A DNA stretch of 64,000 nucleotides from Balanoglossus misakiensis (taxonomy: Eukaryota > Animalia > Hemichordata). The position numbers and the translations under genes are program-made. The stretch covers positions 16,229,028 to 16,293,027 of the forward strand of contig CM082576.2 of the NCBI GenBank assembly GCA_040954595.2, given 5' to 3'. Below, piece by piece: positions 1-64,000 of the stretch (its first letter is position 1; every line of letters starts with the position of its first letter). The notes beneath the pieces are model-generated. The model was not told the origin of the DNA. It saw only the letters and a program-made list of their open reading frames with translations, and did no database searches.

Positions 1-169
1 TCAATTCACCCGATGGCAGAGGCACTACACATCAATACATAATCAGGCACCTTTTGGTTTTCTCTGAAATGGTGAAAGGTGGCTTTTACTAGTTGACCGT
101 TTTAGAATGAAAAAGCAGACAGTTGCCATAAATTCTGTGTCCCGTGTCCATAAATTGCGTATCCCCCCC

Positions 170-436
<267 letters not shown>

Positions 437-1849
437 CAAATTAACGACGACGACCATGATTATGATGACGATGCCAATTTCTGTTCAGATACAGAATCGA
501 ACAGAAATTCATTGTTCGTTTTGCATTAATAATTCCAAAGGTACAGGACACATAGAGCAAAATATAAATATTTACATAAACTGAAATGCTAAACACAACC
601 AACGCAACCTTATAAACCACAAAAATGTTCGTTCCTTAGTCCGAAGGTAAATAATGATTGTGCATAATACACCACTCGTTGGAAATGACCGCAGTCTTGA
701 CCAAGATCTGCCCATAGGAAGCACTAAAATAATACCATGTCATATATTATTGACTTCCGTGTGAAACGTCAAACAAGTAACAACATGCATAAAACCAATG
801 TAACATTTAAATACCATGTAGAAATTAAGTCGAATAACACGTTTCAGAAAATCGATAATAAACAACATTACAAGTCTGTACAAATCTGAGAAGCGGTTAT
901 CGTAAATACTAATATTGGTGATGTGGACGGTTATATTTGATTACGGCAAGTCTTTTTTAACGAGCGTTGAATTCAAGGGATATAATCATAACCAAGTTCT
1001 CCTGAAAATTGGTGGGGTAAAATGACTGATTTATTAATGATATTACAATATGCACATGGCCGTCGACTTTCAATCATGTGACGATTGAATGACATGTGAT
1101 TAAAAAAAATACAAGTGCCTATTATATTGTTCTTTCGAGTTCCTGAGAAAATCTTGAAAAAGATAACATTACAAATGAATTACATGTATTAGATTATCTA
1201 ACAGGCAATTAATAGAAACAATAATAATGACAAAAAGAATGACAAACAAAAATAATGACAAACACTCTTAATGAATAATCCACACCTCCACTAATACGAG
1301 AACCAGGAATTGAAAAGGGTGGCTTATATGATAACATATAAAACTGTCAAATTCAAATTTCCAGATGACGGGCAACTTCAGCAACGTGGTACAGGCAAAG
1401 ACTGCGGGCGAAACTCAACGAGGCTAAGAATAAGGCTCCATATCTGATACAAGTTTCGTTTCTATCGGTTCTAAAGTAAAAACATACTCGGAAAAACTTT
1501 TACTGGATGCCGAAAAATAGCTTGCCCGTTACCTGGAAATGACAGCGCCATGGGACACATGGCCAGATCACGTGATTAATAGTAAAGAATTGCCAAGATT
1601 GTCGAAGTACAGTAGAAATAAACTCTTGTTCTCTGTTTAGCAGCAGGAATAGGGCCAAATCACCCCAAGCACCAACAGGATGTTCATGAAAATAATATAT
1701 TCATGCCACACATCTGTTTTGAATTTGAGTCCAGAAAACAATCGTGGTCGCGTAAGTCAATTTTGATTGGTATTACACGTATTTTGACTCATAAACATAC
1801 CCAAAAGTAACTGCAGGGTGGCGCTTTTGAATGGTGTTTGTTTATCTTT

Positions 1850-2024
1850 GCGTTCTCACTGCATATTTGCGTCGGAGCGCTGGCCCAGCACTGGCCCTGA
1901 CCCACCTCTCATCGCCGTCGCAAATTAACACCGGCGCAGCACCGGTGTAAATCGTTCTCACTTACTTTTTTCCGTCGGAGTTGAATCTGGGCCGGTGTAG
2001 CACCGGTGTAAACAGTGAGAACGC
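1850..2024. mobile_element. Small MITE-like element
   Basis: 12-bp inverted termini GCGTTCTCACTG (1850) / CAGTGAGAACGC (2013-2024), with an internal repeated AGCACCGGTGTAAA. Superfamily not assigned. Confidence 0.45.
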
Positions 2025-2592
2025 CCTAATTGACTCTGGTTGTTAATCTTCTTTCGGGGGCACGAGTTTGATGTCATTTCTCTAATTACTTTTCCACACC
2101 TCCCGGGAAAATGTGCAGGGTAAAATTATTCGATCGACGCGACCATGTGTTCCGATTTAAATGGAAGACACAACGTAAAAATTGAAATAGTGAGCAGTAA
2201 AGGTAAACAATCACCTGCCTGTCTAAGTATTCGAACGAGCAAGTGGTGGCGCACCTCTTCTGCGTGACAACGATATTTAAAATATGCGGTTGACGAGATC
2301 TACACTGTCCGTTCTTCTCTCTGTGCCCAAACACACAATCATGCAAATTTTTTCCACAACTTGAACAACATTTACTCAGGTGACAAAATCATTATCTGAA
2401 AATTTATTTAACAAAAAAGACCTTACAAATACTCCGTTCATACACTCACAAACTTACCTAGATTTACATATATTCGAGGTTATTTTGTTCTCGTCCTCTC
2501 CAGGAACATGCATATGTACCATTGAATTGCCATGTATGAGTTAAGCTGCCAATGGATGTAATCGGTAGGTAAAAACTTATCCTTGTCCGTAT

Positions 2593-2623
<31 letters not shown>

Positions 2624-3636
2624 TTTGTTTGTTTAATTGTTTGTTTGTTTGTTTGCTTGCTTAGCTGAAATCGATTTCAAGCGTCTTGCAAGTCAAATGG
2701 TACAACAACATAACATGACCTCTTCGGAAATCGCTGCAGTCTGGGCCCTTTTAATAATTTGAACAGTCGATGACTCTTCGTTTGTCGAACTTGAGGGCCT
2801 GTTTTCACCTATTTTATTGTCCAAAGTCGCGTTATTTTGAAATAAAGGCCTCCGTCTGGCCATGAACGAACATTTCCTACTATGCAAACGACAGGGAAAT
2901 CCCCAGATGCCATGTGAATGGGCGATGCTATTCTTCTTTTTTCATTCTATATACCCGTATAAAATCTAGTGAGGGCGTCGACCTATATGCCAGATCGTTA
3001 TGTAGGCTGCCAAACACGTCCGGTTGAACACGACAAGACTGCGTCAACCACTGGCGAAATGGTTAAACTGTGTGGGTCAAACAAGTATGGCTACTGTTTG
3101 TGATTGGTATTAATCGGATCATAGTACAAGTACATCCGATGATGTAATCCTAAGAATAAAAACGTTTCCACGAGTTTTCTCTGATCAGCATTATCTGCTA
3201 AGAAGAAAGGCGTTGCTTTTTTGTATCATTGTGGGCCGCCTTATTTGTTATAAAGCTACATGTAATAATTCTGAAGACAATTTTGTGTTTGAATTCATCA
3301 GTGACAGTCCTTATGCAATAATTATGCATTCACTGTCATCAAAGTATTGTAGAATATCACTGGTTTATTTTAATAAAATTCCCTTGGCTTATGTACCCAG
3401 ATGAAACACATATTGTTTTCAATTTGACCTCAAGAATGGGCTATCACTCCACCGACAACGATAAGTGGAAGTGACAGATGCGAGATCGAACAACCCACCG
3501 TAGTCTAAATGGTTGGATAAAACGAGCTATCCTATTGGACTGTCTGTATCTTCATTATACATGTCATTAAAATGAGTCGTTTGTTATACTATTTGGAATA
3601 GTAAAAGCTAGTGAAATTCACTGGCACAGAATCAAA

Positions 3637-3954
3637 ATGCATCATCGCTGCGTTCTCACGCGTTTACTTTGTTGGTGTTTGTGCAGCCGGTTAATAGGCG
3701 GTGAAACGGAAATCGTGCGCGTTGATAACAGCTCACCCGCCAGTAGCAGCTCACGGTTTGTCTATCCGATGCAAACGTCGAGAAAAGTGTGTGCTGTCGA
3801 ATGCCTCCGACACGGAGAAATGTGTTCACACGTGTCATTCGACGATCAGGCGGAAATGTGCTACCTCCACAACGATCCCGAAGAGCTACCGGCAAGGCAG
3901 ACAGAAAAGTTGTTTTTTGAACAACCAGGTGCTGCTTTGAAATCGCCTGATCAG
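3637..3954 (+). CDS. Secreted PAN-EGF-TSP1-pentraxin mosaic protein, exon 1 (signal peptide + PAN/apple domain)
   Basis: ATG followed by a hydrophobic N-terminus. The pattern CAVEC...CSHVSF...CYL is PAN/apple-like. Donor CAG|GTATTG is phase 0 and matches the exon 2 frame. Confidence 0.75.
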
Positions 3955-3995
3955 GTATTGTTGATCGCTTTTCGCCTTTCCAAGCCACCAAGCTC

Positions 3996-4090
<95 letters not shown>
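3996..4090. repeat. (CAT)n microsatellite in intron 1
   Basis: Read directly. It lies after the exon 1 donor, so the poly-His/poly-Met ORF tails are artefacts. Confidence 0.97.
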
Positions 4091-6171
4091 TGTTTGACTG
4101 TTGATGATAAGACACTTGTTTGAGGTCGACTACAATGTATTTCGCGTCCCCCACGTTCTCTATCACCATATTTGTGTTGTGCATTGAGGCTTAGCATTGG
4201 TAATCTTCAATGATTGGAAACACATTTATTCCACTGAATGCATCTTGCGTGAGTTTGCTAAAATCTCTTCCGACATCCCATTTGTATTCTATCCTGATGA
4301 TTGCTGAGGGGTTTCCGATAGCAATAGACAATTGCGATGTCATTTTTTGCGAAAGCGCAAAACACACAGTTTTCATCCAGTTCATCTGAGTATAGTCTGA
4401 CTGAATATATCAGTAACCATATACCAGCCGATGTCACTCATTTTCGAGGGCATGATTTTCTTTTATCTACGAGAAAGATTGAATGAGTTGTTAAAGATTT
4501 GCCAGAATGATATCGTGGTCATGGTGTATGTAATTCTGTTCTTAGCATTACAGAAATCCCTTCAATGGCATCCATAACACTATTGACCAAGTTTATTATA
4601 GACGCTGCATTTGAAGATCCTGTAATAGTCATTGTATGGTGTTCTGCGGAACTTTGGTGAAGTTTAAGTTAGTCAAATCATCTTGACTTTTTTGGTCATA
4701 ATACTTTCTCATGAATGGCGGTTTGTCAAAATTTCGATTTTGTTGAAAACATTGTAAATAATGGCGTTGGAGGAGGTTGGAAAGGTATACTCATTGAAAC
4801 CTTTCAATTGGTCAAACCTTAACTGTACGATTCAAAATATTTAACTGTACATGTTTTTATATCTTGATTTTTAGAGAAGAATTAGTTTGTGAAAACAGCC
4901 TTTTGTTTGCATTATATAAACAGAAACGACTGGAGTGCAAGCATGGATTTTATCGGCAAATTCCGTATGCATTCGGGACTGTTTGTGTGTCTTCATAGCC
5001 CCCCCCCCACCTCCAAAGAAACACAAAATGCGTTTTCACAGTTTTCACGTTTCGACGGCCATGAGGGGCGATCGATTGTAGTCACCACAATTTCAAAACT
5101 CAGTTGGGGATAACGAAACAAATGCAAGCTACGGTTGTGACTGCGAGCAGATTACTTGCTTTCATGGAGACTATCATGCAAGATGGCCTTGGACATTGAC
5201 AATAGGGACGGCTTCCTTGATTAAAGGGTAGTCTTCTTTGATGTTCGCGAACTATACATTGAGTTGGAAGTGGGTATAGAAAACAATGCGGATGAATGGT
5301 TTTCTTTTTCTCGGGCCTATAAATGTATATATCTAATACCAGAAGGGTTTCATTCAGAACAAATGGGATGATTGCTTTCCCAAGGACACTGAAATATTAG
5401 AATGTTTTATTTTCTGTTTTCACACATAACCAGACATATTTTAATAGTGCTACAGGGTAAATGCATTTACGTTAGTTGTACCTATAGATTCTGCAGGCCC
5501 TTCAGCTATTACGGTTGTAGTGAAGGGTATCATGCACGTTTAGCCAACCGAGTCCCCTAGGTGCATCATTTTCGTATACAATGATCTTCAATATCGGTTA
5601 CCTTGGAAGTAGAGAGTATCTTGGGAATATCCATTGTTCATGTGTTGCAAGTGTTCATATGTGGCAATCTATTGGGTCTCTGCTTTAGAGGCACACTTTA
5701 GATAAATAGCTTTCATTTCAATACCTTTGCCCTCCGGCAATGGCGGTATACTGCATGGAAAGGAAAGTACAATTTGCTTTGTGTTTTTTTTCTAAGAAAA
5801 TTTCCCTGGGACACACAGGCTATACTTTTAAAACTACTTTTTCATTGCAAGCATAGTCTTCAAAGGCTACTTAACTTATACATCCATTTCTTTACAAATC
5901 CACACGATAATAAATCACCTTATTAAACGAAAGCAACCTTGGCTGGCAGGTGGAGTAACCTGAGCTTTATGCTTGCATGCATGTATATAAGTCTGTTAGG
6001 TAGTTTCAGGTTACAAAACTAAAGAAAGGCTTAAACACAGTATTCTAGCTTATTTGCATTTTAACTTCTTATTTACCTATCACCACCAAAAAAACTCATG
6101 GTACATCTCGGAAAAGCGTTCGAGCTAGAAACAATGCTCTGTTATATAGTAACCCTTCCTTTTATTTCCAG

Positions 6172-6316
6172 GGTGGACACGATGGACTTGAAAGAACGCC
6201 ATGCGTGAGCAATCCTTGTAACAATAATGGCTGGTGTGTGGCGAAATCGCCTGCGGAATTCTTGTGTGTTTGTAGAGTCGGGTCGGGTTTTACAGGAGAG
6301 ACGTGTGAAATGCCAG
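6172..6316 (+). CDS. Mosaic gene exon 2: EGF-like domain
   Basis: Acceptor TTTATTTCCAG|. Translates GGHDGLERTPCVSNPCNNNGWCVAKSPAEFLCVCRVGSGFTGETCEMP (6-Cys EGF spacing). Donor CAG|GTGTGT, phase 1. Confidence 0.9.
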
Positions 6317-6768
6317 GTGTGTACATACATACACCAAGTGTCTGTTTATGACAAATATCATATTTAAAAAGAGAAAAATACATTCAGAAGTTGATGAACA
6401 AAAGCAGTATAAGTCTCATATTTGATGCTTCGCTGACATTAGCTGCATGGTTGGTATTTTGCATGAGCTTTAAATTGCCTGTATCGCCCCTCAACATTAG
6501 GCATATGAGACCCCCCTATATACATGATATAAGATCACACATTTAAACCGAGATATTCAAGGTGAGTGTCAAGATATGACAAAGTATTTGCCTATGGACA
6601 TTGAATGAATGACAAGAGGGTTTTCGAAACACATTGAGACCATAACCATTCCTAATAATATCAGATATCATATACATAGCTAAGTGTAAAGACGAACAAA
6701 ACATAACAGCGTAGACAACTAGCAACAGACACATAATAACATATTTGGAGATTTTTAACTCCTTGTAG

Positions 6769-6942
6769 TCATACCACCAACCTGGGGTATTTGGGCATCT
6801 TGGTCGGACTGCACAGTTACTTGTGGTACGGGTTACCAGCAGAGGGAAAGACTGTGTGAAAATTTATCGGATACTTTTGGACTTGACTCTTGTAAAGGGC
6901 GAGGAAGCGACTACAAAAAATGCAATGTGCATAAGTGCCAGC
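6769..6942 (+). CDS. Mosaic gene exon 3: thrombospondin type-1 repeat
   Basis: Acceptor CCTTGTAG|. Translates WGIWASWSDCTVTCGTGYQQRERLC...C...C...C (WxxWxxW, CxxTCG, RxR). Donor C|GTAAGT, phase 1-1. Confidence 0.92.
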
Positions 6943-7327
6943 GTAAGTATGACTTCCAAAATCCAATGCACCATTGCAGCAATTTCATGATGTGTCCTAC
7001 TCATTTGTCGCCAGTGTCGTCTTCACCAGTTCACGTAAAGTAGTCATAGAGTTTCCATGATCGAGCAAGGCTATATTTTCCTCATATACAGTGAAGTAAG
7101 CAATAACCCCCGCCGCGCCGCGGGCGGGTATACACGAACCAACATCTTGAACACGAGCGCCCGGGATCGAGCATTAAACATGAAGCAGACGACAAAAAGT
7201 GACAAGACAGGCATCGCGTATAGCAGCGCCAAATATTCCCACAGAGCAGTTCCAAAATAAAACGTCCGTAAATTCAACAATGTTTCATTTTTTATTTTTA
7301 GATTAACCCCACACGACTGTGGTTTAA

Positions 7328-8096
7328 GGGACTGTTCAGTTTTTACGGCCGGGGGGGGGGGGGGGGGGGAGGGCCGGCAAGTTTGTGTCATCGTTTTTCA
7401 AAATCAGGCCGACCCCCCCCCCCTTCACCCAGGACCAAAAAATGATGACCTCCCCTTTGACAGACCCAAAAATATGATGACCCTCCCCCCCCCACGCCGA
7501 AAACATTCGCCGTCCTGATCCTATGTACACTGTATGCAATAAAGGGGATGAGGCTCCTCACACCTCAATTATAAATTTCTTAAAGTATTATTGAAGTATA
7601 TAATAGTATATCGTTGCAATAAAGAAATATATGAACAAATTAAAATGTCAAGTTAATACAATAGTTGCTATAATTGGTAAAAAAAGAAAAGTGGCGGGGG
7701 TGGGTGAAATTTTTGTAAAATACGGTGCTCAAAGTTGCATTTTAATGAACTCCAAAGCAAATTAACTCAATGTTAGGGAGGACAAATTTTAATTTTGCCA
7801 CCCCACTCAAAGTAAGCATGGGGGTTGGGTGGCAAGAAGTCTGCCCTGGTACACTAGACAAACCAGCGAATAAATGCAATGTGGCGAAGAATGGAGGGGG
7901 TGGGTGTTAGAAAATTTTGTAAAATAAAGGGCGCGAAATTGCAATTTTGTGGACTCAAAAGCAAAAGTTCGGTGGCAAAAGTTTAAAACGTTTAAAAAAA
8001 TCAGATGACCCCCCCTTTTGGACTTCAAAATTTAAGTGACCCCCCCCCCCTGGATTTTGCCGCCCCCCCCCCCGGCTGTAAAAACTGAACGGTCCC
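7328..8096. mobile_element. Non-autonomous DNA transposon, PIF/Harbinger-like MITE
   Basis: TIRs GGGACTGTTCAGTTTTTACGGCCGGG / CCCGGCTGTAAAAACTGAACGGTCCC, with TAA on both sides. A TWA target duplication is typical of PIF/Harbinger. Confidence 0.8.
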
Positions 8097-8231
8097 TAAC
8101 CGCACATTTTCCCTGCTGCATGCTAGTTCAGGGTCCCGTTTTACCACTGCCAGCCGTTAGCATGGTATAATATAATAAACAAATAAACACGCGGTCGGAG
8201 TTTGACGTTATGCGGTATTCCTACCTTTCAG

Positions 8232-8381
8232 TGTCGCCGTATGAAAATCGTCAACATTCGCCGGCGCCACCGATATCTCACGAACGCTACTTGCACTATT
8301 CAAAGATTCGAAAATCTCTTGTTGACGGAAGGAGCACTCGAGAGAACGTGTTGAACACCACCGGGAAGAATCTGCCCATAG
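8232..8381 (+). CDS. Mosaic gene exon 4: linker
   Basis: Acceptor CCTTTCAG|, open 150-nt phase 1-1 frame (SPYENRQHSPAPP...KNLPI), donor TAG|GTAAGT. No recognisable domain. Confidence 0.65.
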
Positions 8382-9174
8382 GTAAGTGGAATAAAAAAGC
8401 ACAGTTTTAGGTCCTGCTGTTTTTGGGAAACCGAAATTACACGCACACACTTGGTATCGTCCAGACTAGCATGGGTCGTCTTGGGCAATCATTTAAAAAA
8501 TAACTGATCATTGTTTCCATAGACCGCAAGGGACAAAGTCACTTTCGCGCTGCCTCTTTTCCTTTAAATATGGTTGATACATGACACCGTTTATGGTATT
8601 CTACATGTGGATATATAGTGAATCAACATTGGACCACACACACCTTACATCCCGCTTGTATGATACGAGAGTAAAAATCTAGCCAAAATGAATGAATGGT
8701 AAACACCGATTATTCATTTTGGCGAGTTTTTCACTCTCGTGTCTACAAGCAGGATGGAAGGTGTGTGTGGTCGAACGTTGATTCACTATATATCCACATA
8801 TATAAACATAAACAGCATCTTGTATCAAGCATAATTAATGGAAAGGGGGGGCAGCGAGAGAGAGACATTGTCCCTTTAAGGAGTATATCATACGTCTTTT
8901 TCATAAAGAGGACGCCCTTCCAAGATGACGCAAAAAGAAGATCAGTAAGTCACGGAGTGAAAACCTTATTGTCTTATGTACCGTTGTTATAGTTGGGAGA
9001 GACGTTCGACAGTCACATTTTATTGTAAGGAAAATTGTACACACAAATTGTACCACATATAGAACAAACCAGTTGCATGGAGATAACGCCATATGTTGGA
9101 ACGGCGCCCTCTTTATGAAAAAAGGGTGTATTGTTTACCAGGGTGAGTATTTGGTGTTGTGTTGTCTTGTATAG

Positions 9175-9339
9175 AGAGTGGCTGGGGTGCGTGGGGAGGT
9201 TGGAGTAGCTGTATCTCGTCTCAAACAAAGTGGGGAGAGCGTAAACGAACAAGAAACTGCAACAACCCTGCACCAGCAAGTGGCGACCGTGGCTGCAGTG
9301 GAGACTCCCAAGAAACCATTCCTTGCAGAACTTTATGCG
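9175..9339 (+). CDS. Mosaic gene exon 5: TSP1 repeat
   Basis: Acceptor TTGTATAG|. Translates ESGWGAWGGWSSC...RKRTRNCNNPAP...GCSGDSQETIPC. Donor G|GTAAGC, phase 1-1. Confidence 0.92.
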
Positions 9340-9484
9340 GTAAGCCAAAAACTGCATTAAAACGACCCATGATTTATTCGTACATGAATTCAAACCTACA
9401 TTTGCAAAACACCCATCTCCCCGCGGAACAGCTGGTCTCAATCTTTCAATATGTGCATGCCATGATCTTTTTCGTTTATTTCAG

Positions 9485-10081
9485 AAACTAAAAAAACTCT
9501 TGAATTGACGAGTCCTGACACGAACATATTGACCTGGGTGCGTTTTCGTGATACAAGTGCTTTGACGTCCTGTATATGGGTGAAACCTACAAAGGCCAAC
9601 AGACCAGGAACTCTTATGTCATACGGGGCAATAGAAGGCAACGGCAACGAATTCGCTATGCTAGACACACGTGGGCTACAAATTGTAATCAAATCAGAAA
9701 GGAAAATTACGTCATTGAATGTAAACGACGGTTCGTGGCATCACGTCTGTGTCACATGGTCCTCACGTGACGGAGTATGGAAATACTATCACGACGGTGC
9801 CTTGTTCAGCGGCGGTGAGAATCTCCGGAGTGGTGAAACGGTCGCCGGTGGTGGCGTTCTAGTCCTGGGACAACGGCAGCGTTTTGTTGGAGGGGGATTC
9901 GACGCGTCTGAAGCATTTCTGGGTAGTCTGAAAGAATTCAACATGTGGTCCAGCGTCTTGAGTGGTGACGAAATATCTGAAATGGCACGTGGTTTTGACA
10001 GGTCCATGAGCAGCGACATCTTTGCATGGGGAACATGTCCACTCGATATAATGGGCGACGTGAGACTTCAATGCGATTGCT
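9485..10081 (+). CDS. Mosaic gene exon 6: pentraxin domain 1
   Basis: Acceptor TTATTTCAG|. Pentraxin signature HHVCVTWSS, LVLGQ, and FLGSLKEFNMWS. Donor T|GTGAGT at 10081/10082; read-through stops at 10137. Confidence 0.92.
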
Positions 10082-10313
10082 GTGAGTGCGTGAACAATGA
10101 TTATCTTCGGTGTTTGAAAAAGAGCGATGAACATTGAATGTACACGTTTTACTGATGGAATATTTTTCCTGAAACGTCCGCTTTTACAAAATGAAGGCCA
10201 CAATAATTTGCTGCCCAACATTGCAATATTGCAATATTTTTTTTGCAAATTTTTGTCACAATAACAGTGTGAAAGACCAATAAATTTAGATTTTGTTGTA
10301 CTCTATATTGCAG

Positions 10314-10478
10314 ATGGCAGGTGGAAGGAATGGGGACGCTGGGGCGCGTGTAACTGGTCGAAAACAAAGCCGGGAGAACGTAGAAGAACAAGAAACTGCG
10401 ACAACCCTTCACCTGTCGATATGAGACACAATTGCGGTGGAGAACTGCAAGAACCCATTCCACGCAGAAATGGCTGTG
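10314..10478 (+). CDS. Mosaic gene exon 7: TSP1 repeat (paralogous to exon 5)
   Basis: Acceptor TATTGCAG|. Translates GRWKEWGRWGAC...RRRTRNCDNPSP...CGGELQEPIP. Same 165-nt length as exon 5. Donor G|GTAAGA. Confidence 0.88.
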
Positions 10479-11160
10479 GTAAGAAAGGATTTACACACAA
10501 ACATGTAGCAGCATTGTCGTTCATTAATACCACAACACCATGTGTATTGACATGTATATGCAAATTGGACCTGCCACCCATTATTTAATATGGGCAAACT
10601 TCTGCCATTGTGCATTTGTACAAAAGAGATTGATACGCGATGTTTTAGTTTTGGTTGGCGGCCGGGGGGTGAAGGTTGCACCTGCATCCCACGTGTCATA
10701 CTTTGCGTGTAGTGTGGGGTAGAATTATAGGAATGTATGACAATCATGTAAATAGAATTTACAGTATATATCACTCATAATTCTAATTAAGTCTTTTTGT
10801 ATAGGTATAGTTTATGAGTGCACGTATTTTGTCTGTTTGTATATTATTATTATTTGGGTAAACTCGTGTTTCTCTTCTGTTTGCATGTTTACTTCTGGCT
10901 TCTTAAAGGCTTAACTATACTATAAATAGGCCCCATATCTTAATCCCTTCATTGTTAGGAATGAATGACACAAAGAAAGAGCTCTTATATGCCTCCTGTG
11001 TTGAGACAAGCTGATCACGTGCAATTTTAAATGACGCTGACAAAAGAAAGTGCATGTACTCATTTGGGAGGTGCACTGTCCGATGTTTTTCATTTCTGGA
11101 GCGGAACATAACATACCTATACAACCGGGTTCACCATGGATTGAACTGGCGCAAATTTAA

Positions 11161-11977
11161 AGGCACGTAAGCTGTAACTTTGGGGATAATTTTCATAATC
11201 TTTGTTTCAAACTGCACTACCAATAGTCCATGCAGATGAAGGCAGTGAACTATACACAAGCATTATAAACCCTAAATATGAGTGCATATGCAAGTTTTAA
11301 CCAGATAAATAATACAGCTTTGCCGCAAGCGATTATGGCCGCCACCGTGGGAAAATGCAAGAAACAATGAAAATGTTGCATTTCCGGTTATGAAACTTCA
11401 TAAACAAAACATGATCTCATCCACTTGAGCTCATGGAAGTAAATGTACACCACTGAGACATCAGATTTTCATTTTTCATTGCAATATTGCACTTTTTTTA
11501 AAATTGCAAGAATTTTCGTTTTTCTTTAATTTTTGACCATTTTGTCATAAATAAGTGTTGAGCTTGATATATTATCATGAAATATCATTTATTATATTAT
11601 ACCAGTATATTGATGGTGTAAATCGCGCTATTTGATTGGTCGAGACACGACACGTGACCGTGATATATTAGCCATATACCACAGTCATATATCATAGTCA
11701 AAGAAAATGCCTTTTTAAAATGTTTTATGCAAAGTTTCAATATACTGGCATAATATAATAGCAATAAAACACCCCAGCCATGGTATACCACTCGATTTTG
11801 ACCAGTTCAACTCCATATACGCACTCGCTATCGCTCGTGCGTATATGTCGTGAACTGGTCAAAATCTCGTGGTATACCATGGCTGGGGGTGTTTTATTGC
11901 TTAAATAGACATAATTAAAAGCATATATGAGATTATTTAAAACTTTATTTTTTTATCCAGTTGCAGCTTACGTGCCT
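11161..11977. mobile_element. TTAA-flanked MITE (Kolobok-like)
   Basis: TTAA|AGGCACGTAAGCTGTAACT ... AGTTGCAGCTTACGTGCCT|TTAA. A TTAA duplication with AG-starting TIRs is typical of Kolobok. Confidence 0.75.
11760..11901. repeat. Long imperfect palindrome (about 142 bp) nested in the TTAA MITE
   Basis: Arms AGCAATAAAACACCCCAGCCATGGTATACCAC... / ...GTGGTATACCATGGCTGGGGGTGTTTTATTGCT. Confidence 0.9.
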
Positions 11978-12127
11978 TTAACTCATGATATCACCGGGCG
12001 CATTTCTCTGTTTTGTGAGGCTGAGCGGCGATTCCCCGGATGTAGCCACGTGCATGAGCTTACTTCCCCTATTGCTATTTCAATCTGCACGGTCCAATAC
12101 TATATATGTTTTTTTTCCTGGTTGCAG

Positions 12128-12741
12128 AAAGTAAAACGCTTGCATTGGAGAGCAAGTATAACAGGATAGTGGCCAATGTCTCTGTTCCCGAACTCACTGA
12201 TTTGACGTCCTGCATCTGGGCAAAAAGTACAAGTGAAGGGTCACACGTAAAAGGACTTACTTTGGTGTCGTACAGTGCAGAAACCGGCACGCCTGATGAG
12301 TTCTGTATGGACAGCAAACAAAATTTTGACATCAAAGAATATTGGAAAAAAACGTCAGCGGGCGGAGAGATCGGTAGTTCATGGCAACACCTGTGCGTCA
12401 CGTGGTCTTCAGCACAGGGGAAATGGCAATACTACCGCAACGGTGTCATGGTTAGCAGTGGTGCGCGTTTCAGGAGGGGCGAAAAGGTTTCTGGTGGGGG
12501 CCTTATAGTTTTTGGACAAGACCAAGACACTTTCGGAGGATCTTTCGATAAACACCAATCTTTTCTCGGCAGTCTGACGGAATTCAACATGTGGTCCAGA
12601 GTTCTGAGTGCCGACGAAGTTGCCGAAGTCAAACGTGACTGTAACGGCGCCCTCAACGGCGACGTCTTTGCTTGGAATACGGATTTGATCGATGTAATGG
12701 GCGATGCGTGTTGGAGATTTGAACGCGTTTGTTGTGAGTAA
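12128..12741 (+). CDS. Mosaic gene exon 8: pentraxin domain 2 (probable terminal exon)
   Basis: Acceptor TTTTCCTGGTTGCAG|. Motifs HLCVTWSS, VFGQDQD and FLGSLTEFNMWS. Stop TAA ends at 12741, with AATAAA near 13096 and 13181. Confidence 0.92.
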
Positions 12742-12892
12742 AGTGTTGGGGTTTTTGAACACTGAAGAATGCAAGATCCATTCCATGGCGCCATTCCATT
12801 CTCAACCATATTTTTCACTCTCAGTGTCTTTAAATCATTTGGCGTACATTGGTTCATTACTAGATTACGTACCTGTTACGTGTAAACATTAA

Positions 12893-13323
12893 AGGTATAC
12901 AGTCACCTCCAATTCACGGCAAATGACAAATATGGCGTATATATGTAGCTGGGTGTTCTGAAGAACATATTGGAGTGAAGGAGACCTCGTGCGACGAAAA
13001 GCACTTTAATACACACGAAATGCACTCAAATAACAATCGAAATATATTGCATTTATATATGCTTCAAAAAGTAAATTAATGAATGGTGTCAACAAAATAA
13101 ACGTTCATGATACGTTTAGATCATTTTCTCGTCCAGCTAGGGGGTTCAACGTCAAAAGGAAAGTTCACTATTCAAATGCAAATAAAGTCATCATCTCTTC
13201 TCTCCACATATGGTGGCGCTCTTTTTATCACTTGTACCATGCACCCACTGAAAATCTGTGATTGATTAGATCTCAGTTTGCTATGGGAACTACAGCTCCA
13301 TTTTCAAAGGTGACCGTATACCT
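12893..13323. mobile_element. TTAA-flanked MITE (Kolobok-like)
   Basis: TTAA|AGGTATACAGTCACCT ... AGGTGACCGTATACCT|TTAA. Confidence 0.78.
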
Positions 13324-14191
13324 TTAATGAGTAGGGACAATGTTTTACAGACTAAAACAAAATGACGGAAACGGTTACAAGATGTCTGCCAGTGTTAACA
13401 GTGAAACTGATACCTCATGATAAGTTACTAACATAAAGTAAAAAAGAAAATTAGTTTCAAGACATCCTGCATAGTCTGTATCATGTTGCCCCAATTCATT
13501 AACACTCGCCAAAAACTAGTCAGTCCTTGCACTGACAAACCAGGAACTGTCCGTCAAATTTGGCTCATATCCGATCTGCCTTTCTTGCGATGTTAAATAA
13601 ATGTTATACAAACAAGGGATTTTAAAATATTTTCAGCAAAACTTTACAAATGAAGCAGATTTAAAAGATCTTGGATGTAATCAAAATCACTTTATGATTT
13701 GGATTGGTATTCTTGATGCTGGTCCATCATATCACAGTGGAAAAGGTGTGACCAGCTCATGAATATTAATAATCTCATTAATATTCATGGGCGACCACCA
13801 ATTTGTTTTGGCTTGGCATAACCCTGTGACCGAGTTCTGGTTAGACCAGAACTGCCTGTTGTTGTTTTTTAAACACCGTGAACACACCACTGCTATTCAC
13901 TATTTTAGAGGCAGGTTGAATGTCAGAGTACGTTTCATACTTGTTTCGATCACTTGTGTCGTGAGATTTTCAAGTACATTTTTTTTCTCTCCAATGTGTC
14001 CAGGGTTGAAAATAAAACACTTGCAATTATTTCTGCTATTTCAATCGTTTAACTTTATTCTGTTGGGTTTTCTACACGTTGAATCACAATTCTCTTGATC
14101 ATTTCAAAATTAACATGTGCCTTCTTTCAACAAAAAGTAAAGTTAACATATTCTACCTGTGAGTTGTGACATTTTCACCTAAATTTATTTG

Positions 14192-16034
14192 TTACACAAC
14201 AGGTCTTATTTTCATCTCGGTATTCTTCAAAGAGTAGTAATACGTTTTCCATGCATACCAAGTTACCCCTTTGGCGTACTGATCCGTCTGTCCGCCGAGG
14301 TACAGACCCTTCAAATTGGAACTATGACATTCAGTGTACCACCATGCCCCATTGTACAACCGAGCACAGCCCTGCCGCATACTCATCATTGTCCCTATCC
14401 CTGGTTGAGAAATACTTGGTTGCGTGTTCGCTAAGACTATCCCCTGTAGAAAACACACACTCTTCCACCGGTATCGCTTCTTTAGCACGACGAAAACCGA
14501 AAAAACGATCCGTCACACTGTGCGGAAGTGCGTTCTCAACAAGCAGGTCAAATTTGGCTGGCCTACGTCGCCTGTAAAAAAAGCCTTAGGGATTTTTGTG
14601 AACGGTACAAAATCTCTGTGTACAAAACATTGGATTTTTAGCGTTCGATCCAGTTACTGTGGTTACAGGACGCGCACGCTATCGCTGACCGCTGCTTTGC
14701 CGTATTAGCGTGGCGGCCTATGGCCGGGCGGTAGCTGCCGTAAACATACTCGGACAGGGGGTGTGCACACAATCGTGCGTATTTTTAATTAGTTACAAGC
14801 CCCTTGTCGGACGTTCATAACGGTTTCGATCAAAATTGAGTGTAGTGACCTATAAAGGCCCATAGCAACGGGCAAAAAGATCCGGGGACCCATCTTAAAG
14901 GGACATTATTTTTTGGCTATATTTTCAGTACTTTCGTTCTGTGTACCAAATGTAATTTCTTGTTCTATATCAAACAGCCTGATTATATATATCCGGTATA
15001 TGTACCTACACTGATTGTCAACATAACTATAGCCGTAGGTATGTAACGGCCGATGTTATTGTTGCGAATATTACCTAACAATGTTTATAATTCAAACAGC
15101 TGTAAACATTTTTTAAAAAAAAACTTTGCTTAGTTTTATCGGATGAACGTTGGTGTTTACGTGCATTTCATTAATAACATACATGTATATGCACATTTTG
15201 ATGTCTGCAAGAACATCCTTATTGACAAACGTGTACAGTACAACAGTACAGAAATGTGGCGAGACATGTTTTTGCATGGCAAAACTAATGTCTTCCTACC
15301 TGCGTTTCCGGTATATTCTCCAAGAGTCAGTTTATATTTACTGAATTCATCACCAATGACGAATCTATCATATTTTGCGTATCTCTGGTTTCGTTGTCAA
15401 AGTCTTCCATGTCAATTCTGAGTTTGTAAGTCCGTTGATTTGTCAATCGATGCAGATTATCATTTCCCAGCCAGAACTCGGCAGCAGGAAACCCGAATCC
15501 ATTTTTGTAGTCATTCCAGTCACGGTAGAAATCTAAGCTACCATCGCGTCTCCTTTGAAATACCTTATAATTAAAAGAATGAACGCGAAAACCATCAACG
15601 CCAGACTGAGACCAATTAAGGTGTGTACCTTCCACAGGAATTACTTTGAATCGGACACCAAGAAATCGGAAGTAGCTGAATTGCAAAAATATAAAAAATA
15701 CCAAAAGTGATCGGCTTTCATCCGGTGAGAAAACAATTGTATCTGGCAATCTATCATAATCGTGTATTCCAGAACTATAGTTTTACACGTTTGCAATACA
15801 GATTAAATTAACAGTTTTCTCTCGAAGCAGCGCTTTTATTTTAAGGAATAATACTATTCTAATAGACACAAGTATTCTAATAGACACATACCGTCCACCC
15901 TCCGTTATCTGTCTCCATATCACAATAGACTTTGAATGGGGTTCCGTCGTCCATGGGTTGCACAGTGTACACGCCACTTGGAGTTTCTTTGTCCCGCCGA
16001 TAAATATCATAGCAATCCAACCGTGGCCGACGCT
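14192..16034 (-). pseudogene. Fibrinogen C-terminal domain (FReD; ficolin/tenascin/angiopoietin-like lectin) gene, frameshifted
   Basis: Three exons with canonical splice sites: 16034-15892 (DCYDIY...SGVYTV...VYCDMETDNGGWT), 15563-15300 ([24 protein letters not shown]...[10 protein letters not shown]...) and 14443-14192 (GDSL...FSTRDRDND / CARLYNGAWWYTECHSSNL...EMKIRP). There is an extra GA near 15383 and a one-base shift near 14372. No 5' exons were found. Confidence 0.82.
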
Positions 16035-16839
16035 CTAAAATACACGCATAATCTTTGAATCATTATTGACGCTTATATAATCGATCAAATCCAGAACGTG
16101 TACGTCTAAGATAAGAGGAGTCTGATGATTCTAAAAAATTATTGATGAAATTTGATGTGGCATATTGCGAAAGTACATGTAGAGCTCCATATAACACATG
16201 AATAAGTGCTGGCATATTATTTGCTAAGCGTACTGTATATTAGTTCTATGGGTCAAAACTGACGTCATTGTGTACATCGGTACACAACGGTATGCGAAGC
16301 ACTATTTTCTGAACAGCGATAAATTTTCAATATTATTGTGCATCTTTATCTCCCAAACCTACATGTATAAGACTATTTTAACAAGTATTTGAGCTTATGA
16401 TTAAAAATAATGTACAGCCATGATGCAATGGCGCTTACATAAAGGACCCTAGCTTCATGGTACCACAGTTATTAGATTAAGCGGCACAATACAAGGAGAT
16501 AGCAACAACATCTATATCAACCTCACGTGTAGACTGACACATGACCAGTAATGCTCCCGAGTGAAATGTTGACCAATGATGCAATTTACTGCCGAAAAAT
16601 TGGTGATAATAAGCTCTCTGCGTTTCGTCTAAAGGGCGACTCTAGTTCAGTGCCGATATAGCATCACGCATATTGTTTCACCTGGTTCAGAAGATTAGTT
16701 CTGTTCGCTACAATTCAGACGGCGAGCCGGAGCGCCCGCACAGGACTGAATCTTTCAGTCTATAGGCTATACTACGAGATTTAAAATAAATCAAAAACAT
16801 TCTCAAATACATGTAGACGGGAAATATCACATATTTTGG

Positions 16840-17107
16840 AGACTCCTCCAAGCGGCTCTGGGGTTTCTTTACTGTGCCGGGCATTTCACAGTAAAACTTC
16901 ACTGAGAACCGATACACCGACGTATAACCCTGAACAAAGAGTACTGAGATTAGTGTCAAGATGAAACAGACTTTCCTCGACCTGCCCCGTTGCCAGAGCA
17001 AGGAGTACTGAGTTCTGTGCCAACATTGCACCAAATCCTTTCCTCAACCTGCACACTGCCAGTGCACAATCAACAGCTACCCACGCGGCCATGGATTGGA
17101 GGAGTCT
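16840..17107 (-). ncRNA. Novel structured RNA candidate, subtype A copy 1
   Basis: 12-bp closing helix AGACTCCTCCAA/TTGGAGGAGTCT, conserved core GTGAAGTTTTACTGTGAAATGCCCGGCACAGTAAAGAAACCCCAGAGCCGC, and covariation with subtypes B and C. Strand chosen because most mismatches become G-U on the - strand. Confidence 0.6.
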
Positions 17108-17610
17108 TTGACGTTAGTTCCTTTAGCCCGGAAACAGTGTTGTCATGAAGACAAAAAAGAATGACAGAGAAATCAACAGATCATATTTTGCTCAAAGGCA
17201 GAGACTGTACTCACCGAGGCTGTACTTACTGAAAACATGCCAGGCGCCGATGTTGTCCACTTGAGATAATGTTCACAATTTTGTTCGGAAGTCTTCTTCC
17301 AGTTTCCATGTGTCGCACATGTTTTCTTTACATGCTACATTATGTACACATAGCCGTTCTGTCATTCTTTTATGTTTCCAAAGGACCCACATTTAGCTCC
17401 CGTGGTTACCCACACGAATTGTTCCGTATGTCTGCCCTTCTGTACATGCCTATTTCTGTGTCATCGATATTTAAAGAACGGCTTATCACATTTGAACCCA
17501 ATTTGATGGACATGTAATGATTCAAAATGGCGAGGCTTACCAGTGTTGTGATAACCCGTTGGATGAGTAACAAATCTGTCGCCCCAAAAACAAACTACAG
17601 GACAATTTGG

Positions 17611-17885
17611 AGACTCCTCCAAGCGGCTCTGGGGTTTCTTTACTGTGCCGGGCATTTCACAGTAAAACTTCACTGAGAACCGATACACCGACGTATAACC
17701 CTGAACAAGGAGTACTGAGATTAGTGTCAAGATGAAACAGACTTTCCTCGACCTGCCCCGTTGCCAGAGCAAGGAGTACTGAGTTCTGCGTCAACATTGC
17801 ACATAACCTTTTCCTCAACCTGCCCACATGGCTACATCAGTGCACAACAAACAGCTACCCACGCGGCCATGGCTTGGAGAAGTAT
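17611..17885 (-). ncRNA. Novel structured RNA candidate, subtype A copy 2
   Basis: Same core as A1. Closing helix ACTTCTCCAAGC/GCTTGGAGGAGT has a U-G wobble on the - strand. Confidence 0.6.
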
Positions 17886-18576
17886 TTGATGTCAGTTCTT
17901 TACCCCGGAAACATGAAGACAAAAAAGAATGACAGAAGTTTGGCGCAAAGGCAGAAGAAAAACAAGACTGTACTCACCGAGAACACCCCAGGCGAGGGGA
18001 CTTACATGAAATGTTCCATCTCTGTTTGCGCTGTCCACGTATATACAACGTTGATCCCGTAGACAATATCGTTTTCTCAATATCTCGAGTGTTTCCGTAG
18101 CACCGACGCAGTTGTCATATACGACTGGGTTTCTCAATCTCTTTTACATTCCAACTGTCATCATCCAAATATCATGTCTCCTGTCTTCTGGTTCGACGGT
18201 TAGGTTAATTTTCTTAATTTCGAACCTGTGATGCACACCTTCCTACTATTTACAACAAAAGTTTGATATGTCTATAAATCTTAGAATAGTGGTTTGTTTA
18301 CTTTGTTTCTCGCTTGACAAAAGTGTTTCCTTACGAATGCTGAGCCCCATTCGGTAAGCCGATGCAATTTTACAAATTATCGTTGGGAGTTGCTCGACTT
18401 CTTTGGTAAAATGAATGATACTGCTATAAAAATTATAATATGCTAGCCTAATAGATTTGTGCATACGGTTTTCAAAGTTGATGTGAAAAATATGGTTCTA
18501 ATTGTTGGCAAAAGTAACCTTATCTGTCGTTAGTCTAATATTTTAGAGAAAGAAACAACGAAAACATTTTTTTACG

Positions 18577-18818
18577 GAGCCCTGTAAGAGGTTCTGGGGT
18601 CTCTTTACCGTGCCGGGCATTTCACAGTAAAACTTCACTATGTATTCATACACCAGCGGAGGGGTGGGTACAAGATTTGACCCTGAACAAGGTCTACAAA
18701 CGGCGATGGGTCGGCTCGTTCTCTCCCCTTTCACTTAACCACCTGACCCCTGCCTCGACCTGTTCACTACTGGTGTAATTTCCACAGCTACCCACGTGAC
18801 CATAGCGTACAAGGGCTT
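18577..18818 (-). ncRNA. Novel structured RNA candidate, subtype B copy 1
   Basis: Closing helix AGCCCTTGTA/TACAGGGCT, arm helix TACACCAG/CTGGTGTA, conserved core. Confidence 0.58.
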
Positions 18819-19212
18819 ATATATTATGATCACTTTTACCCGGAAATGTCTAGCTGCAAGAATTTGTCAAGACAATGACAGATAAGATTACCTTGTACCA
18901 TTCCCGTGGCATTTTTCGATTGGGAAATTGTCAACTTCATGAGCTATGTGTTACCCCCCCTCAACCCCCCCCCCCAAAAAAAAAAAAAAAAATCTAAGGA
19001 AATTTGTGTGTGTTAGTGACTGTGTGTGAAGTCTACCGTTCACGGTAACATAGAAAATTATTTTGCCAAACTTAGAATAGAAAATATATGTTGGAGTTTA
19101 TTATTTACATTTATTCACATATGCAGCTCAATTCAAAACACGGTTTAAAAGGACATAAAGTTGTATGCCGGTGCCGAATCACATTGTTTTTTAAAATGTA
19201 GCAAATTTTGTT

Positions 19213-19422
19213 GAGTCTTCCAAGCGGTTCTGGGGTCTCTTTACCGTGCCGGGCGTTTCACAGTAAAACTTCACCGTGTACTCCTACGCCAGCGTTTTTT
19301 AGTGGAGACAAGGAATGACGGGATGGCCGAACCACCAACATCAGTTCTACTTGTTCAACACCAGTGTACTTCCCCCGGCGTACTTTCCACGGCTACCCAC
19401 GTGACCATAGCTTGGCGGTCTC
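19213..19422 (-). ncRNA. Novel structured RNA candidate, subtype C copy 1
   Basis: Closing helix GAGACCGCCAAGC/GCTTGGAAGACTC, arm helices GCCGTG/CACGGT and TACGCCGG/CTGGCGTA (compensatory versus B), conserved core. Confidence 0.58.
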
Positions 19423-22400
19423 TTTGATTCAACCTCTTAAAGCCCAGAAATATATACTGTTTTCATTCAGAAGACTAACGACAGACACCGCTGAATATTA
19501 AAATCACTGTCTATTGAAATGAGCTGTATATATGATACCAATGGGCCTAATCTTTACGATAGTTACGAATCATTCCCTTGCCTTGAGTAGGATGTTGTAT
19601 GTGTAACGCTCTTTAGGAAAATAATAATCACAGTCGCGTGAGAGTTTGTTACACGTCGAACTGTTCCTATTCTTCTGAGTCATAGGGGCAATTCGCCGTG
19701 TAATAAAAATGCTCTTTAGATACGACTTTATTTACCCGAAATACCAAAGTTTATGCAACAATCACTCCCACTTTTGATCCACGTGTGACCCCCTAGATAG
19801 GTTAGAATTATCCTGCGCTACAATCTCTGTACGGCAGCGCGTTTGACGTGAGCAGGGCCAGGGGGAACGAACGCGCTACTTGTGACAACATGTCATTCCA
19901 TTCGTGCGACGCGCACGCAGCCGTGCGCACGATGCATGCAATGTGATGTTTGGCCGAAGCACAGCGACTGCGGCCGAAGCTTGTGTATCGCTGTTTGTAT
20001 AAAGTTTACTGGCATACAGTACCTCTTCTACGACTTTTTTTGTAAAATTAGAATTCATTGGTTATTTTGCATAATTTTTAACCAATGGCGTACATGGCCA
20101 AGACGAGTTGCTTAGCATCGCACTGTATGCATCACACGACAAATATTACAGAAAACAAAAGTCTCTCACGACTCTTACCCGAGAGAGGCGCTCTTCATAT
20201 TTTATGTCCAGTAGTTCCAGTGAACACTGCCAAAACAAGTGCGTGAAGAGCGGGTTCTCAACCAGCCACTTTACAACAAAGAAAATGAAACGAAAGCAGA
20301 GAGTGTAGAGCCGCTGCTTGTGCTTTGTGATCGTGAGGAGTCGTCTATGGCAACAGTGACACAAATAGAACATCAGAACACTTCCTGTTTTCTTGCGACA
20401 AAAGCATGATGGGAATTTCATCGCGAGAACTTTCGCGCGTCCGTGAGCGGGTAACTTAGCAACAAGTATGGCGAACATTCCTTTCTTACGGCGTGGTGGC
20501 GACAGCCTTTAGGCGCGGCTTTCCGCGGACCCGAATTTTCCTTTCATTTGGCGAAGGAGGAATCTTTGCATGTACAGATTATTCTAAACCTTTAAATCTT
20601 GTGAACAAGGGGTATAACATTCCAATGATAAAATGTACTTATTTTTAGTTGGAGTTTTTGACCTAAAATTTGCGTATAAAGTTTCCTTTTAGACTTGCTC
20701 TCGTCGTAGCCTCGTAGCATTGTCTGTGCGACAGTGCTGTAAAAAAAAAAACAGTTAGACATGAATCTTACCGAGAGGCGGCGCTTTTCGGATGACAATG
20801 TTAAGTACTTGAAGTGTGGTAGAACTACCAAATGATGAAAACAGGATTTCAGCGAAAGTTTCTCGTCTTTTGTTACACTGAAGCGCGAAGGGTGGCGTCC
20901 ATCCGGCGTCTGGCTGGTAGTGTTGCGGAGAGTCACGGTTGCCGACAGCAACAGAACAATCGAAACGCACAAGAACGTTTGTGACCCAAAGCATGATGGG
21001 TATTTTGCGGTACGGCCCGCGAAAGAACCAATCGTTCGCTCTTCAGTCACTAGTAGAGACTTGAAGCCTAAAGAGAGCCGAAGAAATGTAGGATTTTTTA
21101 ATTGTTGACCTAGACAGCATAGACGAGTGACGGTAGTGAGAATGGGCTTGCACATGCACGTGACACCAAACTGTGATGACAACATGAACAGCGCCACCGA
21201 CGGTTAGAAATGTACAGAAATGTTGTGCGTGTGTACATTGTATGTACTATGTATTGGTTGTGTATCACTCGTGTATAAAATTGAACAGTAAATGATTTCA
21301 CATTTTTTCAAACGTTTACAAATATTTATAATTTTCTGAAAAATAGTACAAAATTGCCATGTACTGTTTATTAGTATTATGGTGTGTGTCACTACGTCAC
21401 TTCCGGTTTAACCCGCTCTCAGTCAGCAAAACATGGTCGACCAAGCAGTGTCACGCGTGTAGCTTTCTGTGCGCAATCGACTTATGTTCTCGTAGGTTTT
21501 GTAATGGAAACTCCGTTCGAACGAAAAACCAATCGATTTTTTTTAGTTTATGTATGTTTAGCATCGTTCTGTGAGGAAAGTACTATCGATTTTGTTCCGA
21601 GTTGCGACTTTTTGGTGTTCTTTCATTCCGTATGTCAGTTGGCATCATGGCGTACTGTTGCGAACGATCGTACTCGGGCGACGTAGTTTGAAGTTAGCAG
21701 GCAGACTAAATAGCGAGCGCACAGCTTTGTTATGTGTATATTTTGAAAGACTAATATGTAATGTGTGTGAAATTGCATGGGAGCCCCAATGCGCCCTTTT
21801 ATTTTATCGATTTCACCGTATTTAGAAACTGTATGCGCCTAACACATCCCTATCCGATTATCTCGCTGTCATTCCATAACCTCTGAGTCAGGAAGACGTC
21901 GAAGACAGAGGCGATGGATTCACTCACTACTACTTACAGATGCGCCACAGCCATGGGAGCCACCTGGGAGGAAATCATCCAGGAAGCGACAAATACCAAG
22001 AATACTTACCTGGTCCTGATTACGATTCGGACACCGGAAGCGCCGAGAGGCAGTAAACATTGAATACAACATCAGAAAAGAAAATCCTATTTTAATTAAG
22101 GCAAACGCTGGCATCAAAGCCAATACAATATTTTATTGTTTGAATTCATAGTATGCCAAGTTGAATGCAGAACTACCGGTAAATGTATAAAGGTGTATGA
22201 TTAATTTGTGTATGAGAAGATGTCAGTTTATGGAACCTAACAGTTGCATGAGGTAAAACGTGATAAAGAGAGACCGTATTTAAAACACAGTTAACATGGG
22301 TGGTGTTACGACCCCAAGTTAGCAAAACTATATTAGGACAGAAAAGCACACAAGTTATGCAATAGCCCGTAAAAATACAGAACTACGTGCTTTGTAAAGA

Positions 22401-23210
22401 GTTTGGCAAAATTAACGTGATAATGTTATTCTGAGAGTCTTTTGTTGAAATGCAACATAGCATTTCGATTACATTTGTATAATTGGTTTGCGAAAAATCC
22501 CCAATGAAAATTCAATGTGACATGACACGTCATATTGTCGTGTAATGCATGATTGTAGGCGCACAGAGGTGAACCAAACTCCCTAGATAAATATTTTCAC
22601 ATCTAAATCTCTATTAGTAATCGATTTTCAGTAGTATTTGCATAATATTCAATCGTAAATATAATTTTTAATTTGAGGATTAGCTGACTACATGTATGCG
22701 GTTGTACAAGGCACCTTCGGCTTGGCACACATTTTTGCCATTGAATGCAGTATTTTTTTTACTTTGCCGATTATATTTAGATATAGAAATTGTAAATTAA
22801 TGTCTACACTTTGGCGATGACTCAACATACATGTACAGTGTGGTATTGGCAGTAAAGTTTATTGGACGAATTTATATGAAGAAGTGTGTAAAAGAAAGAT
22901 GTGCACATTCAGAGCTAGGGGGCGCTATTTACCGAGACCATGCCCATCTCCTCACAACAAATGCAGCATTGAGTTGTCAAAATTATAAAGTGCAACCATA
23001 ATTCCCTTAATTCCCTTAGGGCAATTTTCTAAACAACTCGAACTGTATGTTAAGCTTTAATAAATTGTTTGGTCGTATTTAGTGTTTGACGTTGAAAATC
23101 ACACTGTATTTACTGTCGCAAGATGGTGGGAATTACCCTAGCCAACTGTGACATGAGTTTAGAATTGCCCAAAATAGGAGTTTGAGAACCAGAGTATTGT
23201 ACAGAAAAGA

Positions 23211-23260
23211 ACTCACTCACTCACTCACTCACTCACTCACTCACTCACTCACTCACTCAC
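23211..23260. repeat. (ACTC)n microsatellite
   Basis: Read directly. A shorter copy occurs in the duplicate near 42724. Confidence 0.95.
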
Positions 23261-23461
23261 ACACAATGAATTATGCTTTAACTAGTCTGTAATTTACACC
23301 TAAAACACCGAAATACAGTATGCAGATTAAAACGTTTCTCTAACTACTTTATAATAACGCGGGTGACGAAAGCTTTGCACACACAGTTTCACGACATAAA
23401 CAGTGTTCACAGTCCCCAAATTACTGTTAATCGGGTTTCTCGTCCGTCGACTTTTACCAAT

Positions 23462-23736
23462 TTACACTCGATTTACTTCACTACTTCTTAGGCCTATACA
23501 TGTAAGTGTCTTCGGTTGCGAGGTGCGGTCGAGTCGCTTGTGAAGCGATAGCGACAGGACGGCAAACCACGCTACTGACAATAGCAGGAGTCCGGCGAAT
23601 GCACCGAATAGTTTAGCCCTGTAGTCTGGCAGATCGTAGAGCAGACAGTTCCCTTGTTCATCGCACGCCGTCCGTCCCCATAACATACACGCCGAGTCGA
23701 TGAGGGCCCCGGTGTATATCGGCGCCGGTATAGTGG
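23462..23736 (-). pseudogene. Duplicated last coding exon of the SLCO gene (orphan or alternative terminal exon)
   Basis: TIPAPIYTGALIDSACMLWGRTACDEQGNCLLYD... is nearly identical to 42951-43225. The frame is intact and acceptor CCCTTGCAG is retained. Upstream exons were not duplicated. Confidence 0.8.
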
Positions 23737-24375
23737 CTGCAAGGGATTTGTTGTATATCTTAGGCTAGGTTTACAATCATGTCTTCATTATAACCCTGCC
23801 AAGTTAGGCGACATACATGTATATTTAGTAGTAAGCTGGGCAAATCTCAATCTGATTAAAATCAGATGTAGGGAACGGCGACGCGTTTTTTTTTACAGCC
23901 CGGAAACAGTGATGTCGTGAAGACAAAAAAGAATGACAGAGAAATCAACAGATCATATTTTGCTCAAAGGCAGAGACTGTACTCACCGAGGCTGTACTTA
24001 CTGAAAACATGCCAGGCGCCGATGTTGTCCACTTGAGATAATGTTCACAATTTTGTTCGGAAGTCTTCTTCCAGTTTCCATGTGTCGCACATGTTTTCAT
24101 TACATACTACATTATGTACACATAGCCGTTCAGTCATTCTTTTATGTTTCCAAAGGACCCACATTTAGCTCCCATGGTTACCCACACGAATTGTTCCGTA
24201 TGTCTGCCCTTCTGTACATGCCTATTTCTGTGTCATCGATATTCAAAGAACGGCTTATCACATTTGAACCCAATTTGATGGACATGTAATGATTCAAAAT
24301 GGCGAGGCTTACCAGTGTTGTGATAAGCCATTGGATGATTTACAAAACGGTCGCCCCAAAAACAAACTACAGGAC

Positions 24376-24541
24376 ATTAGTGTCAAGATGAAACATACTT
24401 TCCTCGACCTGCCCCGTTACCAGAGCAAGGAGTACTGAGTTCTGCGTCAACAGTGCACATAACCTTTTCCTCAACCTGCCCACATGGCTACATCAGTGCA
24501 CAACAAACAGCTACCCACGCGGCCATGGCTTGGAGAAGTCT
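24376..24541 (-). pseudogene. Truncated subtype A RNA copy (conserved 3' core deleted)
   Basis: Matches 17720-17885. The junction GGAC|ATTAGTG removes about 115 bp, including the core. Confidence 0.6.
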
Positions 24542-25227
24542 TTGATGTCAGTTCTTTACCCCGGAAACATGAAGACAAAAAAGAATGACAGAAGTTTGGC
24601 GCAAAGGCAGAAGAAAAACAAGACTGTACTCACCGAGAACACCCCAGGCGAGGGGACTTACCTGAAATGTTCCATCTCTGTTTGCGCTGTCCACGTATAT
24701 ACAACGTTGATCCCGTAGACAATATCGTTTTCTCAATATCTCGAGTGTTTCCGTAGCACCGACGTCATATACGACTGGGTTTCTCAATCTCTTTTACATT
24801 CCAACTGTCATCATCCAAATATCATGTCTCCTGTCTTCTGGTTCGACGTTTAGGTTAATTTTCTTAATTTCGAACCTGTGATGCACACCTTCCTACTATT
24901 TACAACAAAAGTTTGATATGTCTATAAATCTTAGAATAGTGGTTTGATTACTTTGTTTCTCGCTTGACAAAAGTGTTTCCTTACGAATGCTGAGCCCCAT
25001 TCGGTAAGCCGATGCAATTTTACAAATTATCGTTGGGAGTTGCTCGACTTCTTTGGTAAAATGAATGATACTGCTATAATACAATATAATATGCTAGCTT
25101 AATAGATTTGTGCATATGGTTTTCAAAGTTGATGTGAAAAATATGGTTCTAATTGTTGGCAAAAGTAACCTTATCTGTCGTTAGTCTCATTTTTTAGAGA
25201 AAGAAACAACGAAAACAGTTTTTTACG

Positions 25228-25469
25228 GAGCCCTGTAAGCGGTTCTGGGGTCTCTTTACCGTGCCGGGCATTTCACAGTAAAACTTCACTATGTATTCAT
25301 ACACCAGCGGAGGGGTGGGTACAAGATTTGACCCTGAACAAGGTCTACAAACGGCGATGGGTCGGCTCGTTCTCTCCCCTTTCACTCAACCACCTGACCC
25401 CTGCCTCGACCTGTTCACTACTGGTGTAATTTCCACAGCTACCCACGTGACCATAGCGTACAAGGGCTC
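25228..25469 (-). ncRNA. Structured RNA candidate, subtype B copy 2
   Basis: GAGCCCT...AGGGCTC closing helix with complete core. Confidence 0.55.
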
Positions 25470-25825
25470 ATAGACATGGTCTATTTTACCCGGAAATGGC
25501 TAGCTAGCTGCACGAATTTGTCAAGACAATGACAGATAAGATTACTTTCCTATAGCATTGTTCTGTTGGAAATTATCACATTCCTCAATTATAGTATACT
25601 ACCCAAATAATAAAAAATATATTCTCTGCGAATTATGGTGTGTTTTTAGTGACTGTATGTAAAGTAAGTTCAAATCTTAATCCTTCCAAAGGAGGATAAT
25701 GCTCAGAAAAGTTCGTACTTTCAAATTTCCCCTTCAGAATTTATCACCGTCACATTCGACCTTCAAGCCACGTTCTGGACACACAGACCCATACTCGCGT
25801 AAACAAAACCACTTGGGTCTTACCA

Positions 25826-25920
25826 TCCCCTTTCACTCAACCACCTGACCCCTGCCTCGACCTGTTCACTACTGGTGTAATTTCCACAGCTACCCACGTG
25901 ACCATAGCGTACAAGGGCTC
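25826..25920 (-). pseudogene. Truncated subtype B copy (5' part only)
   Basis: Matches the 5' portion of B. The core has been removed by a deletion. Confidence 0.5.
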
Positions 25921-26315
25921 ATAGACATGGTCTATTTTACCCGGAAATGGCTAGCCAGCTGCAAGAATTTGTCAAGACAATGACAGATAAGATTACCTTG
26001 TACCATTCCCGTGGCATTTTTCGTTAGGGAAATTGTCAATTTCATCAGCTATGTGTTACCCCCCTCAACTCCCCCCCCCCCAAAAAAAAAAAAATTCTAA
26101 GGAAATTTGTGTGTGTTAGTGACTGTGTGTGAAGTCTACCGTTCACGGTAACATAGAAAATTATTTTGCCAAACTTAGAATAGAAAATATATGTTGGAGT
26201 TTATTATTTACATTTATTCACATATGCAGCTCAATTCAAAACACGGTTTAAAAGGACATAAAGTTGTATGCCGGTGCCGAATCACATTGTTTTTTAAAAT
26301 GTAGCAAATTTTGTT

Positions 26316-26525
26316 GAGTCTTCCAAGCGGTTCTGGGGTCTCTTTACCGTGCCGGGCGTTTCACAGTAAAACTTCACCGTGTACTCCTACGCCAGCGTTT
26401 TTTAGTGGAGACAAGGAATGACGGGATGGCCGAACCACCAACATCAGTTCTACTTGTTCAACACCAGTGTACTTCCCCCGGCGTACTTTCCACGGCTACC
26501 CACGTGACCATAGCTTGGCGGTCTC
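26316..26525 (-). ncRNA. Structured RNA candidate, subtype C copy 2
   Basis: Essentially identical to 19213-19422. Confidence 0.55.
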
Positions 26526-27982
26526 TTTGATGCAACCTCTTAAAGCCCAGAAATATATACTGTTTTCATCAGAAGACTAACGACAGACACCGCTGAATAT
26601 TAAAATCACTTTTTATTGAAATGAGCTGTATATATGATACCAATGGGCCTAATCTTTACGATAGTTACGCATCATACCCTTGCCTTGAGTAGGATGTTGT
26701 ATGTGTAACGCTCTATAGGAAAATAATAATCACAGTCGCGTGAGAGTTTGTTACACGTCGAACTGTTCCTATTCTTCTGAGTCATAGGGGCAATTCGCCG
26801 TGTAATAAAAATGCTCTTTAGATACGACTTTATTTACCCGAAATACCAAAGTTTATGCAACAATCACTCCCACTTTTGATCCACGTGTGACCCCCTAGAT
26901 AGGTTAGAATTATCCTGCGCTACAATCTCTGTACGGCAGCGCGTTTGACGTGAGCAGGGCCAGGGGAACGAACGCGCTACTTGACAACATGTCATTCCAT
27001 TCGTGCGACGCGCACGCAGCCGTGCGCACGATGCATGCAATGTGATGTTTGGCCGAAGCACAGCGACTGCGGCCGAAGCTTGTGTATCGCTGTTTGTATA
27101 AAGTTTACTGGCATACAGTACCTCTTCTACGACTTTTTTTTTAAAATTAGAATTCATTGGTTATTTTGCATAATTTTTAACCAATGCCGTACATGGCCAA
27201 GACGATTACGGCCTGTATTAAATCGCTAACTTTTCCCGAGTTGCTTAGCATTGCACTGTATGCATCACACGACAAATATTACAGAAAACAAAAGTCTCTC
27301 ATGATTCTTACCCGAGGGAGGCGCTCTTCATATTTTATGTCCAGTAGTTCCAGTGAACACTGCCAAAACAAGTGCGTGAAGAGCGGGTTCTCAACCAGCC
27401 ACTTTACAACAAAGAAAATGAAACGAAATCAGAGAGTGTAGAGCCGCTGCTTGTGCTTTGTGATCGTGAGGAGTCGTCTATGGCAACAGTGACACAAATA
27501 GAACATCAGAACACTTCCTGTTTTCTTGCGACAAAAGCATGATGGGAATTTCATCGCGAGAACTTTCGCGCGTCCGTGAGCGGGTAACTTAGCAACAAGT
27601 ATGGCGAACATTCCTTTCTTACGGCGCGGTGGCGACAGCCTTTAGGCGCGGCTTTCCGCGGACCCGAATTTTCCTTTCATTTGGCGAAGGAGGAATCTTT
27701 GCCTGTACAGATTATTCTAAACCTTTAAATCTTGTGAACAAGGGGTAAAACATTCCAATGATAAAATGTACTTATTTTTAGTTGGAGTTTTTGACCTAAA
27801 ATTTGCGTATAAAGTTTCCTTTTAGACTTGCTCTCGTCGTCGCCTCGTAGCATTGTCTGTGTGACAGTGCTGTAAAAAAACAACAGTTAGACATGAATCT
27901 TACCGAGAGGCGGCGCTTTTCGGATGGCAATGTTAAGTACTTGAAGTGTGGTAGAACTACCAAATGATGAAAACAGGATTTC

Positions 27983-28127
27983 AGATTTGACCCTGAACAA
28001 GGTCTACAAACGGCGATGGGTCGGCTCGTTCTCTCCCCTTTCACTCAACCACCTGACCCCTGCTCGACCTGTTCACTACTGGTGTAATTTCCACAGCTAC
28101 CCACGTGACCATAGCGTACAAGGGCTC
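27983..28127 (-). pseudogene. Truncated subtype B copy at array junction
   Basis: Junction GGATTTCAG|ATTTGACCCTG. Core absent. Confidence 0.5.
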
Positions 28128-28764
28128 ATAGACATGGTCTATTTTACCCGGAAATGGCTAGCTAGCTGCAGGAATTTGTCAAGACAATGACAGATAAGAT
28201 TACTTTCCTATAGCATTGTTCTGTTGGAAATTATCGCTTTCCTCAATTATAGTATACTACCCAAATAATAAAAAATATATTCTCTGCGAATTATGGTGTG
28301 TTTTTAGTGACTGTATGTAAAGTAAGTTCAAATCTTAATCCTTCCAAAGGAGGATAATGCTCAGAAAAGTTAGTCCTTTCAAATTTCCCCTTCAGAATTT
28401 ATCACCGTCACATTCGACCTTCAAGCCACGTTCTGGACACACAGACCCATACTCGCGTAAACAAAACCATTTGGGTCTTACCATCAGGCAGCGCTCTTAA
28501 AATAATGCTATTTATGTCCTAGAATCTTACTATCTTACTGAGATTAACACGGTAACGACCTGAACATCAGTGTCGTTTACCTCATACATTCATGGTTGTT
28601 AAAAGTATCCCATATGAGTGTTCAGTCCCCGTTCGTTTTGTAAGCCTGTTGTTTTTAGGGTATGTGAAAAACACTGCCGTTTTTTTTCATTATTAGCAAA
28701 AGTTACCTTATCTGTCGTTAGTCTCATTTTTTAGAGAAAGAAACAACGAAAACAGTTTTTTACG

Positions 28765-29006
28765 GAGCCCTGTAAGCGGTTCTGGGGTCTCTTTACCGTG
28801 CCGGGCATTTCACAGTAAAACTTCACTATGTATTCATACACCAGCGGAGGGGTGGGTACAAGATTTGACCCTGAACAAGGTCTACAAACGGCGATGGGTC
28901 GGCTCGTTCTCTCCCCTTTCACTCAACCACCTGACCCCTGCCTCGACCTGTTCACTACTGGTGTAATTTCCACAGCTACCCACGTGACCATAGCGTACAA
29001 GGGCTC
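28765..29006 (-). ncRNA. Structured RNA candidate, subtype B copy 3
   Basis: Complete copy. Confidence 0.55.
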
Positions 29007-29409
29007 ATAGACATGGTCTATTTTACCCGGAAATGGCTAGCCAGCTGCAAGAATTTGTCAAGACAATGACAGATAAGATTACCTTGTACCATTCCCGTGG
29101 CATTTTTCGTTAGGGAAATTGTCAACTTCATCAGCTATGTGTTACCCCCCTCAACTCCCCCCCCCCCAAAAAAAAAAAAAAAAAAAAATTCTAAGGAAAT
29201 TTGTGTGTGTTAGTGACTGTGTGTGAAGTCTACCGTTCACGGTAACATAGAAAATTATTTTGCCAAACTTAGAATAGAAAATATATGTTGGAGTTTATTA
29301 TTTACATTTATTCACATATGCAGCTCAATTCAAAACACGGTTTAAAAGGACATAAAGTTGTATGCCGGTGCCGAATCACATTGTTTTTTAAAATGTAGCA
29401 AATTTTGTT

Positions 29410-29619
29410 GAGTCTTCCAAGCGGTTCTGGGGTCTCTTTACCGTGCCGGGCGTTTCACAGTAAAACTTCACCGTGTACTCCTACGCCAGCGTTTTTTAGT
29501 GGAGACAAGGAATGACGGGATGGCCGAACCACCAACATCAGTTCTACTTGTTCAACACCAGTGTACTTCCCCAGGCGTACTTTCCACGGCTACCCACGTG
29601 ACCATAGCTTGGCGGTCTC
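29410..29619 (-). ncRNA. Structured RNA candidate, subtype C copy 3
   Basis: Complete copy. Confidence 0.55.
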
Positions 29620-31082
29620 TTTGATGCAACCTCTTAAAGCCCAGAAATATATACTGTTTTCATTCAGAAGACTAACGACAGACACCGCTGAATATTAAAA
29701 TCACTGTCTATTGAAATGAGCTGTATATATGATACCAATGGGCCTAATCTTTACGATAGTTACGCATCATACCCTTGCCTTGAGTAGGATGTTGTATGTG
29801 TAACGCTCTTTAGGAAAATAATAATCACAGTCGCGTGAGAGTTTGTTACACGTCGAACTGTTCCTATTCTTCTGAGTCATAGGGGCAATTCGCCGTGTAA
29901 TAAAAATGCTCTTTAGATACGACTTTATTTACCCGAAATACCAAAGTTTATGCAACAATCACTCCCACTTTTGATCCACGTGTGACCCCCTAGATAGGTT
30001 AGAATTATCCTGCGCTACAATCTCTGTACGGCAGCGCGTTTGACGTGAGCAGGGCCAGGGGAACGAACGCGCTACTTGACAACATGTCATTCCATTCGTG
30101 CGACGCGCACGCAGCCGTGCGCACGATGCATGCAATGTGATGTTTGGCCGAAGCACATCGACTGCGGCCGAAGCTTGTGTATCGCTGTTTGTATAAAGTT
30201 TACTGGCATACAGTACCTCTTCTACGACTTTTTTTGTAAAATTAGAATTCATTGGTTATTTTGCATAATTTTTAACCAATGCCGTACATGGCCAAGACGA
30301 TTACGGCCTGTATTAAATCGCTAACTTTTCCCGAGTTGCTTAGCATTGCACTGTATGCATCACACGACAAATATTACAGAAAACAAAAGTCTCTCATGAT
30401 TCTTACCCGAGGGAGGCGCTCTTCATATTTTATGTCCAGTAGTTCCAGTGAACACTGCCAAAACAAGTGCGTGAAGAGCGGGTTCTCAACCAGCCACTTT
30501 ACAACAAAGAAAATGAAACGAAATCAGAGAGTGTAGAGCCGCTGCTTGTGCTTTGTGATCGTGAGGAGTCGTCACGTCTATGGCAACAGTGACACAAATA
30601 GAACATCAGAACACTTCCTGTTTTCTTGCGACAAAAGCATGATGGGAATTTCATCGCGAGAACTTTCGCGCGTCCGTGAGCGGGTAACTTAGCAACAAGT
30701 ATGGCGAACATTCCTTTCTTACGGCGCGGTGGCGACAGCCTTTAGGCGCGGCTTTCCGCGGACCCGAATTTTCCTTTCATTTGGCGAAGGAGGAATCTTT
30801 GCCTGTACAGATTATTCTAAACCTTTAAATCTTGTGAACAAGGGGTAAAACATTCCAATGATAAAATGTACTTATTTTTAGTTGGAGTTTTTGACCTAAA
30901 ATTTGCGTATAAAGTTTCCTTTTAGACTTGCTCTCGTCGTAGCCTCGTAGCATTGTCTGTGCGACAGTGCTGTAAAAAAACAACAGTTAGACATGAATCT
31001 TACCGAGAGGCGGCGCTTTTCGGATGGCAATGTTAAGTACTTGAAGTGTGGTAGAACTACCAAATGATGAAAACAGGATTTC

Positions 31083-31227
31083 AGATTTGACCCTGAACAA
31101 GGTCTACAAACGGCGATGGGTCGGCTCGTTCTCTCCCCTTTCACTCAACCACCTGACCCCTGCTCGACCTGTTCACTACTGGTGTAATTTCCACAGCTAC
31201 CCACGTGACCATAGCGTACAAGGGCTC
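31083..31227 (-). pseudogene. Truncated subtype B copy at array junction
   Basis: Same junction as 27983. Confidence 0.5.
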
Positions 31228-31866
31228 ATAGACATGGTCTATTTTACCCGGAAATGGCTAGCTAGCTGCAAGAATTTGTCAAGACAATGACAGATAAGAT
31301 TACTTTCCTATAGCATTGTTCTGTTGGAAATTATCGCTTTCCTCAATTATAGTATACTACCCAAATAATAAAAAATATATTCTCTGCGAATTATGGTGTG
31401 TTTTTAGTGACTGTATGTAAAGTAAGTTCAAATCTTAATCCTTCCAAAGGAGGATAATGCTCAGAAAAGTTAGTCCTTTCAAATTTCCCCTTCAGAATTT
31501 ATCACCGTCACATTCGACCTTCAAGCCACGTTCTGGACACACAGACCCATACTCGCGTAAACAAAACCATTTGGGTCTTACCATCAGGCAGCGCTCTTAA
31601 AATAATGCTATTTATGTCCTAGAATCTTACTATCTTACTGAGATTAACACGGTAACGACCTGAACATCAGTGTCGTTTACCTCAAACATTCATGGTTGTT
31701 AAAAGTATCCCATATGAGTGTTCAGTCCCCGTTCGTTTTGTAAGCCTGTTGTTTTTAGGGTATGTGAAAAACACTGCCGTTTTTTTTTTCATTATTAGCA
31801 AAAGTTACCTTATCTGTCGTTAGTCTCATTTTTTAGAGAAAGAAACAACGAAAACAGTTTTTTACG

Positions 31867-32108
31867 GAGCCCTGTAAGCGGTTCTGGGGTCTCTTTACCG
31901 TGCCGGGCATTTCACAGTAAAACTTCACTATGTATTCATACACCAGCGGAGGGGTGGGTACAAGATTTGACCCTGAACAAGGTCTACAAACGGCGATGGG
32001 TCGGCTCGTTCTCTCCCCTTTCACTCAACCACCTGACCCCTGCCTCGACCTGTTCACTACTGGTGTAATTTCCACAGCTACCCACGTGACCATAGCGTAC
32101 AAGGGCTC
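31867..32108 (-). ncRNA. Structured RNA candidate, subtype B copy 4
   Basis: Complete copy. Confidence 0.55.
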
Positions 32109-32748
32109 ATAGACATGGTCTATTTTACCCGGAAATGGCTAGCTAGCTGCACGAATTTGTCAAGACAATGACAGATAAGATTACTTTCCTATAGCATTGT
32201 TCTGTTGGAAATTATCACTTTCCTCAATTATAGTATACTACCCAAATAATAAAAAATATATTCTCTGCGAATTATGGTGTGTTTTTAGTGACTGTATGTA
32301 AAGTAAGTTCAAATCTTAATCCTTCCAAAGGAAGATAATGCTCAGAAAAGTTAGTCCTTTCATATTTCCCCTTCAGAATTTATCACCGTCACATTCGACC
32401 TTCAAGCCACGTTCTGGACACACAGACCCATACTCGCGTAAGCAAAACCATTTGGGTCTAACCATCAGGCAGCGCTCTTAAAATAATGCTATTTATGTCC
32501 TAGAATCTTACTATCTTACTGAGATTAACACGGTAACGACCTGAACATCAGTGTCGTTTACCTATATACATTCATGGTTGTTAAAAGTGTCCCATATGAG
32601 TGTTCAGTCCCCGTTCGTTTTGTAAGCCTGTTGTTTTTAGGGTATGTGAAAAACACTGCCGTTTTTTTTTCATTATTAGCAAAAGTTACCTTGTCTGTCG
32701 TTAGTCTCATTTTTTAGAGAAAGAAACAACGAAAACAGTTTTTTTACG

Positions 32749-32990
32749 GAGCCCTGTAAGCGGTTCTGGGGTCTCTTTACCGTGCCGGGCATTTCACAGT
32801 AAAACTTCACTATGTATTCATACACCAGCGGAGGGGTGAGTACAAGATTTGACCCTGAACAAGGTCTACAAACGGCGATGGGTCGGCTCGTTCTCTCCCC
32901 TTTCACTCAACCACCTGACCCCTGCCTCGACCTGTTCACTACTGGTGTAATTTCCACAGCTACCCACGTGACCATAGCGTACAAGGGCTC
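32749..32990 (-). ncRNA. Structured RNA candidate, subtype B copy 5
   Basis: Complete copy. Confidence 0.55.
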
Positions 32991-33385
32991 ATAGACATGG
33001 TCTATTTTACCCGGAAATGGCTAGCCAGCTGCAAGAATTTGTCAAGACAATGACAGATAAGATTACCTTGTACCATTCCCGTGGCATTTTTCGTTAGGGA
33101 AATTGTCAACTTCATCAGCTATGTGTTACCCCCCTCAACTCCCCCCCCCCCCAAAAAAAAAAAATTCTAAGGAAATTTGTGTGTGTTAGTGACTGTGTGT
33201 GAAGTCTACCGTTCACGGTAACATAGAAAATTATTTTGCCAAACTTAGAATAGAAAATATATGTTGGAGTTTATTATTTACATTTATTCACATATGCAGC
33301 TCAATTCAAAACACGGTTTAAAAGGACATAAAGTTGTATGCCGGTGCCGAATCACATTGTTTTTTAAAATGTAGCAAATTTTGTT

Positions 33386-33595
33386 GAGTCTTCCAAGCGG
33401 TTCTGGGGTCTCTTTACCGTGCCGGGCGTTTCACAGTAAAACTTCACCGTGTACTCCTACGCCAGCGTTTTTTAGTGGAGACAAGGAATGACGGGATGGC
33501 CGAACCACCAACATCAGTTCTACTTGTTCAACACCAGTGTACTTCCCCCGGCGTACTTTCCACGGCTACCCACGTGACCATAGCTTGGCGGTCTC
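33386..33595 (-). ncRNA. Structured RNA candidate, subtype C copy 4
   Basis: Complete copy. Confidence 0.55.
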
Positions 33596-35053
33596 TTTGA
33601 TGCAACCTCTTAAAGCCCAGAAATATATACTGTTTTCATTCAGAAGACTAACGACAGACACCGCTGAATATTAAAATCACTGTCTATTGAAATGAGCTGT
33701 ATATATGATACCAATGGGCCTAATCTTTACGATAGTTACGCATCATACCCTTGCCTTGAGTAGGATGTTGTATGTGTAACGCTCTTTAGGAAAATAATAA
33801 TCACAGTCGCGTGAGAGTTTGTTACACGTCGAACTGTTCCTATTCTTCTGAGTCATAGGGGCAATTCGCCGTGTAATAAAAATGCTCTTTAGATACGACT
33901 TTATTTACCCGAAATACCAAAGTTTATGCAACAATCACTCCCACTTTTGATCCACGTGTGACCCCCTAGATAGGTTAGAATTATCCTGCGCTACAATCTC
34001 TGTACGGCAGCGCGTTTGACGTGAGCAGGGCCAGGGGAACGAACGCGCTACTTGACAACATGTCATTCCATTCGTGCGACGCGCACGCAGCCGTGCGCAC
34101 GATGCATGCAATGTGATGTTTGGCCGAAGCACAGCGACTGCGGCCGAAGCTTGTGTATCGCTGTTTGTATAAAGTTTACTGGCATACAGTACCTCTTCTA
34201 CGACTTTTTTTGTAAAATTAGAATTCATTGGTTATTTTGCATAATTTTTAACCAATGCCGTACATGGCCAAGACGATTACGGCCTGTATTAAATCGCTAA
34301 CTTTTCCCGAGTTGCTTAGCATTGCACTGTATGCATCACACGACAAATATTACAGAAAACAAAAGTCTCTCATGATTCTTACCCGAGGGAGGCGCTCTTC
34401 ATATTTTATGTCCAGTAGTTCCAGTGAACACTGCCAAAACAAGTGCGTGAAGAGCGGGTTCTCAACCAGCCACTTTACAACAAAGAAAATGAAACGAAAG
34501 CAGAGAGTGTAGAGCCGCTGCTTGTGCTTTGTGATCGTGAGGAGTCGTCTATGGCAACAGTGACACAAATAGAACATCAGAACACTTCCTGTTTTCTTGC
34601 GACAAAAGCATGATGGGAATTTCATCGCGAGAACTTTCGCGCGTCCGTGAGCGGGTAACTTAGCAACAAGTATGGCGAACATTCCTTTCTTACGGCGCGG
34701 TGGCGACAGCCTTTAGGCGCGGCTTTCCGCGGACCCGAATTTTCCTTTCATTTGGCGAAGGAGGAATCTTTGCCTGTACAGATTATTCTAAACCTTTAAA
34801 TCTTGTGAACAAGGGGTAAAACATTCCAATGATAAAATGTACTTATTTTTAGTTGGAGTTTTTGACCTAAAATTTGCGTATAAAGTTTCCTTTTAGACTT
34901 GCTCTCGTCGTCGCCTCGTAGCATTGTCTGTGTGACAGTGCTGTAAAAAAACAACAGTTAGACATGAATCTTACCGAGAGGCGGCGCTTTTCGGATGGCA
35001 ATGTTAAGTACTTGAAGTGTGGTAGAACTACCAAATGATGAAAACAGGATTTC

Positions 35054-35198
35054 AGATTTGACCCTGAACAAGGTCTACAAACGGCGATGGGTCGGCTCGT
35101 TCTCTCCCCTTTCACTCAACCACCTGACCCCTGCTCGACCTGTTCACTACTGGTGTAATTTCCACAGCTACCCACGTGACCATAGCGTACAAGGGCTC
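35054..35198 (-). pseudogene. Truncated subtype B copy at array junction
   Basis: Same junction as 27983. Confidence 0.5.
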
Positions 35199-35835
35199 AT
35201 AGACATGGTCTATTTTACCCGGAAATGGCTAGCTAGCTGCAAGAATTTGTCAAGACAATGACAGATAAGATTACTTTCCTACAGCATTGTTCTGTTGGAA
35301 ATTATCACTTTCCTCAATTATAGTATACTACCCAAATAATAAAAAATATATTCTCTGCGAATTATGGTGTGTTTTTAGTGACTGTATGTAAAGTAAGTTC
35401 AAATCTTAATCCTTCCAAAAGAGGATAATGCTCAGAAAAGTTAGTCCTTTCAAATTTCCCCTTCAGAATTTATCACCGTCACATTCGACCTTCAAGCCAC
35501 GTTCTGGACACACAGACCCATACTCGCGTAAACAAAACCATTTGGGTCTTACCATCAGGCAGCGCTCTTAAAATAATGCTATTTATGTCCTAGAATCTTA
35601 CTATCTTACTGAGATTAACACGGTAACGACCTGAACATCAGTGTCGTTTACCTCAAACATTCATGGTTGTTAAAAGTATCCCATATGAGTGTTCAGTCCC
35701 CGTTCGTTTTGTAAGCCTGTTGTTTTTAGGGTATGTGAAAAACACTGCCGTTTTTTTTCATTATTAGCAAAAGTTACCTTATCTGTCGTTAGTCTCATTT
35801 TTTAGAGAAAGAAACAACGAAAACAGTTTTTTACG

Positions 35836-36077
35836 GAGCCCTGTAAGCGGTTCTGGGGTCTCTTTACCGTGCCGGGCATTTCACAGTAAAACTTCACTAA
35901 GTATTCATACACCAGCGGAGGGGTGGGTACAAGATTTGACCCTGAACAAGGTCTACAAACGGCGATGGGTCGGCTCGTTCTCTCCCCTTTCACTCAACCA
36001 CCTGACCCCTGCCTCGACCTGTTCACTACTGGTGTAATTTCCACAGCTACCCACGTGACCATAGCGTACAAGGGCTC
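35836..36077 (-). ncRNA. Structured RNA candidate, subtype B copy 6
   Basis: Complete copy. Confidence 0.55.
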
Positions 36078-36716
36078 ATAGACATGGTCTATTTTACCCG
36101 GAAATGGCTAGCTAGCTGCACGAATTTGTCAAGACAATGACAGATAAGATTACTTTCCTATAGCATTGTTCTGTTGGAAATTATCACTTTCCTCAATTAT
36201 AGTATACTACCCAAATAATAAAAAATATATTCTCTGCGAATTATGGTGTGTTTTTAGTGACTGTATGTAAAGTAAGTTCAAATCTTAATCCTTCCAAAGG
36301 AAGATAATGCTCAGAAAAGTTAGTCCTTTCATATTTCCCCTTCAGAATTTATCACCGTCACATTCGACCTTCAAGCCACGTTCTGGACACACAGACCCAT
36401 ACTCGCGTAAGCAAAACCATTTGGGTCTAACCATCAGGCAGCGCTCTTAAAATAATGCTATTTATGTCCTAGAATCTTACTATCTTACTGAGATTAACAC
36501 GGTAACGACCTGAACATCAGTGTCGTTTACCTATATACATTCATGGTTGTTAAAAGTATCCCATATGAGTGTTCAGTCCCCGTTCGTTTTGTAAGCCTGT
36601 TGTTTTTAGGGTATGTGAAAAACACTGCCGTTTTTTTTTCATTATTAGCAAAAGTTACCTTGTCTGTCGTTAGTCTCATTTTTTAGAGAAAGAAACAACG
36701 AAAACAGTTTTTTACG

Positions 36717-36958
36717 GAGCCCTGTAAGCGGTTCTGGGGTCTCTTTACCGTGCCGGGCATTTCACAGTAAAACTTCACTATGTATTCATACACCAGCGGA
36801 GGGGTGAGTACAAGATTTGACCCTGAACAAGGTCTACAAACGGCGATGGGTCGGCTCGTTCTCTCCCCTTTCACTCAACCACCTGACCCCTGCCTCGACC
36901 TGTTCACTACTGGTGTAATTTCCACAGCTACCCACGTGACCATAGCGTACAAGGGCTC
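36717..36958 (-). ncRNA. Structured RNA candidate, subtype B copy 7
   Basis: Complete copy. Confidence 0.55.
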
Positions 36959-37358
36959 ATAGACATGGTCTATTTTACCCGGAAATGGCTAGCCAGCTGC
37001 AAGAATTTGTCAAGACAATGACAGATAAGATTACCTTGTACCATTCCCGTGGCATTTTTCGTTAGGGAAATTGTCAACTTCATCAGCTATGTGTTACCCC
37101 CCTCAACTCCCCCCCCCCCAAAAAAAAAAAAAAAAAATTCTAAGGAAATTTGTGTGTGTTAGTGACTGTGTGTGAAGTCTACCGTTCATGGTAACATAGA
37201 AAATTATTTTGCCAAACTTAGAATAGAAAATATATGTTGGAGTTTATTATTTACATTTATTCACATATGCAGCTCAATTCAAAACACGGTTTAAAAGGAC
37301 ATAAAGTTGTATGCCGGTGCCGAATCACATTGTTTTTTAAAATGTAGCAAATTTTGTT

Positions 37359-37568
37359 GAGTCTTCCAAGCGGTTCTGGGGTCTCTTTACCGTGCCGGGC
37401 GTTTCACAGTAAAACTTCACCGTGTACTCCTACGCCAGCGTTTTTTAGTGGAGACAAGGAATGACGGGATGGCCGAACCACCAACATCAGTTCTACTTGT
37501 TCAACACCAGTGTACTTCCCCCGGCGTACTTTCCACGGCTACCCACGTGACCATAGCTTGGCGGTCTC
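37359..37568 (-). ncRNA. Structured RNA candidate, subtype C copy 5
   Basis: Complete copy. Confidence 0.55.
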
Positions 37569-39018
37569 TTTGATGCAACCTCTTAAAGCCCAGAAATATA
37601 TACTGTTTTCATTCAGAAGACTAACGACAGACACCGCTGAATATTAAAATCACTGTCTATTGAAATGAGCTGTATATATGATACCAATGGGCCTAATCTT
37701 TACGATAGTTACGCATCATACCCTTGCCTTGAGTAGGATGTTGTATGTGTAACGCTCTTTAGGAAAATAATAATCACAGTCGCGTGAGAGTTTGTTACAC
37801 GTCGAACTGTTCCTATTCTTCTGAGTCATAGGGGCAATTCGCCGTGTAATAAAAATGCTCTTTAGATACGACTTTATTTACCCGAAATACCAAAGTTTAT
37901 GCAACAATCACTCCCACTTTTGATCCACGTGTGACCCCCTAGATAGGTTAGAATTATCCTGCGCTACAATCTCTGTACGGCAGCGCGTTTGACGTGAGCA
38001 GGGCCAGGGGAACGAACGCGCTACTTGACAACATGTCATTCCATTCGTGCGACGCGCACGCAGCCGTGCGCACGATGCATGCAATGTGATGTTTGGCCGA
38101 AGCACAGCGACTGCGGCCGAAGCTTGTGTATCGCTGTTTGTATAAAGTTTACTGGCATACAGTACCTCTTCTACGACTTTTTTTGTAAAATTAGAATTCA
38201 TTGGTTATTTTGCATAATTTTTAACCAATGCCGTACATGGCCAAGACGATTACGGCCTGTATTAAATCGCTAACTTTTCCCGAGTTGCTTAGCATTGCAC
38301 TGTATGCATCACACGACAAATATTACAGAAAACAAAAGTCTCTCATGATTCTTACCCGAGGGAGGCGCTCTTCATATTTTATGTCCAGTAGTTCCAGTGA
38401 ACACTGCCAAAACAAGTGCGTGAAGAGCGGGTTCTCAACCAGCCACTTTACAACAAAGAAAATGAAACGAAAGCAGAGAGTGTAGAGCCGCTGCTTGTGC
38501 TTTGTGATCGTGAGGAGTCGTCTATGGCAACAGTGACACAAATAGAACATCAGAACACTTCCTGTTTTCTTGCGACAAAAGCATGATGGGAATTTCATCG
38601 CGAGAACTTTCGCGCGTCCGTAACTTAGCAACAAGTATGGCGAACATTCCTTTCTTACGGCGCGGTGGCGACAGCCTTTAGGCGCGGCTTTCCGCGGACC
38701 CGAATTTTCCTTTCATTTGGCGAAGGAGGAATCTTTGCCTGTACAGATTATTCTAAACCTTTAAATCTTGTGAACAAGGGGTAAAACATTCCAATGATAA
38801 AATGTACTTATTTTTAGTTGGAGTTTTTGACCTAAAATTTGCGTATAAAGTTTCCTTTTAGACTTGCTCTCGTCGTCGCCTCGTAGCATTGTCTGTGTGA
38901 CAGTGCTGTAAAAAAACAACAGTTAGACATGAATCTTACCGAGAGGCGGCGCTTTTCGGATGGCAATGTTAAGTACTTGAAGTGTGGTAGAACTACCAAA
39001 TGATGAAAACAGGATTTC

Positions 39019-39164
39019 AGATTTGACCCTGAACAAGGTCTACAAACGGCGATGGGTCGACTCGTTCTCTCCCCTTTCACTCAACCACCTGACCCCTGCC
39101 TCGACCTGTTCACTACTGGTGTAATTTCCACAGCTACCCACGTGACCATAGCGTACAAGGGCTC
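39019..39164 (-). pseudogene. Truncated subtype B copy at array junction
   Basis: Same junction as 27983. Confidence 0.5.
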
Positions 39165-39802
39165 ATAGACATGGTCTATTTTACCCGGAAATGGCTAGCT
39201 AGCTGCAAGAATTTGTCAAGACAATGACAGATAAGATTACTTTCCTATAGCATTGTTCTGTTGGAAATTATCACTTTCCTCAATTATAGTATACTACCCA
39301 AATAATAAAAAATATATTCTCTGCGAATTATGGTGTGTTTTTAGTGACTGTATGTAAAGTAAGTTCAAATCTTAATCCTTCCAAAGGAGGATAATGCTCA
39401 GAAAAGTTAGTCCTTTCAAATTTCCCCTTCAGAATTTATCACCGTCACATTCGACCTTCAAGCCACGTTCTGGACACACAGACCCATACTCGCGTAAACA
39501 AAACCATTTGGGTCTTACCATCAGGCAGCGCTCTTAAAATAATGCTATTTATGTCCTAGAATCTTACTATCTTACTGAGATTAACACGGTAACGACCTGA
39601 ACATCAGTGTCGTTTACCTCAAACATTCATGGTTGTTAAAAGTATCCCATATGAGTGTTCAGTCCCCGTTCGTTTTGTAAGCCTGTTGTTTTTAGGGTAT
39701 GTGAAAAACACTGCCGTTTTTTTTTCATTATTAGCAAAAGTTACCTTATCTGTCGTTAGTCTCATTTTTTAGAGAAAGAAACAACGAAAACAGTTTTTTA
39801 CG

Positions 39803-39927
39803 GAGCCCTGTAAGCGGTTCTGGGGTCTCTTTACCGTGCCGGGCATTTCACAGTAAAACTTCACTATGTATTCATACACCAGCGGAGGGGTGGGTACAAG
39901 ATTTGACCCTGAACAAGGTCTACAAAC
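39803..39927 (-). pseudogene. Truncated subtype B copy (3' core only) at array end
   Basis: Core present. Breaks at GGTCTACAAAC|TTATTTTTAG. Confidence 0.5.
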
Positions 39928-42900
39928 TTATTTTTAGTTGGAGTTTTTGACCTAAAATTTGCGTATAAAGTTTCCTTTTAGACTTGCTCTCGTCGTAGCC
40001 TCGTAGCATTGTCTGTGCGACAGTGCTGTAAAAAAACAACAGTTAGACATGAATCTTACCGAGAGGCGGCGCTTTTCGGATGGCAGTGTTAAATACTTGA
40101 AGTGTGGTAGAACTACCAAATGATGAAAACAGGATTTCAGCGAAAGTTTCTCGTCTTTTGTTACACTGAAGCGCGAAGGGTGGCGTCCATCCGGCGGCTG
40201 GCTGGTAGTGTTGCGGAGAGTCACGGTTGCCGACAGCAACAGAACAATCGAAACGCACAAGAACGTTTGTGACCCAAAGCATGATGGGTATTTTGCGGTA
40301 CGGTCCGCGAAAGAACCAATCGTTCGCTCTTCAGTCACTAGTAGAGACTTGAAGCCTAAAGAGAGCCGAAGAAATGTAGGATTTTTTAATTGTTGACCTA
40401 GACAGCATAGACGAGTGACGGTAGTGAGAATGGGCTTGCACATGCACGTGACACCAAACTGTAATGACAGCATGAACAGCGCCACCGACGGTGAGAAATC
40501 TACATAAATGTTGTGCGTGTGTACATTGTATGTACTATGTATTGGTTGTGTATCACTCGTGTATAAAATTGAACAGTAAATGATTTCACATTTTTTCAAA
40601 CGTTTACAAATATTTATAATTTTCTGAAAAATAGTACAAAATTGCCATGTACTGTTTATTAGTATTATGGAGTGTGTCACGACGTCACTTCCGATTTAAC
40701 CCGCTCTTAGTCAGCAAAACATGGTCGACCTAGCAGTGTCACGCGTGTAGCTTTCTGTGCGCAATCGACTTATGTTCTCGTAGGTTTTGTAAAGGAAACT
40801 CCGTTCGAACGAAAAACCAATCGATTTTTTTAAAGTTTATGTATGTTAGCATCGTTCTGTGAGGAAAGTACTATCGATTTTGTTCCGAGTTGCGACTTTT
40901 TGGTGTTCTTTCATTCCGTATGTCAGTTGGCATCATGGCGTACTGTTGCCAACGATCGTACTCGGGCGACGTAGTTTGAAGTTAGCAGGCAGACTAAATA
41001 GCGAGCGCACAGCTTTGTTATGTGTATATTTTGAAAGACTAATATGTAATGTGTGTGAAATTGCATGGGAGCCCCAAAGCGCCTCTTTTATTTTATCGAT
41101 TTCACCGTATTAAGAAACTGTACTATCTCATATGCGCCTAACACATCCCTATCCGATTATCTCGCTGTCATTCCACAACCTCTGAGTCAGGAAGACGTCG
41201 AAGACAGAAGCGATGGATTCACTCACTACTACTTACAGATGCGCCACAGCCATGGCAGCCACCTGGGAGGAAATCATCCAGGAAGCGACAATTACCCAGA
41301 ATACTTACCTGATCCGGATTACGATTCGGACACCGGAAGCGCCGACAGGTAGTAAACATTGAAATTAACATCAGAAAAGAAAATCCTATTTTAATTAAGG
41401 CAAACGCTGGCATCAAAGCCAATACAATATTTTAAGCGAGACCGTATTTAAAACACAGTTAACATGGATGGTGTTACGACCCCAAGTTAGCAAAACTATT
41501 AGGACAGAAAAGCACACAAGTTATGCAATAGCACGTAAAAATACAGAACTACGTGCTTTGTAAAGAGTTTGGCAAAATTAACGTGATAATGTTATTCTGA
41601 GAGTCTTTTGTTGAAATGCAACATAGCATTTCGATTACTCTCCCGACCTTAAATAGGTTTTTGGCTATCTAGGTGGGTGATAAAAATCTCACATGGTCGA
41701 CACAATTTCAAGATGGCCGATTTTTGCCATGTTTAAGGAATAGGAGTTCATGAGCTAAAGTGATGATGGGTCATTCTGAAACTTTTTAACAGAAAAAATA
41801 ACAAAATGTGAAAAAAGTTTAATGAGTTTAATATGGTAACTACAAAGAGACATGTTTGACCCAAGGAAGTCATGAAATACAGTATAAAACATATCATTTC
41901 TTCTATCTCTTACTACAGTGGGTTGTCGACTTTTCGACCAGAATGCAATGGGATTTGACCCCTTAGCGCAAAGTGAAAACCTATTTATTGTAAGACAGCC
42001 ACATTGCGAAAAATCCCCAATGACAATTCAATGTGACATGACACGTCATATTGTCGTGTAATGCATGATTGTAGGCGCACAGAGGTGAACCAAACTCCCT
42101 AGATAAATATTTTCATACCTAAATCCCTATTAGTAATCGATTTTCAGTAGTATTTGCATAATATTCAATCGAAAATATAATTTTTAATTTGACGATTAGC
42201 TGACTACATGTATGCGGTTGTACAAGGCACCTTCGGCTTGGCACACATTTTTGCCATTGAATGCAGTATTTGTTTTACTTTGCCGATTATATTTAGATAT
42301 AGAAATTGTAAATCAATGTCTACACTTTGGCGATGACTCAACATACATGTATAGTGTGGTATTGGCAGTAAAGTTCATTGGACGAATTTATATGAAGAAG
42401 TGTGTAAAAGAAAGATGTGCACATTCAGTGCTAGGGGGCGCTATTTACAGAGCCATGCCCATCTCCTCACAGCAAATGCAGCATTGAGTTGTCAAAATTA
42501 ATAAAATGCAAACATGATTCCCTTAAATAGATAGGGCAATTTTCTAAACAACTCGAACTGTGTGTTAAGCTTTAATAAATTGTTTGGTCGTATTTAGTAT
42601 TTGACGTTGAAAATCACACTTTATTTACTGTCGCAAGATGGTGGGAATTACCCTAGCCAACTGTGACGAGTTTAGAATTGCCACAAATAGGAGTTTGAGA
42701 ACCAGAGTATTGTACAGAAAAGAACTCACTCACTCACTCACTCACTCACACACAATGAATTATGCTTTAACTAGTCTGTAATTTACACCTAAAACACCGA
42801 AATACAGTATGCAGATTAAAACGTTTCTCTAACTACTGTATAATAACGCGGGTGATGAAATGTTTGCACACACAGTTTCACGACATAAACAGTGTTCACA

Positions 42901-42950
42901 GTCCCCAAATTACTGTTAATCGGGTTTCTCGTCCGTCGACATTTACCAAT

Positions 42951-43225
42951 TTACGCTCGGTTTACTCCACTACTTCTTAGGCCTATACATGTAGGTGTCT
43001 TCGGTTGCGAGGTGCTGTCGAGTCGCTTGTGAAGCGATAGCGACATGACGGCAAACCACGCTACTGACATTAGCAGGAGTCCGGCGAATGCACCGAATAG
43101 TTTAGCCCTGTAGTCTGGCAGATCGTAGAGCAGACAGTTCCCTTGTTCATCGCACGCCGTCCGTCCCCATAACATACACGCCGAGTCGATGAGGGCCCCG
43201 GTGTATATCGGCGCCGGTATAGTGG
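42951..43225 (-). CDS. SLCO: SLCO/OATP organic anion transporter, coding exon 8 (last)
   Basis: Acceptor CTTCCAG|. Translates TIPAPIYTGALIDSACMLWG..C...GNCLLYD, the OATP signature region, then TM12 and stop TAA. Confidence 0.92.
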
Positions 43226-43517
43226 CTGGAAGGTAAGAGCATTGTTGTATATCTTAGGCTAGGTTTACAATCATGTCTTCATTATAACCCTGCCAAGTTA
43301 GGCGACATACATGTATATTTAGTAATAAGCTGAGCAAATCTGTGCAGTGCTGTAGGAATGCGCATTATTCGGCATATATTTGTTGTTACATAGACACATG
43401 CCATCTTGTTATGAAAGGTTGATTAGTTACAAAACGACAACAATTTTTGCTGAATTCAGAGTAAATAATATTGTTTAGACCAAAACATCAGAATAGGCAG
43501 TCGATGGCAATACGTAC

Positions 43518-43582
43518 CTAGTAGCTGTGTTGTAATGACGCGTATACAAAGTGCATACGCTTTATCCTTCGGCAACACACAT
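43518..43582 (-). CDS. SLCO: SLCO/OATP coding exon 7
   Basis: TTTACAG| RCVLPKDKAYALCIRVITTQLLG |GTACGT. Phases 2/1 fit both neighbours. Confidence 0.88.
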
Positions 43583-43800
43583 CTGTAAATATAACATTTT
43601 GATGTATTTCGCGTGGTATTTAGATACTGAGATAATGTTTTGAATATTGCTTATAACATGCATTTTTGAAAATATTTATTTGTCCTGTGTCAATGCGTCA
43701 AACCAACAACCCCAACAATGGAAACACAAAAAATTGTGGGACAGGAAATGGAACGTTTTTGCATGCCTTACACAATACTTGATGATTGTCAAGGGTTTAC

Positions 43801-43976
43801 CTCATTGTCAAGGCAACTTCTACATTAGCAATTGCTGATAGAAAGAATCCAAAGACAGCGACCAACACACCAAACACCACTAATTGATTGGTGCACGTCT
43901 GTCCACACATTCCTTGATGTGCATAGTCTACGGCAGTGTCATTTATTGTTGCAATACATCCACAATCTGTGAAGTT
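43801..43976 (-). CDS. SLCO: SLCO/OATP coding exon 6
   Basis: CACACAG| NFTDCGCI...GMCGQTC + TM10 ...LTMR |GTAAAC. Confidence 0.9.
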
Positions 43977-44392
43977 CTGTGTGAAAATCGTGTATAAAAC
44001 GAGGACATTTTGAATGGAATACATCCAATACGCATTATATTATAAGAAATAAGCGGTGACCCAAATATAGTAAACCATGTCTTTACACGTACGGCAAGAA
44101 TTTCACTTGTGAAATACAGACAACTTCAGCGTTCACTGGTGAAACTACATGTATAAACTCCATCGGCGCCATCTCATGAATATTTACTCTGGGTAACAAC
44201 GAAATTTGTCAACCCGCCACCCAGAACATTCTACCACCAATAAAATAAATGAACTCGTGTCCTCATAAAGACACAAAAGCAAGGCGCACTGTTATGCAAC
44301 AATTTATAATTTATGTACACTCCCCTACAGAACCCATTTCCCTCTCTGTGAACATGAATATATAAGGACTAATGTATTATAAAGTAGATTAC

Positions 44393-44555
44393 TTGACCAT
44401 CTTGGCGAGTCTTGCACCCAGCATGGCAAGCTGAATAGTATGTGATGTCGTTAGAGCCGCAAATTGGCGCATAGGCGTCCGAGCAGCCACATTCAGAATT
44501 GCAAGCAGACTTCACATCCCCGAATCTTCGTACTTGCGGTATCTCAACTGTGCTG
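44393..44555 (-). CDS. SLCO: SLCO/OATP coding exon 5 (Kazal-like domain)
   Basis: CNSECGCSDAYAPICGSNDITYYSACHAGC, the OATP extracellular Kazal motif. Confidence 0.93.
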
Positions 44556-44834
44556 CTATAGAAAGAAGAAAGTTTTTGTTGTAGATTAAATTCGAGACAC
44601 AATTTACGTTATACTGTATAGAGTATCAGTCAGACTTCTTAGCTAGGTTAAATTTATCAAGGCTAGTCTCTGCATAGAAAATGATGTAATGGACGTTATA
44701 TGTCGCTGGTATAAATGTCGAGTGATAAATTACTTTTGGGCATCCAAGTGTCGCTAAGTAACTGGGGGTGGGCAGTGTTCTAGAACTGATAACATGAGGG
44801 CTTTTTTTTCAGTGACTACATTTCAGATACTTGC

Positions 44835-45024
44835 CTTTCCGGGTATGGTTCAGAGAATTTCTCCATCCCACAACCAACACTCATCCCAATGAATGGGATA
44901 CTTGCATTTGCTGCCGCAGCGATCACTGCAAATATTCCCAATTTTATGAGCGTCGGCTTCCATCTACGCAAGAACGCGCCACTGACGATGGAAGCAAATA
45001 TTGCGGCAGGAACGACTGTGGCAG
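44835..45024 (-). CDS. SLCO: SLCO/OATP coding exon 4
   Basis: CATAG| AATVVPAAIFASIVSG... (TM8-9). Donor AG|GCAAGT is GC type and phase 2. Confidence 0.85.
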
Positions 45025-45353
45025 CTATGTATGTAAGCAAAATAGGTTACATTTGGATGATGTGGAGCAGGTATCAATAATCAGAAAGCCAACTGTGTTA
45101 TAGTAGGCCTATTACCGTTAAACATCACTGTTTCGCTCAATGTTACATGCTGATGCAAAATAGTTCTTTACACACAGGTATGGCATTGAGCTAAGATTGT
45201 CTTCACGGAATAATCGCATAAAGTCTATATCTCATCAAACAACAAGGCACCGCTGGGGGTAATGGCGTTGATATGTTATATTTTATCAATGACAATATTT
45301 TGGTCAGTACGCCACTGCGCGACTATTAAGTCCCGACGGTATGGTATACTTAC

Positions 45354-45515
45354 CAAAGATTTTACCAGATATCGAAGGTGTAGTTCTGAAATGCTCTTCC
45401 ATGTATTTTGGAAAGAAGCGCGTCGAATGAACGACAGCCATGTAAGCGATTCTGGCAAAAACCAAGCTGACGAAGGGAACATTGGTGAACAAACGCAGGA
45501 TTGCCCGTTGCCAAT
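45354..45515 (-). CDS. SLCO: SLCO/OATP coding exon 3
   Basis: TTGATAG| DWQRAILRLFTN...FFPKYMEEHF... |GTAAGT. FxPKY-E-F is an OATP motif. Confidence 0.9.
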
Positions 45516-46214
45516 CTATCAAATACATAATATATATTTAGCTGTAATTGTGCTATACTTTTGCATCTTGCAAGTTACAAGGACACGATCACCAAGCGCA
45601 TATGGCTTAACTAGTCTCTGGTGATGTTTTTTGCAGACAATCTTATAAACCATTGTCAGCTACAAATAACCAAAGATGTAAACATTGCACTGCCCCCTAT
45701 TTTTAATTTATCATGCCATAATCTGATCCCGTACAGCAACACAGCAAAGAAGGGCAACGCATTGTTATGATCATATTCATTTTGTGACATTTTACAATTC
45801 AAAAAGTGTAATGGCCAGGTTATCAGTTTACCTTGATGTGTCTGTGTGGAGTATTGGGTGAGCGATAGAAGATACTTGAACCTATAGAATTAGGCAAAGA
45901 CGTCTACTAATATAAACTATTGTGCATATATCTCCAGAGGAGCAAGTGTGTAAGGTTGAAACTAATAAGGAATTCTTCTTACATTGAAAAGATTGTCACA
46001 TTATATGCATTGTGAGTAAGACTCGGACATCGACCAAGTAACAGTTCTATGTTTATATATAGTTAGCATGCATATACATTGTTTAATTTTTTCCGCATTT
46101 TGTTATTTTTCTGTATTTATCTGTTGAAGTGGCTGACATGCTCCATCTTGAAATTCTGTCGACCACATGAAAATTGTTCATTTATTACAAGGTGGGAACT
46201 CCAACAAATTTTAC

Positions 46215-46523
46215 CTTTAAAGCGTCCCACTTTACTGATGGTATCGCCGCCTTCATCGTTTGGTTCTCTTGTAATCTGGTCTTGACATTTGGATTGTTTC
46301 GGTATCTCCGATGGCATGATGAGGATAAAGATTGATAACACCACAGATAGAACACCACTGAGCAAATAGCCAAGCCACCAAGCGCCAACCCAGCGTGGAT
46401 CTTTCTGGTCGAAATCGAGTGTAGCTAGGTCAACTCGATAAAAATCAACGAACAGGATTATAGAATATGCATTTACTAACACACCCACTATTTGACCAAC
46501 AGAGAAAAAGGAATGGATTACGC
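46215..46523 (-). CDS. SLCO: SLCO/OATP coding exon 2
   Basis: CTTCTAG| GVIHSFFSVGQ...DPRWVGAWWLG (OATP hallmark)... |GTAAAA. Confidence 0.93.
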
Positions 46524-47237
46524 CTAGAAGAAGAAGAAGGAGAAGAAACAAATGAATGTTGTGTGTCAGTTTAAGGTGTCCATATTTTATGAAGGAATAC
46601 ATTATGTAAATGTCAGCTTATTCACGCCAACACAACATCAAGAAAGGACTGGTAATAATATTGAAGGATGTACGGTCGATTACATGGAAAGTATTGTCTA
46701 ATAAAATATAATCTTAAATATGGTCACCGTTTTTGAAATACAAGGCTGTGAATTTAGTTGATTAGGAAAATAAAATCACTTTCAACAAAATTTTATCTCA
46801 AAACTGAATGCGGTGACCATCGATTCTGTTCGAATGTTAAATTTCATTTCATTTGGCTAAGCTATGTTTAGTACTTCATGAAAGTAACAATACTATGGTT
46901 ACATGACATGTATTTACGTGCACCTTCAAAAAAAATCTAGTTTCACTCCAGTTTGTTAAAGATACTGAATGCCTGAAATCTAAGCTTAAAAGATTACACT
47001 TAAAGCGGGTAGCTCGTCCCACGCGTATGCATAACTTCCCAGCAAATTTCCCGTTCGAGGCATTCAAATAGTGGACTGCCTTCGCTTCCTTCCATATTTC
47101 ATGCGCACCGTATAAGTAGATTCTGGTTTGTCCCTCCTTTTCACCCAAGCTGGTGTCTTTTCCCGATCTCCGACACAGATTATGGTCGCCGCCATCTTCT
47201 CTGTTGTTAGGACAGAGCACTGCCTTATGGGATTAAT

Positions 47238-47385
47238 AGAATCTCACACTTCCAAGGACCTGGGATCGTATTTCTCACACGAGTTGGGGATTTTTTGTCC
47301 CACACGAGCCGCAGGCGAGTGTGGGACAAAATATCCCCGACGAGTGTGAGAAATATGATCCCAGGTCCTTGGTGTGTGAGATTCT
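47238..47385. repeat. Long imperfect palindrome (about 148 bp), probably the end of a non-autonomous element extending to about 47937
   Basis: Arms AGAATCTCACAC..CCAAGGACCTGGGATC.TATTTCTCACAC / GTGTGAGAAATA.GATCCCAGGTCCTTGG.GTGTGAGATTCT. Confidence 0.85.
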
Positions 47386-48046
47386 TTTTCTCACACGACC
47401 AGAAATTTGCGATATTAACGTTTATTTACAATAAAAGAACTAAATCTACAAAATACCAACTGATAACTGCATGACCAGTCATATATTGATCCGCCCCGCA
47501 AAACATAGTCCCCATTTCATCACGAGTTTACAGTACACGCATGCTATAAAAATGTGCTCAACACATTAAAATATGGAGATTGTTTCCAATGGCATAAATT
47601 CGCGCGATATCTAGAAAATACAACCGTTTTTTTTTTAGTCTGTCGCCAACCACGTACACCACTGTCGTCTGCACATGACCTGATCACATTGTAGTTCCGG
47701 TTTGTGTACAACACATCGCACAATTGGATAATATTTGCTCGTTCTGAGGGGTATGAATATCATTATCCAATCAGAGCTCGTGTCAGATAACACTTGTCTG
47801 TGTGCGCATTAACACAGAGTGTGGGATCAATTTGATCCCACACTCTCTATCCCACACTCCCAGCGGCCAGGAGTGTGAGAATGACTGTTCACTACACGTC
47901 TGTAACCAGCGGCTACAGCTGGAACATGCGTGTGAGACGAGCTACGCGCTTTGACTCCTCAGGATGCAATCGCTGACGAATTGCAGTAATTTAGTCACGG
48001 CGTAATGAAAACATATGCCCAATCTAATATATTCAGTGTCACTTGC

Positions 48047-48740
48047 CTATGTACATAGGTGACTTTGTCTTTGATACGCTGTCGTCCATATATGCTAATC
48101 CCAAGGAATACATTGGGGTGCTTCCAAACCCATTTAGAATATTTCCAATGATAATCAGGATAGTTGGTTCAGACCCGTGCTTGATGAGAGATGTCACAGC
48201 GCTTTTGCCGCCGCAGTCAGTTCCATTTTCTGCGACAACATCATCACACAGTTCTTCCACATTGGTGAGGTTGTCATTGGCTCCCAAGCGAATGTTCCAG
48301 TAGTCATATTTGTCGGACACAAACTGAGTCATTGCAATCATGAACTGTCCAACGGCAAAGACGAAGAGGCCACCGCCAATCCAGCGTGGCTTGTTACTGC
48401 CCGGCCGGCCTCCGAAGTAGGTGCACGCGATTAAGGATATGACGTCAGCTACCTCTTTAAGGGACATGAAAACTCCGATCGTGGTGCTGGACAAATCGTA
48501 ACGTTTTTGCAGCGTTGAAATGCAAACACTGTCCATGATTGTTGCCATGGAAGTGATGGCCCAGCCCAGTGCCACCACTACCAAAACCGTCTTTGCACTT
48601 GCCAAACGCTGAAGCCATACTGGTCGAAATGTACCTACCCCACATGTTAACCTCTTGTTATCGTTTTGTGTCGGCGGGAAAACTTCGCTTTCCTCGGATA
48701 ATAACGTTGGTGGTCTCTCCACTGCACCTTTTTCAACCAT
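48047..48740 (-). CDS. SLCO: SLCO/OATP first visible coding exon
   Basis: MVEKG...CGVGTFRPVWLQRLA...ISTLQKRYDLSS...YFGGR..KPRWIG...LGLAYMDDSVSKTKSPMYIG. The ATG directly follows a CAGCAG acceptor, so an upstream exon is likely. Donor AG|GCAAGT. Confidence 0.92.
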
Positions 48741-50939
48741 CTGCTGTTTAGGACAAAAAAAGAATGGTTTCTGGTCAACGCGCCAATCACTTGATAACCC
48801 TCGCGTCCAACATTTCTTCTTGTTTCTGTTTGTGTCTGGCCAGGCAGAACATAACCATGCCAAAAATACAGAGGAAGACACGCAACCAGTAACTGTTTCA
48901 CGAGAATTTGCATTGACAGAAGAGAAGAAATTCTAGCCATCGCCCAAATTTTGGTTTAAACACAAGACAAGACACATGTGTTGTCTTTTCTTTGCCTTAG
49001 TTTGTGATTGTCTACCGTGACGAGAACCGGGAATTTATGTCATCCTGCATGACCACCTCGACAACATTTCATCGATTATGTACAAGCCCGAAATACTGCT
49101 TCTTTAAAGTAATGTAATCTCTTGTAAAGACACAAATTGCAAAAATTACAACCACTTTAAGTGATTCGGCGATTTGCTAAAATAAAGGTCCATGACAAAG
49201 GTAAACTAACTTCTAAATTTCCCCTACTTCTCCATTGATATTCGTTTAGCCTTGGCATAGAGTCACTGGGTGTGTGCATTTCTAAAATCCTGAAGACATC
49301 GTGGTAGAGCTCGTGACTAATACAGACTTTTGATTGACCGAGCTTATTATCACTAATCATAATAAGACAGGGCTCCTCCGAAAGTAACTGGGAAGATCAT
49401 TTATAAGATAGTACTTCTGGCTCCGACAAACACATAATATTGTGGCTTTGAAGGGTGTTTGTGGGTATGAAGTAGACTTGCTCCAAGTCTATGGGCTTCA
49501 TTATGTGTAGGGAACGCGTCGACGCTATACCCGAAACCACAAGCTCAGTCCTAAATTCGAAACTCACCTCACTACCAAAAACACGCTCAAGGCAAGCATG
49601 CACGCAAAAAGTATTGCAATTATTTATTAAGACAAAAAACCACCGAAAACACAAAAAGTATTGAGATTTAAAAATCGCCAAGCGACTAGTGGGCTAGTCT
49701 AGGTATGAAGTTAAATGAAGCAATTCAAAGCACGCACGTTCATCACCATCTCCAAAAGTTAGATACACCACTGAATACATTATTACTACAGACAGCATAC
49801 TTGTTGTGACAAAAACAGGCACGCATTTGACAATTAACATGCACTCACCTGTGACATCGTTTCGACTCGCCAAATACTGAAGGTATCGTTTCTTGATAAA
49901 CGCCTTGCTGCTTTGGAAGCAGTCAACCAATGAGCATGAGGTTTATGAATGGGAAAGGTACAACAAGCTGTACGCTATTTCAATGAAATTAAATTGTGTG
50001 CCACCTATCAAGCAGAAGTTTTCCAATTAAAAAAATCAGCAAGGTGCTGGTACACACATTTTATCGGGTTCTATGCCGAATATTTATTTTTAAAAAGGGT
50101 TTACAGAAAAACAATTACTGTTTAATATAGAAAGGAAAGAAAGCGGTAAATGAAATTTAACTACTTATCAATTTTTGCAAATTGTTTTTCTAGCGTTTGT
50201 GCTTCTCCATTTAGCTTTTCTCTGTTGATTGTAATAGACTACACCTTGCTCTTTATAAATAACCATTCATTGTCCTGTTTATCGCCCTTGCGTTTGATTG
50301 GCCGGAAATACAGGGATACTACTCAGGTAAATTAACCTTGCTACTTTAATTACAGTTTATAAATAGGGAATGCGGGTAGTAAGAAACTATACCATTTCCG
50401 TTTATATACGTACAAAATTAAGAGTAAATGTACCCACAGCATGTTCGAGTTTTGTATTGATCTGATAACCATGTCTCCTTATATGAAGGATATATATTGG
50501 TTTCAATAATTCACCTAGCCAACTTTCTTTAGAATTACTAGTATGAGTATAGTGGACAGTTGACCATACCCGATATTGAGTATTCTCTATTAGCCTCCAA
50601 GTCCACGGAATGAGTGACGACATCAGCCAAAATATCTACTGTTTTAGGTTGTTTTCTCTGAAAGTGTTTAGACCACTGACATGTCCATGCATGCATGCAT
50701 AAGTACTAGACTCTCTCACAGCCATCGGACTTCCAAAGTATTTCATTCGATATACGAAATATTAATCAAGAGGGTGCAATTATAAGACGCACTGTGATAG
50801 TTTGTAAATTTTTTTTGTGGCACTGGCGCAAGTGTACGCACTGAAAATGTAACGCTATCCCATACGAAACCGTTAATATTAAACCTGTAGCAACTGTGTG
50901 GCGCTGGTTGTCAGACACCAGTCAGTTTCACATGGTTGT

Positions 50940-51215
50940 CGTTGGGGGCGGTGCGCGCGCATGCGGTGTATGGTTATTAATGGCTGATGATTGCCAAGGT
51001 GTACGGATAGGAGTTTGGACAACAATACGCGATGAGAGTTCTGCCTGGACAGATTCGTGAACTTTCGCGAGTGGTTTGAAAGAGGCGCCAAGCCCTCAGA
51101 ATGGAAATACTATCAAGTATTGGCCAGCCGTCCGGGTGCATATTTTATCATAGACGGTAGGAATTTCTATCGCGCAGGCGGTGTCGATGATGACGTCATG
51201 TGACATGGCCGCCCA
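50940..51215. promoter_or_regulatory. Putative CpG-rich, possibly bidirectional promoter
   Basis: Locally CpG-rich. GC box GGGGGCGG (about 50945), NRF1-like GCGCGCATGCG (about 50955), CRE TGACGTCA (51191), YY1-like ACATGGCCGCC (about 51203). Upstream of SLCO (-) and of + strand splice-bounded segments. Confidence 0.4.
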
Positions 51216-53185
51216 AGTTTCTATCAAATTTGTGTACGCGTTTGAATCCAAGATTTGTGCTGGAGGAATCTCTGGAATGGACCCGGGGTGCACAGTGTGC
51301 ATGGAATGTCTTGGTCGTCTTGATGTTTCAGTGAGTATTATTAAGCTTATTAGAAGTTTTGCCATGAATTTGTAAATCATTTCAAACACAGGCTATTATG
51401 GTAAGTTGTGACGCAGTTAGTTTGAAGTAACCAGTTGGGTAACCGGACTACTAAAAAAGACGAATTCTACGCTGTAACTGTTACGCAAGGGGTGATTTTT
51501 CCTTAGAATTTCTCAACTTTGAATCGATATTCTTTTTATTGCTGGGTGTTCCATCAACCTGTGTATGTTCCAAAAGTTGACCCATTTAATGATTTATATG
51601 TTGGGGATTTCTTGTCAAAATTTGGATCGCATTCATATCATATGGCCGTTGTTCTGTTGCATCACAGGGGACTCTCCCTCCGCGATTTTGTTTGTTTGTT
51701 GTTGTTATTATTATTATTACTGTTGTTGTTGTTGTTGATTTTTGACATAATAAACAAATACATATTTCTTTATTAATAAATATGGTTTGTTGACATGTAA
51801 AGGTTAGGGTATATTCGACAGGGGCCGTGGATCGAAAAAAATGCCAACACAAACCCTAACCGTTGATAATACCCTAACCTGTCGAATATACCCTAACCTT
51901 GTCATGTACACCTTACCAGGAGAGTAATATGATCCCCCAGGGGGATTATAACATGAAACAAACATGTTCAGTGTTCTGCTGTGGCACAATGTTGCAGCCC
52001 ATAGTAATACGATAGATCAACAGATATAGACTACAGATTGTGAATGCCTGCAGTTAAACTAAATTTCTAATTCTGACAAAGATTTACTGTACTTGGAAAT
52101 ATGGAAATTGTTCTTGAAGTGAGTGACTGAAATCATAGTTATCAAGTGATGCGCTGGACATGAAGAAATCAAATAAAAAATTGCTGACAGGTAATATCAT
52201 TTATGTAAATGCATAATGGCTCCAGATAAAGACGTAAAATCAGTACTTATTCTTTTTGCCAACATTGCATATATTTAATGCAGTTAAACAATCAGCTATT
52301 CATTGTTTGCAACACTTGAAATCAATTTGCTACAGTAACAGTGCTAACTATGGACAATTAATATGCACAAGGTGTACATTTCTCAACAAAGTGAAATGTT
52401 TCAAACTGATGGAACTTTAGTGAGATTTTAAGTCACCTTCTGGACTGTACCGTCTGATTCTGTTTCAAGTCCAAGAATATTTGTTGCTTTAGATATCTCA
52501 CTGGTATAAATTGCCTTGTGCTCAGATTTGAAAAGGCAAAATGATTAATTTAGAATCTGAATGTGGTCAGCTCGATCAACTGATGTATTCAGTGTTTTTG
52601 CTAAGGTTGGGGAACATTGGTAATGGATTGGGGAACCCCGGTAACATTTCTACATTTTAGCAATTTTTATTTAGGTCCCATTTGGTATGTTTAACCCTAA
52701 TGCTACTGGGTGTCATATCTGTTTAGAGTGTCCTTAAAATGCGTATTTGCCACTTTTTCTTCTAAAACGTATTTTGACTGTCTTGACATGGCTCTCATAT
52801 GTACTCAGACACACTTGGCAGTCTGAGCCCCCTGTAAAATGTACCAAATCATACTGGTTTCCCGTTTGCACTGCATTGGTCTGAGGGTCTTGTATAGGCC
52901 CTACTGATTAGCATGCACTTGGCAGTCTAACAGGCCCGGGAGCCATTTTTCTATGCACCTTGGAAATCAAACCAGTTTCAACTGACTTGGCAGCGTTAGG
53001 AATATATATATATATATATATATGAGACCTTATGGAATCAGTTGCATCGGTCTGTCTGTTTGTATGTATGCCTGGCGGTCCAATCTGAAATTGATCAAAA
53101 CTCAGAAACTCAACAACCACTGGTCATATTGATTTGAAAATTGGTATGCATATATACCTTATGTTAATCTCACACAGTTCTGTAT

Positions 53186-53740
53186 TTTTAGGTCCCATTG
53201 GTATGTACCATTGGACCTTATGGGATCGGTTGCGTCTGTATGTATATGTATGTATGTTTGTATGTCCGTCCACATCAAAAACTTGAAAACCGCAGTGCGT
53301 ATGACCTCGATATTTGGTGTGTAGATGCAGGCAGGGCTGTAGATGGGAGTTTGTTCAAATGAAGGTGTCATTGCCAAAAATATGCAAATTAGCTGGGAAA
53401 ATGTGAAATTGGTCAAAACTCAAAAACTCGACAACCACTGGTCATATTGATTTGAAATTTGGTATGCATGTACCTTATGTCAACCTCATACAGTCCTGTA
53501 TGTTTTGAGCTAATATTATCGATTTCCTATTTTTTATGCATTTTTTGTATTTTTCCATGTTATTGGTAAAAAGTCTTCATTTCTGAAAATGATGGGCTTA
53601 CTTCTTTGAAATTTAGTATGAAGCTTCCTAATGGTTGTCTGAGTAACCATAGTTTTGTACAAATTGTTGCAAAATTTGCATATTTATAATTTTGAGCAAT
53701 ATTTGCCATTTTTGGTCAAAATTTTTTTTCTTTAAAACCG
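53186..53740 (+). mobile_element. Interspersed repeat with short hairpin head and GTMT/GTCT microsatellite (related heads near 52671, 53020, 61360)
   Basis: Recurrent head TTTAGGTCCCA.TTGGTAT...GACCT.ATGGGATC.GTTGC.TC followed by (GTCT/GTAT)n. The layout resembles Helentron-associated DINE/HINE elements; class is inferred. Confidence 0.45.
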
Positions 53741-56700
53741 CACAGTCAGGACGTAAGTGGGGTAATTACGGCGGTGAGATCAAAGAGATCTATTTGAATG
53801 TGAAGGTCGCTGAGTGGCAGTTACGGCCAGTCCGAAAAATTTTCAAACGGAGATTTTCGGTACTACAAGTGATCGTAGTGCATCCATTTTTCTAAGACGT
53901 GTATGAAACACCATAGTCAATGATAGGATGATTTTTCGTGAAGTTTTAACGACGCGTTCCCGAGAAAGACAGTTTTGGTATGTTGGTTTAAATTGTGGTC
54001 CTTGACTCTCGGCAAAGATTTCTTGTCTTGAAAAAAATTGGGTAGGTTAGGAAGATATTGAACTAAGTTACCGTGAAATTATAATAGTGTGAGCCGCTCC
54101 GTTGTGGAGTAATGACGGTGTAAAAATTGCCTTCGCCATCGACGAGTACAGCCGTGTTTGCCATATGTGGGTCAACGCATGTTAACCCATGACGTAATGG
54201 CTTCCTTTTCAACGCGTCGTTATCTCTCATTAGCATATTACATACGGAGTGTATACACTATTCACGCTGACTGACTTCTCAGGACTGACCTATGGCACTG
54301 TAAATTGTGGTCCTTGACTCTCGGCATGGATATATTCATGTCAAAATTATGAATAGAGGAGTTTAATAATGTTTCTAAAACCTGAGGGGGTTAATTTTTG
54401 TGCGGGTATGGCTGATATTTTTTTTTTTATTTTTTAACTTCAAGGTCACTTTGAATTTCATGATCACAATTTTGTCAGTGGAAGTAAAGAAATTCTTCTC
54501 GATATAACTTCATGAAAAATCACATGTAGTACACTCATAGTACCAGTAATGTGCCTGGGGTGAAATAATTGTCAGAAATGGGTTGCAAGTTGCTTAACTT
54601 TCGTTGTGAAAAAAGTTGAAAAACTGTATGCAAATGAGCAATTCAAACATTACTGGCCAGTTCAAGTGTTTGCATTGCATGATCCCCTGCTGTTTAATTA
54701 CCCCACTTACGTCCTGACTGCGCATGCCAGATTGCTTTGCAATTTGGTAGGCATGTTCGTAGGGGTAACTTAAGTAATATGTTGTAAAAAAATGTGATAT
54801 TTGCATTTATGTGTTATCGGGGAAAGTTTACATAACTTTAATAGGCCAGCTGTTACAGAGACCACCAGCTATTAAATGTTTAATTACCAGTGGCAGGTCA
54901 GTGTGTGTTTGTCAGTCTGTCTGTCTGTGTGTTTGTTCCAGGGCTGTCTGAAAGAAGTTGCTTCTGATATGTGTTTGTACAGACAATTTTTGGTCAATTT
55001 TTTTTCTTCTAGCAACACTCGTAAGACTGCCATGACACATGACAGTTTATTGAGCATGTTCTTTGATAATTTTTTTACATTCCATATTTCTCTATGGTAA
55101 GATCATATCTGCTTGCAATGTCACCTGTAATTTTTATTCTGGTGTGTCACTGTTTCCGCATAATCCTCACATGGGACCACAGTGTCCTTGACGCTATTTT
55201 TATTTATCAGTGGCAGGTCAGTGAGCGTCTTTGTCTGTGTGTGTGTGTGTGTGTGTGTGTCTGTCTGTCCCAGGGCTTACTGAAAGAAGTTGCTTGTCAT
55301 ATGTGTTTGTACAGACAATTATGGTCAAAAATAAATTTTTGTAGCACCATTTGTAAGATTGCCGTGACACATGAAAGTTCATTGGGCATGTCCCAGAGGT
55401 CGCGTTTACGCAAAAAGTATGCGTATTTGACGCAAAAAATCCTCACTTGACGCAGATATCTTAATCAGTGCGTCAATATTGACGCATCGCTCTATTAACA
55501 CAATGGTCAACGGATGGAAACCATAAGCGTGATACGCATACTGCTGACTATCCCCCTGGGATCAAAATAATCACTTGTGCGCGCAAACTTTGTACTCAAA
55601 ATGTAACAACCACTAGTGCGCCCAACCTTTTGTACTCAAAATGTAACTAATTTTGTTTAATGAATATTGAACTACAGTAGACATGTCTAGGACGCAGGCT
55701 GAAAGGAGTTTGACGCATTTTTTTTTATGAATGCGTCAAAAAGACGCACTCAAAAAAGTGTCCCTAGTTAATCTTTTTACATTTCCATATTTATTGGTTA
55801 GGTCATATCTGCTTGCCAGTGTCACCTGTGATTTTAATTCTGGTGTATACCTATTTCCATGTAATCCTCAAATGGGACCACAATGTCTTTGACACTATGT
55901 TTTATTATGTTCTATCTGGAGAAATCACATTCTACATTCACAAATGTCACAGGACAGGTACGACAAACAACTAGCCAATATACACAGGTTAGGATATGCT
56001 TGTTCATGTGTTTTTAAACCCCATTCCCAGATTTTTGTGAAATCCTGATTTCTTGACTTACACATTACATGTTGGAAAAGAAGCTACTTACTGATGAGTT
56101 TTGCTTTCTTAAGTGGTGGATTCACAGTATTTCTCACAATCTCACAATGTAGGAACTGCTGAAAATTGCTTCTGGACTCATCCACTGCCTTTTTACATGC
56201 AGTTATGTAATCAGACATTTCTAACAACCTTACTTTTTCAATTTTCCTCCTTAAACTGTGTTGTCAATCCTTGCCTGGTGCTAGCTCCATCTGTGCCCAG
56301 AGATATTATCAGACTTGAAAGAGACAGACCCTTCTTTGATAGATAACTTTCACTTCACAGTGTAGCTGCTCAGATGTTGCTCAGTTGAGCATTGAGATCT
56401 TCAGAAAATGAGACTCCACCTTTCCATATACACCACACCATAAATGTATATATATCATCAAATTTTGACAAACAGCAATATCTGTTGATTCATCTAACTC
56501 AAGCGAATAGAATTTTGTGACTTTCATCCTTCCAATCACGTTTTTTCCTACAATGTCGGCGATACCATCACCTAAAGCTTGTCAATACTTGCACTGACCC
56601 TCTCATCTTGGCTTAGAACCGCAAGTTATTTGACTTACTGATGTTGTCATCTATTTTGTTGTTCCTACCATTATTTTACATCTTTATCTATCTTGGTAAG

Positions 56701-59594
56701 GCTATAAGCTTACTTCAGAGCTTCACATCGACATCGCGAGTTGTGAATGAAGCCAGTTAAGTTTACAATATTTCAAATTCTGATGGGAATCCCACCATGC
56801 ATGTACATTGAATGGTGGTAATCACATATTTTGAGTCACCTGATACAGTGATAGTTCCATTTGGGAATGACTCTATGTTGTTCAGATGAATGTATGAATT
56901 TTCCACCACTTCCTTATTGGCAATGGCATGGTGAATTCAATGCATTTGTTTTTCACCATTTGTCATTTTTACCATATTTTGCAAATGTATAGTGCAGGCG
57001 CAACCCTGACATTTGAACTACAGATAAATATACATGTAAATTGTATTTGAGTGTCTCCTACCCATGATTTTCATACTGAAATTAAGTTTTAATTTTGTAA
57101 TCAAAATTTTTTCACATTTCTTTCTTGCAGGAGGAACTTTCCGTGAAATCTGACAAGACTATGGTGGGGAAAAGTTGAAGATTACAGAAATGGATGTACA
57201 TTACTAGTGTTACTACAGCTGATCATTGAGAGGGAAGTATTATTTTTTATTTATTCATTCTGTGTATTTTATTCTTTTGCCTGAAAATGTACAGCATAAG
57301 ACAGGATGGTCCAGGATTACAAACACTAACCTGCCACAAAACATGGTAAGCATCTGCTATTAATGCTATTCAGTTTGGGTGTTTTTCCATGAAATTGAAA
57401 TGCAAATTTATGATAAGGATGGTGTCAATCTGTGAATGAAATGATTATTGAGAACTGTACAATGCATAGATCAAAGAGTAACTTTCACTGAACACCAGTG
57501 CATTGGGTTTTGTCATCATAAAGGTAAGATTGTAGTTTGCAGAATGGAGGTTGATTTAAGACAGAACATCTAATGAAGAGTGAAGTACAGAAATAATTCA
57601 ATAATAGACAGGGCTAACAGTATCAGGTATATGAAAATTATAATTTTGGGGGTTTGCATGATAAGGTATGTTAAAGTTTCAAAATACATAGTAAACAAGA
57701 ATATCCCTTGTATAAATGATTAGTAAAAATATGAAACCTTGATGATAATGATTAGGTAATAATAATGTGCACAATAATGATGATGATGATGACCATGACG
57801 ACAATATAACTGAAATAAATAATAATAATAATGATAAAACAAAAATTACAGTAATGATGATGATGATGATGATCATAGTGCTTTATAGCTGTGTAAGAAG
57901 GACACCATAATAGTTTCTGAATAGTGTATGTAATCATGGTATTGTCAGATTTAGGTGGATCTTTGGGTTACTTCGATATGAAAAGGCTGGAGAATGAATA
58001 TGTTTCAAATGGTGTTGTTGGTGATTATTCTTAATGGTCTTTATTTAATCCAGATTATTGCAATAATGTTGTATCTGTTAGACTTGGCATTGTGGTTAGA
58101 GTGGTATAAAGTAACAGAACAATAATGGTAGTGAAGGTTTAATTTAACCATAAATACCGGTATAACAGAGAGATGTATTTTAATCTAAACAATCAGTCAC
58201 ATTCGTCTTAAATATTCATCAGAATTGGTAGCCTAAACACTATGCATAGTTGATATTGCATACTTTGTGATTCTGTGTACAGTTTTGTGAGACAGATGAT
58301 TCTGTATACAAATTAGAGTAAGATGAGCCCAGTACATAGAGCTGCTGGTGAAAACATTTATGACTGGTGTATTAAAAACATCATTGATATGACTGTTATT
58401 GTTAATTAAATCAAGTTTTCTTTTTTTCTAGGAATGATTCCCAGTTCATTTTAATGTTGCGTGATATGTGCATACATATCCCGTACTTGTGCTACTTTTT
58501 TACACTCTAATGCAATGACACTGCAGTTAGATTGACTTTGGTATTTAACGTGTTTTGTATGATATTCCATTTCAGCATCTAAGTAATAACCATATTTAAA
58601 TCAGAATACATGCATTTCTTTTTACTTAAATTTGATTACAGGTGATGTGCTTGATTGGTGATGCTTCATTATGGCATCATAACAAAAGATGTCATTTACA
58701 CATGCGCTTACTGTAATGTGTATAGTACTAGTTGCTTTGCTGAGATAATTGTCTGAAAACTCATGTATGTAATGCAATGACTGCAGTTGGATAAACTGTG
58801 GTATATAATGTGTTTTTGTATAATATTCCATGTGGGTGTCCCAATTCTGACCTGGCCAGTCAGATTTGGGGATGTTATTACATACCTTGCACTCACAAAC
58901 ATGACATACTACATACCTTGCACTCACAAACATGATGTAACCACTCACACAGAGTGGTGATAAGTAAAAGTTTCTGATTTATCAAACTTGTATATTTTTG
59001 ATCATATTTGTATTGGATGCATGATTTCATTCCAGGTTATTAAATAACCATTGCATAATATAACATTTGTATTTCAGATGTGAACCCATGTATTTTATTG
59101 TGTTTAATACCATCCAGTCAATTTCACCAACAGCTCTTTGTCGCCCCCCCCCCCCCCCCCCCCCTTTCATCAATTAAGTGAGCACTCATTTGTATTGGAA
59201 AGCAATTTACATAGCTCTTGTTTTGAGAATTGCAGTAATTTAGTAAAATCAGCATTCAGAATTACTGGTGTATAATGTCAGCTATGCATAATAATAATAA
59301 TTATCATTTGAAAGTTTAATTTTAGTAATTACAATATTCTTAGACTTACAAAATTATGTACTGATAATAATAAACTTTTATATTTAATTAAGAGTATAAT
59401 ACAGCTAGTTTAGTAAATGAGGGACTATGGACTTTGTAGAATGTCATTGGTTAAAAGTTTTTCATGGGTCATTTAATATTTTGATTTTGTTCCTGTAATG
59501 TTGTGATTGTGGTAGCAGTTTTGATGTTAATTGTTAATTCTAGTTGTTTCTATGGTGATGAGGTTGGTGGCTTTTACTGATTTTGATGGCGGTG

Positions 59595-59955
59595 CTGCTG
59601 CTGATGATGATGATGATGATGATGATGTTGATGTTGACGATGATGGTGATGATGATGATGATGATTAAAAAAATACAGTAATAATGACAATGATGATGTA
59701 TGATAAAAATACAGTAATGATGATGATGATGATGCTAAAAATAACTAATAATGACTATAAATTAACAACAGTAATAATCACTAAGATGATGATGACGATG
59801 ATGATGATGATGATGATGCTAATAAAGATATCAACAACGGTGATAATTACAATGATGGCGATGCTAAAAATAACAGTAATAATGACTATAAAATAACAAC
59901 AGTAATAATCACTAAGATGATGATGACAATGATGATGACGACGGCGACGATAATT
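59595..59955. repeat. (GAT)n/(AAT)n-rich low-complexity region
   Basis: Read directly. A similar tract lies at 57775-57875. Confidence 0.9.
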
Positions 59956-61784
59956 AAACAATAAACGACTTATTCTGCAGTTTGAATTGATAATTGTCAA
60001 GTAGCCTCAGCTAAAAAGCAAAATTTAATAATTATGTATGATGATGTTAGGGGATAACTACTGAAAAGCCCATTAATAGTTTTTACAGTTTTGAGGAGTG
60101 TGTAGTTTTCTTGAACTCTTAAATTGAGAGATGATTTTCTAGTGGGAACTAAAACTTGTAATAGGTGTAATATAGTAATTAAATAATATGTAGAAAGGGG
60201 GTAACTTCAGTATTATTTTGTTGATAATTTGTTGAATTTTTCGTCCCCACGGGTTAACATTGATTTGTCCATGTTTCTCCCATGGAAGGAGAGATAGTTT
60301 CATGTTTTGTATGTCTATATGGTAATTAAGTAAGTTTAAACCCACCCAGTGTATGATTATGAATTGACATTTATTATTTATTATTTGTTACAGGTGCAGA
60401 GGTTTGTTAGCCACCAAGTTGCAGTCCAGAGCAGTCAGTTATAATTGTCTATTTACACAGTTTTTCTCATTAGTTTCAGATTTCCATGATGCAATACATT
60501 CTCCAGTCCAGACGCCAAAATGGTAACCAGGTAACATGACTCCTGTGGTGTGAGTATGCAAATTAATTGTGTATGAGCAGCCATTTAAGTACATAATATT
60601 CATAAACCACAATGAAGATCTGAATGTCACAAAAGGCCAAGTTTTGTCCATACATTCAAGAACAACAGCATGGTGTCTTGTATTGTTCATGAAACCAGGA
60701 GTTCATCTGTCCATGGATACATTTTATTGTCCTTTAGTTTGATGCAAAAATACTTATTGACATATTTTTCATTTTTGCAGATTTCTCTCTGATGATTGAA
60801 CATCTGCCAACCTAGAACTGTACATGCCTGTAAACCAGCCAAGCAGATTTCAAAAGGTAGCAATTCAAGCTGCATCATTAGTGTGGTGTACAATGTATAG
60901 TACAATTATTCTAATATTATGACCACAATTGCATTAAAACTTGGTATATAGACAATGTTCTGTGACATACATATGCACCCATAGGGTTCAACCTCTCAAC
61001 ATTATTGTTAATTTTGTTTAGCAAGCTCTATTGCAGAAGTACAGGCTAAACTAGCTGCAGCTATTTCCTGACTCTATATTTACCCACCACGAGAGAAAAG
61101 TCTGCTTTACCATATGTACCCTTTTATATTTGGGTAAATAAACATTATTATTATTATTTATTTTGCAGTTTGGTCCGCTCCTGGTCCTGTCCTGGTTTGG
61201 TGGTTAAATAATATGCTTCTGGACACTGCTTCTGGATGGAACAGTAACAACAGCACTTAATTCAGCCATGTCATCAGCTACAAGCATCGTGGGACCCTGA
61301 ACTATGACCTGAGACCGTACCATTCCACCACAGGTAAGTATTCTGATAACAACTCCCCTTTTTAGGTCCCAGTTGGTATATATATATATGTGTAAATATA
61401 CCATTGTGACCTGATGGGATCAGTTGCATCTGTCTATATGTTTGTCTGTCTGTCTGTCTGTCTGTATGTATGTATGTATGTGTCTGTCTGTCTATCTGTC
61501 TGTCCGTTTGTGTGTATGTATGCATGTACATAAGTATACGTTTGTCCGAAGCTCAGTGTGTTTTGATATTTCCGTCTCCTCCTTGCTATGATCTAATCGA
61601 ATGAATCTGCCATAGTGAAGTTGATTTTCCTCTCCTCAGTCATCTAGAAAATTTGAAACTCTGGACTGCACTTCTCTCTGCGATTGTAATTGCCTTGTTC
61701 ACAGGCTCAGCTCAGCATATATTTGGGATATAAATCTTTGAACCTGGCAGGCATCTGATATTGCAAAGTTATATTTCCACGTTT

Positions 61785-62460
61785 TTAAAAGATCGAATCT
61801 GTAGCATACAGCCAAACAATAGCCAAACATTCTTTTGCGATCTCAGTATATCTACGTTCGGTTGGTGACAGTGACCTTGATGCAAATGCCACTGTCTGTC
61901 TATCCTGAAGTAGAGTGGCTCCTAATCCAAATTCTGATGCATCAAAGTGTATGGTCACGTCACAGTGAACATCACAGTAATTCAATACTGGTGCTGTCCT
62001 GATCAGCTGCTGTATGGTAGCTAAAACCTCTGCCTGTTGACTCTCCCATATGAATTCAACTTTCTTCTCAATTAATTTGCATAGTGGTTCACATACCTCT
62101 GACAGCTTTTGCAGGAATTGTGAGAGGTATATAGTTGACAAAACCCAAAAGGTGCTGTATAATTAATTTTCTTTTTGTCACTTGGTTGTAGCATTGACAA
62201 TTGCTGACACCTGAGCAAGATCTGTCTGATATCCATCTCCAGTGAGTAGTTGACCCATGGAAGGTAAGTATTCCTTTCGTCTTAGCGTGAATTTCTTTTT
62301 GTTGAGTATGAGGTTGTATCAAGTTCTTGTCATGGTCTGTCAGTGCTTCATCCATTAGTGTCACTGCGGTCCATAAACACTGAATGTCATCTTCTATTTC
62401 TTCGACTTCAGTGAGTCCTGACAATACTTCATTTTGATGATGTTAAGTTGGTACTCCTCC
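61785..62460 (-). mobile_element. Decayed Ty3/Gypsy LTR-retrotransposon pol fragment (RT thumb/connection + RNase H)
   Basis: LLGFVNY, PLCKLIEKKVEFIWESQQ, and DASEFGLGATLLQ..VAFASRSLSPTERRY..IAKECLAIVW are Gypsy RT/RNase H motifs, broken by frameshifts. Confidence 0.88.
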
Positions 62461-62830
62461 GTAGCACTTAATGTCTGCGTATCTTGTGTAAAAAATTCTG
62501 CTAATCACAAGTCATTGCTGTCTGTTAATCTCCCCAGACTTTTGTCAACTCTTCTGATGTTATGGTTAGTGGGTTAAAGAATATGCAAAGCACACAACTT
62601 CTAGATGGAACAGTATCAACAACCATGACATTCAGCCATGTCATCAACTGCAAGCATCGTGGGCCCGTGAACTATGACCTGAGGCTGTACCACTACATTC
62701 AAGTAAGTATCCTGGTAACCCCGTGTGATCACCAGGCAACCATCTTTTTCACACAAAAAATTCAAGAGCAGCGCCATATGTCAGACATGCTTGAACCGAT
62801 TCTATTCTGACTTCATACAACCATGATGTA

Positions 62831-63680
62831 CAGTAAACCGTCGATTATCCGAATGTTGATTATCTGCATTATTCAGCTATCCGAACTCACTCTGTGTCCC
62901 CCGAAAAGTCTTCCTGTAGACGTATACCTTGCTGTATCATTGTTTGATATTCACGGCCCTGGCTGTCAAAGGATGGCATTATAGTACAGCACTTTCCTCT
63001 TTAATAAAGTTATTTCTTTAAACAACTTTACCGCCCATTAGCCTTTTGTTTTAATTCTTAAAGTGTTAATGTATTGTATCCTAGGGTATGAATCATTTGG
63101 ATGCAATCGCGAGAGGTGTGAAAATAAACAGCTCGACAATGGCACGGTTCGTTCAGCTGCATATGCTATGTCAGCATAACAGCCTTCCTAAAAGGTTGCG
63201 ACCGGTGGTCGGCTACTTCTTTAAATGTTTGCGGCATTATGCCGCATTTCGTCAAAACTTGAAAGTGTTAACTGGATAGGTAGAAGTGGGTTTCGGGAAA
63301 TGACACCATTCGTAATTCCAGTATTGATCTAGTAACATCGTCGAACCAGCATCGCTCTCCTTCCGCCATTACAGTCTATGTCATCATGGCTGCGTCATCA
63401 ATGAAACGCAAGTGTCACGTGCTCGACCTCAACACCATCTTTTATTTATTTTTTCAATTATCACATAACTTTGCTTTGTAAAGTATTCAAAATGCTTCCA
63501 ATTTTACTTAAGGAAAACGATGTGTCTTATCTACAGGTTCATGTACCTATGCATGTATATGTGAGATATGACCTGAATGTGACCCCCCCCCTCCAAGATT
63601 GCATATCCGAACTGATCGCATATCCGAACCAAAAGCCTGTAAGTGTCCCCCTAGCTGTTCGGATAATCAATGGTTTACTG
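62831..63680. mobile_element. Tc1/mariner-pogo (Tigger-like) MITE
   Basis: TA|CAGTAAACCGTCGATTATCCGAA ... TTCGGATAATCAATGGTTTACTG|TA, with subterminal TATCCGAA repeats. Confidence 0.82.
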
Positions 63681-64000
63681 TACTCTGATGTACGTGCATG
63701 TCAATTTTTGTCTCCACGTGATCGAATATTGGGATCCAACCATGTTGGCCATTGATCTGATTTTTCATGTCAGGAACCATAACTCAGACCCCGCCTGTTA
63801 TAATGCCATCCAATTAAAATAATACAGAGGGGACTATATGATTGATAGCTTTTCTTCAGACTTGTTGAAATATACTTTCTTATGACATGTCTGGCAGTCA
63901 AAGGGGCACCAACCACCACATTAAATAAAGATCAAGAAATTACCTGATTGGATGTTGTTACTTCCTGGGCCCCTTTTTTATTCCCTATTCAGTGTTTGAC

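Follow-up and report, generated by a model that had tools for sequence, protein, structure and literature searches.

Organisation of the array

The window analysed here, a 64-kb stretch of DNA from Balanoglossus misakiensis, contains an array of repeated units on the minus strand between 16.8 and 39.9 kb and nowhere else in the window. An upstream OATP gene and a downstream fibrinogen-domain gene share the array's strand; the domain exon of the latter begins at a splice acceptor near 16035, and the first exon of that gene was not found. A search of the whole window with a family profile (nhmmer) identified 14 full units (two of subtype A, seven of B and five of C) and seven partial ones, with no further match at E<=10. 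The same numbers of full units had been given in a preliminary description of this locus, which omitted the seven fragments (six with only the 5' part and one with only the 3' part). Both core motifs were found exactly as written there and solely in this interval and on this strand, the 5' core in 20 exact copies and the 3' core in 15 copies, one with a single mismatch. The covariance-model check proposed in that description recovered, with a model of the 3' core, the same 15 copies at 108-113 bits, and the rest of the window gave at most 10 bits. Unit length is about 210-280 nt (213-277 nt).

16840..17109, minus strand: full unit A1; it begins at the predicted +1 A, which precedes the core TGG by 18 nt
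17611..17887, minus strand: full unit A2; two opposed GAA/AGUA loop modules in the arm
18577..18820, minus strand: full unit B0; three substitutions relative to the other B units, one disrupting a core G-C pair
19213..19425, minus strand: full unit C0 (motif and profile search)
23899..23940, minus strand: orphan copy of the upstream motifs of A1, not followed by a unit; end of the duplicated block
24372..24543, minus strand: A-type 5' fragment; 3' half lost via a 3-nt microhomology, upstream motifs retained
25228..25471, minus strand: full unit B (motif and profile search)
25826..25922, minus strand: B-type 5' fragment
25826..39927, unstranded: higher-order tandem amplification, period ~3.97 kb (first ~3.1 kb), 99% identical
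26316..26528, minus strand: full unit C (motif and profile search)
27983..28129, minus strand: B-type 5' fragment
28765..29008, minus strand: full unit B (motif and profile search)
29410..29622, minus strand: full unit C; one substitution disrupts an arm pair
31083..31229, minus strand: B-type 5' fragment
31867..32110, minus strand: full unit B (motif and profile search)
32749..32992, minus strand: full unit B (motif and profile search)
33386..33598, minus strand: full unit C (motif and profile search)
35054..35200, minus strand: B-type 5' fragment
35836..36079, minus strand: full unit B (motif and profile search)
36717..36960, minus strand: full unit B, the reference B; arm base with GAA 36922-36920 opposite AATA 36786-36783
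37359..37571, minus strand: full unit C, the reference C; arm base with GAA 37533-37531 opposite AGTA 37428-37425
39019..39166, minus strand: B-type 5' fragment
39803..39927, minus strand: B-type 3'-only fragment, upstream motifs absent

Most of the copies stem from the recent ~4-kb amplification, and the duplicated and amplified block, which is 96-99% identical, holds 10 of the 14 full copies. Therefore only three independent lineages are present, and the use of the 14 units as independent evidence in the preliminary description was an over-count. Seven of the 21 copies are broken; all of these partial units have junctions with 2-3 nt of microhomology, and both poly-A and an adjacent target-site duplication are absent from them.

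Upstream elements and possible transcription signals

36726..36778, minus strand: 3' core of the reference B, with an internal T4, a 10-bp hairpin with a 10-nt loop, the words UGAAA and AGARA and the strand that pairs with the 5' core
36931..36942, minus strand: box-A-like 5' core of the reference B, 7/8 consensus positions, A14 equivalent missing
36978..36985, minus strand: proximal motif TTTCYGGG of the reference B (also A1 17127-17134 and C 37589-37596)
37017..37025, minus strand: distal motif TCTGTCRTT of the reference B (also A1 17160-17168 and C 37623-37631)

The 5' core fits the tRNA box A consensus at seven of eight positions, with a C as the A14 equivalent. It had been claimed that the units have no tRNA A or B boxes; this appears not to hold for box A, and it does hold for a shared box B, since the best box-B-like word common to the units fits at only 5/7 positions. 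In B a box-B-like word (6/7) is placed 41 nt downstream of the box-A-like word. The box-A-like word of the units is followed by GTAGCYGT.

The proximal motif was found 42-44 nt upstream of the core in all 20 of the 5' copies (0/1500 by chance) and the distal motif 67-83 nt upstream, again in 20/20 (1/1500 by chance), so that conserved upstream elements at a fixed distance, as in snRNA-type genes, accompany every 5' copy. Such an arrangement of two motifs is the layout of a small-RNA promoter and suggests a promoter role; PMC5054213 describes conserved upstream elements as an accepted hallmark of bona fide small-RNA genes.

In B, C and A2, runs of T4-T5 follow the terminal stem at a distance of 10-22 nt. 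The box-A-like core and these runs make RNA polymerase III the more likely enzyme, yet it is doubtful because no box B is shared, the invariant core contains an internal T4, no U-run is present at the terminal stem and the first run of T4 or more, found 22-53 nt past the core across the units, comes as late as 53 nt in A1.

Conservation and secondary structure

The alignment of A1, B and C, one per lineage, has 66 of 73 core columns identical (17/20 in the 5' core and 49/53 in the 3' core), and in the flanks the identical columns are 1/17, 2/32 and 5/45. In the terminal stem only 7/26 columns are identical (3/14 and 4/12), and pairing is nevertheless kept. Past this sharp drop at the edges of the core, the upstream motif (7/8) and an AAA located 13-15 nt beyond the core (3/3) are still conserved.

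Over the 42 pairs of the structure 94.6% of cells pair, against 36-48% in slid structures. Changes on both sides affect nine of the 42 pairs; the covariation score was matched by none of 500 shuffles and the number of two-sided pairs by 45/500. The covariation supports the compensatory pairing across subtypes that had been proposed. The helices quoted at that time are present as well, with the corrections that the terminal stem of C, as read from the sequence, has 10 of 13 pairs and that the arm base of A is down to four pairs. In all four units folded the minus strand was better than the plus strand by 8-31 kcal/mol. In single-sequence folding against shuffles only A was better (z -2.85), B and C giving -1.17 and -1.39, and it is therefore covariation and not stability that argues for structure. 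Selection is deduced from the three paralogue lineages, as the searches outside the window turned up no homologue and no second species.

The consensus fold has a 3-nt bulge on the 5' strand, and a GUG-CAC pair, also present in the arm base of C, closes the invariant hairpin. The neck helix of A has a competitor in an alternative hairpin (0.21 vs 0.55 in A1).

The arms bear loops of the loop-E type, GAA/AGUA. In A1, A2 and C these are set between helices, and B has AAUA/GAA at the equivalent place. The finder used for these loops matched ~6-9% of shuffled units, and the p of 0.003 that it gave for C counted one invalid overlapping match. The two modules of A2 are:

17813-17811 with 17716-17713, minus strand: outer loop module, GAA with AGTA
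17780-17777 with 17746-17744, minus strand: inner loop module, AGTA with GAA, recognised by eye from the fold

Flanking inverted repeats

18511..18894, unstranded: inverted repeats flanking B0, at 18511-18531 and 18874-18894; the downstream arm repeats the distal motif in inverted orientation
19115..19535, unstranded: inverted repeats flanking C0, at 19115-19144 and 19506-19535 (30 nt, 80%), differing in sequence from the B pair
17357..17380, plus strand: part of the A upstream region in an inverted copy, situated between A2 and A1

Repeats of the B type also surround other full B units. The flanking repeats of B and C were matched by 0/500 shuffles and gave p 0.006-0.008 against genomic pairs. 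A model in which the product is a scaffold RNA leaves them unexplained. The preliminary description had overlooked these flanking inverted repeats, and also the truncated copies, the loop-E-type loops, the box-A-like 5' core and the promoter-like motifs.

Comparison with known RNA families

The Rfam search proposed earlier gave nothing significant for the units or their halves, and neither Vault nor Y_RNA matched whole units or either half at E<=10. An Sm consensus site occurs in one of four units, in the variable arm of A1 only, which does not suit an Sm-class snRNA or SL RNA. For C/D and H/ACA snoRNAs and U3, box C, a terminal ACA and an Rfam match are all absent, CTGA occurring among the four units solely inside the arms of A2 and C. 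The telomere-repeat sequences CCCTAA, TAACCC and CCTAACC, which a telomerase RNA template would show, are in 0/4 units. RNase P/MRP, SRP, 7SK, 5S and tRNA had no Rfam or ARAGORN match, and GATC is in 0/4 units. Apart from the Sm match in the A1 arm, these results agree with the earlier statement that C/D, H/ACA, Sm, RNase P/MRP, SRP, 7SK and telomerase hallmarks are missing. The units are likely to belong to no catalogued RNA family.

With the genes for U-snRNAs, 7SK, RMRP and RPPH1, as described in PMC5054213 and PMC10498592, the units share a layout of two upstream motifs, placed near -60 to -65 and -25 relative to the predicted start, together with an RMRP/7SK-like size, and sea urchin U7 is also found in tandem clusters. 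They differ in that the Sm site is absent from three of four units and that GAUC, the RNase P/MRP pseudoknot order and an Rfam match are lacking.

Vault RNAs (RF00006, bound by TEP1), as portrayed in PMC7058938, PMC8824774 and PMC10498592, share with the units clustered paralogues, a panhandle of paired ends around a variable central domain, a box-A-like 5' motif and upstream elements that supplement the internal ones. The units, however, reach no gathering score for RF00006, are twice as long (213-277 nt vs 80-150 nt), have GTAGCYGT and not TTACTTCG (the motif given in PMC8824774) after box A, have no shared GTTC-type box B near the 3' end and no U-tail at the stem, and add an invariant hairpin and a three-way junction.

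Y RNAs and nematode sbRNAs (bound by Ro60), as presented in PMC4726728, likewise have clustered genes, stems that are conserved next to a variable loop, a lower stem with a 3-nt bulge and GUG-CAC in a helix. The Ro site is defined there as a 7-bp helix with a bulged C and a 3-nt bulge on the opposite strand; in our consensus fold no bulged C opposes the bulge. In addition TTATC is in 0/4 units (UUAUC in the RNA), a U-tail and an Rfam match to Y_RNA or sbRNA are lacking, a three-way junction is present, and the length compares with about 100 nt (100+/-20).

Nature and origin of the family

We tentatively suggest, at somewhat less than even confidence, that the units form one folded family of small-RNA genes, probably transcribed separately, whose product would be a protein-binding scaffold akin to vault and Y RNAs while constituting a family of its own. 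In both of these classes, according to PMC4726728, PMC7058938 and PMC10498592, the genes are clustered and the RNAs have paired ends, stems that are conserved and a middle that varies. The upstream pair would act as a bipartite external promoter, transcription would begin at the pyrimidine-A step 18 nt upstream of the core, and polymerase III, if it is the enzyme, would read through one internal T4. A single common protein may bind the invariant core (bulged neck helix, three-way junction and hairpin with a 10-nt loop), our lead guess, by analogy of architecture, being a TROVE-domain protein of the TEP1 or Ro60 type. The arm would be a rod presenting loop-E (S-turn) loops, one at the base in B and C and two farther out in A, and the subtypes would thus recruit different second partners or differing numbers of them. 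Covariation, strand bias, the upstream motifs and the blank in Rfam speak for the structured, undescribed RNA family with a constant scaffold and a variable arm that had been proposed; the suggestion that it might be a ribozyme finds no such support.

It is unlikely, in our estimate, that the units are true vault RNAs, or the missing Y RNAs of the lineage, extended by the hairpin and the long arm and binding TEP1 or Ro60. Both classes are matched by the clustering and by the panhandle with its box-A-like 5' end and variable middle, and GUG-CAC closes the invariant hairpin; vault RNAs are characterised as weakly conserved and difficult to detect (PMC7058938, PMC8824774), and Ro60 is reported from most metazoa, whereas PMC4726728 lists Y-like RNAs only from vertebrates, nematodes, two insects and amphioxus. 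Against this stand the length, the motifs and the Ro-site geometry given above, and also the blank in Rfam, although PMC8824774 describes vault RNAs in hemichordates, echinoderms, annelids and molluscs. The box-A-like head, the box-B-like word of B, the broken copies and the 26-30 nt inverted repeats around B and C, at whose outer ends the B homology stops, would suit the remains of a non-autonomous mobile element, either a tRNA-derived SINE or an inverted-repeat DNA element, with a structure kept for mobility and later duplicated in tandem. We regard this origin too as improbable. There is no copy in the remaining 41 kb of the window, poly-A and an adjacent target-site duplication are absent at 7/7 full B units, and the upstream motifs, which lie outside the folded unit at a fixed distance and were copied along, would not be carried by retroposition. 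The inverted repeats are unlike between B and C and none lies within 130 nt of A1 or A2. MITEs have fixed ends and a variable interior, the opposite of these units. From tRNA-derived SINEs the units further differ in being clustered and in having a terminal stem that covaries.

The shared strand of the neighbouring genes, the splice acceptor and unfound first exon of the fibrinogen-domain gene, splice-donor-like words upstream of A and B and the outer repeats of B and C would fit a reading in which the units are RNAs housed in introns, or cis elements, of a host transcript on the minus strand and are excised from a longer precursor with the repeats as outer stems. This has in our view a small probability: a promoter accounts better for the constant distances at which TTTCYGGG and the pyrimidine-A step stand from the core, C/D boxes and a terminal ACA box are missing, A has no close outer stem and the outer duplexes favour neither strand consistently. 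Smaller still is the chance that the RNA binds tRNA or a tRNA-like RNA through a double T-loop platform and S-turns of the kind that T-box riboswitches and RNase P use. Both words occur in 4% of shuffled cores, their order is opposite to that of T-box stem I, a 10-bp helix separates them, and Rfam gives no T-box or RNase P signal. The likeness to T-box stem I/II and the RNase P specificity domain (PMC7583486) lies in the words UGxRA and AGAGA and in loop-E (S-turn) loops in long helices, whereas the units are eukaryotic and stand-alone, with other word spacing and no specifier, T-box bulge or downstream gene. As for a new class of self-cleaving or self-splicing ribozyme, comparable to retrozyme-type tandem repeats, the tandem arrangement, closed terminal stem and invariant, partly unpaired core give it some appeal, and we hold it to be very improbable. 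The sole match to known ribozymes was to Rfam Hairpin at noise level (11.7-12.6 bits, E 3.6-5.4, vs a gathering score of 65), no hammerhead core was found inside any unit, and, unlike monomers cut from a multimer, the units carry individual promoter-like motifs and have unrelated spacers.

The cluster itself would have expanded through DNA duplication and deletion and not by retroposition. Between the duplicated blocks the RNA bodies diverge by 0.6-0.9% vs 2.1-2.4% for the spacers, with p 0.03-0.05 in four of five comparisons, which are not independent of each other, and a non-significant p of 0.21 in the remaining one.

Organisation of the array

A family-profile search of the window recovered 14 full units, two of subtype A, seven of B and five of C, exactly as counted in the preliminary description, together with seven further fragments and no other match at E<=10. 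The near-invariant 5' and 3' core motifs are likewise present as described, with 20 and 15 matches respectively, all on the minus strand and all between 16.8 and 39.9 kb. The covariance-model search proposed beforehand, performed with a model of 90 positions that covers the 3' core only, agrees with the profile result.

Self-comparison revealed that the block at 17.1-23.8 kb is duplicated at 96-97% identity and that, in its second copy, DNA has been amplified at 99% identity with a repeat period of about 3.97 kb. The fragments are deletions, whose junctions carry microhomologies of 2-3 nt. The array therefore goes back to a small cluster of A1, A2, B and C that was copied as DNA, and three lineages supply the comparative signal.

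The window has a G+C content of about 40% and contains exons of pentraxin, PAN, fibrinogen-domain and OATP genes. Searches with two of these exons gave Ptychodera flava proteins as the sole named relatives (37-43% identity); a third protein search gave none at its cut-off and an atlas look-up returned the pentraxin family only. The source is therefore likely to be a hemichordate or another marine invertebrate, although these matches place it weakly. The last OATP exon (about 43 kb) bounds the array on one side and a fibrinogen-domain exon starting near 16035 on the other, all on the minus strand. Since the first exon of the fibrinogen-domain gene was not found, the array could lie in an intron of that gene.

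Genes flanking the array
42951-43253 and 23462-23764, minus strand: last OATP exon and its duplicate, duplicated with the array block, the copy being orphaned inside the array
15330-16035, minus strand: fibrinogen-domain gene, the domain exon opening with a splice acceptor near 16035

Structure of the units

When A1, B and C were folded singly a common scaffold was obtained, composed of a terminal stem formed by the unit ends, a 3-nt bulge, neck helices, a three-way junction, a long arm and a hairpin of 10 bp with a 10-nt loop, this last element being present in both the minimum-energy and the centroid folds of B. Only subtype A folds with a clear excess over shuffled sequences (z of -2.85, against -1.17 for B and -1.39 for C), and in this subtype the neck helix has a competitor in an alternative 5' hairpin. 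The minus strand outfolds the plus strand by 8-31 kcal/mol in four of four units. From one duplicated block to the other, the unit bodies diverge less than the spacers, with p of 0.03-0.05 in four of five overlapping comparisons and 0.21 in the fifth.

The covariation test took in seven sequences and 42 pairs; 94.6% of the cells pair, compared with 36-48% for slid structures used as a control, and both sides change in nine pairs. The covariation score was matched by none of 500 shuffles and the number of two-sided pairs by 45 of 500, these controls being inflated by relatedness. The plainer argument for structure is the diverged terminal stem beside the conserved cores: only 7 of its 26 columns are identical in A1, B and C and yet it pairs in each, while 66 of 73 core columns are identical among the three. 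Both the constant core and the pairing kept across diverged subtypes, as originally proposed, are borne out.

The last bases in the loop of the invariant hairpin are CCGG (36750-36762, minus strand, and all 3' cores), a self-complementary word that could allow loop-loop dimers or pair alternatively with GGGU in the 5' core.

At the base of the variable arm is an internal loop in which GAA faces AGUA in C and AAUA in B. Subtype A has no such loop at this place and carries instead a duplicated module, in which the same loop occurs twice in opposite orientation. We take AGUA/GAA to be the signature of a loop-E (S-turn, bulged-G) motif. These letters were not found in the available part of PMC8450098; the layers of the motif and its role as a binding surface are set out in PMC7583486. 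As the loop-E finder is noisy (6-9% of shuffled units match) and its p value for C is inflated by an invalid match, we base the loop-E reading on its repeated occurrence, in both A and C, with a variant at the matching position in B. Also present in the invariant 3' core are the words UGAAA and AGARA (chance level 4%), which belong to the type described as double T-loop words in PMC7583486.

Signals flanking the units

Signals upstream and downstream of the units are an addition to the first reading. In all 20 5' copies (the full units and the 5'-only fragments) the core TGG is preceded by a proximal motif, TTTCYGGG, at 42-44 nt, by a distal motif, TCTGTCRTT, at 67-83 nt and by a pyrimidine-A step at 18 nt. 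If the A of this step is taken as the predicted +1, the motifs lie at about -25 and -60 to -65. Only 0 of 1500 and 1 of 1500 random triplets of window DNA match as well, and the sequence surrounding them shows no relationship from one subtype to another (1 of 17 and 2 of 32 columns identical). Real small-RNA genes are usually recognised by conserved elements upstream (PMC5054213). Downstream, every one of the 15 3' ends has AAA 13-15 nt past the core, and the first run of at least four T is found at 22-31 nt in B, C and A2 and at 53 nt in A1; an invariant T4 is located inside the core itself.

The units had been described as having no tRNA A or B boxes. Scored against what we take to be the consensus patterns, this holds only in part: the 5' core is box-A-like, agreeing at seven of eight positions, and no box B is shared, the best word common to all subtypes reaching 5/7 and one of 6/7 being found only in B, in its arm. 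We would favour RNA polymerase III, using either a hybrid or an external promoter, over polymerase II as the transcribing enzyme. All A-type starts are preceded, at 80-120 nt, by pairs of splice-donor-like words, GTAAGT and GTGAGT (24660-24625, 18005-17970 and 17232-17205, minus strand).

B and C units are flanked by inverted repeats of 26-30 nt that differ in sequence between the two subtypes, and none of 500 shuffles equalled them in five of the six units tested (p of 0.04 in the sixth); no such repeat was found within 130 nt of A1 and A2. In B, the downstream repeat arm reproduces the distal upstream motif in inverted form. The homology among B units stops at the outer ends of the repeat arms, and no adjacent target-site duplication was seen at any of the seven full B units. 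The repeats might be bound by factors in either orientation, might form the outer stems of a precursor or might mark the ends of an old element, and they keep both the mobile-element and the precursor explanations alive.

Relationship to known RNAs

The Rfam check called for at the outset gave no match for the window at gathering scores, and at E<=10 a B unit, searched as separate 5' and 3' halves, one C unit and the stretch at 16.7-19.6 kb gave nothing but noise. ARAGORN predicted no gene in the window. Pattern scans gave two and no matches in viral contigs, none a true homologue, two in GTDB and, in metagenomes, none for the gapped 3' pattern and 90 for an 18-mer of the 5' core. The remainder of the unit was absent from all these 94 loci, and the 3'-core covariance model, applied to 17 of them, gave a best E of 1.7. 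A blastn search of phage records gave no match. Viral, metagenome, prokaryote and phage collections hold little animal DNA, so these negatives say little about the range of the unit. No description of such an RNA was found in the literature searched, whose coverage mostly excludes subscription papers.

Three of the metagenome loci matching the 18-mer (L086:1-618, L008:1-140 and L005:440-494) look like animal repeats. The first holds two units of about 260 nt, whose hammerhead-type core is on the opposite strand and which are presumably Penelope/retrozyme-like. All three lack the rest of the RNA unit, and their 18-mer matches are probably due to chance.

RNase P/MRP was rejected, as the unit folds have neither the pseudoknot order nor room for the specificity domain of what we assume to be the architecture of those RNAs. 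We also noted words in the arms and ends that we regard as 5S-rRNA-like; the units gave no 5S rRNA match in Rfam. One class of B units has an upstream word that resembles a hammerhead; by eye it lacks a proper stem III, and it is probably a chance occurrence.

Hammerhead-like word upstream of B units (by-eye reading)
37057-37086, 33089-33118, 29105-29134 and 26019-26048, minus strand

The 5' core may also resemble the 5' ends of vault and Y RNAs, a likeness that may reflect only shared tRNA descent. With vault and Y RNA genes (PMC4726728, PMC7058938, PMC10498592) the units share clustered paralogues, paired ends, conserved stems with a variable middle and a box-A-like head. They differ from both in lacking a U-tail and in being roughly twice as long; the vault RNA of sea urchin is smaller than that of rat (PMC550661). 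Missing from the units are an Rfam match, TTACTTCG and a shared box B on the vault side, and an Rfam match and the geometry of the Ro site on the Y side. Since the defining features failed where they could be tested, the units were filed under neither family.

Possible function and alternatives

The array is real and quite likely to encode a functional RNA of some kind, and its units are probably a small structured RNA gene family, as predicted from sequence. Our best, still tentative, explanation is that each unit would be transcribed on its own into a scaffold RNA, with one common protein on the core and partners specific to each arm type.

True vault or Y homology would account for the gene organisation shared with those families, and with their defining features missing we consider it unlikely. 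We give the same low standing to a mobile element, whose ends the inverted repeats could be and of which no target-site duplication was seen. The units could instead derive from host transcripts, a reading favoured by the possible intronic position and precursor stems, with the upstream motifs shared by every 5' copy speaking against it; we find it quite improbable. A tRNA binder, to which the double T-loop words would point, is very unlikely, the words having a chance level of a few per cent. A ribozyme is highly improbable.

It is conceivable, though doubtful, that the scaffold RNAs represent an overlooked class of animal small RNA with an external promoter, tRNA descent, a constant core for protein binding and exchangeable arms built of loop-E modules, kept in at least one invertebrate phylum. 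Such an RNA would form a ribonucleoprotein without counterpart among vault, Y, 7SK, SRP, RNase P/MRP and snRNPs, possibly gripping tRNA via the double T-loop. To our knowledge, new families of stable, structured small RNAs are rare in animals. If expressed, the units would either add a small ribonucleoprotein to those known or provide proteins of the Ro60/TEP1 type with their missing RNA partner; the latter concerns an invertebrate group without reported Y RNAs, and a long-open question would become testable. The natural arm swaps, in which a single S-turn at the arm base is replaced by a pair more distally, offer a ready structure-function series, and the upstream motifs a means of finding further hidden RNA genes of this genome.

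Other features of the window

Several open frames of 60-250 codons occur in the CpG-rich spacer at 19800-22100 and its copies, and the two that were checked gave no Pfam match. Pentraxin-domain exons are found in tandem at 9466-10137 and 12058-12741 (plus strand), closest to multi-pentraxin proteins of Ptychodera flava (37-38% identity). A fragment of an LTR-retrotransposon RNase H domain is located at 61785-62162 (minus strand), and two imperfect palindromic (fold-back) stretches, at 8528-8876 (350 nt) and 47235-47388 (155 nt), are 81-85% self-complementary and MITE-like.

Follow-up and report, generated by a model that had tools for sequence, protein, structure and literature searches.

We found that a short leader motif, TTTCYGGG, on the 5' side of a structured RNA is complementary to the loop of a conserved hairpin in that same RNA, and that this complementarity exceeds chance in all of its subtypes. 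Leader and loop probably form a pseudoknot, whose role we tentatively place in the maturation of the RNA. The contact is of a kind already known. The RNA that carries it matches no Rfam family, and it is a more surprising object than the pseudoknot; it is unusual for an animal genome to contain a highly structured RNA family of 200-300 nt that Rfam lacks. If the pairing between leader and loop is true, it offers a direct and cheap handle on RNA maturation or catalysis. Coordinates refer to the window, the whole stretch of 64,000 nucleotides that was analysed.

The carrier RNA and its array

The carrier RNA is ∼210-280 nt long and occurs as three diverged, related RNAs (subtypes A, B, and C) in a tandem cluster, with a covarying core. 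The whole array occupies positions 16840-39890 on the minus strand and consists of 14 complete units, 7 leader-bearing truncated units, and 1 loop-only 3' fragment. The array arose by recent duplications, recent duplicates being 94-98% identical, and the 7 truncated units end after the leader. Its least rearranged part is the cluster C, B', A2, and A1 (minus strand), whose members lie 600-930 nt apart. Besides A1, described below, this part includes copy A2 (17617-17911, minus strand), with its leader at 17904-17911 and its loop at 17648-17657, and a copy of C (19207-19450, minus strand), with its leader at 19443-19450 and its loop at 19249-19258. No further diverged copies were seen within the window.

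RNAalifold, applied to five copies, predicted a P1 helix followed by a three-base bulge, a GGY/RCC helix, an asymmetric CRC loop, and a GGGU/ACCC helix, and then a three-way junction from which a long variable arm and a conserved hairpin branch off. The three-way junction also appeared in single folds of B and C. In A1, on the minus strand, the 5' and 3' arms of P1 lie at 17096-17107 and 16840-16851. The 5' conserved block (17073-17092, 17 of 21 positions identical) contains, in order, a YAU bulge, the GGY strand, the CRC loop, the GGGU strand, the junction A, and the start of stem I; its GGY helix strand covaries with RCC, and its UGGGUA is a rival partner of the loop. The 3' conserved block, (A)RACCCCAGARCCGC (16852-16866), contains CCCAGA, which is a rival partner of the leader. 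The conserved hairpin that bears the loop, stem II, spans 16867-16896, with one column varying between U-A and U-G; the junction GUGAAG of the three-way junction, with its hammerhead-like core, lies at 16897-16902, and the subtype-variable arm, with a covarying basal helix, at 16903-17072. In A this arm contains two repeated modules that we take to be loop-E-like (GAA/AGUA) and a GCAA-capped hairpin, and in C (37425-37535, minus strand) one presumably loop-E-like GAA/AGUA module stands beside stem I. We take the variable arms (16903-17072 and 37425-37535) to hold a GCAA-capped and a UUCG-capped hairpin.

Eight of the 44 core pairs changed on both sides, compared with 0-2 when the partners were slid (seven rows); the seven alignment rows represent only three independent lineages, and the covariation is modest. 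RNAalifold arrived at the core independently. On the minus strand, G-U variants occur in six core columns, and the unpaired cells in the G-U helices were, by eye, pyrimidine mismatches and not A-C. Hence, an RNA read from the minus strand is favoured. The A1 unit was no more stable than its shuffles (z = -0.73). Searching the window against Rfam gave no match at the gathering score and only chance-level hits, at E values up to 10, around A, B, and C; ARAGORN gave 0 hits.

A leader motif is conserved at a fixed distance from P1

TTTCYGGG is present 5' of the conserved core in subtypes A1, A2, B, and C. An earlier, sequence-only reading had placed the leader of copy A1, TTTCCGGGC, at 17126-17134 and the hairpin loop, AAATGCCCGG, at 16877-16886 (both minus strand), and both positions and letters were right; CYGGG(N) of the leader is the predicted pseudoknot strand. 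The leader occurs 21 times in the array and the loop 15 times, always on the minus strand, and 14 of the units carry both; outside the array the leader 8-mer occurred only twice in 39.5 kb. The leader sits ∼19-21 nt 5' of P1, and the distance from it to the start of the ATGGYC core is 42, 41, 43, 42, and 42 nt in A1, A2, B', B, and C, respectively.

In an ungapped three-way comparison of A1, B, and C, the linker was identical at 2 of 19 positions, and the leader had been described as kept in an otherwise divergent flank. The contrast itself stands: identity extends to 7 of 8 positions in the leader and to 6 of 86 (∼7%) in the other flank, for which we estimate a chance of ∼5e-6, and the island thus points to selection on the leader motif. 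The flank is not wholly divergent, though, as a second motif, TCTGTCRTT, occurs in all subtypes at a variable 25-40 nt 5' of the leader. In A1 it lies at 17160-17168 (minus strand); in units that offer it a partner, it forms the 5' arm of the outer helix. The loop, which had been called invariant, is indeed conserved, but not specially so, because the whole 3' core, stems as well, is identical at 49 of its 54 positions.

The leader complements the hairpin loop in every subtype

The predicted partner of the leader is the 10-nt loop AAAYGCCCGG, which in A1 is AAATGCCCGG (16877-16886, minus strand). With leader positions 4-9 set against loop positions 10-5, 41 of the 42 alignment cells pair, giving 6 pairs in A1, 5 in A2, 7 in B, and 6 in C, with duplex energies of -12.9, -9.7, -11.6, and -10.9 kcal/mol, respectively. 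The sequence-only reading had described the pairing as perfect and as kept in B and C through G-U; this holds for A1, B, and C, but in A2 the sixth pair is a G.G and one pair is lost. We compared these values with column-shuffled and random motifs scored against the worst observed duplex energy, in null tests that were devised after the motif had been seen. Against the loop, that energy was reached by 2 of 3000 column-shuffled and 5 of 3000 random motifs, and against any 10-nt core window by 5 of 600 and 8 of 600; a cruder count gave a 13% chance of a perfect 5-mer complement somewhere in the invariant core. The complementarity between leader and loop therefore exceeds chance in all subtypes.

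Within its own unit, the leader ranked first as a partner of the loop in A1 and B and second in C. If the core is kept fixed, 2.1-5.3 kcal/mol are needed to open the leader; with an assumed penalty of +7 to +10, the leader-loop contact comes to a net energy of -1.3 to -7.5 kcal/mol. In unconstrained folds the leader G's were paired elsewhere, locally, in five of six copies. By a hand estimate that stacks all helices straight, the loop would lie ∼90-105 angstrom from the base of P1, so that the linker of 19-21 nt would be nearly taut.

Compensatory, two-sided changes were seen in 0 of the 6 pseudoknot pairs, with the low power of seven rows and three lineages. The loop Y and the leader Y both differ in C, yet they are not partners. 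The TTT of the leader and the AAA of the loop are conserved and unpaired in the model, and they cannot pair together in this register. The C-to-T change in the leader of C is a CpG to TpG transition; such transitions were ∼8-fold enriched in one pair of paralogs (5/201 versus 6/1891) and barely enriched in another (2/110 versus 16/1208). Substitutions that keep a pair through G-U had been used as an argument for pairing, and this argument is weak, given the lack of two-sided changes in six pairs, the pair broken in A2, and the CpG transition in C.

Predicted outer helices enclose the leader in B and C

We looked for outer helices in flanks of 100 nt on either side of the units, using 150 shuffles. 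They were significant in B', two B copies, and C (p = 0.007, 0.007, 0.007, and 0.013), and no significant outer helix was found in A1 (p = 0.99) or A2 (p = 0.52). In B' (18506-18900), positions 18870-18900 pair with 18506-18536 around the leader at 18839-18846 (p = 0.007). One B copy (35765-36160) pairs 36130-36160 with 35765-35797 (p = 0.007), and a copy of C with a different outer helix (37261-37681) pairs 37660-37681 with 37261-37282 (p = 0.013), all on the minus strand. The outer helices of B and C share no sequence, and the leader is enclosed in both. Pairing of the flanks would thus have been kept or regained separately, with the leader inside, and the leader likely lies within a folded precursor. 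It is possible that the outer helices are inverted repeats at the level of DNA instead of RNA helices.

The sequence-only reading had proposed a tertiary contact between leader and loop. The complementarity beyond chance and the position of the leader within the predicted B and C precursor speak for it, while the missing compensatory changes do not. On balance, we lean towards the view that leader and loop pair at all. That they do so as a pseudoknot at the precursor stage, masking the loop and helping to set the 5' end, is our preferred reading, which we hold tentatively and at somewhat less than an even chance.

The arms of neighbouring units also match each other. The upstream arm of C (19472-19485, minus strand) complements the downstream arm of B' (∼18520-18533, minus strand) with -27.2 kcal/mol, about as well as the upstream arm of B fits its own downstream arm (-28.2 kcal/mol), and outer helices could therefore compete across neighbours. 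Splice-donor-like words occur 50-100 nt 5' of the A and B leaders. In the 3' arm of the B outer helix (18500-18540, minus strand, and the equivalent B copies), CAG comes after a branch-point-like CTAAC, and the 5' arm begins at a donor-like GTAATC. Hence, the helix would join and mask the ends of a possible intron of ∼400 nt.

Alternative explanations for the conserved leader

The leader could instead be a DNA element, a core-promoter or factor-binding site ∼20-27 nt 5' of the P1 start that never enters the RNA, its complementarity to the loop being chance or an inverted copy of one binding site. This would account for one contiguous 8-mer that includes TTT and for a spacing fixed at a typical core-promoter distance, and an 11-mer that we take to be A-box-like, with one mismatch, is present in the 5' core of 5 of 5 copies scanned. 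We nevertheless consider it unlikely. A complementarity with p ∼0.001-0.013 would have to be a coincidence, the motif lies between the arms of the outer helices in B and C, and it is not TATA-like, a TATA-like word occurring in only one of five flanks. Moreover, no B-box stands at a shared position (the best matches have 1-2 mismatches and lie in the variable arm), a T4 run is located inside the conserved core, and C is without GGAA. The variant in C does abolish an ETS-type CCGGAA site, as had been pointed out, and the loss had been taken to favour RNA pairing; it excludes one factor, not promoter function. A rather unlikely alternative keeps the leader in the RNA as part of a two-state switch, in which the leader pairs with CCCAGA of the 3' block and the freed GGGU strand pairs with the loop, or as a single-stranded site for a protein or nuclease. 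The CCCAGA register uses TT of the TTT, the change in C improves the pairing with CCCAGA (C.A to U-A), and an internal UGGGUA-loop helix pairs in 40 of 42 cells. Leader-CCCAGA pairing equals loop pairing in C (-10.9 kcal/mol) and is slightly better in A2 (-10.2 versus -9.7), but it is weaker in A1 (-5.9 versus -12.9) and B (-6.5 versus -11.6); the summed duplex energies come within ∼1-5 kcal/mol of the main model, with the switch favoured in A2 and C. Against it, 37 of 42 cells pair with CCCAGA and 5 of 7 rows have the C.A mismatch, the switch breaks a helix predicted by RNAalifold, and it shows no covariation either. Complementarity alone cannot choose between the leader-loop and the CCCAGA/UGGGUA arrangements, and a switch is possible.

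It is also conceivable, if improbable, that the core cleaves itself, as a ribozyme built on a hammerhead-like junction that would cut after GUA of the 5' block and use the pseudoknot as an activating contact. The copies stand in tandem, and A, B, and C match 9, 8, and 8, respectively, of what we take to be the 11 hammerhead core positions. The three-helix junction of hammerheads is found (RNAalifold; single folds of B and C), as are junction letters of the form UGA.G / GA.A / UA and a loop-strand pseudoknot of 5-7 bp. The match to what we take to be the consensus core, CUGANGA, GAAA, and UH with a C3-G8 pair, is incomplete, at 8-9 of 11 positions: the junction lacks C3, has U in place of A9 and, in B and C, G in place of A14, and stem II does not open with an R-Y pair. 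The chance of at least 8 of 11 matches over 24 registers was 0.03-0.29, and no Rfam hammerhead or other ribozyme matched at E values up to 10. Pseudoknots are a common activating contact in natural hammerheads (∼40%), but the passages of PMC3088659 that describe them place them between stems I and II, whereas here the pairing strand comes from beyond stem III, ∼20 nt outside P1, and cleavage is putative. We therefore do not file the carrier RNA as a hammerhead on core and Rfam grounds. Equally improbable is that it represents a new animal ribozyme or ribozyme-like class, in which three paralogous subtypes would place a rewired hammerhead-like junction on a long scaffold, use the leader as activator or substrate guide, and excise themselves from a helix-closed precursor. 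Finally, the leader might be a neutral leftover of duplication or gene conversion without function. The array is built of recent duplications with many broken copies, and the identity of 49 of 54 positions in the 3' core could partly reflect homogenisation; on the other hand, the leader is an isolated 7/8 island in a flank of 7% identity, and its spacing is kept across a linker that is 2/19 identical, which makes this explanation very unlikely.

A possible role in maturation of the RNA

Intronic snoRNAs are structured RNAs trimmed out of host transcripts. For the precursor-stage pseudoknot that we prefer, the nearest working model, which is not a family assignment, is the intronic RNase P RNA of Drosophila; in the account of PMC6797745 on its processing, Rat1/Xrn2 and the exosome do the trimming, and base pairs between the 5' and 3' flanks are modelled as a block on 3' trimming until Rat1/Xrn2 has trimmed the 5' side. 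Like intronic RNase P RNA, as far as that account describes it, and like snoRNAs, the carrier RNA is a P1-closed structured core within longer flanks; unlike them, it has no P4 pseudoknot and no Rfam match, and no C/D or H/ACA boxes were seen in it. A conserved leader-loop contact does not appear in those parts of PMC6797745 that treat flank pairing, and the host gene and its splicing are putative here.

On our reading, Pol II would transcribe the cluster C-B-A2-A1 as part of a single host transcript. The outer helix predicted in B and C would close a domain of ∼400 nt that contains the leader. Within this longer precursor, the leader would pair with the hairpin loop over 5-7 bp as a long-range pseudoknot, and we predict that AAAY spans this leader-loop helix, which would stack onto the hairpin stem at its 3' strand. 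The linker of 19-21 nt, kept in length and not in sequence, would tether the base of P1 to the loop. Paired in this way, the leader may mask the loop and help to set the 5' end of the structured RNA. Trimming or cutting during 5' maturation would then remove the leader, and the freed loop could pair with its partner in the mature state, which would be the internal UGGGU or else another molecule in trans.

Comparison with other RNA families

The docking of the leader onto the loop had been likened to EBS-IBS recognition in group II introns. In EBS1-IBS1, an upstream flank forms ∼6 bp with a hairpin loop, on the 3' side of that loop; likewise, the upstream leader would pair with the 3' side of the loop and could position a nearby end. 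The likeness goes no further than analogy, since we found no group II feature and no Rfam match: unlike a group II intron, the carrier RNA has no domain V/VI and is a quarter of the size, and the bases after the paired leader are not GUGYG, with which a group II intron starts. The phage P4 CI and P1 C4 RNAs have a loop that complements their own upstream leader and is freed by processing. In contrast to these RNAs of bacterial phage immunity, to which the resemblance is one of arrangement, the carrier RNA gave no C4-type Rfam hit and no phage match.

Several other families were considered for the carrier RNA and rejected or set aside. For RNase P/MRP, words resembling what we take to be the CR consensus cannot form P4 between CR-I and CR-V by eye, and there was no Rfam hit. 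For C/D or H/ACA snoRNAs, the Rfam hits were at chance level (E 0.64-2.8), and no boxes were seen by eye. A SECIS element combines a RUGA/GA quartet, a helix of 9-11 bp, and an apical AA in the 3' UTR of a selenoprotein gene. GUGA, AAA, and GA occur at SECIS-like distances by eye, with a different register in A; Rfam gave no SECIS match, and none of the 12 frames scanned encoded a member of a selenoprotein family. A Pol III type 2 gene or tRNA-derived SINE was dismissed as there is no B box at a shared position, an A-run follows P1, T4 lies inside the core, and ARAGORN found nothing. A MITE was dismissed as no target-site duplication was visible by eye and the B and C outer helices are unrelated. 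TPP-like folds, K-turns, and HDV-like RNAs were rejected as well, and a SECIS element was set aside.

Searches for homologues

Three patterns gave 0 matches in viral contigs, and a strict pattern gave 0 in metagenomes, both from collections that hold little animal DNA. A 16-mer occurred at 105 viral loci, or 108 with 3 from genomes, none of which had the 5' half or an extended stem. The loose pattern matched at least 116 metagenome loci; among the matches listed, none contained the 5' half, and 3' scores reached 11.8 bits at most. BLAST gave no match in phages and one 40-nt match (E = 0.3) in plasmids. Hence, the viral, metagenome, prokaryotic, phage, and plasmid collections yielded no homologue, and as they contain little animal DNA, this barely constrains the range of the family. 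In the literature searched (motif strings and topics, at the level of abstracts) there was no account of this RNA family, which the ncRNA table of a genome paper could hold. In a lambdoid prophage, one stretch beside kil and gam-like genes (L123, 387-423) agrees with the junction and hairpin at ∼28 of 33 nt, and this look-alike was found in at least 76 of the 105 viral loci. It scores ∼23 bits, roughly the seed alone, and we judged it to be due to chance.

Genomic setting of the array

A stretch 5' of the C-B'-A2-A1 cluster (20380-21410, no strand assigned) may be promoter-like; at 20.4-21.4 kb it contains what we take to be ZNF143-, ETS-, and CRE-like motifs. The window contains exons of an OATP transporter (minus strand, 42951-48932), for which a protein search gave no match at E 1e-30, and of pentraxin and fibrinogen-C domains. 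Among named relatives, those closest to the pentraxin exon belong to Ptychodera flava, with 38-40% identity, which would suggest that the DNA comes from an invertebrate deuterostome. To the left of the array lie the exons of the pentraxin-domain gene, with TSP1-like repeats by eye (9147-12741, plus strand), and those of the fibrinogen-C gene (14192-15782, minus strand). The last OATP exon and its downstream flank are duplicated inside the array (22488-23847 versus 42004-43341, 94% identical). A duplication breakpoint at 23897-23906 (minus strand) directly follows an A1-type leader, in one event only; after it come ∼50 nt of filler and then the last intron and exon of the OATP gene in duplicate form. 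At 61785-62442 (minus strand) there are fragments of the RNase H region of an LTR retrotransposon.
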